A DNA stretch of 64,000 bases from an uncultured Candidatus Rokubacteria bacterium. Its GTDB lineage: Bacteria; Methylomirabilota; Methylomirabilia; Rokubacteriales; DASRDR01. The notes below the pieces were generated by a model. It saw nothing but the letters and a program-made list of their open reading frames with translations. It did no database searches and was not told the DNA's origin. This document shows positions 1 through 64,000 of the stretch, in pieces. The translations under genes and the position numbers were made by a program. The stretch's first letter is position 1; the number at the start of each line of letters is the position of its first letter. The stretch spans positions 256,001-320,000 of the forward strand of contig CAVPSB010000032.1 in assembly GCA_963708025.1 (NCBI GenBank), read 5' to 3'.

Positions 1-18
1 GTCGCCACCGACTAGGGC

Positions 19-288
19 CTAGGGCGTTGAAGCGACAAAGTCATGGCAGATGACTCAACTTCTCGGGCGGGGCCGAGGAGCGAGCAGCGCCCACAGGCCG
101 AAGGCCGTCCGAGGGCCGCAGGGAGTCGCCGACCGCCAGCGGACTCCGAGTACGCCGAGGATCGGCGACGACCCCAAAGGCCGAAGGCCGTCCGAACGAC
201 GACCATAGGTCGGGACGGACGCGAGGCCGTAGGCCGAGCGCGTCACGACCGAGATGAACATTGCGACGCTCATCGGCCCGCCCGCTAG
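19..288. repeat. Family A palindromic intergenic repeat, copy A1
   Basis: Core gcagggagtcgccgaccg..actccgagtacgccgaggatcggcgacgacc is shared with 9920, 31675, 35562 and 44782. Outer stem 65-82/267-283. Bounded by CTAG at 19-22 and 285-288 (the pdhC stop). Confidence 0.9.
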
Positions 289-1658
289 ACGAGCAGGCCG
301 AGCGGCGCTTCCAGCAGCCCCTTGAGGTCCGCCAGGAAGCGGGCGCCCATCGCCCCGTCCATCACCCGGTGGTCGCACGAGATCGTGACCCGCATGCGCT
401 TGCCGACGGCGAGCTGGCCGCCCACCACCACCGGCTTGTCGAGGATCGCGCCCACCGCCAGGATCGCCCCCTCCGGCGGGTTGATGATGGCGGAGAACTC
501 ATCGACCGGGAACATCCCCAGGTTCGACACCGTGAAGGTGGCGCCGGAGAGCTCCTGGCCGCGCAGCTTGCGGCCCCGGGTGCGCTCCACGAGGTCACGG
601 GCCTCGGCGGCGATCTGGAAGAGGCTCTTCTGGTCGGCGTCGCGGAGGACTGGGGTGATGAGGCCGTCGTCCAGGGCGACCGCGATCCCCATGTGCACCG
701 CGCGGTAGCGCCGGACCGCCTGGCCCTGGAAGCTCGCGTTGACGCCGGGATGCTTCACGAGGGCGAGCGCGCAGGCCCGGACGATGAGGTCGGTGAAGGT
801 GACCTTGGGGGCGTCCGGCAGGGCCTGGAGCTCCTCACGCAGCGCCACCGCCCGCTCCATCGCGATCTCGGTCGTCACGTAGAAGTGCGGGACCGGCGCC
901 TTGGACTGCGTCATCTGCTTGGCGATCGCGGCCCGGATCGCCGTCAGCGGCTGGTCCTCGAATTCGGCTTCCGGCCGGACCTCCCGGAGCGGGGTCGGGC
1001 GCGGAGCCGCCGCCGGGCGCGTCGCGGCGGGAGCGGCCGGCGCCGGGGCGGCCCGGCCGGCGGCGACGAAGGCGTCCACGTCCCGCTGGATGACCCGTCC
1101 GCCGGGACCGCTTCCCTTGATCGCGCCGAGGTCCACCCCCGCCTTCTGGGCGAGCTTCCGGGCCAGCGGGGAGGCGCGGAGCCGCTGGCCGGGGACCGGC
1201 GGCCCCTCGTCCACCGGTGGGGCCTCGACCGCCGCCGCGACGGCGGTCGCCGCCGGGGCTCGCCGCACCTCGGCCGGCGAGGGCGACGGGGCGGTGGGCA
1301 CGATCCGCGCGCCCGCGGCCTGGGCGTCGGCGACCGTCGGCGTGGCCCGGGCCGGCTCGGGACGCGCGGGCGCGGATGGTGCACCCGCGCCGCCGACCAG
1401 GCTCGAGATGTCCTCGCCGGGCTCGGCGATGACGGCGATCAGGCTGCCGACCGGCACGCTCGCCCCGGGGGCGATGAGGACCTTCCTCAGGACCCCGGAG
1501 CCGAAGGCTTCGAGCTCGATGTCGGCCTTGTCGGTCTCGACCTCGGCGACGATATCACCGCCCGCGACTGGCTCGCCCTCCTGCTTGAGCCAGCGCAGGA
1601 GCTTGCCGGTCTCCATCGCCTCGGACAGCTTCGGCATCACGACCTTGGTCACCGCCAT
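285..1658 (-). CDS. pdhC: Dihydrolipoamide acetyltransferase (pyruvate dehydrogenase E2)
   Basis: Lipoyl domain EVETDKA, E3-binding RASPLARKLA, catalytic DHRVMDG; follows E1 alpha/beta genes. Confidence 0.93.
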   Translation of the reverse strand: MAVTKVVMPKLSEAMETGKLLRWLKQEGEPVAGGDIVAEVETDKADIELEAFGSGVLRKVLIAPGASVPVGSLIAVIAEPGEDISSLVGGAGAPSAPARPEPARATPTVADAQAAGARIVPTAPSPSPAEVRRAPAATAVAAAVEAPPVDEGPPVPGQRLRASPLARKLAQKAGVDLGAIKGSGPGGRVIQRDVDAFVAAGRAAPAPAAPAATRPAAAPRPTPLREVRPEAEFEDQPLTAIRAAIAKQMTQSKAPVPHFYVTTEIAMERAVALREELQALPDAPKVTFTDLIVRACALALVKHPGVNASFQGQAVRRYRAVHMGIAVALDDGLITPVLRDADQKSLFQIAAEARDLVERTRGRKLRGQELSGATFTVSNLGMFPVDEFSAIINPPEGAILAVGAILDKPVVVGGQLAVGKRMRVTISCDHRVMDGAMGARFLADLKGLLEAPLGLLV

Positions 1659-1686
1659 GGTTCCTCCGGGTACCGGGCAGGAAGCG

Positions 1687-1793
1687 GGCTAGTGCCGTTC
1701 CAACTTGCTCCGGCTAGTGCTTTCGAATGCCGCAAGTCCGTGCTTCAAGAATCGCTTGCCCATTTGGCTCATGGAGTTGGAACGGCACTAGCC
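1687..1793. mobile_element. MITE-like element with 19-bp perfect terminal inverted repeats
   Basis: ggctagtgccgttccaact (1687-1705) is the exact reverse complement of agttggaacggcactagcc (1775-1793). CTAG lies at both ends, and the interior is AT-richer with no coding capacity. Confidence 0.75.
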
Positions 1794-2774
1794 GACGGCG
1801 CAGACCTTGCGCAGCGCCTCGACGATCTTCTCCCTGGACGGCGTCTTCAGCCGCTCGAGGTTCTTCGCGTAGGGCATCGGGGCGTTGGCGCCGGTGATGC
1901 GCACGACCGGAGCGTCTAGATCGTCGAACGCGCTCTCGGTGATGAAGGCGGCGATCTCCGAGCCCATCCCGGCGAAGCCGGCGCCGGATTCGGCGACGAG
2001 CGCCCGGTGCGTCTTCCGCACCGAGGCCAGGATGGTGTCCGTGTCCATGGGTCGCAGGGTGCGGGGATCGACGATCTCCACCGAGATCCCGTCCGTCCGC
2101 TCGACCTCCTCCGCCGCCTCCAGCACCCGGTAGTACATCCCGGAGTACGCGACCGCCGTCACGTCCCGCCCTTCGCGCTTGACCTCGGCGACGCCGAGCG
2201 GGATCAGGAAGTCGGGGTCCTCGGGAACCTCCCCCTTCACGCCGTAGAGCGTCTCGGACTCGATGAAGATCACCGGGTTGTCGTCCCGGATCGCGCTCTT
2301 GAGCAGGCCCTTGGCGTCCCGGGGGGTGGTGGGCCGGACGACCTTGAGGCCCGGCACGTGGTAGAAATACGTCTCCATCGACTGCGAGTGCTGGGCGGCG
2401 AGTTGGTGGGCGGGGCCGCCGGGGCCGCGGACCACGATCGGGCAGCTGAACTGCCCCCCCGACATGTAGTGGAGCTTGGCGGCGTGGTTGACGATCTGGT
2501 CGAGGGCCACCAGCGCGAAGTTGAACGTCATCATCTCGATGATCGGCCGCAGGCCGACCATGGCCGACCCGATCCCGACGCCGGTGAAGCCGGATTCGCA
2601 GATCGGCGTGTCGATGACCCGGCGCTCCCCGAACTTCTCCAGGAGACCCTGGCTCACCTTGTAGGCGCCGCCGTAGATTCCAACCTCCTCGCCGATCAGG
2701 TAGACGCGCTCGTCCCGCTCCATCTCCTCCCGATGGGCGTGGTTGAGCGCTTCGCGGTAGGTTATCACCGCCAT
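1788..2774 (-). CDS. pdhB: Pyruvate dehydrogenase E1 beta subunit
   Basis: GEEVGIYGGAYKV, DTPICESGF, AQHSQS motifs. Confidence 0.95.
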   Translation of the reverse strand: MAVITYREALNHAHREEMERDERVYLIGEEVGIYGGAYKVSQGLLEKFGERRVIDTPICESGFTGVGIGSAMVGLRPIIEMMTFNFALVALDQIVNHAAKLHYMSGGQFSCPIVVRGPGGPAHQLAAQHSQSMETYFYHVPGLKVVRPTTPRDAKGLLKSAIRDDNPVIFIESETLYGVKGEVPEDPDFLIPLGVAEVKREGRDVTAVAYSGMYYRVLEAAEEVERTDGISVEIVDPRTLRPMDTDTILASVRKTHRALVAESGAGFAGMGSEIAAFITESAFDDLDAPVVRITGANAPMPYAKNLERLKTPSREKIVEALRKVCAVG

Positions 2775-2789
2775 CGCCGGCCTACCCCG

Positions 2790-3800
2790 CTACGCATACA
2801 CGTCCTCGTAGAGCCACTCGGGCGGAGGCTCCGGCGAGGCCTCGGCGAACGCCACCGCCTCGGCCACCCGCGCCTCGACCTCCTCGGTGATGGCCTTCCA
2901 GCCGGCCTCGTCGAGGTGACCCTCGCGGAGGAGCTGGTCGCGGAAGCCACTGATGGGGTCGCGCAGCTTCTCCTGCTCGACCTCCTCCTTGGTCCGGTAG
3001 ACCGCCGCCGACGGGTCTCGCATCGAGTGGCCCCGGAACCGATAGGTCCGCGCCTCGATCAGGCTCGGCGTCCGGGACTCCCGGGCCCGCACCACCGCCC
3101 GGCCCACACACTCGCGGACCGCCAGGACGTCCATCCCGTTGCAGGCCTCGCCGGGGATCTTGTACGACTCCGCGAAGCGGTAGATCTCGGTCTGGGCCAG
3201 CGCGCGGTGGATCGCCGTCCCCATCGCGTACCGGTTGTTCTCGCAGATGAAGACGACCGGCAGCTTCCAGAGCGCGGCGAGGTTGAGCGACTCGTGGAAC
3301 TCGCCCTGCGGGACCGAGCCGTCCCCGAAGAAGCACAGGATGACCCGGTCCTGCTCCTGGTACCGGATGGCGAAGCCGACCCCGGTCGCGATCGGCAGGT
3401 ACCCGCCGACGATGGCGTGGCCGCCGAGGAAGTTCACCGATCGATCGAAGAGGTGCATCGAGCCGCCCTTGCCCTTGGACACCCCGTCGCGCCGGCCGAA
3501 CAGCTCGGCCATCAGGCGCCGGGGATCCGAGCCCTTGCTCAGGGCGTGGCCGTGCTCCCGGTAGCCGGCGATGGCGTAGTCGTCCGGGCGGAGCGTCGAG
3601 ATGGCGCCCACCGCCACCGCTTCCTGGCCGATGTACAGGTGCAGGAACCCGCCGATCTTGCCGAGCGCGTACATCTCGGCCGCCTTCTCCTCGAAGCGGC
3701 GGATCAGCAGCATCTGGGCGAGGAGGTCGCGCCAGACCTTGCCGTTCTCGCGCGGCTCCTCTCGTCGAACCCCGGCGTCCTTCTTGTCCCTGGTTACCAC
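2790..3800 (-). CDS. pdhA: Pyruvate dehydrogenase E1 alpha subunit
   Basis: GFLHLYIGQEA, GKGGSMH, TPP-binding GDG...ENN, TYRFRGHSM. Confidence 0.95.
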   Translation of the reverse strand: MVTRDKKDAGVRREEPRENGKVWRDLLAQMLLIRRFEEKAAEMYALGKIGGFLHLYIGQEAVAVGAISTLRPDDYAIAGYREHGHALSKGSDPRRLMAELFGRRDGVSKGKGGSMHLFDRSVNFLGGHAIVGGYLPIATGVGFAIRYQEQDRVILCFFGDGSVPQGEFHESLNLAALWKLPVVFICENNRYAMGTAIHRALAQTEIYRFAESYKIPGEACNGMDVLAVRECVGRAVVRARESRTPSLIEARTYRFRGHSMRDPSAAVYRTKEEVEQEKLRDPISGFRDQLLREGHLDEAGWKAITEEVEARVAEAVAFAEASPEPPPEWLYEDVYA

Positions 3801-3828
3801 GCTCAGCCTCCGAGGCGTTCCTCGCCCG

Positions 3829-4131
3829 TCACCAGCGCATCAGCGACAGGTCGTCCACGCTGATGCGGTACCGGGCCCGGAAGATCGCCACGATGATGGC
3901 GAGGCCGACCGCGACCTCGGCCGCCGCCACCGTCATGACGAAGAACACGATGATCTGACCATCGACCACGCCTCGCGAGCGCCCGAAGGCCACGAAGGCC
4001 AGGTTGGCGGCGTTCAGCATGAGCTCGATGGACATGAAGATGACCAGCGGATTGCGCCGCACCAGGACGCCGATCACCCCGATCGTGAAGAGCACGGCCG
4101 AGAGCGCCGCGTAGTAGCTCGGCGGCACCAT
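3829..4131 (-). CDS. nuoK: NADH-quinone oxidoreductase subunit K (cluster 1)
   Basis: 100 aa, three TM segments, [10 protein letters not shown] and [10 protein letters not shown]. Confidence 0.95.
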
Positions 4132-4135
4132 GGGA

Positions 4136-4627
4136 TCAGCCCGACCGCCGCTTGGCCAGCGTCAAGGCGCCGACCAGCGCGGCCAGCAGGAGCACCGACG
4201 TCACCTCGAACGGGAACAGGTAGTCGGTGAAGAGCAGCTGCCCGATCCCGCGGGCGCCGACCGGGGCCATGGGACTCACGGCACGGGACCCCGCGTAGGG
4301 CAACACGAGCACGACCACCAGGCCGAGCATGGCGGCGAACGGCAGCGCCAGGAGCCGCTGGGGACCGAGCGGGTCGGGGCCGGTCTCGGAGCGACCCGGG
4401 ATCAGCATCATGATCGCGAAGATGAACAGCACCATGATCGCGCCAGCGTACACGATCACCTGGGCCAGCGCGAGGAACTCGGCGCGGAGCATGAGGTAGA
4501 GGATGGCGACGCAGAACAGGTTGCCGACCAGGAACAGGGCGCCGTGGAGCGGGTTCGGCCGGACGACCAGCCCGACCGCGGAGCCAATCGCGCAGCCGGC
4601 CACCACGAGGAAGACGACCCACTCCAT
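4136..4627 (-). CDS. nuoJ: NADH-quinone oxidoreductase subunit J (cluster 1)
   Basis: [15 protein letters not shown] and [13 protein letters not shown]. Confidence 0.95.
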
Positions 4628-4628
4628 G

Positions 4629-5199
4629 CTATTCGAGCCCCTTCTTCCACAGCGACGCTGGCGGCGCCACGGTCGGCAGCCCGTCCGCCCCCGCCGGCTC
4701 CAGCGAAAGCAGGATCTCCTTGGAGTAGATCATCCCTTCCCGGCTGTAGGCCGAGAACTCCAGGATCCCGGTGTCCATCCGGATGGCGTCCTCCGGGCAC
4801 GCTTCCACGCAGTAGCCGCAGAAGATGCACTTGCCGACGTCGATGTCGAAGCGCTCGGGGTACTTCTCGATGTCCGGGTTCGGATGCTCGGCCGCCACGA
4901 TGTAGATGCAGTGGGCCGGACACACGGTCTCGCACATCATGCAGGCCACGCAGCGGGAGGAGCCGTCCTCCCGGCGGACCAGCCGGTGGAGGCCCCGGAG
5001 GCGGGTGGCCAGCGGCCGCCGCTCCTCCGGCCACTGGTAGGTGACCGCGCCCTTCCGCCCGGTCATCCAGAGGCCCATGTTGCGGAAGAAGTGCCCGGCC
5101 GTGATGCCGAGCCCGATGAGGACCTCGGCGAGGTAGAAGCGCTGGCGGACCGTCCGGGGCGTCTGCCGGCTGACCGGGAGCGTCTTCAAGCGTGGCCAT
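4629..5199 (-). CDS. nuoI: NADH-quinone oxidoreductase subunit I (cluster 1); start uncertain (TTG at 5189, or ATG at 5199 with a 1-nt slip)
   Basis: Two [4Fe-4S] motifs, CVACMMCETVCP and CIFCGYCVEACP, in the 4629 frame. Confidence 0.9.
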
Positions 5200-5209
5200 G
5201 GCCGCGCCT

Positions 5210-6292
5210 CTAGAGCAGCAGCACCGCGGCGGTCAGCACGATGTTCAGGATCGACAGCGGGAGCAGCGACAGCCACCCGAGCCGCATCGCCTGATCGTAG
5301 CGGAACCGCGGGAGCGTCCAGCGGACGAGCATGAGGAACCAGATCATGGCGCACACCTTGACGACGAAGGCGCCGACCTGGAGCAGGACCACCAGCAGGT
5401 GCGGCAGTGTCCACGTGAGGCCTCCCGGGAAGTGGAAGCCGTCCGCGAAGAGCCAGGGAACCTGCCAGCCGCCCAGGAACAGGGCGGTCGTCATCCCGGC
5501 GATCACCACGGTCTCCACGAAGTCGGCCATCAGGAACATGCCGAACTTCATCCCGCTGTACTCGACGAAGTAGCCGATGATCTCCGACTCGCCCTCCGGG
5601 AGGTCGAAGGGGATGCGCTTGCTGGACGCGATCCCCGCGGTGAGGAAGAGGACGAGCCCCAGCGGCTGGGTGAAGATCCCCCACTTGGGGATCACGCCGG
5701 CCCAGTACTCCCCCTGCCCTCGCGCGATCTCCTGGAGGTCGAGGGACCCGTAGACCATGCACACGCCCATGATCGAGGCGCCGATGGCGACCTCGGCCGA
5801 GATCATCAGGGCGGCGGCCCGCTGGCCGCCGAGGAGCGCGTAGTTGTTCGCCGAGGCCCAGCCGGCCAGCATGATCCCGTAGACGCCCATCGAGAGCATG
5901 GCGAAGACGTAGAGGATGCCGGCGTTGAGCTGGACCGCCTGGAGGGAGATCGTCTGCCCGCCCACTTGCAGGACGTCGCCGAACGGGATCGTCGCGAAGC
6001 CGGCCAGCGCGAAGAAGACGGACACGACCGGGGCCGCCACGAAGAGCAGGCGGTCGGCCCGGGCCGGGATGAAGTCCTCCTTCGTCAGCATCTTGAGGGC
6101 GTCGGCCATGATGTGGAAGAGCCCGATCACGCGGAACCCGAAGATGGAGGCCCGGTTGGCCCCCACCCGGTCCTGCATGACCGCCGACTGCTTCCGCTCG
6201 ACCCAGGTCAGGAGCCCGGCCAGGTTCAGGACGAAGCCCATGATGAACGCCACCTTCAGGAAGGCGACGCCGAGGGCGACCGCCGGGCTCAT
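5210..6292 (-). CDS. nuoH: NADH-quinone oxidoreductase subunit H (cluster 1)
   Basis: Start MSPAVALG overlaps the nuoG stop; ERK..MQDRVG, ADALKMLTKE, PFDLPEGESE, TLPRFRYDQ. Confidence 0.95.
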   Translation of the reverse strand: MSPAVALGVAFLKVAFIMGFVLNLAGLLTWVERKQSAVMQDRVGANRASIFGFRVIGLFHIMADALKMLTKEDFIPARADRLLFVAAPVVSVFFALAGFATIPFGDVLQVGGQTISLQAVQLNAGILYVFAMLSMGVYGIMLAGWASANNYALLGGQRAAALMISAEVAIGASIMGVCMVYGSLDLQEIARGQGEYWAGVIPKWGIFTQPLGLVLFLTAGIASSKRIPFDLPEGESEIIGYFVEYSGMKFGMFLMADFVETVVIAGMTTALFLGGWQVPWLFADGFHFPGGLTWTLPHLLVVLLQVGAFVVKVCAMIWFLMLVRWTLPRFRYDQAMRLGWLSLLPLSILNIVLTAAVLLL

Positions 6293-7917
6293 CGGGGGGT
6301 GGCCGTGGGTGCGGGCGCCCCCGCCACCAGCACGCCGTGGTCGCGGAGGGTCCGGTAGCTCAGGCCGGCGAACGCCGGAACGGCCACCGCCAGCTCGCGG
6401 AAGAGCTGCTCCGCCCGCGTTGGGCGCCAGTCGTGGCCGAGCGCCCGGGCGACCTCGGCGAGGATCTCCCAGTCGGCCCACGCCTCCCCGACCGGCTCCA
6501 GGGCGGGCCAGAACCGCTGCACCCGCCCCTCGAAGTTCGTGAAGGTGCCTTCGCGCTCGGTGTAGGCCGCGCTCGGGAGCAGGAGGCGGGCGCGCTCGCT
6601 GGTGGCGTTCGCGTTGGGCCCCTGGAAGACCATGCACTCGACGCGGTCCAGCGCCGCCCGCACCTCGACTTCGGGCCACCGGGCAGCGAACAGGTCGTGC
6701 CCGAACACCCACAGGACCGACAGCCGCCCCGCCTCGGCCGCCGCCAGCACGTGGCCGCCGTCCTCCTCGCCGCCGCCCCCCAGCCCGATCAGCTCGGCAC
6801 CCCGCGTATTGGGGTTCTTGTCGGCACGGAGCAGGAAGTCGTCCTGGTGTCCGGGCGCGCGCGGCGGCACCCGGAAGTCGACCGACCCCGCCCCCCGGGC
6901 CTCCACGAAGAGCCGGCGGGCCAGCCAGAGGTCCTCGTTCGGCATCCGGGGCGAGAGCAGCACGCCGACCCGGTCGGGTCCGGCCGCCCGCAGCAGCTCG
7001 GCCAGAGTCCGCACCATGTCCGGCCACGTCACCGGCGCCAGCCCCTCCGTCGTGCGGCGCTGGGGAACGAGCAGGCGGGACGGCGCGTCGAGGTCGTGGA
7101 ATCCGTACCGGCCCTCGTCGCACATCCACCACCGGTTCACCTCGGCGTTGAACCGCGGCTTGAGCCGGGCCACCCGCCGACCCTTGGACTGGTGCAGGCG
7201 CCGGGTGTTGGTGTGGACCTCGATGTTACAGCCGCGGGCGCAGCCGGGGCAGACGGACTTCGCGCGGTCGAGGTACCACACCCGGACCCGGAAGCGGAAG
7301 TCCCGGTCGGTGAGGGCGCCCACCGGACAGATGTCGATCACGTTGCCCGAATAGGGATTTTCCAGGGTGGTCCCGGGGAACAGGCCGATCTCCGAGTGGT
7401 CGCCCCGGTTGAAGATGCCCAGCTCGCTGGTCTTGGTGATCTCGTCGCAGAAGCGGACGCAGCGGGAGCACAGGATGCAGCGCTCGGCGTCCAGCATCAC
7501 GTGGGGTCCGAGCGGGACCGCCTTGGGCTTGTGGACCTTGTCGTCGATCATCCGCGGCTCGTAGAGCCCGTGCTGCATGTAGTAGATCTGCAGCCAGCAC
7601 TCGCCGGCCTGGTCGCAGACCGGGCAGTCCAGCGGATGGTTGACGAGGTGCCACTCCATGACCGACCGCCGGGTCTCGAGCACCCGCTCGGTCTGGGTCA
7701 GCACCACCATCCCGTCGGCGGCGATGGTGTTGCACGCGATGGTCGGACGCGGGGCTTTCTCCAGATCGACCATGCAGAGCCGGCACTGGCCGGCGATCGA
7801 CAGCCCGGGGTGGTAGCAGTAGTGCGGGACCTCGACCCCGACCTGCCGGGCCGCCTCCACCAGGTTGGTCCCGGCGGGCACCTCGATCGGCTTGCCGTCG
7901 ATCGTCAGCTTGGGCAT
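6289..7917 (-). CDS. nuoG: NADH-quinone oxidoreductase subunit G (short form, 542 aa)
   Basis: PHYCYHP..GQCRLC, NHPLDCPVCDQAGEC, RCILCSRCVRFC, CPGCARGC Fe-S motifs. Confidence 0.92.
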   Translation of the reverse strand: MPKLTIDGKPIEVPAGTNLVEAARQVGVEVPHYCYHPGLSIAGQCRLCMVDLEKAPRPTIACNTIAADGMVVLTQTERVLETRRSVMEWHLVNHPLDCPVCDQAGECWLQIYYMQHGLYEPRMIDDKVHKPKAVPLGPHVMLDAERCILCSRCVRFCDEITKTSELGIFNRGDHSEIGLFPGTTLENPYSGNVIDICPVGALTDRDFRFRVRVWYLDRAKSVCPGCARGCNIEVHTNTRRLHQSKGRRVARLKPRFNAEVNRWWMCDEGRYGFHDLDAPSRLLVPQRRTTEGLAPVTWPDMVRTLAELLRAAGPDRVGVLLSPRMPNEDLWLARRLFVEARGAGSVDFRVPPRAPGHQDDFLLRADKNPNTRGAELIGLGGGGEEDGGHVLAAAEAGRLSVLWVFGHDLFAARWPEVEVRAALDRVECMVFQGPNANATSERARLLLPSAAYTEREGTFTNFEGRVQRFWPALEPVGEAWADWEILAEVARALGHDWRPTRAEQLFRELAVAVPAFAGLSYRTLRDHGVLVAGAPAPTATPR

Positions 7918-7921
7918 CCGC

Positions 7922-9215
7922 TCAGTGGGCTCCGACCCGCACGGTCCGGCCCGGCCGGACGTCGCAGGCGCCGTGCTGGATGTGGTAGTCGAACTCCGCC
8001 CGGAACTTCTCGACGTAGGAGATGTACGGCGCGATGGCGCCGTCGTAGAAGGCGCAGATGGTCGTCCCGGCGCCCCGCTTGGCGACGTCCACGATGGTGT
8101 CCGGGTCCCCCGCCACGCCCTTGCCGGCCAGGATGCGGCCGACGATCTTGAAGATCCAGCCGGTGCACTCGCGGCACGGCGTGCACTGGCCGCACGACTC
8201 GTGGGCGTAGAAGCGGGCCAGGACGTAGAGCGCCTCGGGGATGCAGGTCGTGTCGTCCATGACGACCACGCCGGCCGAGCCGATGAACGACCCCGCCTGC
8301 TTGAGCCCGTCGACGTCGAGGGTCACGTCGATCTCGGCAGCCGTGAGGAGCACCGTCGAACGAGCCGCCGGGGACCACGCCCTTCAGCGCGCGGCCGTCG
8401 CGGATGCCGCCCGCCTGGTCGTAGATCAGCTCGCGCATCGTCGCCGTGACCGGCAGCTCGTAGACCCCGGGGCGATTGACGTGGCCGGAGACCGAGAACA
8501 TCCGCGTGCCGCCCTGGGTGGGGGTCCCGAGGCCGGCGAACCACGCCCCACCCCGGCTGACGATGGGCGGCAGGGCGCAGATCGTCTCCACGTTGTTGAC
8601 GACCGTCGGATGCCCGAAGGCGCCCTTCACCGCGGGGAACGGCGGCTTGATCTTCGGCCAGCCCTTCTTCCCCTCCAGCGACGACAGCAGCCCGGTCTCC
8701 TCCCCGCAGATGTAGGCGCCGGCGCCCCGGTGGACGACGATCCGATGGTCGAAGCCGGTCCCCATGATGTTCTGGCCGAGCAGGCCGGCCGCCTCCGCCT
8801 CCGCCACCGCCTCCGAGAAGATCCGCCACGGCCGGACGTACTCGCCGCGGATGTAGATGAAGGACGTCTGGCAGCCGATCGCGTAGGAGGCGATGAGCAT
8901 CCCCTCGATGAGGGCGTGGGGGTCGCGCTCGAGGAGATAGCGGTCCTTGAACGTGCCCGGCTCGCCCTCGTCGGCGTTGACCACCAGGTAGGCCGGCCCC
9001 GTTCGCTGCTTCGGCACGAAGCCCCACTTGGTGCCGGTGGGGAAGCCGGCACCGCCCAGGCCGCGCAGGTTCGACTTCTTCACCTCGCCATGGACCGCCT
9101 CCGGCCCCATCCCGACCGCCTTGCGGAACGCCTCGTACCCGCCGCTCGCCTGGTACGCGACGAGGGTGTGGGAGTCGGGTCGGTCGAAGTTCCGCATGAA
9201 CACGCGCTCGGCCAT
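7922..9215 (-). CDS. nuoF: NADH-quinone oxidoreductase subunit F, split by a +1 frameshift at ~8360
   Basis: GLGGAGFPTG, NADEGEPGTFKD and GAGAYICGEET lie in one frame; ESCGQCTPCR lies in the next. Removing one A at 8359/8360 joins them as PGGSSTVLLT. Confidence 0.9.
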
Positions 9216-9330
9216 TATTCGAGTCCGCCCCCATCCTTCGACGGCCTTCGGCCTGTGGCAACCCCTCCCGACTGTTGGACGGCCTCCGGCCTGTGGCCGG
9301 GGGGAGGGGGGCCGGCCGCCGCCATTCCAA
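9216..9330. repeat. Family C repeat, copy C1 (nuoE-nuoF gap)
   Basis: atccttcgacggccttcggcct is shared with ~24399-24420; ggggggaggggggccgg..ccattcc is shared with 61019-61051. Confidence 0.7.
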
Positions 9331-9390
9331 AGCAATCCGCGTGAGGCAAATCCCTCACCGTCCCTCGGCTGGCATCGCCCCGCGGCGTCA

Positions 9391-9879
9391 TCAGCGCAAA
9401 CCTTCCAGTACCTGATCAATGCGCTCGCGGGTCAGGGGGCCCACGTACTCGTCGTCCACCTGCATCATCGGCGCGACCTCGCAGGCGCAGAGGCACTCCA
9501 CCCGGAACAGCGTGACCCGGCCGTCGGGGGTCGTCTCCCCCGCCTCGATGCCGAGCTGCTCCTGGAGGTAGGCGATCACGTCCTCGGCCCCGAGCAGGGT
9601 GCACGAGAGGTTGTGGCAGACGGAGAGGGTGTGCCGCCCGACCGGCTTCTTGAGGAAGAGCGTGTAGAAGGTCACCACCTCGTGGACGTGGGCCGCCGAC
9701 AGGCCGAAGAGCCCGGCCACGTAGGTCTCGACCTCGGGCGAGACCCAGCCGAAGGTCTCCTGGGCGAAGTGCAGGACCGGCAGCAGGGCACCGCGGCGGT
9801 CCGGATAGAGCGCCTGCAGCTCCCGGACCCGGCGGAGCTGCGCGTCGGAGAAGACGATGGCCCCCACGGCCTCCGGCAT
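9391..9879 (-). CDS. nuoE: NADH-quinone oxidoreductase subunit E
   Basis: VVTFYTLF; [2Fe-2S] ligands CHNLSC and ECLCAC. Confidence 0.93.
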   Translation of the reverse strand: MPEAVGAIVFSDAQLRRVRELQALYPDRRGALLPVLHFAQETFGWVSPEVETYVAGLFGLSAAHVHEVVTFYTLFLKKPVGRHTLSVCHNLSCTLLGAEDVIAYLQEQLGIEAGETTPDGRVTLFRVECLCACEVAPMMQVDDEYVGPLTRERIDQVLEGLR

Positions 9880-9919
9880 CAGCGCTCCACCTCCGACCGA
9901 CGCCCACAGAGCGTCCACA

Positions 9920-10137
9920 GCCCGGGTCGAGACCCGAGCAGCCCCCGCAGGCCGAAGGCCGTCCGACCGACGCAGGGAGTCGCCGACCGCAGGCGCACTC
10001 CGAGTACGCCGAGGATCAGCGACGACCCCAAAGGCCGAAGGCCATCCGAGGGACGCCCATAGGTCGGGACGGACGCCGAGCCGTAGGCGAGGCGCGTCAC
10101 GGCCGAGATGGGCGATGCGACGGGTATCGACCCGGGC
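9920..10137. repeat. Family A repeat, copy A2 (nuoD-nuoE gap)
   Basis: Same core as A1; outer stem gcccgggtcgagacccg / cgggtatcgacccgggc. Confidence 0.9.
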
Positions 10138-10138
10138 A

Positions 10139-11533
10139 TCAGCGCTCCAGCTCGCCCGCGATCATGTTGACCGACCCGAAGGTCGGCACCATGTCGGCGA
10201 CCATGCGTCCCTCCAGCATGCGGTGGAGCGCGGCGGTCGGTGGGAGGCAGGGCGGGCGGCAGCGCACCCGGTAGGGCCGGTCCGTCCCGTCGGACACGAC
10301 GTAGAAGCCGAGCTCGCCGTTGGCGCCCTCCACCGCGAAGTAGGCCTCGCCCTTCGGCGGGCGGATGCCGAACCCCTCCATGATCAGCATGAAGTGGTTC
10401 ATCAGTCCCTCGATGGAGCCGTAGGTCTGCTCTTTCGGCGGCAGGACGGCGCGCCGGTTGGCGGCGTTGACGGCGTCGTGGAACGGCCGCTCCTGCCCGC
10501 GCAGGTTCGGTGAGAGCCGGAGCGGGGTCAGGAGGAGCCCGTCGGTCTTCCCGAGCTTGCCGCGGTCCACGAACTCGGCGGGGGTCGGCAGGGGTCGTCC
10601 CTCGAAGTCCACGTTGACCGGCCCCGCGGGCATGCGGGCCATCGCCTGCTCGGCGATCCGCATCGACTGCTCCATCTCGGCCATGCGGACGAGATACCGG
10701 TCGTAGTTGTCCCCGATCTCGCCCACGGGGATCTCGAAGTCCAGGCGGTCGTAGGCCCAGTACGGCGTCGCCCGCCGGACGTCGAATGGCACGCCGCAGG
10801 CCCGGAGCATGGGGCCGGTGATCGCGTAGGCGATCGTCTCGTCCCGGGAGAGGATCCCGATCCCCTTCATCCGGTCGATGAAGATCCGGTTCCCGGTCAG
10901 CAGCTTGTGGACCTCCTCCAGAACCTCCCGGGTCTCCTTGAAGGCCTGCCGGACGCCGGGCTCGAAGTCGGACGGCAAGTCGGCCTTGACGCCGCCCACC
11001 CGACCGTAGGAGATCGTCAGCCGCGCCCCGGTGACCTTCTCGATCACCTCCCACAGGAACTCGCGGGCCTTGATCATGTAAAGGAAGGCGGTGAACGCCC
11101 CCAGCTCCATGGCGGTGGCGCCGATGCAGGTGAGGTGGTCGCTGACCCGGGAGATCTCGCTCATGATCACCCGGATGTACTGGCAGCGCTCGGTGACCTC
11201 GATGTCCAGCAGCTTCTCGACCGCCGAGGCGTACCCGAAGTTGTTGATCAGGGGCGAGACGTAGTTCAGGCGGTCGGTGTACGGGATGGCGTTGTTGTAG
11301 GGCCCGGCCTCGCAGTGCTTCTCGAACCCCCGGTGGAGGTAGCCGATCTCCACGTCGGCCTTGACCAACGTCTCTCCGTCCAGTTCGGCGAAGATCCGGA
11401 TGACACCGTGCATCGCCGGATGGGACGGCCCGATGTTGACCAGCACGTTCTCGGTCGCCTCCGGCTGGGGGAACGTCCCCTCGCCGAGGAAGAACTCCTG
11501 GGTCCGTCGCGTCGCGCGCTCGGGCTCGGCCAT
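10139..11533 (-). CDS. nuoD: NADH-quinone oxidoreductase subunit D (cluster 1)
   Basis: NIGPSHPAMHG, IGYLHRGFEK, YTDRLNY, C-terminal GELER. Confidence 0.95.
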   Translation of the reverse strand: MAEPERATRRTQEFFLGEGTFPQPEATENVLVNIGPSHPAMHGVIRIFAELDGETLVKADVEIGYLHRGFEKHCEAGPYNNAIPYTDRLNYVSPLINNFGYASAVEKLLDIEVTERCQYIRVIMSEISRVSDHLTCIGATAMELGAFTAFLYMIKAREFLWEVIEKVTGARLTISYGRVGGVKADLPSDFEPGVRQAFKETREVLEEVHKLLTGNRIFIDRMKGIGILSRDETIAYAITGPMLRACGVPFDVRRATPYWAYDRLDFEIPVGEIGDNYDRYLVRMAEMEQSMRIAEQAMARMPAGPVNVDFEGRPLPTPAEFVDRGKLGKTDGLLLTPLRLSPNLRGQERPFHDAVNAANRRAVLPPKEQTYGSIEGLMNHFMLIMEGFGIRPPKGEAYFAVEGANGELGFYVVSDGTDRPYRVRCRPPCLPPTAALHRMLEGRMVADMVPTFGSVNMIAGELER

Positions 11534-11536
11534 CAG

Positions 11537-11682
11537 TCGGGCCGGGGGGGAGCTACGCGCTTCATCCGGATCGCCGCGACGCCTCGGGCCTGCGGCCCTC
11601 GGCGCGTCGCGCCCCTCCGGCGGCCCGGCTCACCCCTCCGCTCTCGTCGCTCCCGCATCCCGGGCGATGGCCGCACGGTCGC
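11537..11682. repeat. Family B repeat, copy B1 (nuoC-nuoD gap)
   Basis: tcgggccgggggggagctacgcgc..catccggatcgccgc..cgggcctgcggccctcgg matches 46174 and 46993. Confidence 0.85.
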
Positions 11683-12180
11683 TCAGTTCTTGGGGCCGAT
11701 GAGGGGCTGGCGGCGGTTGATGAGGTAGTCCTTGCGGAGGGGATGTCCCACGAACTCCTCGTACATGAGCAGGCGCCGGAGGTCGGGATGGCCCTCGAAC
11801 CGGATCCCGTACATGTCCCAGACCTCCCGCTCGTACCAGTTCGCGATGGGCCACAGCGGCACCGCCGAGAACACGACGGGGTCGTCTTCCTCCACCGACA
11901 CCTTGACCCGCAGCCGGTGGTTTTCGGGGACGGAGTAGAGATGGTAGACCACCTCGAACCGCCCGCCTTCCTCCCGGCCCGGATACTTGAGCCAGTCCAC
12001 GGCGGTGAGGTCCATCAGCATGTCGAACCGCAGCGCCGGATCGTCGCGACAGAAGCGCAGCAGCTCCAGGGCCGTCGCCCGGTTGACCACCGCGGTGTGA
12101 TCGCCCCGGTGGGCGTGCGTCTCCCGGATGGCCGGGCCGAACCGCTCCTTCAGCCGCCCGAGAATCGCCTCGCCGTCCAT
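11683..12180 (-). CDS. nuoC: NADH-quinone oxidoreductase subunit C (cluster 1)
   Basis: MDGEAIL start; EREVWDMYGIRFEGHPDLRR, GHPLRKDY. Confidence 0.93.
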   Translation of the reverse strand: MDGEAILGRLKERFGPAIRETHAHRGDHTAVVNRATALELLRFCRDDPALRFDMLMDLTAVDWLKYPGREEGGRFEVVYHLYSVPENHRLRVKVSVEEDDPVVFSAVPLWPIANWYEREVWDMYGIRFEGHPDLRRLLMYEEFVGHPLRKDYLINRRQPLIGPKN

Positions 12181-12203
12181 GGTGTCGATCGCCGGCGGAC
12201 CCG

Positions 12204-12662
12204 CTACACGCGCGTCCGCTCGGCGGCGATCTTCTCTTGCAGCTTCATCAAGCCGTCGAGGACCGTTTCCGGACGGGGCGGGCAGCCCGGGATGTAGATG
12301 TCCACCGGAACGATGGTGTCGATCCCCTGGATCACCGCGTAGTTGTCGTAGAAGGCCCCGGTGCAGGTGCACTGCCCGAACGCCACCACCCACTTGGGCT
12401 CGGTCATCTGGTCGTACACCCGCCGGAGCACCGGGCCCATCTTCTGGTTGATGGTGCCCACCACGAACAGCACGTCGGCCTGGCGTGGCGAGAACCGGGG
12501 CAGCCCGGCGCCGAACCGGTCGATGTCGTAGTGGGAGCAGGCGGCCGCCATGAACTCCATCCCGCAGCAGGCGGTGACGAACGGGTAGGTGAAGATGGAG
12601 TACTTCCGCGCCCACGCGATGGCGTCGTCCAGCTTGGTGGTGAAGAATTCCCCTACTCCCAC
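12204..12662 (-). CDS. nuoB: NADH-quinone oxidoreductase subunit B (cluster 1)
   Basis: TACCGME, SPRQAD, IPGCPPRPE; GTG start overlaps the end of nuoA. Confidence 0.93.
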   Translation of the reverse strand: MGVGEFFTTKLDDAIAWARKYSIFTYPFVTACCGMEFMAAACSHYDIDRFGAGLPRFSPRQADVLFVVGTINQKMGPVLRRVYDQMTEPKWVVAFGQCTCTGAFYDNYAVIQGIDTIVPVDIYIPGCPPRPETVLDGLMKLQEKIAAERTRV

Positions 12663-13003
12663 TCGAGGCCCCCCTTGCGCCAGATATACAAGAGCCCCAG
12701 CATCAGGATGCCCAGGAACACCAGCATCTCGACGAAGCCGAACACCCCGAGTTGACGGTAGACGACGGTCCACGGGAACACGAACATCATCTCGATGTCG
12801 AAGATGATGAAGAAGATGGCCGTGGTCGAGAACTTGATCGCGAAGCGCCCCTCCGACACCGCGATCGGCGCCTTCCCGCACTCGAACGGCTCGAGCTTCA
12901 CCGCGGAGAGCCGCCGCGGCCCCAGCACGGTGGGCAGCCAGGCCAGGAGCAGGGCCACCCCGAGGCAGATCGCGAACACCATCAGGATGGGGACGTACTG
13001 CAT
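12653..13003 (-). CDS. nuoA: NADH-quinone oxidoreductase subunit A (cluster 1)
   Basis: KLEPFECG, FIIFDIE, KGGLEWE. Confidence 0.95.
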   Translation of the reverse strand: MQYVPILMVFAICLGVALLLAWLPTVLGPRRLSAVKLEPFECGKAPIAVSEGRFAIKFSTTAIFFIIFDIEMMFVFPWTVVYRQLGVFGFVEMLVFLGILMLGLLYIWRKGGLEWE

Positions 13004-13006
13004 CGC

Positions 13007-13930
13007 TCAGGCCCCCGGCCGCCCGGCCGCCGCCGCGGCCTCGACCTGCCGCTTCGCGTGATACGACGACCGGACCAGCGGGCCGGCCTCGACGTGCCGG
13101 AAGCCGAGCCCCTCGCCGATCGCGGCCAGATCCCGAAACTCCGCCGGCGGGACGTAGCGGACCACCGGCAGGTGGGCAGGCGACGGCCGGAGGTACTGAC
13201 CGAGGGTGAGGAGCTGGACGCCAGCCGCCCGGAGATCCCCCATGGTCGCCGCCAGCTCTCCGGTCGTCTCGCCGAGGCCGAGCATCATGCCCGACTTGGT
13301 CACCGGCTCGGTCCGGTGCCCCCGGGCCCGCTCGAACAGCTCGAGGCTCCGCTCGTAGCGCGCTCCGGGGCGAACATCCCGATAGAGCCGGGGCACGGTC
13401 TCCACGTTGTGGTTCAGCACGTCCGGCCGGGCCGCCAGCACCGTCTCCAGCGCCGGCGCCGAGCCCTGGAAGTCCGGGATGAGGACCTCGACCCCGCAGC
13501 CCGGCGCCTCCCGGCGGATCGCCCGGATGGTCCGGGCGAAGATCTCCGCCCCGCCGTCGGCCAGGTCGTCGCGGTTCACGCTCGTCACCACCACGTGGGC
13601 CAGCCCCATCAGGGCCACCGTCCGGGCCACCCGGTCCGGCTCGCCCCAGTCTTCCCAGGTCGGGCGGCCGTGGGAGACGGCGCAGAAGCCGCAGCGGCGG
13701 GTGCAGACGTCACCCAGGATCATGAAGGTCGCCGTCCGGTCTTCCCAGCACTCGCCGATGTTCGGGCAGCGGGCTTCCTCGCACACCGTGTGGAGGTTCT
13801 GCTCGCGAAGGAGCGCCTGGAGGCGCATGTAGTTCGGGCTGCCCGGCGCGCGCACCTTGAGCCAGGACGGCTTGCGCCCCGGGACGCCGTGGGTAGAGTC
13901 GGGCTGGAGGACCGGAAGTGCAAGCTTCAT
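13007..13930 (-). CDS. lipA: Lipoyl synthase
   Basis: [18 protein letters not shown], radical-[18 protein letters not shown]. Confidence 0.96.
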
Positions 13931-14079
13931 TCGTGAGAGACCGGCGTGACCTCGCTCATTATGCCACAGCCACGCACCAGGCAAGACCGTAACGGGGCTC
14001 CGGACCAGAGCCCCGTTACTCCGCCAGTCGCGGTCGCCCACGCTCCCGCAACGCCACGACCCGGCCACTACCCGGATGT

Positions 14080-14164
<85 letters not shown>

Positions 14165-14173
14165 GCACCGCGT

Positions 14174-14203
14174 ATGATGCCGCGACGGCCGCGCCACTGT
14201 CAA
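14174..14203 (-). promoter_or_regulatory. Putative sigma70 promoter of tRNA-Leu
   Basis: Minus strand TTGACA (14198-14203), 18-nt spacer, then CATCAT (14174-14179), just upstream of the tRNA. Confidence 0.5.
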
Positions 14204-14224
14204 GCGCGGCGACGGCGCGGCCCC

Positions 14225-15187
14225 TCACCGCTCGCGGAGCTTCGGGTTGAAGGCCTCCCGGAGCCCCTCCCCGAAGAGGTTGAAGGCGAGGACGACGACG
14301 AGGAGTGCCGTCCCGGGGATCAACGTCAGCCAGGACGCGTCCAGGATGTAGCGCTTGCCGTCGGAGAGGATGTTGCCCCAGCTCGCGTTGGGGGCCGGGA
14401 CGCCGAAGCCCAGGAACGAGAGGCCGGACTCGGTCAGGATCGCGCCAGCGACCCCGAGCGTCGCGGAGACGAGGACAGGCGCCATCGAGTTGGGAACGAG
14501 GTGGCGCCAGATGACGCGCGGGCCGGGGTTGCCGACGGCCTGGGCGGCATGGATGAACTCCTGTTCCCGGAGGGAGAAGATCTCGGCGCGGACGAAGCGG
14601 GCGGTGCCCTCCCAGCTCGTCAGCCCGATCACCACCATGATGTTCCAGATGGACGGCTTGAGCACCGCCACCACGGTCAGGATCAGGAAGAACTGGGGGA
14701 AGGAGAGCATCACGTCGATGAGCCCGGCGATGAGCGCGTCCACCGTGAAGAGGGACAGCGGTCCGATCCGGATCATCGACCGGCCGTAGTAGCCGGCGAT
14801 CCCACCCAGGGCGAGGCCGATCCCGGTGGCGATGCCGACGGCCACGAAGCCCACCGACAGCGACACGAAGCTGCCCTCCAGCATCCGGGCGAAGACGTCC
14901 CGGCCCAGCTCGTCGGTGCCGAGCAGGTAGAGGCCGAGCCGCGGCAGGCTGGCTGCCGGCACCGCCGCCCGGTTCGGCGTCGAGAACGGCGGTTTCAGCT
15001 TGTCCGGCAGCCGCACCTCGCGAGGGTTCAGGACCGGGTGCTCGCCCTTGGTCAGGGCGAGGCCGCCGAGGGCCAGGAGGAAGAACACCGCCACGATGGC
15101 CATGCCGATCACCGCGGTCCGGTTTTTCCGGAAGGCGCGCCAGGCCAGCTGCGAGGGCGAGACGGTCCGCTTGGTCGGCCCGGTCAC
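14225..15187 (-). CDS. Peptide/nickel ABC transporter permease (OppC/DppC-like)
   Basis: [16 protein letters not shown]-like loop [21 protein letters not shown]. Confidence 0.9.
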
Positions 15188-16143
15188 AGCCGGATCCGCG
15201 GGTCGACGACCATGTACAGGAGGTCCGACAGGAGCGTGCCCACCACGGTCAGGGCCGCCCCGATGAAGTTGATGGCGATCACCACCGGGTAGTCGCGCCC
15301 GAGGACCGCTTCGAAGGCGAGCCGGCCGATCCCCGGCCACGCGAAGATCGTCTCGAAAATCACGCTCCCGCCGATGAGCCCCGGGAGAAGGAGTCCCAGC
15401 ATGGTCACGAACGGGAGGAGCCCGTTCCGGAGGGCGTGGCGGTACAGCACCGCATCCTCGTCGAGCCCCTTGGCCCGGGCGGTCCGCACGTAATCGGAGC
15501 CGATGACCTCCAGCATCTGGGAGCGCACGTACCGGGAGAGGTATGCCACCCCTCCGGTCACCCCCAGCGCCGAGGGCAGCGCCAGGTGCCACACCCGGTC
15601 CATCATCCCGGAGAAGAGCCCGGCCCCTTCTCGCCCGAACGTTCGAAGCCCGATCACGTCCACCTGAAACGTTTGCACGACGAAGAGGATGCCGAGGTAC
15701 GAGAGATAGAACCCGGGGATCGAGATCAGGGCGAAGACGACGACGGTCGTCATCCGGTCGAAGAGCGAGTTCCGGCGGATGGCGCTGGCGATTCCGAGCG
15801 GAAACGCGTAACACCAGACGAGGATCGTCCCCACCACGAAGAGGGGGAGGCTGTTCCAGGCGCGCTCCACGATCTTGCCGAGCACCGGCTGGTTGTCCTT
15901 GAACGAGCGCAGCTGGCCGGTGAAGAGCCGCTGGTAGAAGAGCCCGTACTGCACGTAGAGCGGCTTGTCCAGGTCGAAGGCGGCCCGGTAGCGGACGAGC
16001 TGCTCCCGGGTGAAGCGCGGGTTCATGGGGTCGATCTGGCTCGGCTGCCCCGGAGCCAGATGGATCACCCCGAACGACACGATCGAGATGATCACGAGGG
16101 TCAGGAGCTTCCGCCAGAGAGCCCGAGCGACGAACGTGAACAT
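15184..16143 (-). CDS. Peptide/nickel ABC transporter permease (OppB/DppB-like)
   Basis: [27 protein letters not shown]. Confidence 0.92.
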
Positions 16144-16169
16144 GGATCAGCGGGGCGACGGCCGGCGGA

Positions 16170-18300
16170 TCAACCCTGGCTGCGCTCGGGCCGGTAGGGC
16201 GGCAGCACGGGTACCGGCGTCTTGATCCACTCGTTGAAGTGGAAGCTGAGCTGGCCCAGCTTGTTCGGCGTGAACGCCAGATACCGGGGCTTCCCGTCGG
16301 GGCCTGGCACCATCCGGACGATCTTGGCGTCCATCAGCGCGAGCACCCGGCGGACGTACAGAAACGTGTAGGGCTGGTCCTCGGTGATCAGCCGGTGCAG
16401 CTCGCGAGCCATCTCGACCTGGCGTTGCTCGTCGTACTCGCGGCGGATGCGCACCATCAGCTCGTCGGCCCGCGGGTTCTTGTATCCGACGAAGTTGAGC
16501 TGGAAGTGCCCCGTCTGGCTCGAGTGGAAGATCTGGTAGAGATCGGCGTTCAGGTCCATGGACCAGCCCAGGACGACGGCGTCGAAGTCGCCTTTGTTGA
16601 CGCGCTGGTTGATGAACACCGCCCACTCGAGCGAGAGCGCCTCCACCTGCACGCCGAGCCGCCGCCAGGCGTTCTGGGCGATGACCATGATCGCCTGGCG
16701 CTCCTCGTTCCCCGAGTTCGTGATGATCGTGAACGCCAGTGGCGTCCCGTCCTTCTCGAGGATCCCCTGGCTGTTCCGCTTCCAGCCCGCCTCGGCCAGC
16801 AGCCGGGCGGCGCCGTCGGGGTCGTAGGGGAGGGGCTTCACCGAGGGATCGTAGTACTCGACCTGCTTCGGAAACGGACCGGTGATCGGCTCCCCCTCGC
16901 CGTAGAGCGCGTATCGGATGATCTCGTCGATGTTGATGGCCATGCCGAGTGCCCGGCGGACCCGCACGTCCTGGAAGATCGGCCGCCGCATGTTGTAGCC
17001 GATGTACGTGTAGCCGAGCCCCAGCCGCTGGGTCGTGTGGAAGCGGGGGTCGTTCCGCAGCCGGGCCACCTGGTGCGGCTGGGCGGCGTAGGCGTCGGCG
17101 GTGCCGGCGTAGAAGGCCAGCTCGGTGGTCAGCGTGTCGGGAATGATCCGGATGAGGTACTCCTTGAAGTTCGCCGGCCCTTCCCAGTACCCGTCGAAGC
17201 GCTCGAGCCGGATCGAGACGTCGGTCTTCCAGTCCACGAACCGGAACGGCCCGCTGCCGATCGGTCGCCGGTTGAAGCCTGAATCGCGGACGCCGAACTT
17301 GGCCGGATCCTTCCCGGCCGCGACCGCTTCCTCCCGGAGCTTCGTCGCGTTCAGCAGGTGCTCGGGCAGGATGCCCATCCCCCAGCTCTCGAAGCCGGGC
17401 TGGAAAAGCTCCTTGTAAGTCACCCGCACCGTGTACCGATCGACGGCCTCCACCGACTTCACCGGCTCGAAATCCGGAACCCGGGGGGAGAGGTTCCGCG
17501 GGTCCACGATCGTCTCGTAGGTGAAGCCCACGTCGGCCGCCGTGACCTCCACGCCGTCGTGGAAGCGGACGCCCGGACGGAGCTTGAAGACGATGACCGG
17601 GTTCGGCTCGGTGGCGGGCACCCGGCCCTGCCCCACCGCCCGGGCCAGCGTGGGATCCGGGGCCGTGACGAACCGGGCCGGGTCCAGCCCCTCCAGGCGC
17701 TTGACGTAGCCCCCCAGCACGCGGTCGAGCCCGGCGAAGAAGTCCTGGTCGACCTCCCGAAGCGTGAACTTGATGCGCGGCGGGCGCCGGATCGTCACCT
17801 CGACCGGAGCCGCCGGCTTGCCCTTCGCCTCGGCCGGGGGCGCCACGCGGTCGGTCACGGTCTCGGCCGGCACCACCTCCATCGTCTCGACGAGGCGGAG
17901 CGCCGGCGCCCCCGCCGCCTTGGCGGCGGTCAGCCGGTCCAGCAGGCCGCGGGCGGTGACCCGCGCGCCCTCACCCAGCGGGACCGACTCGTCGAACGAG
18001 CAGGTAGGCCTCCTCGGAGATCCGCCAGGACTCGGCCAGCCGCCCGCGGAACTTGAGGTCGAGGTCCCGGTCGATCAGCCCCTCGAAGACCAGGCCGTTC
18101 ACCTCGCTGGAGGCGGAGTCGGCCGAGAGCGTGGGATTCAGGATCGAGGCGTCGCCCGAGGAGGCGCTGATGTAACGGGTCAGCCGGCCCGGATCGCCCT
18201 TGGCCTGGTCCTTGAAGGTCGGCACCCAGAAATACGACTGGAGCAGCACCACGGTGACCAGCGTCGGCGCCGCAAGCAGCAACAGCTTGGTCGAGCGCAT
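16170..18300 (-). CDS. Peptide ABC transporter substrate-binding protein (family 5), split by a +1 frameshift at ~17996
   Basis: The N-terminal anchor and ..ILNP..VFEGL lie in the 17971-18300 frame; FKLRPGVRFHDG, IGSGPF and DVRVRRAL lie in the 16170 frame. Removing one A fuses them (AYLLVDESVP..). Confidence 0.85.
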
Positions 18301-18384
18301 GGCTCAGTCGGGCCGGCGGGGCGCCGGGTTCTCAGGCGTCGGCGGCGATGCCTTCACGGTCTCTCGGACGGAGGACCTCCCCCG

Positions 18385-18690
18385 TCACTTCGGCGCCGGG
18401 GCTGGCGCGGCAGGGCCGGCCGGCGCCGCCGCCGGCGCGGTCGCGGGAACGACGGAGCTGTGACGCGACGAGAGGATCGCCAGCGAGAACGACGTCAGCA
18501 TGAAGAAGATCGCGACGGTGGTCGTGATCTTCCCCAGGATCGTCGGGGTCCCCATCGAGCCGAACACCGCCTGGCTCCCGCCGCCGCCGAAGGCGGAGCC
18601 GATGTCGGCGCCCTTGCCCGCCTGGAGGAGGACGATGGCGATGATCGCGAGACACATCAGCACGTGGACGATGACGATGGCGATGTACAC
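18385..18690 (-). CDS. secG: Preprotein translocase subunit SecG
   Basis: VLLQAGKGADIGSAFGGG; located downstream of tpiA. Confidence 0.95.
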   Translation of the reverse strand: MYIAIVIVHVLMCLAIIAIVLLQAGKGADIGSAFGGGGSQAVFGSMGTPTILGKITTTVAIFFMLTSFSLAILSSRHSSVVPATAPAAAPAGPAAPAPAPK

Positions 18691-18699
18691 GGGGTCTCC

Positions 18700-19488
18700 T
18701 TATCGGGTCGGGGCCGCGGCCCGCTTCTTCGCCTCGCGGAGGACCCGGACGATGGTGACGAAGTCGGCGGCTTTCAGGCTCGCCCCGCCGACCAGACCCC
18801 CGTCCAGCTCGACCTCGGCCATGAGGGCGGACAGGTTCTCGGGCTTGACACTGCCACCATAGAGGATCGGACAGGCGTCGGCCACGCCGTCGCCCGCCAG
18901 CTCGCGCAGGAGGCTCCGGATTCGCGCGTGGACCTCGCCGGCCTGGGCCGGCGTCGCCGTCTGCCCGGTCCCGATGGCCCACACCGGCTCGTAGGCGACC
19001 CAGCACGCCGCGATCTCGGCGGGGGTGAGCCCGGCCACGGCGCTCCGGAGCTGGCCGCTCACGACGGCCTCCGTCGTGCCCCCCGCGCGCTCGGCCGCCG
19101 TCTCCCCGACGCACACCACCGGGGTGAGCCCGTGGGCCAGCGCCCCGCGCACCTTCCGGTGCACGACCTCGTCGGTGTCGCCGAAGTACTGGCGGCGCTC
19201 CGAATGGCCCAGGATGACGACCCGGGCACCAGCGTCCGCGACCTGGACAGGAGAGATCGCGCCGGTGAAGGCGCCCTTGGCCTCCCAGTGCGCGTCCTGG
19301 GCGCCGGCCAGCAGGCCCGAGCCCGCCAGGACGCGGGCCACGGTGGCGAGCGCGGTGAACGGAGGGCACAGGACGACCTGGACGCCGTCCAGGCCGTGGC
19401 AGCCCTCGCGTACGGCCTGGGCCAGCGCGTGGGCCTCGGCCAGCGTGGTGTGCATCTTCCAGTTCCCGACCACCACCGGCTCCCGCAT
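18700..19488 (-). CDS. tpiA: Triosephosphate isomerase
   Basis: GNWKM, GHSERR, AYEPVWAIGTG, YGGSVK, LVGGASL. Confidence 0.97.
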   Translation of the reverse strand: MREPVVVGNWKMHTTLAEAHALAQAVREGCHGLDGVQVVLCPPFTALATVARVLAGSGLLAGAQDAHWEAKGAFTGAISPVQVADAGARVVILGHSERRQYFGDTDEVVHRKVRGALAHGLTPVVCVGETAAERAGGTTEAVVSGQLRSAVAGLTPAEIAACWVAYEPVWAIGTGQTATPAQAGEVHARIRSLLRELAGDGVADACPILYGGSVKPENLSALMAEVELDGGLVGGASLKAADFVTIVRVLREAKKRAAAPTR

Positions 19489-19502
19489 CACGCGTTCCCC
19501 CC

Positions 19503-19680
19503 GATGCCGGGCCGAGAACCGAGCAGCCCCCGTAGGCCGCAGGCCGTCCAGCCGACGCAGGGAGGAGGCGGGCCGAGACGTACGCCGCGATCGACCATCT
19601 GGTCGCGGCGCCTCGGGACGTCGCTCCCTTCCGGGAGGCCCGCCGGGATGATGAAGATGGCGAAGGTCATCGGCACGGCA
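19503..19680. repeat. Family A variant, copy A3 (pgk-tpiA gap) with a different internal module
   Basis: Outer stem gatgccgggccgagaacc / ggtcatcggcacggcatc. The left arm gagcagccccc..aggccg.aggccgtcc..gacgcagggag resembles A2, but the central hairpin is replaced. Confidence 0.75.
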
Positions 19681-20865
19681 TCACGCGTCGTCCAGCGCGG
19701 CCACGCCGGGCAGCGTCCGCCCTTCGAGGAATTCGAGGAAGGCGCCGCCACCGGTGGAGAGATACCCGATCCGCCGGGCGACGCCCGCCTGCTCGACGGC
19801 CGCCACCGTGTCTCCCCCGCCGACGACGGAGAGCCCGGGCGCCTCGGCGACCGCCCGCGCGACGCCGAGGGTGCCGGCCGCGAAGGGCGCCCGCTCGAAG
19901 ACGCCCATCGGGCCGTTCCACACCACCGTCCCGCCGTCCCGGATCGCCTCGCCGAACGCCGCCACCGTGCGGGGGCCGATGTCGAGGCCCATCCGGTCGG
20001 CCGGCATCGCGGTGACCGGGACGACCTCACCGGCGGTCGCCTCGACGGAGAGGGCGACGACGGAGTCCACCGGAAGCCGGATCTCGACACCGCGCGCCCG
20101 GGCCATCTCGGCGAGGCGGGCGGCGGCCGGGATCAGATCCGGCTCCAGGAGCGAGCGGCCCACCTCCCGGCCCTGTGCCTTGAGGAAAGTGAAGGCCATC
20201 CCGCCGCCGATCAGCAGCCGATCGACCTTGGTGAGGAGCGACTCGACGAGCTTCAGCTTGTCCGAGACCTTGGCCCCGCCCAGGATGGCGACCAGCGGGC
20301 GGGCCGGGGCGTCGAGGACCCGCCCCAGCGCCTCCAGCTCCTGCTTCATCAGCAACCCGGCGACGGCCGGGCGGAGAAAGCGCGTGATGCCCTCGGTCGA
20401 GGCGTGGGCCCGGTGGGCGGCGGCGAACGCGTCGTTGACGTAGACGTCGCCAAGCGCGGCCAGCGCCCGGGCGAAGGCCGGATCGTTCGCCTCCTCGCCG
20501 GCGTGGAAGCGGAGGTTCTCGAGCAGCAGGAGCCCGCCCGGAGTCAGGTCGCGGACCTGCGCCTCCACGGCGGGGCCGACGCAGTCGAGGGCGAGCGGCA
20601 CCTCGACGCCGACGAGCTGCCCGAGCCGGACCGCCACCGGGCGGAGCGAGTACCGGGGATCGGGCCCGCCCTTGGGCCGCCCGAAGTGGGAGGCGAGGGC
20701 GATCCGGGCGCCGGCCTTCCGGGCGCGGTCGATCGTCGGCAGCACGCCGCGGATGCGGGAGTCCTCGGCGACCTCGCCCGCCCGCGTCAACGGGACGTTG
20801 AAGTCGACGCGCAGGAAGACGCGGCGACCGGCCAGGTCCACGTCCTCGATGGTGCGCTTCTTCAC
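19681..20865 (-). CDS. pgk: Phosphoglycerate kinase
   Basis: RVDFNVP, SHFGRP, LENLRF, GGAKVSDK, STGGGAFLE. Confidence 0.97.
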   Translation of the reverse strand: MKKRTIEDVDLAGRRVFLRVDFNVPLTRAGEVAEDSRIRGVLPTIDRARKAGARIALASHFGRPKGGPDPRYSLRPVAVRLGQLVGVEVPLALDCVGPAVEAQVRDLTPGGLLLLENLRFHAGEEANDPAFARALAALGDVYVNDAFAAAHRAHASTEGITRFLRPAVAGLLMKQELEALGRVLDAPARPLVAILGGAKVSDKLKLVESLLTKVDRLLIGGGMAFTFLKAQGREVGRSLLEPDLIPAAARLAEMARARGVEIRLPVDSVVALSVEATAGEVVPVTAMPADRMGLDIGPRTVAAFGEAIRDGGTVVWNGPMGVFERAPFAAGTLGVARAVAEAPGLSVVGGGDTVAAVEQAGVARRIGYLSTGGGAFLEFLEGRTLPGVAALDDA

Positions 20866-20866
20866 G

Positions 20867-22112
<1,246 letters not shown>

Positions 22113-22149
22113 CGTCGGCGTGCGCTCGCCGTGGGCCTCCGATCCCGCA

Positions 22150-22923
22150 TCAGGGATCGGCGACGCGGGCGAGGACGAGCACCCCGACCGACGCCGCCCC
22201 CGCGTCCCGGAGCGCCCGCGCCGCCGCCCGCGCGGTGGCCCCGGTGGTCAGGACGTCGTCGACGAGGAGGAGATGGCGCCCCACAACCTCGGCCGGGCGC
22301 CGCACCGCGAAGGCCCCGGCCACGTTCTCGCGGCGAGCGGCGGCGTCCAGGTCGGTCTGGGGGCGGGTCGGCCGGACGCGTACCAGGGCCCGGGTCAGGA
22401 GCGGTCGCCCCCAGGCGGCCGCGCAGGGGGCCGCGAGCAGCGCGGCCTGGTTGAACCCGCGCTCGGCCAGCCGGGCGGGATGAAGGGGCACGGGAACGAG
22501 GGCGTCGAGCACCGGCGGGAGGCCGACCGCATCGCCGAGCAGGCGCCCGCCCCGATCGGCGAGCAGCGCGGCCAGGGGAGCGGCCACCGCCGTCCGTCCC
22601 CGGTACTTCAGCGCGTGGATCGCGGCCCGCATGCCGTCCCGGTAGGCGGCTACCGCCCGGGCCCGGTCGAACGGCGGCGGCTGCCGGCGGCACGCGTCAC
22701 AGGCGAGTGGCGCCGGCAGCCCGACGAAGTAGCGGCCGCAGACCCGACAGCCGGGCTCCGTCAGGAGCGGCAGGTCCGCCCAGCAGGCCGCGCAGAAGGG
22801 ACGATGGCGCGGGTCGTCGGAACGCGCCTGACAGACCGGGCAGATGGCGGGGAAGAGGAGGCCGAGCACCGGGTCGAGCCACGGCGGGAGGCGACGGGAG
22901 AGCGGCAGCGTTCCCGAGTTCAC
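22150..22923 (-). CDS. ComF family protein (double zinc ribbon + phosphoribosyltransferase)
   Basis: CPVC..CAAC..CRVC..CDAC, VPVPLH..RGFNQA, LLVDDVLTTGAT; start approximate. Confidence 0.88.
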   Translation of the reverse strand: MNSGTLPLSRRLPPWLDPVLGLLFPAICPVCQARSDDPRHRPFCAACWADLPLLTEPGCRVCGRYFVGLPAPLACDACRRQPPPFDRARAVAAYRDGMRAAIHALKYRGRTAVAAPLAALLADRGGRLLGDAVGLPPVLDALVPVPLHPARLAERGFNQAALLAAPCAAAWGRPLLTRALVRVRPTRPQTDLDAAARRENVAGAFAVRRPAEVVGRHLLLVDDVLTTGATARAAARALRDAGAASVGVLVLARVADP

Positions 22924-22988
22924 GGGAGTGCGGGGCGGCCGATGACCCGAGAGGCCTGATCGGCGCGGGCGCCGGCGGGGTGGCCGGC

Positions 22989-23360
22989 CTAACCGGTCGC
23001 GGCCTTCTCCTCCTGCTCGATGGCCCGCTGGCAGCCGATGCAGTGGCGCGCGAATGGCAGCGCCTCCAGCCGTTTCTCGGCGATCGGCTCGCCGCACCGC
23101 TCGCACTCTCCGAAGCCGCCCTCGTCGAGCTTGCGCAGCGCGGTCACGACTTCCTTGAGGAGCCGGCGGTCGCCATTTCCCAGCTCGAAGAGGAACTCGC
23201 GGGTGTACGCGGTCGTGGCCTGGTCACCGAGATCCTTGATCGAGTCGTCTTCCTGGCCCTTCCCGTACAGCGCGCTCCGGCCGACCTCGTCCTCGAGCTG
23301 GCGACGCTTGTCGATGAGCGCTTTGCGGAAGTGAGCCAGCCGATCCTTCTTGATTTTCAT
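22989..23360 (-). CDS. DksA/TraR family C4 zinc-finger protein
   Basis: Coiled coil with DLGDQA tip; CERC...RLEALPFARHCIGCQ. Confidence 0.88.
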   Translation of the reverse strand: MKIKKDRLAHFRKALIDKRRQLEDEVGRSALYGKGQEDDSIKDLGDQATTAYTREFLFELGNGDRRLLKEVVTALRKLDEGGFGECERCGEPIAEKRLEALPFARHCIGCQRAIEQEEKAATG

Positions 23361-23626
23361 GCGTCGGAGCCTCCCTTCGGGCGACGCTTGGCGAATCGAG
23401 TAGTCGGAAGTTAGCATGGGTCCCCAGGGGTGTCTAGCCGGAAAAAACGGATTCGCCCCGTCCCGGACAGGAGTCGCGATGGTCAACGCCGACGCGGCCG
23501 ATCAGGGGCCGGAACGTCCGCTCGATAGCGTGAGCGGTGCTTCGATCGACAGCTCGGGCGCATCGCCCCACCGCCGCTCAGGCGGCAAGTCAGGCTCTCG
23601 CGGGCAGGAACACGCGCGCCACCACG

Positions 23627-24355
23627 TCAGGGGGCGGCGACCCGATAGCGCGCCTCGACGGTGATCACGACCTCGAGCTGACCGGCCTCGACGGGACCGG
23701 GGGCAGCGGTGCCGAAGGCTCGGCCCGCCATGTAGGAGATCCGCGGCTCGGGCCCGGCTCCGCCCTCGGTCAGCGAAAGCAGTGGACCCAGTCCCACGCC
23801 GGCGGCCTCGGCAAGCTGGCGCGCGCGGGCGGCGGCGTCCCGGACCGCCCGAGCGCGAGCCTCCGCCTCCGCCGCCGCCGGTTCGCCGAGCGTGAAGTGG
23901 AGCGCGCGCACCACATTGGCCCCGGCCGCGACCGTGGCGTCCAGGATGGTGCCGACACCGTCGAGGCGGCGGACCCGCAGTTCCACGACGTTGACCACGT
24001 GGTAGCCGACGATCCGGGGAGGCTGCTGATCCCGCTGGGGGCTCATCACCGGCTCCACGGTGTACGTCACGGTCCGGATGTCACGCTCCTCCAAACCCAT
24101 CTCCCGGACTCGCGCCAGCACGGCGGTCGTCCGGCGGGCGACCTCGGCGCTCGCGTCGGCCAGGAGCGGCGCCCGCGCCTCGGCGCCGACCTGGACCAGC
24201 GCGGTGTCCGGAGGCACGGACACCCGGCCGGTGCCGGTCACGGTGATTCCGGTCGGTCGCCGGTCCGGCCCGCCTATCCGGCCGGGCCCACCCGCGCACC
24301 CGACGGCGACCACGGTGACACACGCCAGGCCAGCCACCAGAGCTCGTCGAGTCAT
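23627..24355 (-). CDS. SIMPL (DUF541) domain lipoprotein
   Basis: Lipobox-like AVGC, ITVTGTGRVSVPPD, ARARAVRDA..LAEAAGV. Confidence 0.85.
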   Translation of the reverse strand: MTRRALVAGLACVTVVAVGCAGGPGRIGGPDRRPTGITVTGTGRVSVPPDTALVQVGAEARAPLLADASAEVARRTTAVLARVREMGLEERDIRTVTYTVEPVMSPQRDQQPPRIVGYHVVNVVELRVRRLDGVGTILDATVAAGANVVRALHFTLGEPAAAEAEARARAVRDAAARARQLAEAAGVGLGPLLSLTEGGAGPEPRISYMAGRAFGTAAPGPVEAGQLEVVITVEARYRVAAP

Positions 24356-24374
24356 GCGCTACCTCCGGGGCCTC

Positions 24375-24454
24375 GGTTCGGGACCTCCCGCCTACCCGAT
24401 CCTTCGACGGCCTTCGGCCTTTGGCCCCCTCCCCACCCCATTCCTCACACGCTC
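24375..24454. repeat. Family C repeat, copy C3
   Basis: gttcgggacctcccgcctaccc..gacggccttcggcct..ccattcctcacacgctc; both ends match 60894-61062. Confidence 0.75.
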
Positions 24455-25171
24455 TCAGGCCGGCGGGCCGACCGTCAACCGCTCGTGGAGGGCGGTCAGC
24501 ATCTCGTCGACCGCGGCGCCCGCCCAGATGCGAAAGAAGGGCGAGCGCTGCAGCTCGACGAACTCGCCGTCGCCGCGCCGGCGCGTCTCCTCCGGGCTCT
24601 CCCCGGGCCGCGCCGCCAGCATGTGGCCCCGGATCCGGTCCTTGTGGTAGATCGCCGGGTACTCGGTGTAGTGGTACAGGTACCGGAGATCCCGCGTGTA
24701 GAAAACGGCGACCGGGATCGACTGCCACGTCTGCCCGTTCTTCTCGTTCAGGAACTCCGCCATGATGTCGGCGTTGCTGTCGGGCGCCTCGGCCAGGCTC
24801 GGCCGATCGCTCGCGCTGAAGCGCCGGCCGTCCCGCCGGAAGATCCGCAGCTCCCAGCCCGCCGCCTCCGCCATCCGGGCGAGCGCCGGCACGTCGCGCC
24901 GACAGTCGGACGACCACTCCTCGGAGATGGCCAGGATCTTCGCCGGCCCGTCGGGCCGGCTGGCCAGCCAGCGGAGCGCCGCCACCTGGGGCTCGGACAG
25001 GCGCGTCGCGTCGTACCACGCGCGGACCTCGGCGGTGCGGTCCGGACGCGGCGCCCCACCGCCAGACGCCTCGCGCGCCAGGTTCTCCGGCGTCCCGAGC
25101 GAGGCCAGGTACTGCTCGAACGTCATGCCGGAGGCGAACCGTCCCGGCGTCACCACGCTCTGTCGCGTCAT
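24455..25171 (-). CDS. Thioredoxin-fold protein with SxxC active site
   Basis: KILAISEEWSSDCRRDVP and cis-Pro motif SIPVAVF. Confidence 0.75.
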   Translation of the reverse strand: MTRQSVVTPGRFASGMTFEQYLASLGTPENLAREASGGGAPRPDRTAEVRAWYDATRLSEPQVAALRWLASRPDGPAKILAISEEWSSDCRRDVPALARMAEAAGWELRIFRRDGRRFSASDRPSLAEAPDSNADIMAEFLNEKNGQTWQSIPVAVFYTRDLRYLYHYTEYPAIYHKDRIRGHMLAARPGESPEETRRRGDGEFVELQRSPFFRIWAGAAVDEMLTALHERLTVGPPA

Positions 25172-25217
25172 GTGGGCCCTCCGTGAGGATTCGCCGGCGA
25201 TCCGGCGTCCCGTCCGC

Positions 25218-25550
25218 CTACGCGGCGGGGCGGCGGCGCTCGGCGCCGTCCGCGATGTCCCGGAGCGCCTCGCCGATCGCCGGGTCGGCGTAGGTGCCAT
25301 AGGCGTTGACCAGCACGCCCCGACTGCCGTCGGCGGCCTCGATCGCGTACGCCACGGACATGTCGCCGGGGTCCGACGCCCCCTCGAAGCGGTGGTGCTC
25401 GACGATCGTCAGCTCGTGAGCCCCGTAGATCCGGCCACCGTCCGGGAGGCGGAGCCCCCGGCCCGCGGGCTCGAAGCTCTGCCCGAAGCCCCGGCGGCGC
25501 AGGTCCTCGAGCGTGGCGGCCAGCGTGCGCGACTCGGTGGGATAGGTCAT
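25218..25550 (-). CDS. Conserved hypothetical protein (~110 aa)
   Basis: MTYPTES start with RBS; HRFEGASDPGDMSVAYAI..G.LVNAYG is a recognisable small conserved family. Confidence 0.7.
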   Translation of the reverse strand: MTYPTESRTLAATLEDLRRRGFGQSFEPAGRGLRLPDGGRIYGAHELTIVEHHRFEGASDPGDMSVAYAIEAADGSRGVLVNAYGTYADPAIGEALRDIADGAERRRPAA

Positions 25551-25603
25551 GGTGGTCCTCCGTCTCCCATTGTGCCCGAGCCGGAAGGTCGGCGCCCGCG
25601 GCA

Positions 25604-26437
25604 TCAGCGGATCCGGGCGTAGTACTCCACGCGGCGCTCGAGGTAGCCGACCGCCTCCGACACCGCGAAGGCGAAGGCGAAGACGACGAGCACCAGGGCC
25701 CAGAACTCCTCCATCAGGAAGTACTGGGAGTACAGCTCGAACAGCTCGCCCACCCCGATGATGGCGACCAGGAGCTGGCCGATGACGACGCCCTTCACCC
25801 CCCGGATCGCGCCGAGGCGGACCCCGGCCAGCATCTCGGGGAGCGCGCTCCACAGGAGCACCTTGGAGTAGAGCTGATGGCGGCGGGCGCCGAAGGACCG
25901 GGCCATCTCGACGAGCGACCGGTCGGCCCGCTCCACGCCGACCCGGGTGTCGAGCACGATCACGAAGACGGCGAAGAGGAAGACGGTCACGACGACGGTC
26001 GTCTCGCCGATGCCGAGCACGGCCATGAGCATCGGCACCAGGGCCGAGACCGGCGCGCTGACGAAGACGTTGACCCACACCCCGAGGACTCGGGCCAGGC
26101 CAGCCATGCGGGCCATCAGCACCCCGAGCGGAATCCCGACCAGCAGTGCCAGCCCCATCCCGAGGGCGAACGAGCGGAGCGAGACGAGGGCGGCCGCCGC
26201 GAACTTCCCGGTGACCACGATCGCCATTCCCGAGGTCAGCACGCGGGAGATGGGCGGCACGATGCTGGAGAGCCCGGCCCACCCGACCGCCTCCCAGACG
26301 AGGAACCAGACCGCCAGCGAGGCCGCCGCCGGCAACCGTACGCTGTGCCCGACGCCCCGGGGCTCCGGCTCCCCCCTCCCCCCCGGTGGGTGGGGGAGGG
26401 GGGTTGGGGGGGTAGGCGGGAGGTTACGATCAGACAT
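25604..26437 (-). CDS. NitT/TauT-type ABC transporter permease
   Basis: TM helices and EAA loop LVEMARSFGA; Pro/Gly-rich N-terminus derived from a repeat. Confidence 0.88.
   Translation of the reverse strand: MSDRNLPPTPPTPLPHPPGGRGEPEPRGVGHSVRLPAAASLAVWFLVWEAVGWAGLSSIVPPISRVLTSGMAIVVTGKFAAAALVSLRSFALGMGLALLVGIPLGVLMARMAGLARVLGVWVNVFVSAPVSALVPMLMAVLGIGETTVVVTVFLFAVFVIVLDTRVGVERADRSLVEMARSFGARRHQLYSKVLLWSALPEMLAGVRLGAIRGVKGVVIGQLLVAIIGVGELFELYSQYFLMEEFWALVLVVFAFAFAVSEAVGYLERRVEYYARIR
26352..26424. repeat. Family C repeat, copy C4, inverted orientation, inside the permease 5' end
   Basis: Reverse complement acctcccgcctacccccccaacccccctccc..ggggggaggggggagccgg matches 24383 and 60901-61038. Confidence 0.6.
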
Positions 26438-27194
26438 ATTGCCGGAGGATCTGCCAGATCTCGTCCACGGCGTCGAGGTAGTTCTTGTCGCGCCGGATCT
26501 CGTCGGCGCTCCGCCCGGCGCGCTCGATCCCCGGCTGGACCACCCGGGACACCGATCCGGGCCGCGCCGAGAGGAGGACCACCCGCTCCGACAGGTAGAC
26601 CGCCTCCTCGATGCTGTGAGTCACGAAGAGCACCGTCGTCTGCCGGTCCCGCAAGAGGACCAGCAAGTCCTCCTGGAACTTGCGCCGCGTCTGCTCGTCC
26701 ACCGACGAGAACGGCTCGTCCATCAGGATGATCTCGGCGTCCACCGCCAGCGCCCGGGCGAGACCGACGCGCTGCCGCATGCCGCCGGAGAGCTGGTGCG
26801 GATAGCTCGCCTCGAATCCGGCCAGGCCGACCTCCGCGATCCGCTGCCGGGCGACCGCCTCCCGCGCCTGACGGGCCACCCTCCGCAACTCGAGGCCGAA
26901 CGCGACGTTCCGCAGCACGGTGGCCCACGGGAGGAGCGCGAAGTCCTGGAACACGAAGGCCCGCTCCGGCCCCGGGCCCGAGACCGCCCGGCCTCCCACC
27001 CGGACCTCGCCGGTGGTCGGCTGGACGAGGCCGCCGATGATCTTGAGCAGCGTGGTCTTCCCGCAGCCGCTCGGCCCGAGGATCGCCGTGAGCCGGGCCC
27101 GGGGGAACGCCAGCGTCACGTCGCGGAGCGCCTCCACCCCGGTCTCGTAGGTCTTGCCAATGCCCCGGACCTCGACGATCCCGTCGTCGGCCAT
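26430..27194 (-). CDS. NitT/TauT-type ABC transporter ATP-binding protein
   Basis: GPSGCGKT, LSGGMRQR, LMDEPF, FVTHS. Confidence 0.93.
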   Translation of the reverse strand: MADDGIVEVRGIGKTYETGVEALRDVTLAFPRARLTAILGPSGCGKTTLLKIIGGLVQPTTGEVRVGGRAVSGPGPERAFVFQDFALLPWATVLRNVAFGLELRRVARQAREAVARQRIAEVGLAGFEASYPHQLSGGMRQRVGLARALAVDAEIILMDEPFSSVDEQTRRKFQEDLLVLLRDRQTTVLFVTHSIEEAVYLSERVVLLSARPGSVSRVVQPGIERAGRSADEIRRDKNYLDAVDEIWQILRQYV

Positions 27195-27196
27195 CG

Positions 27197-27973
27197 TCAG
27201 GCTCCGCGGATCTCCGGCGGGAAGAGGCGTCGCTCCAGGCGCTCCAGGAGATGCACGGTGACGGCGCCGAGCGCGACGATCGAGGCGATCGCGGCGTACA
27301 TCTCGGCGTACTCGGCCACCGAGGAGTGATAGGTGATCAGGTCGCCGATCCCGGTGGGCGTGATCAAGAGCTCGGCGATGACGACGCCGATGAACCCCAT
27401 GGCCACGCCCAGGCGCAGGCCGGCGAAGATCAGCCCGGCGGCGTTGGGGAGGACGATCTTCACTACCGCCTGGGCGCGCGTCCCCAGGAAGGCCCGGCAC
27501 ATCTCCAGGAGCGACGGGTGGGTGTTCCGGATGCCCTGGTAGGAGTTCATGGTCACGACCGGGACCGCCAGGACGAGAACGGCCAGCACCTTGGCGGTGA
27601 GCCCGATGCCGTAGACGTAGGTGATCAGCGGGATGATCGCGGCCATCGGCGCGGCCTGGGCAATGACGACGACGGGCAGGCCCAGCCACTCGGCCGCGCG
27701 CGACAATCCCATGGCGATCCCCAGACCGACCCCGAGCCCCGCCGCCAGGACGACCCCGATGGCGAGGGGCTGCAGCGTGGAGGCGTAGGCGCGGACCAGG
27801 GTCCCGTCGGCCGCCAGGCGACCCAGCGCCAGCGCGGTGCGGCTGGCCGGGGGAAAGGCCAGGCTCACCGGCCAGCGCCCCGCCACCTCCCACGCCCCGA
27901 AGACCAGCGCGAACGACGCCGCCAGCCAGAGGGCCTGGGCCGCGGGGCGGCCGCGGGCGGCGCTCGCCGTCAG
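27197..27973 (-). CDS. NitT/TauT-type ABC transporter permease (probable CTG start)
   Basis: LLEMCRAFLG loop; the first TM helix lies upstream of the first GTG (27886). Confidence 0.8.
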   Translation of the reverse strand: MTASAARGRPAAQALWLAASFALVFGAWEVAGRWPVSLAFPPASRTALALGRLAADGTLVRAYASTLQPLAIGVVLAAGLGVGLGIAMGLSRAAEWLGLPVVVIAQAAPMAAIIPLITYVYGIGLTAKVLAVLVLAVPVVTMNSYQGIRNTHPSLLEMCRAFLGTRAQAVVKIVLPNAAGLIFAGLRLGVAMGFIGVVIAELLITPTGIGDLITYHSSVAEYAEMYAAIASIVALGAVTVHLLERLERRLFPPEIRGA

Positions 27974-27992
27974 CGCCCTCGCTCCCCCCGGC

Positions 27993-28988
27993 CTAGTTGC
28001 CGACCCTAGCCAGGGCGCCCTTGAGCGGGCCGAAGGACCAGAAGTCCTCGACCTTGGCTGCGTCGCCCTGGATCTGACCGGCCAGGCGGAAGAACTCGAG
28101 GTCGGTCTTCGCCGCCCGCTCGCCGCCGCCGTCGGTCGGGAAGATCCCGCCCTGGACCGCCTCCTGGTAGAAGGGGAGGATCTCCGGCTCCAACTTGGCC
28201 GGCAGGTCCTTCAGGAGCCCGAGCCGCTTGCGCTCGTCCAGCACGATGGCGGGGTTCTTGTTGATGGCGCGGTTGACCTTGATCAGCTCCTCGAGGAACA
28301 CGGTGACGGCCGCCTGGTTCTTCTCGAGGAAGTCGGTGGTCGCGAACAGGGCCTCGTCGCTGGCCTTCAGCTCCCCGAGCGGCAGGATCACGAACCGGTC
28401 GGGCGCCTCCTTCATCACGTAGCTCTTGTTGGGGGCATCCAGGATGGTGGCCTTGATGTTGCCCTTGAGCAGCGCCAGCGCCCGGACCTGCGAGCCCGGC
28501 ACGTAGCTCATCGTCTTGTACTTGATCCCGTGCTGCTTGGCAGCCAGCGCCATGATGGCCTCGGTGCCCGAGCCCCGCCCCTGGACCGCGATGTCCTGCC
28601 CGTCCAGGTCCTTCCACGTCTTGTAGTGCTCCTTGCTGACCACCGGGAAGAACTGGAGGGTGCTGAGCTGGTAGAAGAACCGGATCGGCGCCCCCACCTT
28701 CTGGAGGGCGGCGTAGGGGGTTCCCTGGCCGACGTCCGCCTGGCCGTTGATGACCGCCTGGGTGGCGATCTCCTCGCTCTTGAACGCGGTGACCTCGACG
28801 TCCACGCCCCGCGCCTTGGCGCCTTCCACGGCGACGAGAAGCGGGATCTCGTCGATCGAGATCACGTCGCCCAACGCGTAGCGGATCTTAGGGCGGCTCT
28901 GGGCCGCCGGGTCACCCGCGAGCGCGCCAAGCAGGGCGACGACCGCGAACAGCGTGACGACGAGCGTCCATCGAGACCTTGCTCTCAT
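27993..28988 (-). CDS. ABC transporter substrate-binding protein (NMT1/SsuA/TauA-like)
   Basis: Signal peptide, AGGAGG RBS, WKDLDGQDIAVQGRGSGT, VRALALLKG. Confidence 0.85.
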   Translation of the reverse strand: MRARSRWTLVVTLFAVVALLGALAGDPAAQSRPKIRYALGDVISIDEIPLLVAVEGAKARGVDVEVTAFKSEEIATQAVINGQADVGQGTPYAALQKVGAPIRFFYQLSTLQFFPVVSKEHYKTWKDLDGQDIAVQGRGSGTEAIMALAAKQHGIKYKTMSYVPGSQVRALALLKGNIKATILDAPNKSYVMKEAPDRFVILPLGELKASDEALFATTDFLEKNQAAVTVFLEELIKVNRAINKNPAIVLDERKRLGLLKDLPAKLEPEILPFYQEAVQGGIFPTDGGGERAAKTDLEFFRLAGQIQGDAAKVEDFWSFGPLKGALARVGN

Positions 28989-29067
28989 GGGTGTCCTCCT
29001 GATCACGGGCGAGTGGTCCGGTCAGCCGGCCGGGTGGCCGCTCCCGGCGATCATAGCACCTCCGGAG

Positions 29068-29418
29068 CTACGCTTCGATCGGCAGCTCGGGAGCGTCGCC
29101 CCACAGCCGCTCGAGCGCGTAGAACTCGCGCGTCGCGGGCAGGAAGACGTGCACCACGACGTCGCCGTAGTCGAGCAGCATCCACCCCGACTCGGGCACG
29201 CCTTCCCGGTGAAAGACGCGGATCCCCTCGAGCTTCAGGCTCGCCTCGACGGCATCGGCGATGGTGCGAACCTGGGTAGTGGAGTTGCCGCAGCAGATGA
29301 CGAAGTAGTCGGCGATTCCCGAGATTCGCTCGAGGTCCAGCACCAGCAGCGACTCCGCCTTCTTGGCAAGGGCCGCGCGGGCCCCGATGCGGGCCTTCGC
29401 GGTAGCGCTCAGCGGCAT
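29068..29418 (-). CDS. rsfS: Ribosome silencing factor
   Basis: DYFVIC, WMLLDYGDVVVHVF..REFYALERLW. Confidence 0.95.
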   Translation of the reverse strand: MPLSATAKARIGARAALAKKAESLLVLDLERISGIADYFVICCGNSTTQVRTIADAVEASLKLEGIRVFHREGVPESGWMLLDYGDVVVHVFLPATREFYALERLWGDAPELPIEA

Positions 29419-29449
29419 GCGGCGGGGGCTCCGGGGCGGCGGAGGCCGT

Positions 29450-30139
29450 TCATGGCTGGCGCGGCTCGGCGTACAGGCGGTGCTGCGCGATGTAGTCGGC
29501 GACGGCCGGCGGGACCAGGTAGCGCACGCTCCGGCCGGCGGTCAGCAGGGCCCGGATCTCCCGGGCCGAGACGGGCAGCGACCGCGTCTCGACCAGCAGG
29601 ACCTCGCCGGGAGCCACCGCCTCGACGACGTCGGCGGGACCCCCGACCGGCGCCACCCGCCGCCAGGCGCGCCGGCCCAGCCGAGCCAGGACCCCGCGGG
29701 CCGCGGCCGATTCGGGATCGAACGGGCTCCCGGCCCGGTAGCCGACCGCGAGCGTCGCCCACGTCGTCAGCCGCTCGGGCGTGTGCCAGGTGAGCAGATC
29801 GAGAAAGGTGTCGCTTCCCATCAGGAAGAAGAGCCGCTCACCCGGCCATTCGCCGGCCAGGGCTTCGAGGGTGTGGACCGAGTAGGACGGACCGCTTCGC
29901 CGGATCTCCACATCGGAGGTCGCGAAGGCCGGGTGGCCGGCCACGGCGAGCGCCGCCATCGCGTAGCGATCGACCGCCGGGGCGACGCCCGGCGCCGCCT
30001 TGTGCGGCGGCGTCCCGGCCGGCACGAACAGAACGCGGTCGAGGCCCAGGCTCTCGCGGAAGGACTCGGCGAGGACGAGGTGGCCGAGATGGATCGGGTT
30101 GAAGGTGCCGCCCAGGATGCCGAGCCGCGACTCCGCCAT
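29450..30139 (-). CDS. nadD: Nicotinate-nucleotide adenylyltransferase
   Basis: GGTFNPIHLGH, PPHK, LMGSD, YLVP..V.DYI. Confidence 0.95.
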   Translation of the reverse strand: MAESRLGILGGTFNPIHLGHLVLAESFRESLGLDRVLFVPAGTPPHKAAPGVAPAVDRYAMAALAVAGHPAFATSDVEIRRSGPSYSVHTLEALAGEWPGERLFFLMGSDTFLDLLTWHTPERLTTWATLAVGYRAGSPFDPESAAARGVLARLGRRAWRRVAPVGGPADVVEAVAPGEVLLVETRSLPVSAREIRALLTAGRSVRYLVPPAVADYIAQHRLYAEPRQP

Positions 30140-30211
30140 GCGAGGGTCAGACGAGGACGGCGACCCGACGCGATTCCGTCACGGCCTCTCGGGCGAGACG
30201 CACTCGGCCGG

Positions 30212-31474
30212 CTACTCGCGGATCTGACCGGAGCCCAGCACCACGAACTTGGTGGTCGTCAACTCTACGACGCCGACCGGCCCGCGGGCGTGGAGCTTGG
30301 AGGTCGAGATCCCCAGCTCGGCGCCCATCCCGAATTGACTGCCGTCGCAGAGTCGGGTCGAGGCGTTGACCAGGACGCAGGCCGCGTCCACCTCGGCCAG
30401 GAAGCGGCGAGCGCGGCCGTAGTCACGGGTGACGATCGCCTCGGCGAGCCCGGACCCGTGCTCCCGGACGTGGGCCACCGCGGCGTCGAAGTCGTCCACG
30501 ACCCGCACGGCCAGGATCAGGTCGAGGTACTCGGTCCGCCAGTCCTCGTCGGTGGCGGGCTTGGCCCAGGGGATCAAGGCGCATGTCCGCGGGCAGCCGC
30601 GCAGCTCGACGCCCGCGTCGCGAAGCCGGGCCGCCGCCACGGCGAGGAACGCCTCGGCCACGCCCTGGTGGACGAGCAGGGTCTCCATGGCGTTGCACAC
30701 CCCGGGACGCTGGGCCTTGGCGTTGACCGCGATCTCGGTCGCCATGGCCAGGTCGGCGTCCGCGTCCACGTAGACGTGGCAGAGCCCCTTGTCGTGCTTG
30801 AGGACGGGAATGGTCGCCCGCTCGGCCACCATGCGGATGAACTCCTCCCCGCCCCGCGGGACGATGAGGTCGACGTAGCGGTCGAGGGTCAGGAGGACAT
30901 CGACCGCCTCGCGGTCCGGCACGTCGATGAAGCCGATGGCCTCCGCCGGCAACCCCACCTTCTCCAGCCCCTTGCCCAGGATCGCCGCGATGACCGCGTT
31001 CGACTCGAGCGCCTCCCGTCCACCCCGCAGCACGCAGGCGTTCCCCGCCTTCACGCAGAGGGCCGCCGCGTCGGCGGTGACGTTCGGGCGGCTCTCGTAG
31101 ATGATCGCCACCACGCCGAGGGGCACGCGCACGCGCCCGACTTCCATGCCGTTCGGCCGGCGCCACATCCCCACGGTCTCGCCGACCGGATCGGCCAGCG
31201 CCGCGATCTGGCGGATCCCGGCCGCCATCTCCGCCACCCGCTCGTCGGTCAGGGTCAGCCGGTCCAGGAACGCCCGGGGGTGGCCCTGGCCGCGGGCGCG
31301 CTGGAGGTCGGCGCGGTTGGCCCGGAGGACCGTCGAGACCTTTTCCTCGAGCCCTCGCGCCATCTGCGTCAGCGCGTCGTTCTTCACGCGGGACGAGGCG
31401 AGCGCCAGCGCCCGGGCGGCCTCCCGCGCGGCGCGCCCCCGGGTCTCCACCAGCTCGCGGATGTTGGTGGCCAT
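30212..31474 (-). CDS. proA: Gamma-glutamyl phosphate reductase
   Basis: VPLGV..IYESRPNV, GVCNAMETLL, GISTSKLHARGP. Confidence 0.96.
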   Translation of the reverse strand: MATNIRELVETRGRAAREAARALALASSRVKNDALTQMARGLEEKVSTVLRANRADLQRARGQGHPRAFLDRLTLTDERVAEMAAGIRQIAALADPVGETVGMWRRPNGMEVGRVRVPLGVVAIIYESRPNVTADAAALCVKAGNACVLRGGREALESNAVIAAILGKGLEKVGLPAEAIGFIDVPDREAVDVLLTLDRYVDLIVPRGGEEFIRMVAERATIPVLKHDKGLCHVYVDADADLAMATEIAVNAKAQRPGVCNAMETLLVHQGVAEAFLAVAAARLRDAGVELRGCPRTCALIPWAKPATDEDWRTEYLDLILAVRVVDDFDAAVAHVREHGSGLAEAIVTRDYGRARRFLAEVDAACVLVNASTRLCDGSQFGMGAELGISTSKLHARGPVGVVELTTTKFVVLGSGQIRE

Positions 31475-31674
31475 GAGCGCCCCTAGAGTATCACGAGGTG
31501 GTGGCCCACCCGGCCCCGCGTGGAGTCCGGGTAGTGTCTCAGTTTGAAAGCCAGCCGGTCAGGAGCCAAACGAGATCTCCTATGACGTAGACGGCGAGCA
31601 GGGCGGCGGCCGTGCCGCATGTGATAGCAGCGAGCGCAATGAGAAGGCGCCAATCCAGCCGCCCACTGCACCCC

Positions 31675-31797
31675 GCGCCGGGCCGAGACCCGAGCAGCCC
31701 TAGGACGCAGGGAGTCGCCGACCGGAGGCGTACTCCGAGTACGCCGAGGATCGGCGACGACCGAGGACGACGGGATGCGACGGGTCTCGGCCCGGCG
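31675..31797. repeat. Family A repeat, copy A4 (proB-proA gap)
   Basis: Perfect 18-bp outer stem gcgccgggccgagacccg/cgggtctcggcccggcgc around the ggcgtactccgagtacgcc hairpin. Confidence 0.9.
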
Positions 31798-32913
31798 CTA
31801 CAGGATCACGAGGTCGTCGCGGTGGATGACCTCGTCCACCACCCGGTAGCCGAGCAGGCGCTCGATGTGGCTCGTCTTCGCGCCCCGGAGCAGACCCACC
31901 TCGCGCGCGTCGTAGTTGACGATCCCCCGGGCGAACTCGCGCCCCTCGGCGTCGCGGACGGAGACCGCGTCCCCCGCCGAGAACTCGCCGTTGACCTTGA
32001 CGACGCCGGACGGCAGCAGGCTCTTTCCCCCCTCGACCAGCGCCCGCCGAGCGCCGGAGTCCACCTCGAGGATGCCCTGGGCCGGGATCGCGAAGGCGAT
32101 CCACCGCTTCCGCGCCGTCAGCCGGTCGTCGCGCGGCTTGAAGTAGGTGCCGAGCGGCTCGCCCCCGAGGACCGCCTGCAGGACGCCGGGCCGGCGGCCG
32201 TCGGCGATGACCATCGGGATGCCCGCCGCCATCGCCTTCTGGGCCGCCTGCAGCTTCGTCACCATGCCGCCGGTCCCGAGCGGGCCCTGCGCCCCCGCCA
32301 GCCGCTCCAGCTCGGGGGTGATCGCCTCGACAGTCTCGATACGCCGCGCCGCCGGATCCCGGTTCGGGTCGCCGGTGTAGAGGCCGTCGGTGTCGCTGAG
32401 CAGGACCAGGAGGTCGGCTTCGATCAGGTAGGCGACGAGAGCGGCCAGGTTGTCGTTGTCCCCGACCTTGATCTCTTCCACCGCCACGGTGTCGTTCTCG
32501 TTGATGATCGGCAGCACACCGTATCCGAGCAGGGTCAGCAGCGTGTTGCGCGCGTTCAGGTAGCGCCTCCGGTCGCTGACGTCCTCCCCGGTGAGGAGAA
32601 TCTGGGCCACGCGCCGCCCGTGGGCGGCGAAGGCCTGCTCGTAATGCCACATGAGGGCCACCTGGCCGGCGGCGGCCGCGGCCTGCTTCTCCGGGATCGA
32701 CCGCGGCCGCTCCTTGAGGCCGAGGCGGGCGGTGCCTGACGCGATCGCTCCGGACGAGACGAGGGCCACCTCCAGTGGCCGGGCGGTGATCGCCGCCAGC
32801 TCCGCCGCCAGCCGCCCGATCCGCGCCGGATCGGGCCCGAGGCGGGCCTCGGCCACCAGGCCGCTGCCGACCTTGACCACGAGCCGCCGGATCGGGGGGA
32901 GCTGTCGGGTCAT
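31798..32913 (-). CDS. proB: Glutamate 5-kinase
   Basis: VVKVGS, PIINENDTV, GDNDNL, GTGGMVTK, C-terminal PUA domain. Confidence 0.96.
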   Translation of the reverse strand: MTRQLPPIRRLVVKVGSGLVAEARLGPDPARIGRLAAELAAITARPLEVALVSSGAIASGTARLGLKERPRSIPEKQAAAAAGQVALMWHYEQAFAAHGRRVAQILLTGEDVSDRRRYLNARNTLLTLLGYGVLPIINENDTVAVEEIKVGDNDNLAALVAYLIEADLLVLLSDTDGLYTGDPNRDPAARRIETVEAITPELERLAGAQGPLGTGGMVTKLQAAQKAMAAGIPMVIADGRRPGVLQAVLGGEPLGTYFKPRDDRLTARKRWIAFAIPAQGILEVDSGARRALVEGGKSLLPSGVVKVNGEFSAGDAVSVRDAEGREFARGIVNYDAREVGLLRGAKTSHIERLLGYRVVDEVIHRDDLVIL

Positions 32914-32980
32914 CCCGTCGCCCGGGCCGGACGCGCGGGCCGGATCTGATCTTCAGGGGCGACACACGGGAGCAGTCGGG

Positions 32981-34036
<1,056 letters not shown>

Positions 34037-34094
34037 TCAGGGCGCTCGGCCGATCGGGTTTCCGGGGCGGCCGCCGGGACGCGGCCGCCCGCGC

Positions 34095-34352
34095 TCAGCC
34101 GGCCGAGGGGAGGACGCTGACGAACCGGCGGCCGGCCCGCTCGTCGAAGCGGACCACGCCGGCGGTCTTGGCGAACAGCGTGAAGTCCACCCCGAGGCCG
34201 ACGTTGGTGCCGGGACGGAACCGGGTGCCCCGCTGGCGGACCAGGATCGAGCCCGCCGTGACCACCTGGCCGCCGAACCGCTTGACCCCCAGCATCTTGG
34301 GCTGGCTGTCCCGTCCGTTCCGGGAGCTGCCGACGCCCTTCTTGTGTGCCAT
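34095..34352 (-). CDS. rpmA: 50S ribosomal protein L27
   Basis: [16 protein letters not shown]. Confidence 0.98.
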
Positions 34353-34377
34353 GGTCTCGCTCTCCGTGGTGATCGAT

Positions 34378-34695
34378 TCAGCCGCCGGCCTCGATGCGCG
34401 TGATCCGGACGGCGGTGTAGTCCTGACGATGCCCCTTGCGGCGCGTGTAGTTCTTCCGGCGCTTGAACTTCAGGACGATGACCTTGCGACCGCGACCGGC
34501 GCGCACCACCTGCCCGACGACCCGGGCACCGGCCAGCGCCGCCGGCTCGACGACGGGTCCGCCGTCACCCTGGAGATAGGCGACCTGGGTGAACTCGACC
34601 GTGGCCCCCTGCTCCGCCGGCAGCCGCTCGAGGCGGACCACCTCACCCTCGCGGACCCGGTACTGCTTTCCACCCGTGACGATCACCGCCTCCAC
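34378..34695 (-). CDS. rplU: 50S ribosomal protein L21
   Basis: [24 protein letters not shown] at 34695 is best spaced from GGAGG. Confidence 0.96.
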
Positions 34696-34740
34696 GCCCA
34701 CACCTCCATGGCTTCTCTGCGATCACAATCGGAAGCCCTG

Positions 34741-34769
34741 ATTTCACCACAGCCGGTCCCCGATGTCAA
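34741..34769 (-). promoter_or_regulatory. Putative rplU operon promoter
   Basis: Minus strand TTGACA (34764-34769), 17 nt, then TGAAAT (34741-34746). Confidence 0.5.
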
Positions 34770-34792
34770 CGCGCGCGTGGTACGATCGGCGC

Positions 34793-35593
34793 GTGAGACG
34801 CGCTCCGATCGCCCTCCTCTCGGGCGCCGTGGCCCTCCTGCTCGTCCTGGCGCTCCCCGGCGTCCGCGCCGGGACGGCTCACGCGCTCGGTCTCCTGGCG
34901 GCCGGCGATCTCGGCGGTCTCCGCGAGTATCTCCGCGGCTTCGGACTCTGGGCCCCGCTCGTCTCGGCCGCGCTCATGCAGGTCCAGGCGGTCATCGCGC
35001 CGCTCCCGTCGTTCCCCCTCATGTACGCCAACGGGCTGCTCTTCGGCACGCTCTGGGGGGGCCTCCTGTCCTGGACGAGCATCCTGGTCTCCGCGATGGT
35101 CTGCTTCGGTCTGGCGCGCCTCTTCGGCCGGCCCCTCGTCGAGCGCATGGTGAGCCCGGCCGCCCTCACCCGGGCCGACCGCCACCTCGCGCGACTCGGT
35201 CCGCTCGCCCTCTTCGTGGCCCGGCTGATCCCCCTGACCTCGTTCGACCTCCTGAGCTACGCGGCGGGCCTGACCTCGATGCGCCTCGGCCCCTTCTGCC
35301 TGGCGACCGGGCTCGGGATGGCCCCGGCCATCTTCCTGACCGCGGCCGCCGCCGATCTCGGCTGGCACTCGCCGTGGGCGCTCCTCGCGGCGATCCTGGG
35401 GATCGCCGCCGTGGCCGGGTTGGTGGTCCTCGTCCGCCCGCGGGTGGCCCGTCGGCTCGGCGGCCAGCCGGCTGGTGCGACGCCCCCTCGAGACCCCCGA
35501 GCGGCCCCCTTCGGAGGCCGCGGCAATGCTGCGGCTCGGAACGGCGCCGCGGTCGGTGATCCTAGAGTCCTTGACGCGCCAAAGTCATGGTAG
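34793..35593 (+). CDS. TVP38/TMEM64 (DedA/SNARE-associated) membrane protein
   Basis: [34 protein letters not shown]; start approximate. Confidence 0.85.
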
Positions 35594-35739
35594 ATGAGTC
35601 AAGTTCTCGGGGGCGGGGCCGAGGAGCGAGCAGCGCTAGGACGCAGGGAGTCGCCGACCGCAGGCGTACTCCGAGTACGCCGAGGATCGGCGACGACCGA
35701 GGACGACGCGATGCGACGCTCATCGGCCCCGCCCGCTAG
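35562..35739. repeat. Family A repeat, copy A5
   Basis: Shares both the core and the left leader (ctag..caaagtcatgg.agatga.tcaa.ttctcggg) with A1; ends in CTAG, the sigma factor stop. Confidence 0.9.
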
Positions 35740-36347
35740 GCCGTGCGGCCGAAGTACTCCGCCAAGCGCTGGCGCAGGAAGAGCCGCGAGCGGTGGACCC
35801 GGGACTTCACGGCCGGGAGGCTGATGCCGAGCAACTCCCCGACCTCGGGGTTCGACACCCCCTCCATGTCGTGGAGCACGAAGGCCGTCCGGTAGTCCGG
35901 CGGGAGGCTGTCGATCGCCTCCCGGAGCCGCTCCCGGGCCTCCCCCTGGAGGGCAGGGTCCTCGAAGGCCTGGGTCCAGTCCCGGACGGGCTCGGCAAAG
36001 TGACCGTCGGCGTCGAAGGAGGGCAGGAGAGTCTCCCAGGACACCTCGTCCCGGCCCCGCCGGCCGCGGAGCTTCTGGTAGGCGGCGTTCGCCGTGATCC
36101 GGTAGATCCAGCTCCCGAGCGCGGACTCGCCTTTGAAGGTGTCGATCTTCCGGGAGACGGTCCACATGACGTCCTGGGTCACTTCCTGGGCATCCTCCGG
36201 ATTCCCGGTGATCCGCAACGCAAGCCGGTACGTCTTCGGGGCGAATCGAGCCACCAGCTCCTCGACGGCCTCGGGCCGGCGGTCGAGCAGCGACTGCTGC
36301 AACTGCTCGTCCGACCACTCGGTTGTCGGCGTCACGGGTCGTGCCAT
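35736..36347 (-). CDS. ECF RNA polymerase sigma factor
   Basis: Region 2 DAQEVTQD..SWIYRITAN; region 4 LPPDYR..VKSRVHRSR. Confidence 0.92.
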   Translation of the reverse strand: MARPVTPTTEWSDEQLQQSLLDRRPEAVEELVARFAPKTYRLALRITGNPEDAQEVTQDVMWTVSRKIDTFKGESALGSWIYRITANAAYQKLRGRRGRDEVSWETLLPSFDADGHFAEPVRDWTQAFEDPALQGEARERLREAIDSLPPDYRTAFVLHDMEGVSNPEVGELLGISLPAVKSRVHRSRLFLRQRLAEYFGRTA

Positions 36348-36696
36348 GGGGCAATCCGCCCGGTCCCAGGATCCCACCGTCCGCCGCCGGACCGGCCGGG
36401 ATCCCCGCCGCCTGCCCGGGCAAGGGACGCGCTCAGCTTCGAGCGTCGACGGGTCCGGCGTCTCGGGCAGGCCGGGAACCCTGTGGGCGTGAATGTCCTA
36501 GGTACCACGGCCGACCGACCCGGTCAAGCGCGCCGGCATCTGCATCTACCCGGCCCGCCGGCGCTCGCTTGACACTGACCGCGCCCTCGGGTAGTCGTGG
36601 GGAAGGGTTCATCTGCCAGGCTGCGGTCCCGCGAGCGGGGCCGCCTGAATGGCCCACGGGGCGATCGCGTCGGAACGGGACGAGGACGGTCAGACC

Positions 36697-37023
36697 ATGC
36701 GGACTCGATGGATTCGCGCGATGCTCGCTACGCTGCTCCTGGGTCTCGGTAGTGCTCACCCGATCGGCCTCGGGGGGGCGCCGGCGCTCGCCCAGGAGCT
36801 GGCCCCTCAGCCCCCTCCGCCTCCCCAGGTGGAGTCGCCTGGCCCCCCGCCCAGCCCGAACGCCGTGTGGATCGCCGGACACTGGCTCTGGCGAGGCGGC
36901 CGGTACGACTGGGTGGCCGGGCGGTGGGAGAACGCCCTCCCCGGGGCGTCCTACATCCCGGGCCGGCACAAGCAGACGGGGCAGGGGTGGGTCTGGGAGC
37001 CCGGCCGTTGGCGCAAGCCCTAG
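36697..37023 (+). CDS. Secreted YXWGXW-repeat protein
   Basis: Signal peptide, Pro-rich linker, WIAGHW, WVAGRW, WEPGRW repeats. Confidence 0.75.
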   Translation: MRTRWIRAMLATLLLGLGSAHPIGLGGAPALAQELAPQPPPPPQVESPGPPPSPNAVWIAGHWLWRGGRYDWVAGRWENALPGASYIPGRHKQTGQGWVWEPGRWRKP

Positions 37024-37082
37024 CGGCGCGGGCCCCGGCGCCAGGCCCTGCGCCGCCATGACGGCGCCACGAATAGATCGGG

Positions 37083-38492
37083 CTAGAACAGGGGGGTGGC
37101 GGCGCGGAGGGCGGTGTCGAGGAGCGGGCGCGGGTAGAGGCCGAGGAGCACGATGGCGAGCGCGCTGACGAGGATCACGAGGGCGAGAGCCGGCGGCACC
37201 GAAACCGGCGTCGTCGTGACGGGCGGGTCGATGTACATCTGCTTGGCGACGAGCAGATAGTAGAAGAGGGCCACCACGGTCAGCACGGCACCGAGCAGCA
37301 CCAGCCCGTAAAGGCGCGCCTCCGCCGCCGCCCAGAAGACGTAGAGCTTCGCCCAGAAGCCCACCACGAAGGGGATCCCGCCCAGCGAGAGCAGGAAGAG
37401 CAGCATGGCCAGCGCCAGGAGCGGCGAGCGCTGGGCCAGCCCCCGGAACGCGGCAACGCCGGTCGATCCCTCGGCCTGGGCCACCGCCTCGACGACCAGG
37501 AAGGCCCCCATGTTCGCGAAGACGTAGGCGACCAGGTAGAAGAGGACGACGGCGACGCCGAACGGGCTCACCGCCGCCACCCCGAGCAGCATGTAGCCGA
37601 TGTGGGCGATGCCCGAGTAGGCGAGGAGCCGCTTGAGGTTCGTCTGGGGCAGCGCCATGAGGTTGCCGGCGACCATGGTGATCGCCGCCAGCGCGGCGGC
37701 CAGGGGCACCCAGACGGCCGCCCGGTCGCCGGCTCCCTCGAGGAAGACCCGGACGATGACGGCGAAGCCCGCGGCCTTGGGCGCCACCGAGAGCCAGGCG
37801 ACGAACGGCGTGGAGGCCGCCTCGTAGGTGTCGGGCACCCACATGTGGAAGGGGAAGGCCGCGATCTTGAACCCGAGGCCCGCCAGGACCAGGATGAAGC
37901 CGAGGACGAGGACCGGGTTGCCGGCGCCGAGGGCTCGGACGAGCTCGGGTACCATCGTCGTGCCGGTGGCGCCGTAGAGGAACGACAGACCATAGGCCAG
38001 GATCGCCGTGGACAGGCTCCCGACCAGGAAGAACTTCAGTCCCGCCTCCACCGCCAGCTCCTCGCGCTTGTCGAAGGCCGCCAGCACGTAGAGCGGGATC
38101 GACATCAGCTCGAAGGCGACGAAGAGCAGCACCAGCTCCCGGGCCGACGCCAGGAGCAGCATGCCGAGGAGCGAGGCCAGGATCAGGAGGTGGTACTCCG
38201 GCGCCCGCCGGTGGAACGCGGGCTGGCGGAGCGCCAGCCCGCCGACCACCCCGAGCAGCGTCGCCAGCACGAAGACCTGCTTGAAGAAGCGGGCCAGCCC
38301 GTTGACGACGTAGGCGCCCTCGAACAGGGCCCCGCGCGCGTCGAAGAGGACCGAGAGCGCCAGCAGGCCGGCCAGGCCCACCGCCGTGACGACCCCCGCC
38401 TCCCGCCGGCGGGCCGGACCCGCCACCAGACCCAGCCCGAGGACGACCAGCATGAGCCCGGCCAGCGTCAGCTCGAGCGTGAGCAGCATCAC
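37083..38492 (-). CDS. nuoN: NADH-quinone oxidoreductase subunit N (cluster 2)
   Basis: EAGLKFF, FKIAAFPFHMWVPDTYE, KRLLAYSGIAH. Confidence 0.93.
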   Translation of the reverse strand: MMLLTLELTLAGLMLVVLGLGLVAGPARRREAGVVTAVGLAGLLALSVLFDARGALFEGAYVVNGLARFFKQVFVLATLLGVVGGLALRQPAFHRRAPEYHLLILASLLGMLLLASARELVLLFVAFELMSIPLYVLAAFDKREELAVEAGLKFFLVGSLSTAILAYGLSFLYGATGTTMVPELVRALGAGNPVLVLGFILVLAGLGFKIAAFPFHMWVPDTYEAASTPFVAWLSVAPKAAGFAVIVRVFLEGAGDRAAVWVPLAAALAAITMVAGNLMALPQTNLKRLLAYSGIAHIGYMLLGVAAVSPFGVAVVLFYLVAYVFANMGAFLVVEAVAQAEGSTGVAAFRGLAQRSPLLALAMLLFLLSLGGIPFVVGFWAKLYVFWAAAEARLYGLVLLGAVLTVVALFYYLLVAKQMYIDPPVTTTPVSVPPALALVILVSALAIVLLGLYPRPLLDTALRAATPLF

Positions 38493-40027
38493 GGCAGCAC
38501 GCCCAGCCGATCCAGCAGCGCGACCGTGGCCCGGTCGACGGGGACGAGAGCCAGGGCCGGGACGAGCCCGAAGAGGACGAGGATCGCGGAGAGGAAGACC
38601 AGGCTGAACCACTCCGGCCCCCGGGCGTCGCCGAGGTGCGCGTACTCGGCCTCTGCCAGCGGGCCCCAGAAGATCCGCCGCGCCACTCGGAGCACGTAGA
38701 TCGCCGTCAGGAAGGTGCCGGCCACCGCCGGGAAGAGCCACCACCGGTACGGCGACTGCCAGGCGCCGAGGAAGGTCAGGATCTCCGCGACGAACCCCGA
38801 GAGGCCGGGCAGCCCCAGCGAGGACAGGGCGCCCAGCGTGAACGCGGCGGCGATGCCCGGCATCCGGCGTCCGAAGCCGCCCATCCGGCCGATCTCCCGG
38901 GTGTGCGCCTTCTCGTAGATGAGGCCGACCAGGGCGAAGAAGAGTCCGGTCATGATCCCGTGGGCGAACATCTGGAAGACCGAGCCGTTCAGCCCCGCCT
39001 CCGTCAGCGTGGCCGCCCCCAGCATCACGATCCCCATGTGGGAGACCGAGGAGTAGGCGACGACGTATTTCAGGTCGGTCTGGGCCATCGCCGAGAGGGC
39101 GCCGTACACGATGTTGACGACGGCGATCGTGCCCATCAGCGGGGCCCACTCGACGGTCCCTTCCGGCAGGAGACCCATCGCGACCCGGACGATGCCGTAG
39201 GCGCCGAGCTTCATCAGCACCCCGGCGTGCAGCATCGACACGGCGGTTGGCGCCGACGCGTGGCCGTCGGGCGACCAGGTGTGGAGCGGCCAGATGCCGG
39301 CCAGGATCCCGAAGCCCACGTACAGCGCCAGGAAGACCCAGCGCTGGACCACGGGGTCGAACTCCGCCTGCTGGAGCGTCAGCAGCGAGAAGGACCGGGT
39401 GCCGGCCGCGAAGTAGAGCACGAAGATGCCGACCAGGATGAACGCCGACCCGAAGAGCAGGTACAGGGTCAGCTTCATGGCCGCGTATTCCTTCGTCCCG
39501 ACGCCCGTCGCCCGGAACGCCCACGCGAAGGGGCCTCGGGGGAGGACCCGGCCGGTCGAGCCCCAGATCCCGATCAGGAGGTACATCGGGAGGACGGCCA
39601 GCTCGTAGAAGAGGAAGAAGACGAAGAGGTCGAGCGAGACGAAGACCCCGAAGACGCCGGTGACCAGCGTGAGCAGGAGCGCGTAGAACTCCTGGTCCCG
39701 CTCCCGGACGGTCCAGGAGGCGAAGACGCCGGCGAAGATGATGATCGCGGTGAGCAGGATCAGGAGCACCGACATCCCGTCCGCCCCCAGCTCGATCGCC
39801 ACGCCGAGGGTGGGGACCAGGGAGTAACGCTCGTAGAACTGGAAGCCGCCGGTGGAGACCTGATAGGCGCCGTAGACGTAGAGCGACAGCGCGAGCGAGA
39901 TGCCGGTGGTCACCACCGCGATGCCGCGCACCGCCGCCGGTCGCCGGCGGGCGGTGAACATGATCAGGACCGCGCCGACGAACGGAGCGGCGGTGATGAG
40001 CGAGAGGACCGGCCAGCTCCCGGTCAT
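38489..40027 (-). CDS. nuoM: NADH-quinone oxidoreductase subunit M (cluster 2)
   Basis: FYELAVLPMY, PLHTWSPDGH..APT, MKLGAYG, AYSSVSHMG. Confidence 0.93.
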   Translation of the reverse strand: MTGSWPVLSLITAAPFVGAVLIMFTARRRPAAVRGIAVVTTGISLALSLYVYGAYQVSTGGFQFYERYSLVPTLGVAIELGADGMSVLLILLTAIIIFAGVFASWTVRERDQEFYALLLTLVTGVFGVFVSLDLFVFFLFYELAVLPMYLLIGIWGSTGRVLPRGPFAWAFRATGVGTKEYAAMKLTLYLLFGSAFILVGIFVLYFAAGTRSFSLLTLQQAEFDPVVQRWVFLALYVGFGILAGIWPLHTWSPDGHASAPTAVSMLHAGVLMKLGAYGIVRVAMGLLPEGTVEWAPLMGTIAVVNIVYGALSAMAQTDLKYVVAYSSVSHMGIVMLGAATLTEAGLNGSVFQMFAHGIMTGLFFALVGLIYEKAHTREIGRMGGFGRRMPGIAAAFTLGALSSLGLPGLSGFVAEILTFLGAWQSPYRWWLFPAVAGTFLTAIYVLRVARRIFWGPLAEAEYAHLGDARGPEWFSLVFLSAILVLFGLVPALALVPVDRATVALLDRLGVLP

Positions 40028-40067
40028 ATCCAATAGGGGGGGGAGTCCCAACCACTCCCCCCCTAGA

Positions 40068-40197
40068 CCCCCCCACCTGGGGGTTACGCCCCCCCACCTG
40101 GGGGTTACGCTCCCCCACCTGGGGGTTACGCCCCGTCCCCCACCTGGGGGTTACGCCCCCCCACCTGGGGGTTACGCCCCCCCACCTGGGGGTTACG
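40068..40197. repeat. Tandem repeat (VNTR), six copies of a ~21-bp unit CCCCCCCACCTGGGGGTTACG
   Basis: Core cacctgggggttacg at 40074, 40095, 40116, 40141, 40162, 40183. Confidence 0.92.
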
Positions 40198-40240
40198 GTC
40201 TGTCTGAAGCGGTGCGTGCCATGCTGACGGCCGGATCGGC

Positions 40241-42139
40241 TCACCAGGCGCTCCAGATCACCACCAGCAGCAGGAAGCCGGCCGCGACGCCGTAGAGGTA
40301 GTCCTGGGCCCGACCGGTCTGCAGCCGCCGCAGCCCGGCCCCGGCCTGGAGGGTCCACGCGCTCGCCACGTTCACCAGGCCGTCCACCAGGTAGCGATCG
40401 ATCCACCCCACCACGCGCGCCGTCGCGAGGACGACCCCCCGGTACAGCGCCGCGTAGGCGGCGTCCAGGCCGTACCCCCGATCAGCCGCGGTGGCCAGGG
40501 GCCCGAAGGCGCGCCGGAGGGCGTCCGCGGACAGGATCTGCCGCTGGTACACCGCCCAGGCGCCGACGATCCCGGCCCCGGCGAGGACGACGGACAGGGG
40601 CGCCAGCCAGCCGGGGCCGTGCGGCAGGGCCGCCTGGACGTCCTCGCCGACGAACTGGGCCAGGCTGAGCCCGAGCCGACCGCTGGCTAGGATGCCCGCC
40701 ACGACCGAGAAGATCGCCAGCACCCACAGCGGCCCCAGCATCACCGCCGGTGGGTCGTGGGGATGGCCGGGGGCGGCGCCGGGCCCGAAGAACGCCAGGA
40801 AGATCGCACGGAACATGTAGAAGGCCGTCAGCAGCACGGTCAGCGCGAGCATGAGGAACGGCCCGACCAGGTCGGCCTCCCAGACCCCGGCCAGCACGGC
40901 CTCCTTGGAGAAGAAGCCCGAGAGCGGCGGGATGCCGGCCAGCGCCAGGGCGCCGACCACGAACACGATCGCCGTCTTCGGCATGGCCCGGCCGAGCCGG
41001 CCCATCTCGAAGAGGTCGTTGGTGTGGACGGCGTGGATCACGGCGCCGGCCGCCAGGAAGAGCAAGGCCTTGAAGAAGCCGTGGGTCAGCAGGTGGTAGA
41101 AGCCGGCCACCGGGGCGCCGGCGCCGTGGGCCGCCATCATGTAGCCGAGCTGGGAGACGGTGGAGTAGGCGAGGACGCGCTTGATGTCCCGCTGGACGAG
41201 GGCCAGCGTGGCGGCCAGCAGCGCGGTGAAGGCGCCGATCCAGGCGATGAGGACGAGGAGCTGGGGGACGGCGAAGAACAGGGGGAAGGTGCGCGCCACC
41301 AGGTACACGCCGGCGGTGACCATGGTCGCGGCGTGGATGAGCGCGGAGACCGGCGTCGGGCCCTCCATCGCGTCGGGGAGCCAGATGTGGAGCGGGAACT
41401 GGGCGCTCTTGCCCATGGCGCCGAGATAGATGAGGCCCAGGCAGAGCGCGAGGTACCGCGGCTCGATCACCCCCTGGCCCACCGTCCGGAAGAGCGAGTC
41501 GAAGGCGAACGTCCCGGTCGCGCCCCACAGGAGGACGATGCCCAGCACGAAGCCGACGTCGCCGAGGCGCGTGACCCAGAAGGCCTTGACCGCGGCGGCG
41601 GCCGCCGCCGGCCGCTGGTAGTAATAGCCGATCAGGAGGTAGGAGCAGAGCCCGACCAGCTCCCAGAAGACGAACATCTGGAGGAAGTTCGGCGCGAAGA
41701 CGAGCCCCAGCATCGAGAAGGCGAAGAGCGACTGGTAGAGGTAGTAGCGGCCGAGGCCGGCCGGCGGCTCCTCCGCGAGGTAACCGAGGGAGTAGAGCTG
41801 GACCAGGAACGCGACCAGGGCCACCAGGGCCGCCATCGCGGCGGCCAGCGGGTCCACGTAGACGCCCACGGTCGCCAGGGGCGCCCCCGTCTGCGGCAGC
41901 CAGGGGATCGTGAGCACGCTCTCGCGGCTCGGCCCGGCCCCGACCGCCAGCGACACCGTGACCGTCCGCCAGAGCCCGGCGACGAGCTGGACGGCGGCCA
42001 CGAGGGCGGCGGCCGAGCCGGCCAGCGAGACGACCGCCGCCGCCCGGCCCGCCCGGCGCAGCGGGGGGCAGACCCCGAGCACCAGGGCGGCCAGGAACGG
42101 GCCAGCGACGACCGTCAGGGCCAGGAAGGTCTCGCTCAC
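40241..42139 (-). CDS. nuoL: NADH-quinone oxidoreductase subunit L (cluster 2)
   Basis: FWELVGLCSYLLIG, GKSAQFPLHIWLPDAMEGPTPVSALIHAATM. Confidence 0.95.
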   Translation of the reverse strand: MSETFLALTVVAGPFLAALVLGVCPPLRRAGRAAAVVSLAGSAAALVAAVQLVAGLWRTVTVSLAVGAGPSRESVLTIPWLPQTGAPLATVGVYVDPLAAAMAALVALVAFLVQLYSLGYLAEEPPAGLGRYYLYQSLFAFSMLGLVFAPNFLQMFVFWELVGLCSYLLIGYYYQRPAAAAAAVKAFWVTRLGDVGFVLGIVLLWGATGTFAFDSLFRTVGQGVIEPRYLALCLGLIYLGAMGKSAQFPLHIWLPDAMEGPTPVSALIHAATMVTAGVYLVARTFPLFFAVPQLLVLIAWIGAFTALLAATLALVQRDIKRVLAYSTVSQLGYMMAAHGAGAPVAGFYHLLTHGFFKALLFLAAGAVIHAVHTNDLFEMGRLGRAMPKTAIVFVVGALALAGIPPLSGFFSKEAVLAGVWEADLVGPFLMLALTVLLTAFYMFRAIFLAFFGPGAAPGHPHDPPAVMLGPLWVLAIFSVVAGILASGRLGLSLAQFVGEDVQAALPHGPGWLAPLSVVLAGAGIVGAWAVYQRQILSADALRRAFGPLATAADRGYGLDAAYAALYRGVVLATARVVGWIDRYLVDGLVNVASAWTLQAGAGLRRLQTGRAQDYLYGVAAGFLLLVVIWSAW

Positions 42140-42142
42140 CGG

Positions 42143-42332
42143 GTTATTCGGGCCGGGGGGGAGCTGCGCGCTCCTCCCCCGGTCCCCCCCTCCGGATGTC
42201 CCCTCGCAAGCGCATCCTCGGCGATTGCTTCAGGGCGCCTCCGGGCCGGGGGGGAGCTGCGCGCTCCTCCCCCGGTCCCCCCCTCCGGATGTCCCGGCGC
42301 TGGCGCAGGTTCGGCGACTCCTTCACCGCTGC
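42143..42332. repeat. Family B repeat, two tandem short copies (B2a, B2b) in the nuoK-nuoL gap
   Basis: cgggccgggggggagctgcgcgctcctcccccggtccccccctccggatgtccc occurs at 42149 and 42242. Confidence 0.88.
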
Positions 42333-42629
42333 TCAGCCCCGGAGCAGCGTCAGGTGATCCGCCTCGACGGTCCGGCGGACGCGGAAGATCACGATGACGA
42401 TCGCCAGGCCCACCGCGATCTCGGCGACGGTGATGGCGATCGTGAAGAGCGTCAGGACCCAGCCCGCGACCCCGGCGCCGTAGCGGGCGAAGGCCACGAG
42501 GTTGATGTTGACCGCGTTCAGCATCAGCTCGATGCCGAGCAGGATGCCGACCGCGTTCCGCCGGGTCAGCACGCCGAAGAGCCCGATGGCGAACACCCCG
42601 GCGGCGAGCAGTAGGTACGCCTTCAGCAC
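42333..42629 (-). CDS. nuoK: NADH-quinone oxidoreductase subunit K (cluster 2)
   Basis: [20 protein letters not shown]. Confidence 0.93.
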
Positions 42630-42696
42630 GCGCCCTCCCTCGGCAAGGGGCGATGACCGACGCTGCCCGGCCCTCGCCCCGGCCCGATCCCTCGCT

Positions 42697-43194
42697 TCAA
42701 TCCTCCGTGCGCGCGACGTGGACCGCGGCCAGCAGCGCCGCCAGCAACAAGACGCCCAGCACCTCGAACGGCAGCACCCAGTCCGTCAGGAGCGCCCGCC
42801 CCAGCAACTCCGTCGTCGCCGGCCGCCCCGGCCCGGCCGGGGCCACCGGGAGGTGAGCCCGGAGCAAGACCGCGGCGACGGCCGCGAACACCGCCACCGC
42901 GACGACGGCGCCCCAGCCGATCCCCCGATTCATCTGCTGGATGCGCTCGCCGACCAGCCGCTCGGTGAGCATGATGGCGAAGACGACGATGGTCACCACG
43001 CCGCCCGCGTAGAGGAGGACCTGGGCGGCGGCGAGGAACTCGGCGTGGAGCAGGAGGAAGAGCCCCGCCGTGGCCACCAGAGCCAGGGCCAGCCACAGCA
43101 CCGAGTGAAAGAGGTTCCGGGCCAGGACGACCTGCAGGCTCCCGACGAGCAGCAGGACGGCCAGGCCGGCCAGTCCGATCGCCTCGCCGGTCAC
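42697..43194 (-). CDS. nuoJ: NADH-quinone oxidoreductase subunit J (cluster 2)
   Basis: [23 protein letters not shown]. Confidence 0.92.
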
Positions 43195-43748
43195 TCGCTG
43201 GCGTCCGTCCCCGTGGTGGGGCGCGGCTCCCCGGCCCGGGCCCGGTCGGCTCCCCTCGGCGCCGGCGCCTGCATCGCGCGCAGGCGGGTGCCGGTCGCCC
43301 AGGACGGCGCGAACTGCTGGCCCAGCGTGTGCAGCCGGTCCTTGTCGAGCAGCAGCGTCCGGCGGTCGTCGGTGGCCAGGTCGAAGGTCTTGAGCATGAT
43401 GATCGCGTCGGTCGGGCAGACCTGGACGCACAGCTCGCAGAACTCGCAGGCGTAGAGCTCCAGGAAGAAGATCTTGGCGAAGTTCCGCTTCTCGCCCTTC
43501 AGCATCTCGACCTTGATGACCTGGGGCGGGCAGATGTACTCGCAGAGCCGGCAGCCGATGCAGTTCTCCTCGCCCGTCTCCGGATCGTAGGTGAGAGCCA
43601 GCAGCCCCCGGAAGCGCTCCGGGTACGGCCGGGTCACCTCCGGGTAGTGGACGGTGACCGGCTTGCGGAAAAGGTTCCGGAGCGTCACCCCCATCGCGGT
43701 GCCGCCGGCCCGGATCATCCGGAGCGTGGTCCGGAGCGTCTCAGCCAC
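43191..43748 (-). CDS. nuoI: NADH-quinone oxidoreductase subunit I (cluster 2)
   Basis: CIGCRLCEYICP and CEFCELCVQVCP. Confidence 0.93.
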   Translation of the reverse strand: MAETLRTTLRMIRAGGTAMGVTLRNLFRKPVTVHYPEVTRPYPERFRGLLALTYDPETGEENCIGCRLCEYICPPQVIKVEMLKGEKRNFAKIFFLELYACEFCELCVQVCPTDAIIMLKTFDLATDDRRTLLLDKDRLHTLGQQFAPSWATGTRLRAMQAPAPRGADRARAGEPRPTTGTDASE

Positions 43749-44730
43749 CGCCGCCGCCTTGCAGCACCACCACGACCGCCGCCGCCAGCAGGAGGGCCAG
43801 CGAGGCGGGCAGGAACACCTTCCAGGAGAGCGCCAGGATCTGGTCGACCCGGATCCGGATGAACGACCAGCGGATCCAGACGACCAGGAGGAAGAGCATC
43901 ACCGCCTTCAGGATGAACCAGACGGGCCCGAGCCCGGCCGGCCCCGGGCCGAGCCAGCCGCCCAGGAACAGGAGCGTCCCCAGGCACGCCACCCCGAAGA
44001 GATGGGTGAACTCGGCGAGCTGGATCAGGGCGAACTTCATGCCCGAGTACTCGACACGGAAGCCGGCGACCAGCTCCGACTCCGCCTCGACGATGTCGAA
44101 GGGGATCCGGTTCTCGGAGGCGAGCGACGCGACGAGGAACGCCGCGAACGCGAGCTGGCCGAGCACGGGGTAGGTGACGAACCACCACGGATCCTGGGCG
44201 GCGACCAGGTCGCTGAGCCGCAGCGACCCCGCCAGCACGACGGGCACCAGCGCGATCAGGATGAACGGCACCTCGTACGCGATGATCTGGTTCACGGCCC
44301 GCATGGCGGAGAGGAGCGCGTACTTGTTGTTGGACCCCCAGCCGCACATGAACAGCCCGACGACCTCGAGGGAGGACACCGCCAGGACGAACAGGAGCCC
44401 GATCTGGAGGTCGGCCAGCGCCAGCCGCGGCGCGAACGGGATCGCGGCGTACATCAGGAAGGCAGGGATCAGGAAGACGATCGGCGCCAGGTTGTAAACC
44501 GGCCGGTCGGCGACGGTCGGGACGATGTCTTCCTTCAAGAGGAGCTTGAGCGCGTCGGCGATCGGCTGGAGCCAGCCGTGCGGCCGCCCGACCCGGTAGG
44601 GTCCCACCCGCGACTGGAGCCGGGCCGCGAACTTCCGCTCGAGCAGCGTCAGGTACGCGATGAACACGAGCACGCCGTTCAGCAAAATGAACGGCGGAAG
44701 CACGATCCCCACCACGTCGGCCACGCTCAT
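43741..44730 (-). CDS. nuoH: NADH-quinone oxidoreductase subunit H (cluster 2)
   Basis: ERKFAARLQSRVGP, QPIADALKLLLKE, PFDIVEAESELVAG. Confidence 0.93.
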   Translation of the reverse strand: MSVADVVGIVLPPFILLNGVLVFIAYLTLLERKFAARLQSRVGPYRVGRPHGWLQPIADALKLLLKEDIVPTVADRPVYNLAPIVFLIPAFLMYAAIPFAPRLALADLQIGLLFVLAVSSLEVVGLFMCGWGSNNKYALLSAMRAVNQIIAYEVPFILIALVPVVLAGSLRLSDLVAAQDPWWFVTYPVLGQLAFAAFLVASLASENRIPFDIVEAESELVAGFRVEYSGMKFALIQLAEFTHLFGVACLGTLLFLGGWLGPGPAGLGPVWFILKAVMLFLLVVWIRWSFIRIRVDQILALSWKVFLPASLALLLAAAVVVVLQGGGGG

Positions 44731-45008
44731 CCCGCGACCCCTGAGCCGGGCCGAGAACCGAGCCCGCTCATCCCGCGACCCCCGAGCCGGGCCGAGAACG
44801 GAGCAGCGCCCAAGGGAAGGCGTCCGACGGACGCAGGGAGTCGCCGACCGCAGGCGTACTCCGAGTACGCCGAGGATCGGCGACGACCGAGGACGACCAT
44901 AGGCCGGGACGGACGCCCCAGGCCGAAGGCCGTCCGATCGACGCAGGCCGAGCGCGTCACGGCCGAGATAGAGATCGCGAAGGTTCTCGGCCCGGCTCGG
45001 CCCGGCTC
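44724..45008. repeat. Family A repeat, copy A6, with a 40-bp tandem duplication of its left end plus the nuoH start
   Basis: Outer stem ccgagccgggccgagaac/gttctcggcccggctcgg; 44724-44763 is repeated at 44765-44804 with 2 mismatches. Confidence 0.9.
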
Positions 45009-46166
45009 TCACCGGTCGACCTCGCCGAAGACTGGATCGATCGACCCCAGGATCGCGACGGCATCGGCGATCTTGTGGCCGGGAAGGATGTGGCCGGCGA
45101 CCGCCAGGTTCGAGAAGGACGCGCCCCGCCACTTCATCCGGTAGGGCTTCGTCGCGCCGTCCGACACCAGGTAGATCCCGACCTCGCCCCGCGGCCCCTC
45201 CACCCGGGCATAGGCCTCGCCCTTCGGCAGCTTCACCTGCGCCACCGACTTGACGCCGGGGCGCGAGGAGATAGGGCCGGCGGGCAGGCCGTCCAGCCCC
45301 TGCCGGACGATCCGGATCGACTCCCGGAACTCGCGCATCCGCACCCGGTAGCGGGCGAAGCAGTCGCCCTCGACCTCCACCGGGACGTCGAACTGGAAGT
45401 CCTCGTAGGAGGAGTACGGCTCGGCCCGGCGGATGTCGTGGGAGATCCCCGAGCCGCGGAGGAGCGGTCCCGAGATGCCGAGCTCCTGGGCCAGCTCCCG
45501 CGTGATGACGCCGACCCCCTGGCTGCGGACCAGGAAGATGGTGTTCCCCTCCAGCATGGCCTCGTACTCGACGAGTCGCTCCTCGATGTGGGCGAGCGTC
45601 CGCCGGCACTGCTCGGCCCATCCCTCCGGCAGGTCGTACCGCGTCCCGCCCACCTGGTGGAACCCGTAGAGGAGCCGGGCTCCGGTGAGCGCCTCGAAGA
45701 GGTCGAGGATCATCTCCCGCTCGCGGAAGCAGTAGAGGAACATGGTCGCCCCGCCCCCGAGGGCGCCGCCCATGTCCATGCACCACGTCCCCAGCCACAG
45801 GCAGTGGGAGGCGATCCGCTGCAGCTCGGCCACCAGGACCCGGAGATGCTGCGCGCGCTTCGGCACCTCGATCTGGCCGAGCTGCTCGGCGGCCCGGACG
45901 TAGGTCAGCTCGGCGGTCATCGCGGCGACGTAGTCGGTCTTCGAGGCGATCGAGGGGTACTGGACGTAGGTCAGCGTCTCGCCCAGCTTCTCGTGGCAGC
46001 GATGGAGGTAGCCGATCACCGGGTCCACCGCCACGATCGTCTCGCCCTCCAGCGTGAGGATCATCCGGAAGACGCCGTGGGCGGACGGGTGCTGCGGCCC
46101 CATGTTCATCACGAGGCGCTCGTTGCCGCCGTAGCCGTACTCGATGACCGTTCGCCCCTCGGCCAT
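45009..46166 (-). CDS. nuoD: NADH-quinone oxidoreductase subunit D (cluster 2)
   Basis: NMGPQHPSAHG, IGYLHR, C-terminal GEVDR; no NiFe CxxC motifs. Confidence 0.93.
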   Translation of the reverse strand: MAEGRTVIEYGYGGNERLVMNMGPQHPSAHGVFRMILTLEGETIVAVDPVIGYLHRCHEKLGETLTYVQYPSIASKTDYVAAMTAELTYVRAAEQLGQIEVPKRAQHLRVLVAELQRIASHCLWLGTWCMDMGGALGGGATMFLYCFREREMILDLFEALTGARLLYGFHQVGGTRYDLPEGWAEQCRRTLAHIEERLVEYEAMLEGNTIFLVRSQGVGVITRELAQELGISGPLLRGSGISHDIRRAEPYSSYEDFQFDVPVEVEGDCFARYRVRMREFRESIRIVRQGLDGLPAGPISSRPGVKSVAQVKLPKGEAYARVEGPRGEVGIYLVSDGATKPYRMKWRGASFSNLAVAGHILPGHKIADAVAILGSIDPVFGEVDR

Positions 46167-46167
46167 G

Positions 46168-46331
46168 GGTTAATCGGGCCGGGGGGGAGCTGCGCGCTCC
46201 ATCCGGATCGCCGCGGCGCCACGGGCCTGCGGCCCTCGGGACGCCGCGTCCCTCTGGTGGCCCGGACCCCCCCTCCGGGTTTCCCACCGTTCAGACGTCC
46301 TCGGAGATTCCTTCACCGCTTTCATCACTTC
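46168..46331. repeat. Family B repeat, copy B3
   Basis: About 110 nt nearly identical to 46987-47098. Confidence 0.9.
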
Positions 46332-46970
46332 TCAGTGGAGTGGGGAGAAGAAGGTCGGGATCAGGAGCTTCGACTCCTGCGCCTGCATCAGGGGATGGAA
46401 CTTCGCCCGCACCTCCTGCCAGGCGGCGTCGCTGGCCAGCCCCTTCCAGACCTCCGCCCGGTGCTGCCAGTCGCGATAGGGCCAGAAGTGGACCACCGTG
46501 TTGAGCGGGCCCACCTCGGTCTGCCAGAAGCCGACCGGCGACGAGTGCTTCTCGCGGATCGGCAGGGCCGCCTGGACCGCGCGGGCCCACTCCGCCATCG
46601 TACCGGGCCGGAGCCGGTAGATCCGGAGCTCGTACACGCCCATGCCCGTCGCCGGCCGGACGGGGTACCAGTCGAACGGCGTGAGCAGCATGTTCTCCTG
46701 GCGGGTGAGCAACGGCGCGCTGCGGGGGACGTACTCGGTCATCCAGCGCTGGTCCTTCGCCAGCCCTGCCCGCGCCTCGGCCCGGGCGGCGACGTCGGCG
46801 AACTCCCAGAGGTGGAGCGCCTGGTTCAGCGGGCCGTGCTCGGTGGTCCAGTAGCCGAGGAGCTTGCCGAAGCGGTCGCCCCGGATCGGCCGGCTGACGT
46901 TCCCGGCCAGCTCCACGAACTCGGCGAGCTTGCCCGGCTGGACCTCGTAGGTGCGCAGTTCGTGGATCAT
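46332..46970 (-). CDS. NIPSNAP family protein (two domains)
   Basis: MIHELRTYEVQPG and VYELRIYRLRPG repeats, G.LN...H.W, P.FFSPL end; GGAGG RBS. Confidence 0.9.
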   Translation of the reverse strand: MIHELRTYEVQPGKLAEFVELAGNVSRPIRGDRFGKLLGYWTTEHGPLNQALHLWEFADVAARAEARAGLAKDQRWMTEYVPRSAPLLTRQENMLLTPFDWYPVRPATGMGVYELRIYRLRPGTMAEWARAVQAALPIREKHSSPVGFWQTEVGPLNTVVHFWPYRDWQHRAEVWKGLASDAAWQEVRAKFHPLMQAQESKLLIPTFFSPLH

Positions 46971-46986
46971 CCTGTCCTCCGGACTC

Positions 46987-47142
46987 GGTTATTCGGGCCG
47001 GGGGGGAGCTACGCGCTCCATCCGGATCGCCGCAGCGCCTCGGGCCTGCGGCCCTCGGGACGCCGCGTCCCTCCGGTGGCCCCGGACCCCCCCTCCGAGT
47101 TTCTCGTCGCTCAAATGTCTCGGGCGATGATCTCATCGCCTC
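46987..47142. repeat. Family B repeat, copy B4
   Basis: Matches B3 and B1, including the B1-like tail tctcgtcgctc..cgggcgatg. Confidence 0.9.
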
Positions 47143-47613
47143 TCATCGGTACGGCGGATGGGCCGTGTTGACGGCATAGTCCTTGCGGAGCGGGTGACCC
47201 TCCCAGTCCTCGGGGAGGAGGATGCGCCGCAGATCCGGGTGCCCGTCGAACCGGATCCCGAACAGGTCGTAGCACTCGCGCTCCATCCACAGGGCGCCCC
47301 GAAAGAGCCCGGTCAAGCTCGGGCACGACGCCTCCCGGCCGATGCGCGTCTTGAAGGTCAGGCCCAGCCCGCTCTCGAGATTCTCCAGCCGGCAGACGAC
47401 GTCGAACCCGTCCGCCTTCCAGTCCACCGCGGTGAGGTGGCAGAAGTACCGGCAGCCGAGCCTGTCCCGAGCGAACCCCGCCGCCTCGGTCCAGCGCTCG
47501 ACGGGGACGGAGACGACGAGGTGCCGGGCGTCGAGCGGCCGCTTCGGGTCCTCTCCCGCCGCCTCGACCCCCAGGTGCTCGCGAATCGCGGCGAGGGCGG
47601 CTTCGAGGGTCAC
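47143..47613 (-). CDS. nuoC: NADH-quinone oxidoreductase subunit C (cluster 2)
   Basis: ERECYDLFGIRFDGHPDLRRILL..GHPLRKDY. Confidence 0.92.
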   Translation of the reverse strand: MTLEAALAAIREHLGVEAAGEDPKRPLDARHLVVSVPVERWTEAAGFARDRLGCRYFCHLTAVDWKADGFDVVCRLENLESGLGLTFKTRIGREASCPSLTGLFRGALWMERECYDLFGIRFDGHPDLRRILLPEDWEGHPLRKDYAVNTAHPPYR

Positions 47614-47621
47614 CGAGCCTG

Positions 47622-48263
47622 TCAATCGGGGGTCGGCGCGGCTGCGGGCCGCCGGCCCGTCTTCTGGAACTCCGCCACCTTCTCCTGGAGCTTCAGGATG
47701 CCGAACATCAGCGATTCCGGGGTCGGCGGGCAGCCGGGCACGTAGACGTTGACGGGGACCACCCGGTCCACGCCCTTGACCACGTGGTAGCCGTGGCGGA
47801 ACGGGCCGCCGGAATTCGCGCAGGAGCCCATCGAGATGCACCACTTGGGGTCCGCCATCTGCTCGTAGATCCGCTTGAGCATCGGCGCCATCTTGATGGT
47901 GACGGTGCCGGACACGATCATCAGGTCCGCGTGTCGGGGCGAGGCCCACGGCACCATGCCGAAGCGCTCGACGTCGAAGCGGGAGGCGAACGTCGCCATC
48001 ATCTCGATCGCGCAGCAGGCGAGTCCGAACGTCACCGGCCACATCGACGACTTCCGGGCCCAGTTGAAGATCTTCTCGGTGGAGGCGACCATGAGCCAGC
48101 CGCCCGGGAAATGCTCCAGCCGGTCGGCCAGGCTCGAGAAAGTCTCCGAGATCTGGTCCCCGTCGACGCGCTCCTGACGGTACTTCACCCACTGCTGGAG
48201 GTCCTTGAACTCCTCCCACTCGACCGGCGGGATGGCGTACGGTGTCGGGGGAGGCGCTTTCAT
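47622..48263 (-). CDS. nuoB: NADH-quinone oxidoreductase subunit B (cluster 2)
   Basis: [30 protein letters not shown]. Confidence 0.93.
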
Positions 48264-48613
48264 CTCCACGCCAGCACCCCCTCCCGGTACGCGTACAGCC
48301 AGCCGAGCAGCAGGATGCCCAGGAACACCAGCATGGGGGCGAGGGCGGCCCAGCCGAGCGCGCGCAGGACCAGGGCCCACGGGAAGAGGAAGACCGCCAG
48401 CGCGTCGAAGACGATGAAGAGCAGCGCCACCAGGTAGAAGCCCACCGGGAACTGGATCCAGGCCGAGCCGATCGGTTCCGGCCCGCACTCGTAGCTGTCG
48501 AGCTTGACTGGATTCGGCCGAGCCGGCCGGACGATGCGGGCCACGGTCAGGCTCACGACGGAGAACGCGACGATCATGGCGAGGAACACGAGGACCGGCA
48601 GGTATTCGGTCAC
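48260..48613 (-). CDS. nuoA: NADH-quinone oxidoreductase subunit A (cluster 2)
   Basis: [21 protein letters not shown]. Confidence 0.92.
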
Positions 48614-48623
48614 GGCGGGCCTC

Positions 48624-48701
48624 ATTATACCAATACCCGCCCGCGGCGCGGCTCAGGGATCGGCCCCGTCCCTGGCCTGGCGTCCAGCGCGACGATATAA
48701 T
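48624..48701. promoter_or_regulatory. Divergent -10 boxes for nuo cluster 2 and the small secreted protein
   Basis: Minus-strand TGG-TATAAT (48624-48629) lies 10 nt above the nuoA GTG; plus-strand TATAAT at 48696-48701. Confidence 0.55.
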
Positions 48702-48792
48702 GCCCCGCGGGAACCTTTCGCGAGATCGGTCGGTTGACCGTAACGTGAGAGACCCATCGAGGGCCCAAACCTCGCACACAGGAGGCCGATCC

Positions 48793-49086
48793 ATGCGAAT
48801 CCTCGTGCTGACCGTCGTGGCGCTGGTGGCGGTAGGGCTGGTGGCCGGGCAGGCGTTCGCGTTCAGCTGCCCGACGCTTCAGAAGGCCGCCGGCGAATCG
48901 ATCACCAAGGCCGAGGCGAACGCCGCCAAGGCGTCGGGCGACCGGGAAAAGGCCCGGGCGACCGCGATGGTGGAGGAAGCCAAGGAGCTGAACAAGCAGT
49001 CCGACGCGGACCACAAGGCGGGCAACCACGCCAAGTCCGAGGCGAAGGCGAAGGCGGCCAAGGCCCTCGCCGACATGGTTCAGTAG
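48793..49086 (+). CDS. Small secreted helical protein (hypothetical)
   Basis: AGGAGG RBS, signal peptide ending AFA, Ala/Lys-rich helical mature part. Confidence 0.75.
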
Positions 49087-49099
49087 CGCCCCGGCCGGC

Positions 49100-52000
49100 T
49101 CACCGCAGACCGCCCCTGCCCCCGCGGGGGCGGTCGCGGACATACCGCTCGACCAGCCCGCCCACCTCCCGCAAGAGCTCGTCGCGGCCGTAGGCGCCCT
49201 TCTCGATGATCTGCTCCACCACCCCCGTCAGGCGCCTCCGGTCCTCCGGGCTCAGCTCCTTCGCCGTCACCACCACGACGGGGATGCCCCGCCACTCGGG
49301 GCGCGCCCGGAGCGCTTCGATGAACTCGAAGCCGTCCATCTCCGGCATCATGAGGTCGAGCAGGATCAGGTCGGGCGGGCGCTCGGCCACGCGGTCCAGC
49401 GCCAGCCGGCCGTCCGGCGCCTCGGAGACCTGCCAGCCCTCACGCTCCAGGAGCCGCCGTGCGAGGTCGCGGGCGGCCGGGTCGTCGTCCACTACAAGGA
49501 CCGTGGGCAGGACCGTGGGCGCGGCCGACCCCGGGCGGTGACCCTGGAGGACGGCCAGCAGTCGGTCCCGGTCGACGGGCTTCGTCAGGTAGTCGGTCGC
49601 GCCGAGCGCGTAGCCGTGCGCCCGGTCGTCGACGATCGTCAGCATCACGACGGGGATCTCCGCCAGCTGGGGATCCGCCTTCAGCGCGCCGAGCACCATC
49701 CAGCCGTCGAGCCCCGGCATCATGACGTCGAGGGTGATCGCCGCCGGCCGCTCCTGGCGCGCGAGCCGGAGGCCCTCCTCCCCGCTCGCCGCCACCACGA
49801 CCCGCAGGCCCTCCCTGGCCAGGAAGCGCCGCAGCAGGTCGTGCACGGTCGGGTCGTCGTCGATGACCAGCACGGTGCTCGCCGGCCTCCCCGGCGGCCG
49901 GCGACGCCGCGGCCGCCGCCGCGGGCTTGCCGGGGCCTCGGCCGGGCGCGGGCGGCCGGCTCGGCCTCGGCGGCGGGGACCTCGGCCGGGAGCCGGATCG
50001 TGAACGTCGAGCCCCGGCCGGGCTCGCTCACCACGCTCACGTCGCCGCCCATCATCTGGCAGAAGCGCCGGCTGAGCGCGAGCCCGAGCCCGGTCCCGCC
50101 GTACCGGCGCGCGGTGGACGCCTCCGCCTGGGAGAACGGCTGGAAGAGCTTCCCCATCTGCTCCGGCGTCATCCCGATCCCGGTGTCGCTCACGTCGAAG
50201 ACGACCCACGCCCGGCCGCCGGACTCCTCCCGCACCACCCGGAGCCCGATGACCCCGCGCTCCGTGAACTTGCTCGCGTTGCTGATCAGGTTGAACAGGG
50301 CTTGCCGGACCTTGGTGAGATCCGCCCGCATGCCGCCCACCGACGCCGGGCAGTCGACCTCCAGCCGGTTCGCCTTCTTCGCGACGAGCGGCCGCGCGAT
50401 GTTGACGACGTCGCCGACCAGGTGAGCCAGGTCGAAGCTCTCGAGGTAGAGCTCCATCCGCCCGGCCTCGATCTTGGACAGGTCGAGCACGTCGTTGATC
50501 AGCGCCAGCAGGTGCTTGCCGGCGCCGTTCATCTTCTGGAGGTCGGCCACGAAGTCGCCGCGGCCGATCTCCTCCGCCTCCTCCTGGAGCATCTCGCTGT
50601 AGCCGATGATGGCGTTGAGCGGCGTCCGCAGCTCGTGGCTCATGTTGGCGAGGAACGCGCTCTTCGCCCGGTTCGCCGACTCGGCCGCCTCCTTGGCCCG
50701 CCGCAGCTCCTCGGCCGCCCGCTTCCGCTCGGTGATGTCGCGGACGATGTTCTGGATCGCCGGCTGCCCCAGAAAGGTCACCGGGACGGCGGCGATCTCG
50801 ACGTCCACGACCCGGCCGTCGAGCCGGACGAGCCGCTGCTCGACCAAGTCGGTCCGCTGCCCGGCTTCGGCCAGCGAGAGCCGGGCCTCGATCGCCGCGC
50901 GCTCCTCCGGGTGGACGAAGTCGAGGATCGAGCGGCCGGTCAGCTCGGCCGGGTCCGCCGCCCCGAACAGCCGGGCTCCGGCCGAGTTGACGAACATCAG
51001 CCGACCCTCGCGGTGGACCGCGATCGTGTCGGGTGACAGCTCCACCAGGCGGCGGTACCGCTCGTCGCTCTCCCGCTGCTCGCGGCGCGCGCGGTCGAGC
51101 GCGGCCAGCATGCCGTTGATGTCGCCGGCCAGCCGCGCCAGCTCGTCCGACCCGCTCAGGGCGAGGCGATCGGACAGGTCCCCCGTGGCGGCGATCCGCC
51201 CGACTTCCGTCCCGAGGGCGGCCAGGCGGGCCAGGACCAGCCGCTCCACCAGGCCGAGGGCGACCGCCCCGAACACCAGCCCCACCAGGGCGAGGGCGAT
51301 CAAGAGGTAGCGCAGCCCGGCCCGCCCCCGCTCGTAGGTCATGCGGGGCGTCGTCAGCCGCAGGAGGAGCGCCGGACGGCCGTCCAGGTCGGCGAGGAGG
51401 AGGTAGCCGGCGATCGTCTCCTCGCTCAGGACCCGGACCCGGATGTCCCGGCCCGGCGACATGGCGGCGGCGGCGTCCCGGACGTCCGCCGGGGCGGCCG
51501 GGTCAGCGGGCCGGTACCCGGTGAGCGCCAGCCGCGTGCGCCTCCCGATCGCCTCGATGCCGGAGTCGTCGAGCCAACGGCCGGTGATCAGCGTGCCTCG
51601 GCTCGGCCCCGACTTGTCGGTCCGGAGGATCGGGCGCGACGCGACGAGCAGGAACCCGTCCGGGAGCGACAGGATCCCGGTCGCGCCGACCCCGTGGTCC
51701 GGCGGGCCGAGGAGGGGGCGCCCGGGCTCCAGGTGGGGGAGCACGCCGGAAGGCGGCGGCGTCGGCCGGCCGGCCGCCAGGTCGAAGCCCTCGGCGAAGA
51801 CGATCCGGCCGGAGGCGTGCACGTACGCGATGAGGTTGAGCCCGAGTGACCTGATGCTGGTGTCCTGCAGGTTCGCCTTCACGTAGTCCGGGCTGCCCGT
51901 CTCCATGAAGGCGTAGGTGTCGTCCCACTCGGCCCAGTCGCGGACGGTGTAGGCCAGCTTGTTCAGCTCGTCCGCAAACGCCTCGCCGACCCGCTTGACG

Positions 52001-52134
52001 TGCTCCTGGGTGCGCTGCTCCGCCAGCTCGGCGATGCCCCTCAGGACGACGCGGGAGGTCACCGCGTAGACGACCACCATCAGGGCGACGAGGGTCAACC
52101 CGACGACGAGGAGGGTCTTCTTCCGGAGGCTCAT
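49100..52134 (-). CDS. Hybrid sensor histidine kinase (CHASE4-HAMP-PAS-HisKA-HATPase-REC-REC), frame disrupted in the linker at ~49880-49965
   Basis: DWAEWDDTY (CHASE4), [27 protein letters not shown]; two REC domains (LDVMMP, LDLMMP) in a different frame. Confidence 0.88.
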
Positions 52135-52435
52135 GGAGTGCCCGCCCGACGGCTCCCGCGGGCGGCATTATCGCATGCACCGCGGGCGGATCGGGAGCGA
52201 CACGGCGAACGGCCGCCGCTGCGACCGGCCAGCGGGCTTGACACCCCGTCGTCGCCGATGCTCTATTGCTCGTACGCTCCCGAGCCCTGTTGAATGGACC
52301 TCCCGATGTGCGACGTCGTCCGTATCGAGGACCGGGCGCTATCCGCCCGCCGGTGGCGCCCGATGATGTCGGGCCCGATCGAGCACGCCCTTCCGGAGAT
52401 CCTCGCCGGCCACGAGACGATGGTCCCGACGCCGG

Positions 52436-53590
52436 GTGCCGGCACCGAGAACCTGGTCCGGATGTCTCGGTAGACCGCCATCTGCGGGGGCGTCGACGGC
52501 GACCGTTCGGCTCGAGCACGCCTGGAAGCGGTACGGCGCCGTCGAGGCGGTGACGGACCTGACCCTGGCCTGCAAGGACGGTGAGTTCGTCGCCCTGCTC
52601 GGGCCCTCGGGCTGTGGAAAGACGTTGACGCTCCGGATGGTGGCCGGGCTGGAGACCGTCTCCGAAGGAGACGTCTTCATCGGCGATCGGCGCGTGAACG
52701 AGCTGCCGCCTCGCGATCGCGACATCGCCATGGTCTTCGAGGACTATGCGCTCTACCCCCACATGCGCGTGTACGACAACATCGCCTTCCCCCTCCAGAT
52801 CCGCGGACTGTCCCGCGCCATCATCGAGGACCGGGTCTCCCGCGCCATGGCGATGCTCGGGCTCCAGACCCTGCGGAACGAGAGCGTGCAGCGCCTGAGC
52901 GGCGGCGCCCAGCAGCGGGTCTCGATCGGCCGCGCGATCGTGCGTGATCCCCGGGTGCTGTTGATGGACGAGCCCATCTCCCACCTCGACAGCGCCCACA
53001 AGATCCAGCTCCGGGGGGAGCTCAAGCGATTGCAGCGGTCGCTCGGCGTGACGACGCTCTACGTCACCCACGACCAGGTGGAAGCGATGGCCCTCGCCGA
53101 CCGGGTCGCCGTGATGAACCTCGGCCGTCTCCAGCAACTCGGGCCACCGCGTCAGCTCTACGAGCATCCAGCCAACCTCTTCGTCGCCGGCTTCATCGGC
53201 GAGCCGCCGATGAACCTCGTCCCCGTCGAGCTGGCGGAGGACGGGCAGCGCCTGCGGGGGGCCGACCTGGACCTCGCGCTGCCGGCGCGATTCCACGGCG
53301 TCCTCCAGAGGACCACCTCGCCACGCCTGGTCCTCGGCATCCGGCCGGCCGACCTCACGGTCGAGCTCTCGCCTACGGCGGGCGGCCGACGGGGCGGCGT
53401 GTACTCCGTGCAGCCGCGGGGGGACTCGGTGGTCGTCGCGGTGCGGACGACGATCGGGCTCTTGCTCGCCGAGACGCCGGCGGGGGCGGGCCTCGCCGTC
53501 GGCGACCTGGTCGGGCTCGGCTTCGCTCCCGACCGCATCCATCTCTTCGACGCCGAGAGCGGCGGCAACGTCCTCGGAGCGGCGGTCTAG
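52436..53590 (+). CDS. Carbohydrate-type (MalK-like) ABC ATP-binding protein 1; start uncertain
   Basis: GPSGCGKT, LSGGAQQR, LMDEP, YVTHDQ, TOBE-like tail. Confidence 0.88.
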   Translation: MPAPRTWSGCLGRPPSAGASTATVRLEHAWKRYGAVEAVTDLTLACKDGEFVALLGPSGCGKTLTLRMVAGLETVSEGDVFIGDRRVNELPPRDRDIAMVFEDYALYPHMRVYDNIAFPLQIRGLSRAIIEDRVSRAMAMLGLQTLRNESVQRLSGGAQQRVSIGRAIVRDPRVLLMDEPISHLDSAHKIQLRGELKRLQRSLGVTTLYVTHDQVEAMALADRVAVMNLGRLQQLGPPRQLYEHPANLFVAGFIGEPPMNLVPVELAEDGQRLRGADLDLALPARFHGVLQRTTSPRLVLGIRPADLTVELSPTAGGRRGGVYSVQPRGDSVVVAVRTTIGLLLAETPAGAGLAVGDLVGLGFAPDRIHLFDAESGGNVLGAAV

Positions 53591-53595
53591 AGTCC

Positions 53596-54705
53596 ATGCG
53601 GTCGGTCGTCCTCCATCGGGTCACGAAGCGATACGGCCGGACGGAGGCGGTGAGGAATCTCGATCTCACCTGCCCGGCCGGTGAGGTGACGGTGCTCCTC
53701 GGGCACTCGGGCGCGGGCAAGACCTCGATCCTCCGGGTGGTCGCCGGGCTCGAGACCGTCGAGGTGGGCGAGGTCGTGATCGGGGGCGCGGTCGTCAACG
53801 AGCTGGCGCCGCGCGATCGCCACGTCTCGATGGCCTTCGAGAGCTATGCCCTGCATCCCGAGCTCACCGTGTTCGAGAACATCGCCTTCTCGCTCAGAAT
53901 CGCGCGGGCCGGAGGGCGGCCGGGGCCGGGCGAGCTCGATCGCCGGGTGCGGGAGGTCGCCGAGCTCCTCGAGATCACGCCGCTGCTCACCCGCCGCCCG
54001 CGCGAGCTCTCCGGCGGACAGCGCCAGCGGGTCGCGCTCGGCCGAGCCCTCGTCCGGGAAGCCGGCGCGCACCTGCTCGACGAGCCCATCGCGCATCTCG
54101 ACGCAAAGCTCCGGTACCAGCTCCTGGCGACGCTGAAGCACTTCCAGAAGTCACGAGGGATGACGACCCTGTGGACCACGCCCGATCAGCTCGAGGCGAT
54201 GGCGGTGGCTGACCGCCTGGCCGTCCTCCGCGACGGCTCCCTCGAGCAGATCGGCCCGCCCGAGGAGATCTATCGTCGCCCGCGCACCCAGTTCGTCGCT
54301 GCCCTGCTGGGTGACCCTTCGATGAACTTCGTCGCCGCGCGGGTCCGACCCGGCGGCGGCGGCTTCACCCTCGAGGCGGGCGGCGTCGGGCTGCCGGTTG
54401 CCGCCGGGCTCGAAGGTGTCCTGGCCCGCCTCGGCGGCGAGGGGGCGGTCCGTCTCGGCGTCCGCCCGAGCGACATCGACCTGAGGCCGGCGCAGATGGG
54501 CAGCGCCGGGCTAGCCGCCGAGGTGCTGCTCTACGAGCCGTTCGGACGGTACGGCGTGACCACGGTGCGCGCGTTCGGTGCCGACTTGAAGGTGAAGACA
54601 CCGGGTGCGGCGGAGTACCTGCCGGGGACGGGGGTGTCGCTGGTCCTCGATCCTGCGCGGTACTGCTTCTTCCATCCCGAGACGGGCGAGGCGCTCGGGC
54701 CCTGA
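53596..54705 (+). CDS. Carbohydrate-type ABC ATP-binding protein 2
   Basis: GHSGAGKT, LSGGQRQR, LLDEP; H-loop reads WTTPD. Confidence 0.88.
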   Translation: MRSVVLHRVTKRYGRTEAVRNLDLTCPAGEVTVLLGHSGAGKTSILRVVAGLETVEVGEVVIGGAVVNELAPRDRHVSMAFESYALHPELTVFENIAFSLRIARAGGRPGPGELDRRVREVAELLEITPLLTRRPRELSGGQRQRVALGRALVREAGAHLLDEPIAHLDAKLRYQLLATLKHFQKSRGMTTLWTTPDQLEAMAVADRLAVLRDGSLEQIGPPEEIYRRPRTQFVAALLGDPSMNFVAARVRPGGGGFTLEAGGVGLPVAAGLEGVLARLGGEGAVRLGVRPSDIDLRPAQMGSAGLAAEVLLYEPFGRYGVTTVRAFGADLKVKTPGAAEYLPGTGVSLVLDPARYCFFHPETGEALGP

Positions 54706-54749
54706 GCGCCCCGCCCAGAACAGTCCTGACCCGGACAAGGAGGACGGAC

Positions 54750-56192
54750 ATGTACCGTATGAGACGGTTGGCGGAATCCGTGCGCCGCGGGTGGCTCGGC
54801 AGCCTGGCGCTCGCGACGCTCGTGCTCCTCGGGGCCCGACCCGCCGGGAGCTGGACGCTGGAGGAGGCGGCCCGGCCCTACAAGGGCACGACCGTCCGGG
54901 TCGGGGTCGCGGTCGTTCCCGTGATGGATGGGCTCCTGGCGCTGGTCGAGAAGGAGTTCGTGGCGCGGACCGGGATCGACGTCAAGATCGAGAAGTTCAC
55001 GCATGACCAGTGGGATCCGAAGGGCGACGCGGACCTCTACTCGAAGACGGGCTACTTCGACATCCTCCAGATGCACTCGAACCGGTCGGAGGACTGGGCG
55101 ACGAACGGGCACGTCCGGCCGATCAACGAGTACATGGACAATGCGAAGCTGCGCGACCCCGCCCTGGACCCCGGGGACTTCTTCCAGCCCCTCTGGGACG
55201 ACATCTGCCTCTTCGAGGGCGGCAAGCGGATGTGCTTCCTGAACTACAACTTCCAGTTCATCTACTGGTTCCGCAAGGACCTGATCAACCACCCGGAAGA
55301 GCGTGCCAATTTCAAGAAGCGTTACGGCTATGACCTCGGTCCGGCCAAGACGTACACGCAGTACCGAGACATCGCCGAGTTCTTCACGCGCAAGAAAGGC
55401 GAGCGACTGGCCGGGAAGGCGCTCGACGACAACTTCTACGGCACCGGCCTCGTGGGCAAGCGCGAGCCCTCGTTCTCGTGGGAGTGGCACGTCGTCCTCT
55501 CCGGGTGGGGTGGGTCCCTTTTCGACAAGGAGGGTCGGCCGACCTACAACTCCAAGGAGAACATCGAGGCCACCAAGTGGTGGTTCGACCTCCGGAAGTT
55601 CGCGCCGCCCGGCGTGACCGAGGCAGGGTTCGTCGACCTCTTCGTGCTGATGACGAAGGGCAACGTGGCGCAGGCGTTCCAGTGGATCGACTTCGCCTTC
55701 GCCATCGATGAGCCCAAGATCTCCAAGGCGGTCGGGGTCTACAGCTACGACGTCCTGCCCGTCCGCGAGAAGGGCATCACGCCGGGCGGGTGGGGGGAGC
55801 CCGAGCCCCTGGTCATCAGCAAGTACAGCAAGAACCCCGAAGCCGCCTACCTCCTCATCCAGTGGATGTCCTCGAAGGACGTCCAGCGGAAGTGGATCGA
55901 GGGGCCGGGAAGCGGCCTGCCGCTCCGGAAGTCGTCGATGAACCTGCCGTTCGCCAAGAAACACCCGGCCTTCGCCCCCGCCGTCTCCTCCATGAAGCGG
56001 GGCTGGTTCGACCCCGGCTTCTCCAACTACATCCAGATCCGCGAGGAAGTGGCGATCCAGCTCACCCAGGCGGCGGCCGGCCAGCAGACCGTCGAGCAGG
56101 CGCTCGGCAAGGTCCAGGAGCTGGCGCTGAAGATCCACGCCACGGGCCCGATCAACCCTGGGCGGGCCCAGAAGAACCACTTCGCGAGGTAG
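54750..56192 (+). CDS. Extracellular solute-binding protein (family 1)
   Basis: Signal peptide, AAGGAGG RBS, operon context, SKNPEAAYLLIQW motif. Confidence 0.88.
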   Translation: MYRMRRLAESVRRGWLGSLALATLVLLGARPAGSWTLEEAARPYKGTTVRVGVAVVPVMDGLLALVEKEFVARTGIDVKIEKFTHDQWDPKGDADLYSKTGYFDILQMHSNRSEDWATNGHVRPINEYMDNAKLRDPALDPGDFFQPLWDDICLFEGGKRMCFLNYNFQFIYWFRKDLINHPEERANFKKRYGYDLGPAKTYTQYRDIAEFFTRKKGERLAGKALDDNFYGTGLVGKREPSFSWEWHVVLSGWGGSLFDKEGRPTYNSKENIEATKWWFDLRKFAPPGVTEAGFVDLFVLMTKGNVAQAFQWIDFAFAIDEPKISKAVGVYSYDVLPVREKGITPGGWGEPEPLVISKYSKNPEAAYLLIQWMSSKDVQRKWIEGPGSGLPLRKSSMNLPFAKKHPAFAPAVSSMKRGWFDPGFSNYIQIREEVAIQLTQAAAGQQTVEQALGKVQELALKIHATGPINPGRAQKNHFAR

Positions 56193-56199
56193 GCCCGTC

Positions 56200-57150
56200 C
56201 TGAGCAAGGTCCACGCGCACGGCGAGAGGCGGGGTACCGGCCCCCCCGTCTCTCGCCCCTTCCTGACGCGCGCGCGCCGGGACGCCTACCCTTACCTCCT
56301 GCTGGCGCCGAGCCTGCTGGCCCTCGTCCTCGTCGGGATGTACCCGTTCCTCTACATGATCGTGCTGAGCTTCCGAAAGCTCGATTTCCGGCGTTCGAGC
56401 ACGGCGGGCCCGTTCATCGGCTTCGACAACTACCGGGCGCTGTTCGGGGAGCCCGTCTTCTGGTCCTCGCTCGAGACCACGGCGCTCATCGTCCTCACCT
56501 CGGTCCCCCTCGAGCTGGCGCTGGGCTTCGCCGCCGCCTACCTCTTCAATCGGCAGTTCCCGCTCAAGCGTCTGGCGGTGACGGTGACCGTGATCCCGAC
56601 CATCCTCGCCCCCGTCGCCATCGCCGTCATGTGGAAGATCATGCTGGCGACCCCGTGGGGATTCTTGACCTACAACGTCTTCTACAAGCTGGGGCTCTTC
56701 ACCGACACGTCGATCTTTGGAACAGCCGGATGGGCCCTGGTCGCCATCATCGGGATCGACGTCTGGCAGTGGACCCCGTTCATGTTCCTCGTCCTCCTGG
56801 CCGGGCTCGGCGCCCTGCCTCAGAAGCCCTACGAGGCGGCCGCGGTCGACGGCGCCTCGCCCTGGCAGGTGTTCTCGCGCATCACGCTCCCCATGCTGCG
56901 GCCGTTCCTCCTCGTGATGCTCTTCATCCGGCTCATCGACGCCTTCAAGATCTTCGACACCGTCTTCATCCTGACCAAGGGCGGACCGGGCGTGGCCACC
57001 GAGGTCCTCTCCGTGTTCGCCTACCGCTACAATTTCGAGTACTGGAAGCTCGGGGAGACGTCCGCCCTCGCCATCGTGATCTTCCTCATGTTCTTCGCCG
57101 TCTTCGGACTGCTGTTCGCGGTGCTCCAGAAGCGCTACCGGGTCTTCTAG
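56200..57150 (+). CDS. Carbohydrate ABC permease (MalF-like), probable CTG start
   Basis: DVWQWTPF, YEAAAVDGA, FKIFD..LTKGGP; TM1 lies upstream of the first ATG (56338). Confidence 0.85.
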   Translation: MSKVHAHGERRGTGPPVSRPFLTRARRDAYPYLLLAPSLLALVLVGMYPFLYMIVLSFRKLDFRRSSTAGPFIGFDNYRALFGEPVFWSSLETTALIVLTSVPLELALGFAAAYLFNRQFPLKRLAVTVTVIPTILAPVAIAVMWKIMLATPWGFLTYNVFYKLGLFTDTSIFGTAGWALVAIIGIDVWQWTPFMFLVLLAGLGALPQKPYEAAAVDGASPWQVFSRITLPMLRPFLLVMLFIRLIDAFKIFDTVFILTKGGPGVATEVLSVFAYRYNFEYWKLGETSALAIVIFLMFFAVFGLLFAVLQKRYRVF

Positions 57151-57959
57151 TGCGGCGACTCGTTCTCGGCGTCCTCATCGTGTTCGTCGTCGCGACCTCG
57201 CTCTTCCCCTACCTCTGGATGCTCGTCTCGAGCGTCAAGCCCGAGAACATCATGTACGCCACGCCGCCGGTCTGGATCTTCCGCCCGACCGCCGATCACT
57301 ACTGGAACGCCTTCGTGACCAAGGGGTTCTGGCGGAACTTCCTGAACTCGGCGATCGTCTCGGTCTCGACGACGGCGCTCGTCGTGCTCGTCGGGACCCC
57401 GGCCGCCTACAGCTTCGCCCGCTTCCGGATCCGTCGCAGCGACGACCTCTTCATGTACATCCTCTCCACCCGGATGGCCCCCTCGATCTCGCTCGCCATC
57501 CCGTTCTACCTGATGTTCGCGAGCCTCGACCTCCTCAATACCTACACGGGGCTCGTCTTCGCCCATCTGACCTTCAACCTGTCTTTCTACATCTGGGTCC
57601 TGCGCGGGTTCTTCCGGGACGTCCCCGTCGAGCTGGAGGAGAGCTCGATGGTCAACGGCTACACCCGCTGGCAGGCATTCACGCGGGTGACGCTGCCGCT
57701 GGCGCGCTCCGGGATCATCGCCGCCGCGATCTTCTGCTTCATCTTCTCGTGGAACGAGTTCCTCTTCGCCCTCATCCTGGGCGCCGGGGACGTACGGACG
57801 CTGCCGATCGTCATCCCCTCGCTCATGAACCAGCGCGGGGTGGAGTGGGGCGAGATCGCCGCCATCGCCAGCGTCGTGATCCTGCCGATCCTGCTCCTCG
57901 TCTTCGCCGTCCAGAAGCACATCGTGCGGGGCCTCACGATGGGCGCCGTGAAGGGATAG
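57150..57959 (+). CDS. Carbohydrate ABC permease (MalG-like)
   Basis: ELEESSMVNG, FSWNEFLFA, VRGLTMGAVKG. Confidence 0.9.
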   Translation: MRRLVLGVLIVFVVATSLFPYLWMLVSSVKPENIMYATPPVWIFRPTADHYWNAFVTKGFWRNFLNSAIVSVSTTALVVLVGTPAAYSFARFRIRRSDDLFMYILSTRMAPSISLAIPFYLMFASLDLLNTYTGLVFAHLTFNLSFYIWVLRGFFRDVPVELEESSMVNGYTRWQAFTRVTLPLARSGIIAAAIFCFIFSWNEFLFALILGAGDVRTLPIVIPSLMNQRGVEWGEIAAIASVVILPILLLVFAVQKHIVRGLTMGAVKG

Positions 57960-57968
57960 GAGACACCG

Positions 57969-58910
57969 ATGGGTGCTCACCACGAGCTCCACGCCTCGTC
58001 GAAGACGGTCCATTGGGGGTTCTTCGACGCCCGGCTGCCACCCGTGCTGCGGGTCGCGTCGGGCGACCGCGTCACCTTCCACTGCCTGACCGCCGAGCCG
58101 GAGGACCTCCCGCCCGACCCCTCCTGGGTGCTCCCCGAGCTGCGCGAGGTGCACGCCGGGTGCGAGCGCGGGCCCGGGCCGCACTTCATGACGGGGCCGG
58201 TGTGGGTGGAGGGGGCGGAGCCGGGTGACGCCCTCGAGGTGCGGATCCTCGACTGCTGGCTGCGGCAGGACTGGGGTTGGAACCTGATCGCCCCGCTTCT
58301 CGGCACGCTGCCCGAAGACTTCCCGCGGCTCCGGCGCCTGCACCTGACGATCGACCGGGAGGCCATGGAGGCCCGGCTGCCGTGGGGGATGCGGGTGCCC
58401 CTCCGGCCGTTCTTCGGCGTCATCGGCGTGGCGCCGCCGCCGGCGTACGGGCGGATCACGTCGGTCGTCCCCCGCGAGCACGGCGGCAACCTCGACAACA
58501 AGGAGCTCGTCCCCGGCGCCACGCTCTACCTTCCGGTGTGGAATCGCGGCGCCCTGCTCTCGGTCGGCGACGGCCACGCCGTCCAGGGCGACGGCGAGGT
58601 GTGTCTCACGGCGGTCGAGGCGACCGTGTCGGGGACCTTCGAACTGGTCGTCCGGAAGGACCTCCGCCTCGCCTTCCCGCGGGCGGAGACCCCGACGCAC
58701 TGGATCACGATGGGGCTCGACCCGGACCTCGACGACGCGGCCAAGCAGGCGTTGCGCGAGATGATCGCGCTCCTGGGAGACCTCGTCGGCCTCGCGCCCG
58801 AGGACGCCTACACCCTCTGCAGCCTCGCCGCCGACCTCCGCGTCACCCAGCTCGTCGACGGCAACAAGGGCATCCACGCCATGCTGCCGAAGTCCGTGCT
58901 GGCGAGGTGA
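57969..58910 (+). CDS. Acetamidase/formamidase family protein
   Basis: TGPVWVEGAEPGD, HGGNLDN, GDGHAVQGDGEV. Confidence 0.9.
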   Translation: MGAHHELHASSKTVHWGFFDARLPPVLRVASGDRVTFHCLTAEPEDLPPDPSWVLPELREVHAGCERGPGPHFMTGPVWVEGAEPGDALEVRILDCWLRQDWGWNLIAPLLGTLPEDFPRLRRLHLTIDREAMEARLPWGMRVPLRPFFGVIGVAPPPAYGRITSVVPREHGGNLDNKELVPGATLYLPVWNRGALLSVGDGHAVQGDGEVCLTAVEATVSGTFELVVRKDLRLAFPRAETPTHWITMGLDPDLDDAAKQALREMIALLGDLVGLAPEDAYTLCSLAADLRVTQLVDGNKGIHAMLPKSVLAR

Positions 58911-58947
58911 TCGGCGCGCGTACGTCCGTCGGCGGCGGATGGCCCGA

Positions 58948-59344
58948 TCACCGCCCGGGCTCGACCGGGAGCCCGCGCTTGACCCACTCGGCGAAGCCGC
59001 CCTCCAGGATCTCGACGTTGTCGTGCCCGCGCTTCTGGAGGAGCCGCTGCGCCTCGACCATCTCGACGAGGATGTCGGCGTATAGCACGACACGCCCGGC
59101 CCGCGGGATCTCGCCGGCCCGCCGGGCGAGATCGCCGAGCGGTACCGAGCGCGCGCCAGGCAGGCAGCCCTTCCGATAAGCCTCGGCCGGGCGAACGTTC
59201 GACCAGGGCGACGACCTCGCGCTGGTCGAGGAGGCGCTTGAGGAGCCGCGGCGAGACCTGGGGGACATCGAGGCCGAACCCGTGGCCGGCGGGGACGGCG
59301 GTGGGCGCGGCGGCGACCAGGACGAGCGCGAGGGCAAACCTCAG
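58948..59344 (-). CDS. Secreted rhodanese-like domain protein, split by a +1 frameshift at ~59198
   Basis: Signal-like LRFALALVLVAAA; removing one base gives VALVDVRPAEAYRKG.LPGA ... LEGGFAEW...GLP. Confidence 0.7.
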
Positions 59345-59400
59345 GCCGACGACGACACCCCGCAGGCTTCGGGTCCCGCCGGATGCCGGACGGCGGGCGC

Positions 59401-60849
59401 CTACGCCTGGCTCACGATCGGGGGCCAGCGGTCCTTCCACGGACTGGCGGCCTCGAACGCGGCGGACGCCGCGAGCACGAGCGGGTCGTCGAGGTGCCGG
59501 CCGACGATCTGCATGCCCACGGGCAGGCCATCGTCCGTCCAGCCGGCGGGGACCGTCGCGGCGGGCTGCCCCGTCATGTTGATCGGGAACGTGAAGGACA
59601 GCCAGTGATTCGGGCTGACCTTCCGCCCCGCGATCTCCTCCGGCCCCTGGATGCCGACCGGGAAAGGCGGGACGCCGAGCGTGGGGGTGAGCAGGAGGTC
59701 GTATCGGCGCATGAACTTCCACATCGTGTTGTAGAGCCCCTTCCGACCGACGACGGCGTCGGTCAGCTCCTCGGCCGTCCATGGCAGGCGCAGGAACTCG
59801 ACGAGGTGAGGCGACATCCGCTCGCCGAGGCGGTCCGCCAGCGCGCGCATGCCGCGCAGATCCGTGTCGAGCGCCACCAGGCCCCAGAAGATGGGCTCGG
59901 GGTCGGTCCAGCCCGGATGCGCCTCCTCGACGACGCAGCCGAGATCACGCTCGAAGACCCGGACCGCCTGCCCGACGATCTCGCGGACGCGGCGGTCCAC
60001 CGCCGCGTAGCCCCAGTCCGCGCTGTAGGCGACCCGGAGCCCTCGCACGTCCCGCCGGAGCGCCTCCCGCCAGTCGAAGTTCGGCCAGGGCCGGCTGTGC
60101 CGATCGCGGGGGTCGGGACCGGCGATCACCGAGAGCACCAGCGCCGCGTCGGCCACGGTGCGGCTGATGGGACCGATGTGCTCCAGGGACTCCCAGCTCG
60201 AGACGCCGGGATAGCGCTCGTCGCGGCATCCGGGGTAGAGCGGGACGCGACCCATCGAGGCCTTGATGCCGTAGAGGCCGCAGAAGCTCGACGGGATGCG
60301 GATGGAGCCGCCACCATCGCTGGCGATGGCCACCGGTCCCATTCCGGTAGCGACCGCCACCGCCGAGCCGCCGCTCGAGCCGCCGCAGTTCAGCGTCGTG
60401 TTCCAGGGGTTGCGGCTCGTCTCGAACACGGGGTTGATGGTCGTCCCGCTATAGCCGAACTCGGGCACGTTGGTCTTCCCCAGCCCGATCGCCCCCGCCG
60501 CCCGCAGCCGCTCCACCACGACGTCGTCCTCGTCGGGGACGAAGTCGGCGTAGGCGAGCGACCCCGAGACGGTCCGGACGCCGCGGGTGAGGACGAGATC
60601 CTTGATCCCCAGGGGCACACCCGCCATCGGCCCCACGTCCTTCCCGGCCATGATGTCGCGCTCGAGGCGCCGGGCGTCGGCCCGCGCCACGCCCGGGGTC
60701 GGGGTGCAGAAGGCGTGGAGCCGCGGCTCGAGCGTCTGCATGCGATCGAGCACTGCCTCCACCACTTCCACCGGCGAGAGCTTCCGGGCGCGGACGAGTC
60801 CGGCGAGGGCGACGGCGTCGAGCCGGCAGATCTCGTCGTTGTTCGGCAT
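59401..60849 (-). CDS. Amidase signature family enzyme
   Basis: [33 protein letters not shown]. Confidence 0.93.
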
Positions 60850-60892
60850 GGCGGCCTCCCAGCCGGTGGGCGCCGGCGCCCGACACCCCCCC

Positions 60893-61062
60893 AGTTCGGG
60901 ACCTCCCGCCCACCCCCAGCCCCCCTCCCGATTGACCGGATCGATCGGACGGCCTTCGGCCTGGGGGGACGGCTCGGGCCTACGGCCCTCGCGACGTCCC
61001 GTCCCTCCGGCGGGCACTGGGGGGAGGGGGGGGGCCGGACGGCTCCATTCCTTCACACGCTC
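60893..61062. repeat. Family C repeat, copy C5 (contains a family B module)
   Basis: Ends match C3; the internal cgggcctacggccctcgcgacgtcccgtccctccgg matches family B. Confidence 0.78.
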
Positions 61063-61103
61063 GCGTGACACCAGGTTCGAGCATGGTCGCCAGAGGCCGC
61101 GGG

Positions 61104-61607
61104 TCAGGCGCGCAGGGCGCGCGCGGCCTCGGCGATCGCCTCCACGATGAAATGATACCCGGTGCAGCGGCAGAGGTTCCCCGCCAGCATCTCGCGGATC
61201 TCGGTCTCGGTCGGCGCGGGGTTCTCGCGCAGGAACGCGTGGGCTGTGAGCAGGATGCCGGGCGTGCAGTAGCCGCACTGGAGGCCGTGCTTTTTCCGGA
61301 AGGCTTCCTGGAGCGGGTGGAGCGGTTCGCCCTCGTCACCACCGGGACCGGCCGCCTCCGCCAGGCCGGCCAGACCTTCAATGGTCGTGACGCTCCGCCC
61401 CTCGACCTGGACGGCCAGCAAGAGGCAGCTGCGCACGGGCTCGCCCTCCAGCAGCACGGTGCAGGCGCCGCACACGCCGTGCTCGCACCCGAGGTGCGTC
61501 CCGGTCAGATCGAGCTGCTCGCGCAGGAAGTCCGCCAGCGACGTCCGGGGCTCGGTCTCCCCGGTGCGCGGCCGCCCGTTCACGGTCACGCGGATCGCGC
61601 GCTTCAC
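61104..61607 (-). CDS. Mo-hydroxylase small [2Fe-2S] subunit (CoxS-like)
   Basis: [28 protein letters not shown]. Confidence 0.93.
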
Positions 61608-62494
61608 CGCGGCCGCTCCCCGTCCGTCCCGCGTCGCCCCGCGCGCCCGGTGGCGGCGAGGAGGGTGCGCTCCGCCAGCACCGCCGCGACCCGGCGGCGG
61701 TACTCCGGCGTGGCGTGGAGGTCACCGTCCGGTGACAGCGCCGCGGCCGTCGCCCGGGCCGCCTCCCGGATCCGCGCCGCGGTGGGCTCGCGACCGGTCA
61801 GTAGCGCCTCGGCCGCCCCGCCGCGCACCGGGATCCCGCCCACGCCGAAGAGCGCGAGGCGTGCGCCGGCGAGGACGCCGTCGTCTCCGCGCCAGACGAC
61901 GGCCACCGCGCCGACCAGGGCGAAGTCGCCGTGGCGGCGCGCCACCTCGGCGAAGCCCCACCCGGCGCCGGCCGGCGGCAGGTCGAAGCGCACCTCGGTG
62001 ATCAGCTCGTCGGCCGCGAGCGCCGTGGTGAGCGGCCCCCGGAAGAAATCGCCGGCCGGGATCACCCGCTCCCCCGCCGGGCCGCGCGCCACCACCGAGC
62101 CCTCGCTGCAGAGCAGCAGCGCCGGCAGCTCCGCGGCGGGGTCGGCGTGCGCGACGCTCCCCGCCACGGTCCCGCGGTTCCGGATGGCGACGTGGCTCAC
62201 CGAGCGCATGATCTCGGCGACCAGCGGGGCACGCCCGGCGGCCCAGCGCTCGAGCGCCCGCTGGCGGCAGAGCGCGCCGAGGGCGAGCACGCCGTCGGCC
62301 TCGCGCAGCCAGTCCAGCCCGGCCACGCCGTTGATGTCCACGACGACGGCGGGCCGGGCCAGGCGGAGGTTCAGCAGCGGCACCAGGCTCTGGCCGCCGG
62401 CCAGGACCTTCGCCGCCTCCTGGTGCCGGGCCAGCACCTCCACCGTCTCCGCCACGGTCGCCGGCGCCACGTAGTCGAACGGGGCCGGCTTCAC
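61604..62494 (-). CDS. Mo-hydroxylase FAD subunit (CoxM-like)
   Basis: KPAPFDY, LAGGQSL, IRNRGTVAGS..ADPAAE. Confidence 0.92.
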   Translation of the reverse strand: MKPAPFDYVAPATVAETVEVLARHQEAAKVLAGGQSLVPLLNLRLARPAVVVDINGVAGLDWLREADGVLALGALCRQRALERWAAGRAPLVAEIMRSVSHVAIRNRGTVAGSVAHADPAAELPALLLCSEGSVVARGPAGERVIPAGDFFRGPLTTALAADELITEVRFDLPPAGAGWGFAEVARRHGDFALVGAVAVVWRGDDGVLAGARLALFGVGGIPVRGGAAEALLTGREPTAARIREAARATAAALSPDGDLHATPEYRRRVAAVLAERTLLAATGRAGRRGTDGERPR

Positions 62495-64000
62495 GGGACC
62501 CCTCCGCCGGCCCCCGCCTCGCGGGCGGCCTCGATCAGCCCCAGCACCGGCGACGGGCCGAGCGGGGCCCGGGTGACGCGAACCCCGAAGGGCCGGAGGG
62601 CGTCCTCCACCGCGTTGGCGATGGCCGCCGGCGGCGAGATGGCCCCACCCTCGCCGACGCCCTTGATGCCGAGGGGGTTGCGGGGCGACGGGAACTCGAG
62701 GTGGACGGTCTCGATCGGCGGCAGCTCCATCGCCGTCGGGACGAGGTAGTCCATGAAGGTCCCGGTGAGGAGCTGGCCCTGCTCGTCGTAGACCATCTCC
62801 TCCAGGAGCCCGCCGCCCACGCCCTGGGCGACGCCGCCGTGGATCTGTCCCTCGACGATCATCGGGTTGATCAGACGGCCGCAGTCGTGGGCGACCACGT
62901 AGCGCAGGAGGCGGACGGCGCCGGTGCCCGCGTCGACCTCGACGACGGCGACGTGCACCGCGCTCGTGTACGTGACGGTGGGCTGGTGGTGATAGACCGT
63001 CGCCTCGAAGTCGGGCGAGACCGCGCCGGGCCGGGCGAAGGTCGGCAGCGACCCCTGGATCACGCGCGCCAGCGGGAGCGCCGCGCCGGGGGCGCCCCGC
63101 ACCGAGGCCACGCCGTCGGCGATCTCGATGTCGGCGGGCGCGGCTTCCAGGAGCGCGGCCGCCGCGGCCGCCAGCTTCTCCCGCACCCGGGTGGCGGCGA
63201 CGTGGATCGAGCTGCCGGCGTTGACCGCGCTCCGGCTGGCGAAGGTGCCCACCCCGAACGGGATCGCCGCGGTGTCGCCGCCCACCACGGTGACCCAGTC
63301 GAGCGGGATCCCCAGCGCGTCGGCGGCGACCTGCGCGAAGGAGGTCTCGTGCCCCTGCCCCTGGCTGGCGGCCCCGGTGGCCACCACCGCCCGGCCGGAG
63401 GCGTCCATCCTCACCGTCGCCCCCTCGTAGGGGCCGATGGCCGTGCCCTCGACGTAGCCCGAGATCCCGATGCCGCGATAGATCCCCCGCGCCCACAGCT
63501 CGGCCTGCTCGCGGCGGCGCGCGTCGTAGTCGACGGCCGCCAGCGCCGCCTCGAGGTCGGCCCGGAAGTCACCGCTGTCGTAGACGAGCCGGTTGCCGTC
63601 GCGATAGGGGATGTCCAGCTCGTAGGGCAGGTCGGCCGCGGTCAGGTAGTTCCTCCGCCGGAGCTCGGCGGGGTCCAGGCCGAGCTCGCGGGCCAGGCAG
63701 TCGACGATCCGGTCCATGGCGAAGACCGTCTCGGGGCGGCCGGCGCCCCGGTAGGGCGCACTCGGGGTCTTGTTGGTGACGACGCCCCGGCACTCCACGG
63801 CGAAGTGAGGGATCCGGTGCGGCCCCAGGAGATGCGCCACCGTGTTGTAGGGCAGCACGATGCCCCACGTGTTGTAGGCGCCGAGGTCCACCCAGATCCG
63901 GTCGCGCACCGCGAGCATGGTCCCGTCCCGGCGGGCCGCGATGGCGATGTCGTGGACCTGGTGCCGCGCGTGCGCCGCGGCCATCATGTGCTCGCGCCGG
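62491..64000 (-). CDS. Xanthine dehydrogenase family molybdopterin subunit (CoxL-like), 5' end outside the window
   Basis: PYRGAGRPE, QGQGHET, GTFASRS, VEGQIHGG, KGVGEGG. Confidence 0.92.
   Translation of the reverse strand, partial: RREHMMAAAHARHQVHDIAIAARRDGTMLAVRDRIWVDLGAYNTWGIVLPYNTVAHLLGPHRIPHFAVECRGVVTNKTPSAPYRGAGRPETVFAMDRIVDCLARELGLDPAELRRRNYLTAADLPYELDIPYRDGNRLVYDSGDFRADLEAALAAVDYDARRREQAELWARGIYRGIGISGYVEGTAIGPYEGATVRMDASGRAVVATGAASQGQGHETSFAQVAADALGIPLDWVTVVGGDTAAIPFGVGTFASRSAVNAGSSIHVAATRVREKLAAAAAALLEAAPADIEIADGVASVRGAPGAALPLARVIQGSLPTFARPGAVSPDFEATVYHHQPTVTYTSAVHVAVVEVDAGTGAVRLLRYVVAHDCGRLINPMIVEGQIHGGVAQGVGGGLLEEMVYDEQGQLLTGTFMDYLVPTAMELPPIETVHLEFPSPRNPLGIKGVGEGGAISPPAAIANAVEDALRPFGVRVTRAPLGPSPVLGLIEAAREAGAGGGVP

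Follow-up and report, generated by a model that had tools for sequence, protein, structure and literature searches.

MIRU elements (mycobacterial interspersed repetitive units) are among the described systems closest to the repeats studied here; in the accessible text of the source they are mobile units that insert at start codons, carry an ORF coupled at -4 nt, and lie within operons while translation of the neighbours continues (PMC12548453). The Chunjie, Correia and Nezha MITEs are small and non-coding, with terminal inverted repeats, stable hairpins and many copies, may occupy operon sites and, as far as the accessible text goes, occur as filled and empty sites among relatives (PMC3184786, PMC10969869). 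Long target duplications of variable length are described in the accessible text for IS1630 of the IS30 family (16, 23, 25 and 26 bp; PMC3317919) and for IS1549/IS1634 (8-514 bp, with no mechanistic model put forward there; PMC2266710). Both are autonomous elements with a transposase, from Mycoplasma and Mycobacterium, and stop-codon targeting is not reported in the accessible text on them.

REP elements lie adjacent to stop codons and have a GTAG head, and we know of none described with flanking target duplications. Insertion sequences of the IS5 group generate a 4-bp duplication of a CTAG-type target. Junctions at which stop and start overlap are regarded as closed to insertion, as an insert breaks either one of the two genes or their translational coupling. 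We analyzed a window of 64,000 nt (the whole stretch of DNA under study, covering 64 kb of the source genome), compared it with 80 Rokubacteria MAG loci numbered L001 onward, and searched 1.35 Mb of wider sequence for the repeat termed F1 and for a transposase. We consider it probable, at roughly 55%, that these are non-autonomous MITE/REP-like repeats whose insertion brings a target duplication that is long and variable and has its end at the stop codon.

Structure and position of the F1 repeats

F1 is a modular palindrome that has the same orientation as the flanking genes in every copy. Its short form is ~120 nt and its long form ~215 nt, and both end in complementary arms of 15-17 nt; six copies were found in the window and 18 places by blastn in the 1.35 Mb. 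The short forms folded with z-scores of -5.3 to -7.7 and the long forms with -4.4, and double changes occurred at 13 of the 17 predicted stem pairs in an alignment that partly misplaces the long forms. Short, non-coding, bounded by terminal inverted repeats and present in several copies, F1 resembles a MITE; as a GC-rich extragenic palindrome whose hairpin is kept by compensatory change, it also resembles a REP. Unlike in MITEs, the arm sequences differ among copies yet remain complementary.

The proposal of an earlier note on this DNA that the element enters at stop codons was borne out, as the 5′ arm begins at the first base past the stop codon in 11 of 13 copies. An inner motif, C[GT]TCGC, lies 15-18 nt from the stop in 11/13 copies, the values for L002 E1b, L034 and L002 pgk to be taken one lower. 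The stop context of the target is (C/G)T(A/G)(G/A), i.e. S-T-R-R, with no fixed GTAG head. The same note described A1 and A5 as bounded by CTAG, which is true of A1 (19-288) but not of A5 (44785-45008), where the stop is TGA and no CTAG is near. CTAG surrounds A1, A4b and a separate element, F3, and is absent at TGA-type sites; these three carry only this 4-nt repeat at their ends and thereby resemble classical MITEs with a short fixed repeat. The 3′ extension common to A1 and A4b comprises 41 nt at 88% identity. F3 proper (1693-1787, 95 nt) has a terminal inverted repeat of 13 nt, TGCCGTTCCAACT, and a CTAG on both sides, of which that at 1788-1791 contains the E1b TAG stop. The gene names nuoD, nuoE, pgk, tpiA, proB and proA given earlier are correct; Table 1 gives their coordinates and the Pfam match of nuoE. 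The nuoF gene in the window appears frameshifted.

Table 1. Repeat copies, duplicated junctions and genes in the window
Feature	Coordinates	Strand	Remark
A1, whole	19..288	-	CTAG-bounded long-form F1
A1 first CTAG	285-288	-	contains TAG stop of PDH E2 gene
A1 long-form F1 palindrome	66-284	-	
A1 3′ extension module	23-65	-	43 nt
A1 second CTAG	19-22	-	
F3 MITE with CTAG flanks	1689..1791	-	E1b/E2 spacer
A2, whole	9875..10153	-	nuoD/nuoE
A2 duplicate 1	10135-10153	-	nuoD end including TGA
A2 long-form F1	9922-10134	-	
A2 unique filler	9894-9921	-	
A2 duplicate 2	9875-9893	-	SD and ATG of nuoE
A3, whole	19485..19688	-	pgk/tpiA
A3 duplicate 1	19678-19688	-	pgk TGA
A3 F1 copy	19507-19680	-	interior diverged
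A3 filler	19496-19506	-	
A3 duplicate 2	19485-19495	-	tpiA ATG
A4, whole	31483..31820	-	proB/proA
A4 duplicate 1	31798-31820	-	proB end including TAG
A4 short-form F1	31677-31797	-	
A4 unique stretch	31506-31676	-	171 nt
A4 duplicate 2	31483-31505	-	followed by proA ATG
obg/proB junction, whole	32897..33006	-	two 39-nt duplicates with ATGA overlap
A4b, whole	35562..35739	-	CTAG-bounded short-form F1
A4b first CTAG	35736-35739	-	TAG stop of ECF sigma-factor gene
A4b short-form F1	35613-35735	-	
A4b 3′ extension module	35566-35612	-	47 nt
A4b second CTAG	35562-35565	-	
A5, whole	44724..45011	-	F1 between nuoD2 and nuoH2
nuoD2 TGA stop (A5)	45009-45011	-	
A5 long-form F1	44785-45008	-	10-nt internal tandem duplication in 5′ arm
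A5 41-nt tandem duplication	44765-44805 and 44724-44764	-	3′ arm with nuoH2 SD and ATG
nuoD	10139-11533		
nuoE	9391-9879		Pfam 2Fe-2S_thioredx
pgk	19681-20865		
tpiA	18700-19488		
proB	31798-32913		
proA	30212-31474		ATG at 31474-31476

Junction duplications in the window and in relatives

The junction copies that had been noticed around A2, A3 and A4 were all recovered and exceeded chance when the upstream flank was shuffled 400 times (p = 0.0025, 0.0125 and 0.005, respectively). The sequence GGCATCAGCGCTCCA is present at 9875 and 10135 only, within 19-mers that have a single mismatch between them, and GCATCACGCGT at 19485 and 19678 only, while the two ends at A4 (31483-31505 and 31798-31820) are identical at 19/23 positions and both encode ..LVIL-stop on the minus strand. 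TGCC in A2 and TGC in A3 belong to the duplicated identity and are also the first bases of the F1 5′ arm; the true duplication may therefore be 15-16 nt in A2 and 8 nt in A3, each with 3-4 nt of microhomology. Two further duplications were identified: 39-nt copies with three mismatches at obg/proB (32968-33006 and 32897-32935), which enclose a 32-nt insert without recognizable F1, and the 41-nt tandem of A5 at 44724-44805.

The upstream stop and the downstream start are kept, as had been claimed, but regeneration of the junction is confined to a minority of copies: a long duplication including the stop (p <= 0.0125) accompanies 5/12 F1 copies and is absent from 7/12, and it is present in 3/15 and absent from 12/15 copies of F2, a second family. 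Likewise, the junction does occur in two copies, but a unique filler parts the F1 3′ arm from the downstream copy, which starts 28 nt after the arm in A2, 11 nt in A3 and 177 nt in A4. The F1 junction repeats are variable in length (11-29 nt) and lie 11-177 nt off the 3′ arm, so they differ from the fixed, abutting target-site duplications of MITEs. The fillers showed no match to the upstream gene that would make them the decayed part of a longer duplication (p 0.29-0.99), and, besides the extension shared by A1 and A4b, the fillers and the 171-nt stretch of A4 gave self-hits only in the compared sequence. Changes in copy 2 relative to copy 1 improve the SD sequence, from GAGCTGGAG to GAGGTGGAG in A2 and GGGGGGAA in A3.

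When 935 gene ends were scanned blind for a duplicate downstream, hits were overall no more frequent than with permuted pairings (15 hits vs 12-16 in controls at scores of at least 13; 7 vs 3-5 at scores of at least 16), and the duplication signal comes from some ten single cases. One scan hit, at the histidine-kinase end at 49720, was a paralogous receiver-domain motif and no duplication. Exact direct repeats of at least 15 nt (95 vs 2, 2 and 6 in shuffles) were mostly tandem and were set aside as support.

The junctions concerned are compact in most relatives, namely nuoD/nuoE in 51/74 loci, pgk/tpiA in 26/29 and nuoA/nuoB in 72/74, and the closest relatives have a single overlapping junction at each of the three. 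Because insert-free relatives carry this single junction, and not both copies as in the outcome that the earlier note had named as refuting, the duplications are derived and associated with insertion. A2 is missing from L001, whose NuoD is 87% identical; conversely, nuoA/nuoB is empty in the window and filled by F1 in L001 and L002, with exact duplications of 18 and 16 nt. F1 is lineage-restricted, with recent gain and loss among close Rokubacteria relatives. Among the filled junctions of relatives, 6/14 have a stop-including duplication (p <= 0.02), and no junction duplication without an insert was found in 14 mid-sized nuoD/nuoE spacers.

F2, which is unrelated to F1 and was found in other MAGs, is accompanied by duplications of 30/30 nt in L014, 27 nt with five mismatches in L037 and 42/43 nt in L033. 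In L014 and L033 the downstream duplicate adjoins the insert with a gap of 0 nt. In L033 a second, diverged F2 copy lies between the 43-nt duplicate and nuoG; the downstream start therefore does not depend on the duplicate, an argument that long duplications are a product of the process itself. Duplicates are known from independent assemblies (the window, L001, L002, L014, L037 and L033), and the direct repeats, which derive from the target, are long and variable (11-43 nt); relatives with an empty site have the sequence once.

Like MIRU, these repeats lie within operons. In A2, obg/proB, A5 and L014, a possible relay ORF links the first junction copy in frame with a stop overlapping the second start. 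In A3 and L037 the corresponding ORF is not in frame, so the insert does not regularly provide coupling, and 4/6 in frame is indistinguishable from the chance expectation of 1 in 3. MIRUs are 40-100-bp tandem units, whereas F1 and F2 are single palindromic hairpins, and in the present case it is the target that supplies the duplicated junction. L070 has tandem units of 64/65 nt, each with its own copy of the ATGA junction; L075 and L076 show further junction tandem repeats, and tandem units were seen among the studied sites only in L070, L076 and A5. F1 and F2 resemble the bacterial MITEs in size, hairpins, copy number and filled and empty sites, but Chunjie has fixed 9-bp direct repeats according to its accessible description, whereas those of F1/F2 are 11-43 nt, variable and present in a minority of copies. 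The accessible parts of the literature on operon MITEs, Rokubacteria repeats, long variable duplications and MIRU coupling do not describe this pattern.

Possible origins of the duplications

The favored reading, insertion with a long target duplication, can be laid out as follows. F1 lies in sense orientation with its 5′ arm at the base right past the stop codon, and at sites of an original overlap or abutment (TGATG, ATGA, or GTG within the end of the upstream gene) the insert comes with a direct duplication. The latter spans 11-43 nt at the 3′ end of the upstream gene and terminates at the stop or <=4 nt from it; the upstream duplicate retains the stop and the downstream one the ribosome-binding region and start. 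This anatomy, the orientation, the stop adjacency, the derived state and the recurrence in a second family are observed; the timing and route of the duplication and the enzyme behind it are inferred. The duplication would be generated during insertion, and selection would weed out insertions without it. It could arise from widely staggered breaks and fill-in, giving a long variable target duplication, or from synthesis that returns to the target upstream of its departure point; the downstream copy would afterwards evolve into a free-standing ribosome-binding site. The filler of 11-177 nt ahead of the downstream duplicate speaks against a simple target-site duplication of F1. The earlier note held that variable length contradicts a DDE transposase; this argument fails, since long variable duplications are known for IS1630 and IS1549/IS1634.

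No mobilizing enzyme was found among the 54 + 13 ORFs scanned in the window, as had been stated before, and these include no RAYT or Y1 HUH gene. Neither a transposase nor a longer element with F1 arms, such as one matching IS1630 or IS1549/IS1634, was detected in the window ORFs or the 1.35 Mb, and the latter contained no F1 arm pairs 0.7-2.5 kb apart, the mark of an autonomous element. Rfam returned a tRNA alone at the gathering score and, at E <= 1, chance-level matches on two elements (SAH, 16 bits; mir-7558, 18 bits); blastn of A1 against PLSDB plasmids gave no match.

Templated insertion is a less likely alternative. Here replication would switch out, copy a hairpin and some of its flank at another locus and re-enter 11-43 nt upstream, with no element enzyme. 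The 3-4 nt of microhomology shared by target and 5′ arm in A2 and A3, the unique filler adjoining the palindrome, the same pattern for the unrelated F1, F2 and 32-nt insert, and the common extension of A1 and A4b, as though a flank had been carried along, are all consistent with it. The constant start of F1 past the stop and its constant orientation fit a site-specific cut better, however; donor flanks were not found in a search of 64 kb of the genome, and the CTAG pairs around three inserts resemble an ordinary 4-nt target duplication.

It is rather improbable that slippage first duplicated the junction in tandem, creating a harmless stop/start spacer in which repeats settled later. Such a sequence of events would account for the filler that separates duplicate 2 from the 3′ arm, for the obg/proB duplication without F1, and for the tandem repeats of A5, L070, L075 and L076. 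Yet the obg/proB duplicates still enclose an insert, bare duplications are missing from the 14 mid-sized spacers, and the duplicates of L014 and L033 directly adjoin the insert downstream; moreover, in 7/~10 cases the end of duplicate 1 coincides exactly with the stop, which random landing would not give.

We give little credence to REP/REPIN-like spread by a HUH (RAYT-type) enzyme without duplication, the duplications being secondary events kept by selection. F1 does share with REP, BIME and REPIN sequences the GC-rich extragenic palindromes in operons, the mosaic reuse of a hairpin module and compensatory maintenance of the stem, as well as the stop-codon adjacency, and the majority of copies lack a duplication. 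Against this, an insertion into an overlapping junction needs a simultaneous duplication to spare both genes, and 8/16 filled junctions show one; in addition, the head is S-T-R-R instead of GTAG, and the scanned ORFs lack a RAYT gene. Chance similarity or an assembly artefact around repeats has a negligible probability: high-GC DNA yields many weak matches, the blind scan shows no overall excess, and the contig is probably metagenome-assembled, with an apparent frameshift in nuoF, but the duplicates are exact at 15, 16, 18 and 30 nt and at 42/43 nt (shuffle p <= 0.0125), sit precisely on stop/start signals and recur across independent assemblies.

Consequences for operons and reuse of an F1 module

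The observed arrangement is a recurrent workaround in which the junction is duplicated along with the insert and both coupled genes stay intact; hairpin repeats between such genes are thereby tolerated in respiratory, glycolytic and proline operons. If insertion makes the duplication, an uncultured phylum would supply another example of target duplications that are long and variable, and the gradual reduction of the downstream copy to a simple ribosome-binding site would offer a marker for insertion age. We tentatively extend this, with a low expectation of being right, to a Rokubacteria insertion process that recognizes ORF ends: it would cut or switch right past the stop, regenerate 11-43 nt beyond the insert and serve several unrelated hairpin families, and hence be host-encoded or trans-acting (template switching at hairpins, or a nuclease/integrase with a long ruler) with no ordinary element-specific transposase. 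If so, the mechanism itself, beyond selection alone, would make operon junctions safe and preferred places to land. For annotation, the inserts are a source of false short ORFs and of duplicated gene ends in MAGs of Rokubacteria. The F1 hairpin module GGACGGCCTTCGGCC is reused in inverted form within another repeat at 60941..60999 (+ strand), which has a further copy at 24370-24455.

Gene junctions at filled and empty sites

The window has a G+C content of 71% and carries most of its genes on the minus strand. The gene map was built from NCBIfam and Pfam profile scans.

Genes of the window identified by NCBIfam/Pfam profile scans
Gene	Position (nt)	Context
PDH E2	285-1658	
PDH E1b	1788-2774	
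PDH E1a	2790-3800	
nuoE	9391-9879	nuoK to nuoE run
nuoD	10139-11533	nuoC, nuoB, nuoA and lipA come next
tpiA	18700-19488	in group secG, tpiA, pgk, gap
pgk	19681-20865	between tpiA and gap
proA	30212-31474	
proB	31798-32913	
obg	32981-34009	
ECF sigma-factor gene	35736-36377	
nuoH2	43741-44730	second nuo cluster
nuoD2	45009-46166	second nuo cluster

The earlier note had located duplicated gene junctions around A2, A3 and A4, three copies of the palindromic hairpin repeat F1; all three were recovered at the same coordinates, each unique in the window. Around A2, the 15-mer GGCATCAGCGCTCCA occurs at 9875 and 10135, with one mismatch when extended to 19 nt, and reads ..GAGCTGGAGCGCTGATGCC on the coding strand, where the nuoD stop overlaps the nuoE start. 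Around A3, the 11-mer GCATCACGCGT occurs at 19485 and 19678 and reads ACGCGTGATGC, the pgk stop overlapping the tpiA start. Around A4, 31483-31505 matches 31798-31820 at 19 of 23 positions and comprises the final proB codons and TAG. The best local matches were significant against 400 shuffles of the upstream flank (p = 0.0025, 0.0125 and 0.005, respectively). The obg/proB ATGA junction has a 39-nt duplication with 3 mismatches surrounding a 32-nt insert, and A5 has a 41-nt tandem duplication of its 3′ arm and the nuoH2 start. A 171-nt stretch of lower G+C lies between A4 and the proA-proximal duplicate (31483-31671, minus strand), with a 62-codon ORF terminating in the duplicated ..HLVIL stop; it matched no family, and nothing similar was found in the sequences compared.

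A NuoD search of genome contigs yielded 80 loci totaling 1.29 Mb, nearly all titled as Rokubacteria/Methylomirabilota MAGs, the closest of which (L001) shares 87% NuoD identity. With an apparent gap of ≤25 nt taken as compact, nuoD/nuoE is compact in 51 of 74 loci, and the nearest relatives have one overlap of nuoD stop and nuoE start (ATGA, GTGA or TGATG). The pgk/tpiA junction, TGATG for most, is compact in 26 of 29 loci and filled solely in L001 and L002, which carry F1 like the window, and in L051. Conversely, nuoA/nuoB is compact in 72 of 74 loci as well as in the window, and is occupied by F1 in L001 and L002, with exact flanking repeats of 18 nt (GGGCTCGCGTGGGACTAG) and 16 nt (CCTGGAATGGGACTAG), respectively, that contain the nuoA TAG and the nuoB start. 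At nuoD/nuoE and pgk/tpiA, element-free relatives thus carry a single junction and not both copies, so that the duplications there are derived, as the earlier note had proposed. A duplication including the junction was found in 6 of 14 filled junctions of the relatives (p ≤ 0.02), or 8 of 16 when A2 and A3 are added. A 403-nt nuoD/nuoE insert in L054 (11371-11775), a very long imperfect palindrome, has no junction duplication.

A second family, F2, consists of two hairpins, GCGCCGGC-TTYG-CCGGCGC and a G6/C6 stem, and is unrelated to F1. At the nuoD/nuoE junction it is accompanied by duplication of the nuoD end over 30/30 nt in L014 and over 27 nt with 5 mismatches in L037. All five differences in the L037 coding copy are third-position changes, indicating that the two copies diverged after a shared insertion. 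In L033, F2 was inserted within the nuoF stop codon with a duplication of 42/43 nt, and a second, diverged F2 copy lies between the 43-nt downstream duplicate and nuoG. The nuoG start does not depend on this duplicate, an argument for long duplications being generated by the insertion process itself.

Tandem units were also observed. The nuoD/nuoE junction of L070 (2798-3019) has three units of 64/65 nt whose boundaries each repeat ACATGAC, containing the ATGA stop/start overlap in a MIRU-like manner, and that of L076 (10268-10432) has 36-nt units. In the window, a 21-nt unit (CCCCCACCTGGGGGTTACGC-like) is repeated seven times in the nuoM/nuoL spacer (40028-40224), and a 93-nt tandem duplication with 86% identity lies upstream of nuoL (42149-42334), with related 59-nt pieces at 46261 and 47081.

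Structure and placement of F1

Alignment of the six window copies shows that F1 is a modular palindrome with complementary terminal arms of ~15-17 nt and a conserved core, GTCGCCGA..GGCGTACTC/GAGTACGCC..TCGGCGAC. The short form spans ~120 nt (A4 and A4b are 90% identical), and the long form (A1, A2 and A5) spans ~215 nt with two additional hairpin modules around GGCCGAAGGCC. Single-strand folding gave z scores of -5.3 to -7.7 for the short form and -4.4 for the long form relative to shuffles. In an 11-copy alignment that misplaces the 5′ ends of the long forms, double changes occur in at least one copy for 13 of 17 consensus pairs, and in 4-5 of the 11 copies within the central stem. The outer arms diverge strongly between copies but remain complementary; at the same site they read, for example, GTGGTGTCGATTCACG in L001 and GCAGGCCCAATCGACT in L002. 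F1 matches no Rfam family. Since blastn found it in only 18 places across 1.35 Mb (the window, L001, L002, L034, L063 and fragments in three loci), F1 is restricted to the closest relatives. Another repeat family (window 24370-24455 and 60887-61075) shares GTTCGGGACCTCCCGCC...CCATTCCT(T)CACACGCTC and reuses, inverted, the F1 hairpin module GGACGGCCTTCGGCC.

All 13 F1 copies read, representing ~9 independent events once orthologous copies are allowed for, run in the same sense as the genes on either side. In 11 of them the inner motif C[GT]TCGC lies 15-18 nt beyond the final base of the upstream stop, with three individual readings one base off, and the 5′ arm therefore starts at the base after the stop. 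This distance is 26 nt in A5, whose arm has a 10-nt tandem duplication, and in the pgk copy of L001 the stop (TAA) lies inside the 5′ arm. There (L001 1450-1480), the original pgk stop is lost and the gene terminates at the arm TAA, reading ..GTGCCGTGCGGATAA. Stop adjacency is kept even where a spacer existed, as at L002 E1b/E2, the sigma-factor gene end and the E2 end. The last four bases through the stop are CTAG in five copies, GTAG in two, CTGA in three and GTGA in two. REP elements, with which RAYT enzymes are associated, lie near stop codons and have a GTAG head, and CTAG is the target of IS5.

CTAG is strongly depleted in the window, where base composition predicts ~169 occurrences and 24 are observed; 10 of them are at or within these inserts and 7 overlap called stop codons. 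A1 (19-288), A4b (35562-35739) and F3, a separate 95-nt MITE (1693-1787), have nothing but CTAG on each side. CTAG bounds had also been claimed for A5, but this copy, whose end is at 45008, comes after a TGA stop and lacks them.

Origin of the duplications

Where genes formerly overlapped, inserts are accompanied by a junction duplication that terminates at the stop codon; it is seen with different inserts and in assemblies independent of one another. We think that it arises with the insertion, and that selection keeps only the events that restore both stop and start. The downstream copy would later have drifted to a stronger Shine-Dalgarno sequence (GAGCTGGAG to GAGGTGGAG in A2; GGGGGGAA in A3).

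Several features depart from a simple target-site duplication. Long duplications were found in only 5 of 12 F1 and 3 of 15 F2 copies. In F1 the upstream duplicate extends as far as the stop (+0 to +4 nt), and the downstream one begins 11-36 nt past the 3′ arm, or 177 nt in A4. The intervening filler matched no other sequence compared, except for an extension common to A1 and A4b; that it is a decayed part of a longer duplication was not supported (p = 0.29-0.99). When 935 gene ends were scanned blindly, duplicated ends were no more frequent overall than in permuted pairs, and the case for the duplications rests on individual, highly significant examples without a genome-wide statistic.

A transposase may break the target with a long and variable stagger, consistent with F1 starting exactly behind the stop and always in one orientation, and with the CTAG repeats. 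Among 67 ORFs scanned, no transposase, HUH enzyme or reverse transcriptase was found, confirming that the window lacks a mobilizing enzyme, and the 1.35 Mb contain no arm pairs spaced like the ends of an insertion sequence. The earlier note had taken the variable duplication length as evidence against a DDE enzyme. This argument fails because long, variable target duplications are on record: passages of the respective reports give 8-514 bp for IS1549/IS1634, proposing no model (PMC2266710), and 16-26 bp for IS1630 (PMC3317919). Apart from the bounds of A5, the original observation stands and is extended, and its interpretation is partly supported, holding for the derived duplications but not for the argument against a DDE enzyme. 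Alternatively to a transposase, synthesis may switch between templates, in keeping with microhomologies of 3-4 nt at A2 and A3, the unique fillers and a pattern common to unrelated inserts. A pre-existing duplication into which repeats later settled is unlikely, as none of 14 mid-sized nuoD/nuoE spacers holds a bare junction duplication without an insert; from this and the absence of duplications at empty sites, we think that the duplication would be made with the insertion.

Known repeats and the gene context

The nearest functional analogue is the MIRU; a passage describing these units has them insert at start codons, where an ORF inside the unit is coupled at -4 nt (PMC12548453). Of the 6 cases here to which a relay ORF applies, 4 have it in frame, indistinguishable from chance. 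Chunjie, a MITE reported in an operon, has fixed 9-bp repeats according to the corresponding passage (PMC3184786). Literature listings and selected passages contained no description of junction-regenerating duplications around repeats or of Rokubacteria repeats. The system combines known kinds, being a MITE/REP-like repeat with long target duplications of variable length that is tolerated within operons in the manner of MIRUs; notable are its stop-codon precision and the recurrence across families.

In this cluster, pyruvate dehydrogenase genes directly follow nuoK (3829-4131, 2790-3800), and nuoL, nuoM and nuoN are 33 kb off, beside the second, partial nuo cluster. The nuoF gene (7905-9419) is seemingly split over two frames near 8350-8400: its profile match extends no further than position 282 of 410, and 7922-8383 is covered by a second frame of high GC3. 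Either a frameshift or an assembly error accounts for this. A tRNA-Ala(ggc) predicted by ARAGORN at 38197-38264 is probably a false call, as the Rfam tRNA model gave no match there at gathering score. NuoD has 464 aa against ~385 in the profile and matches it in two stretches, suggesting an internal insertion of ~70 aa common to the relatives.
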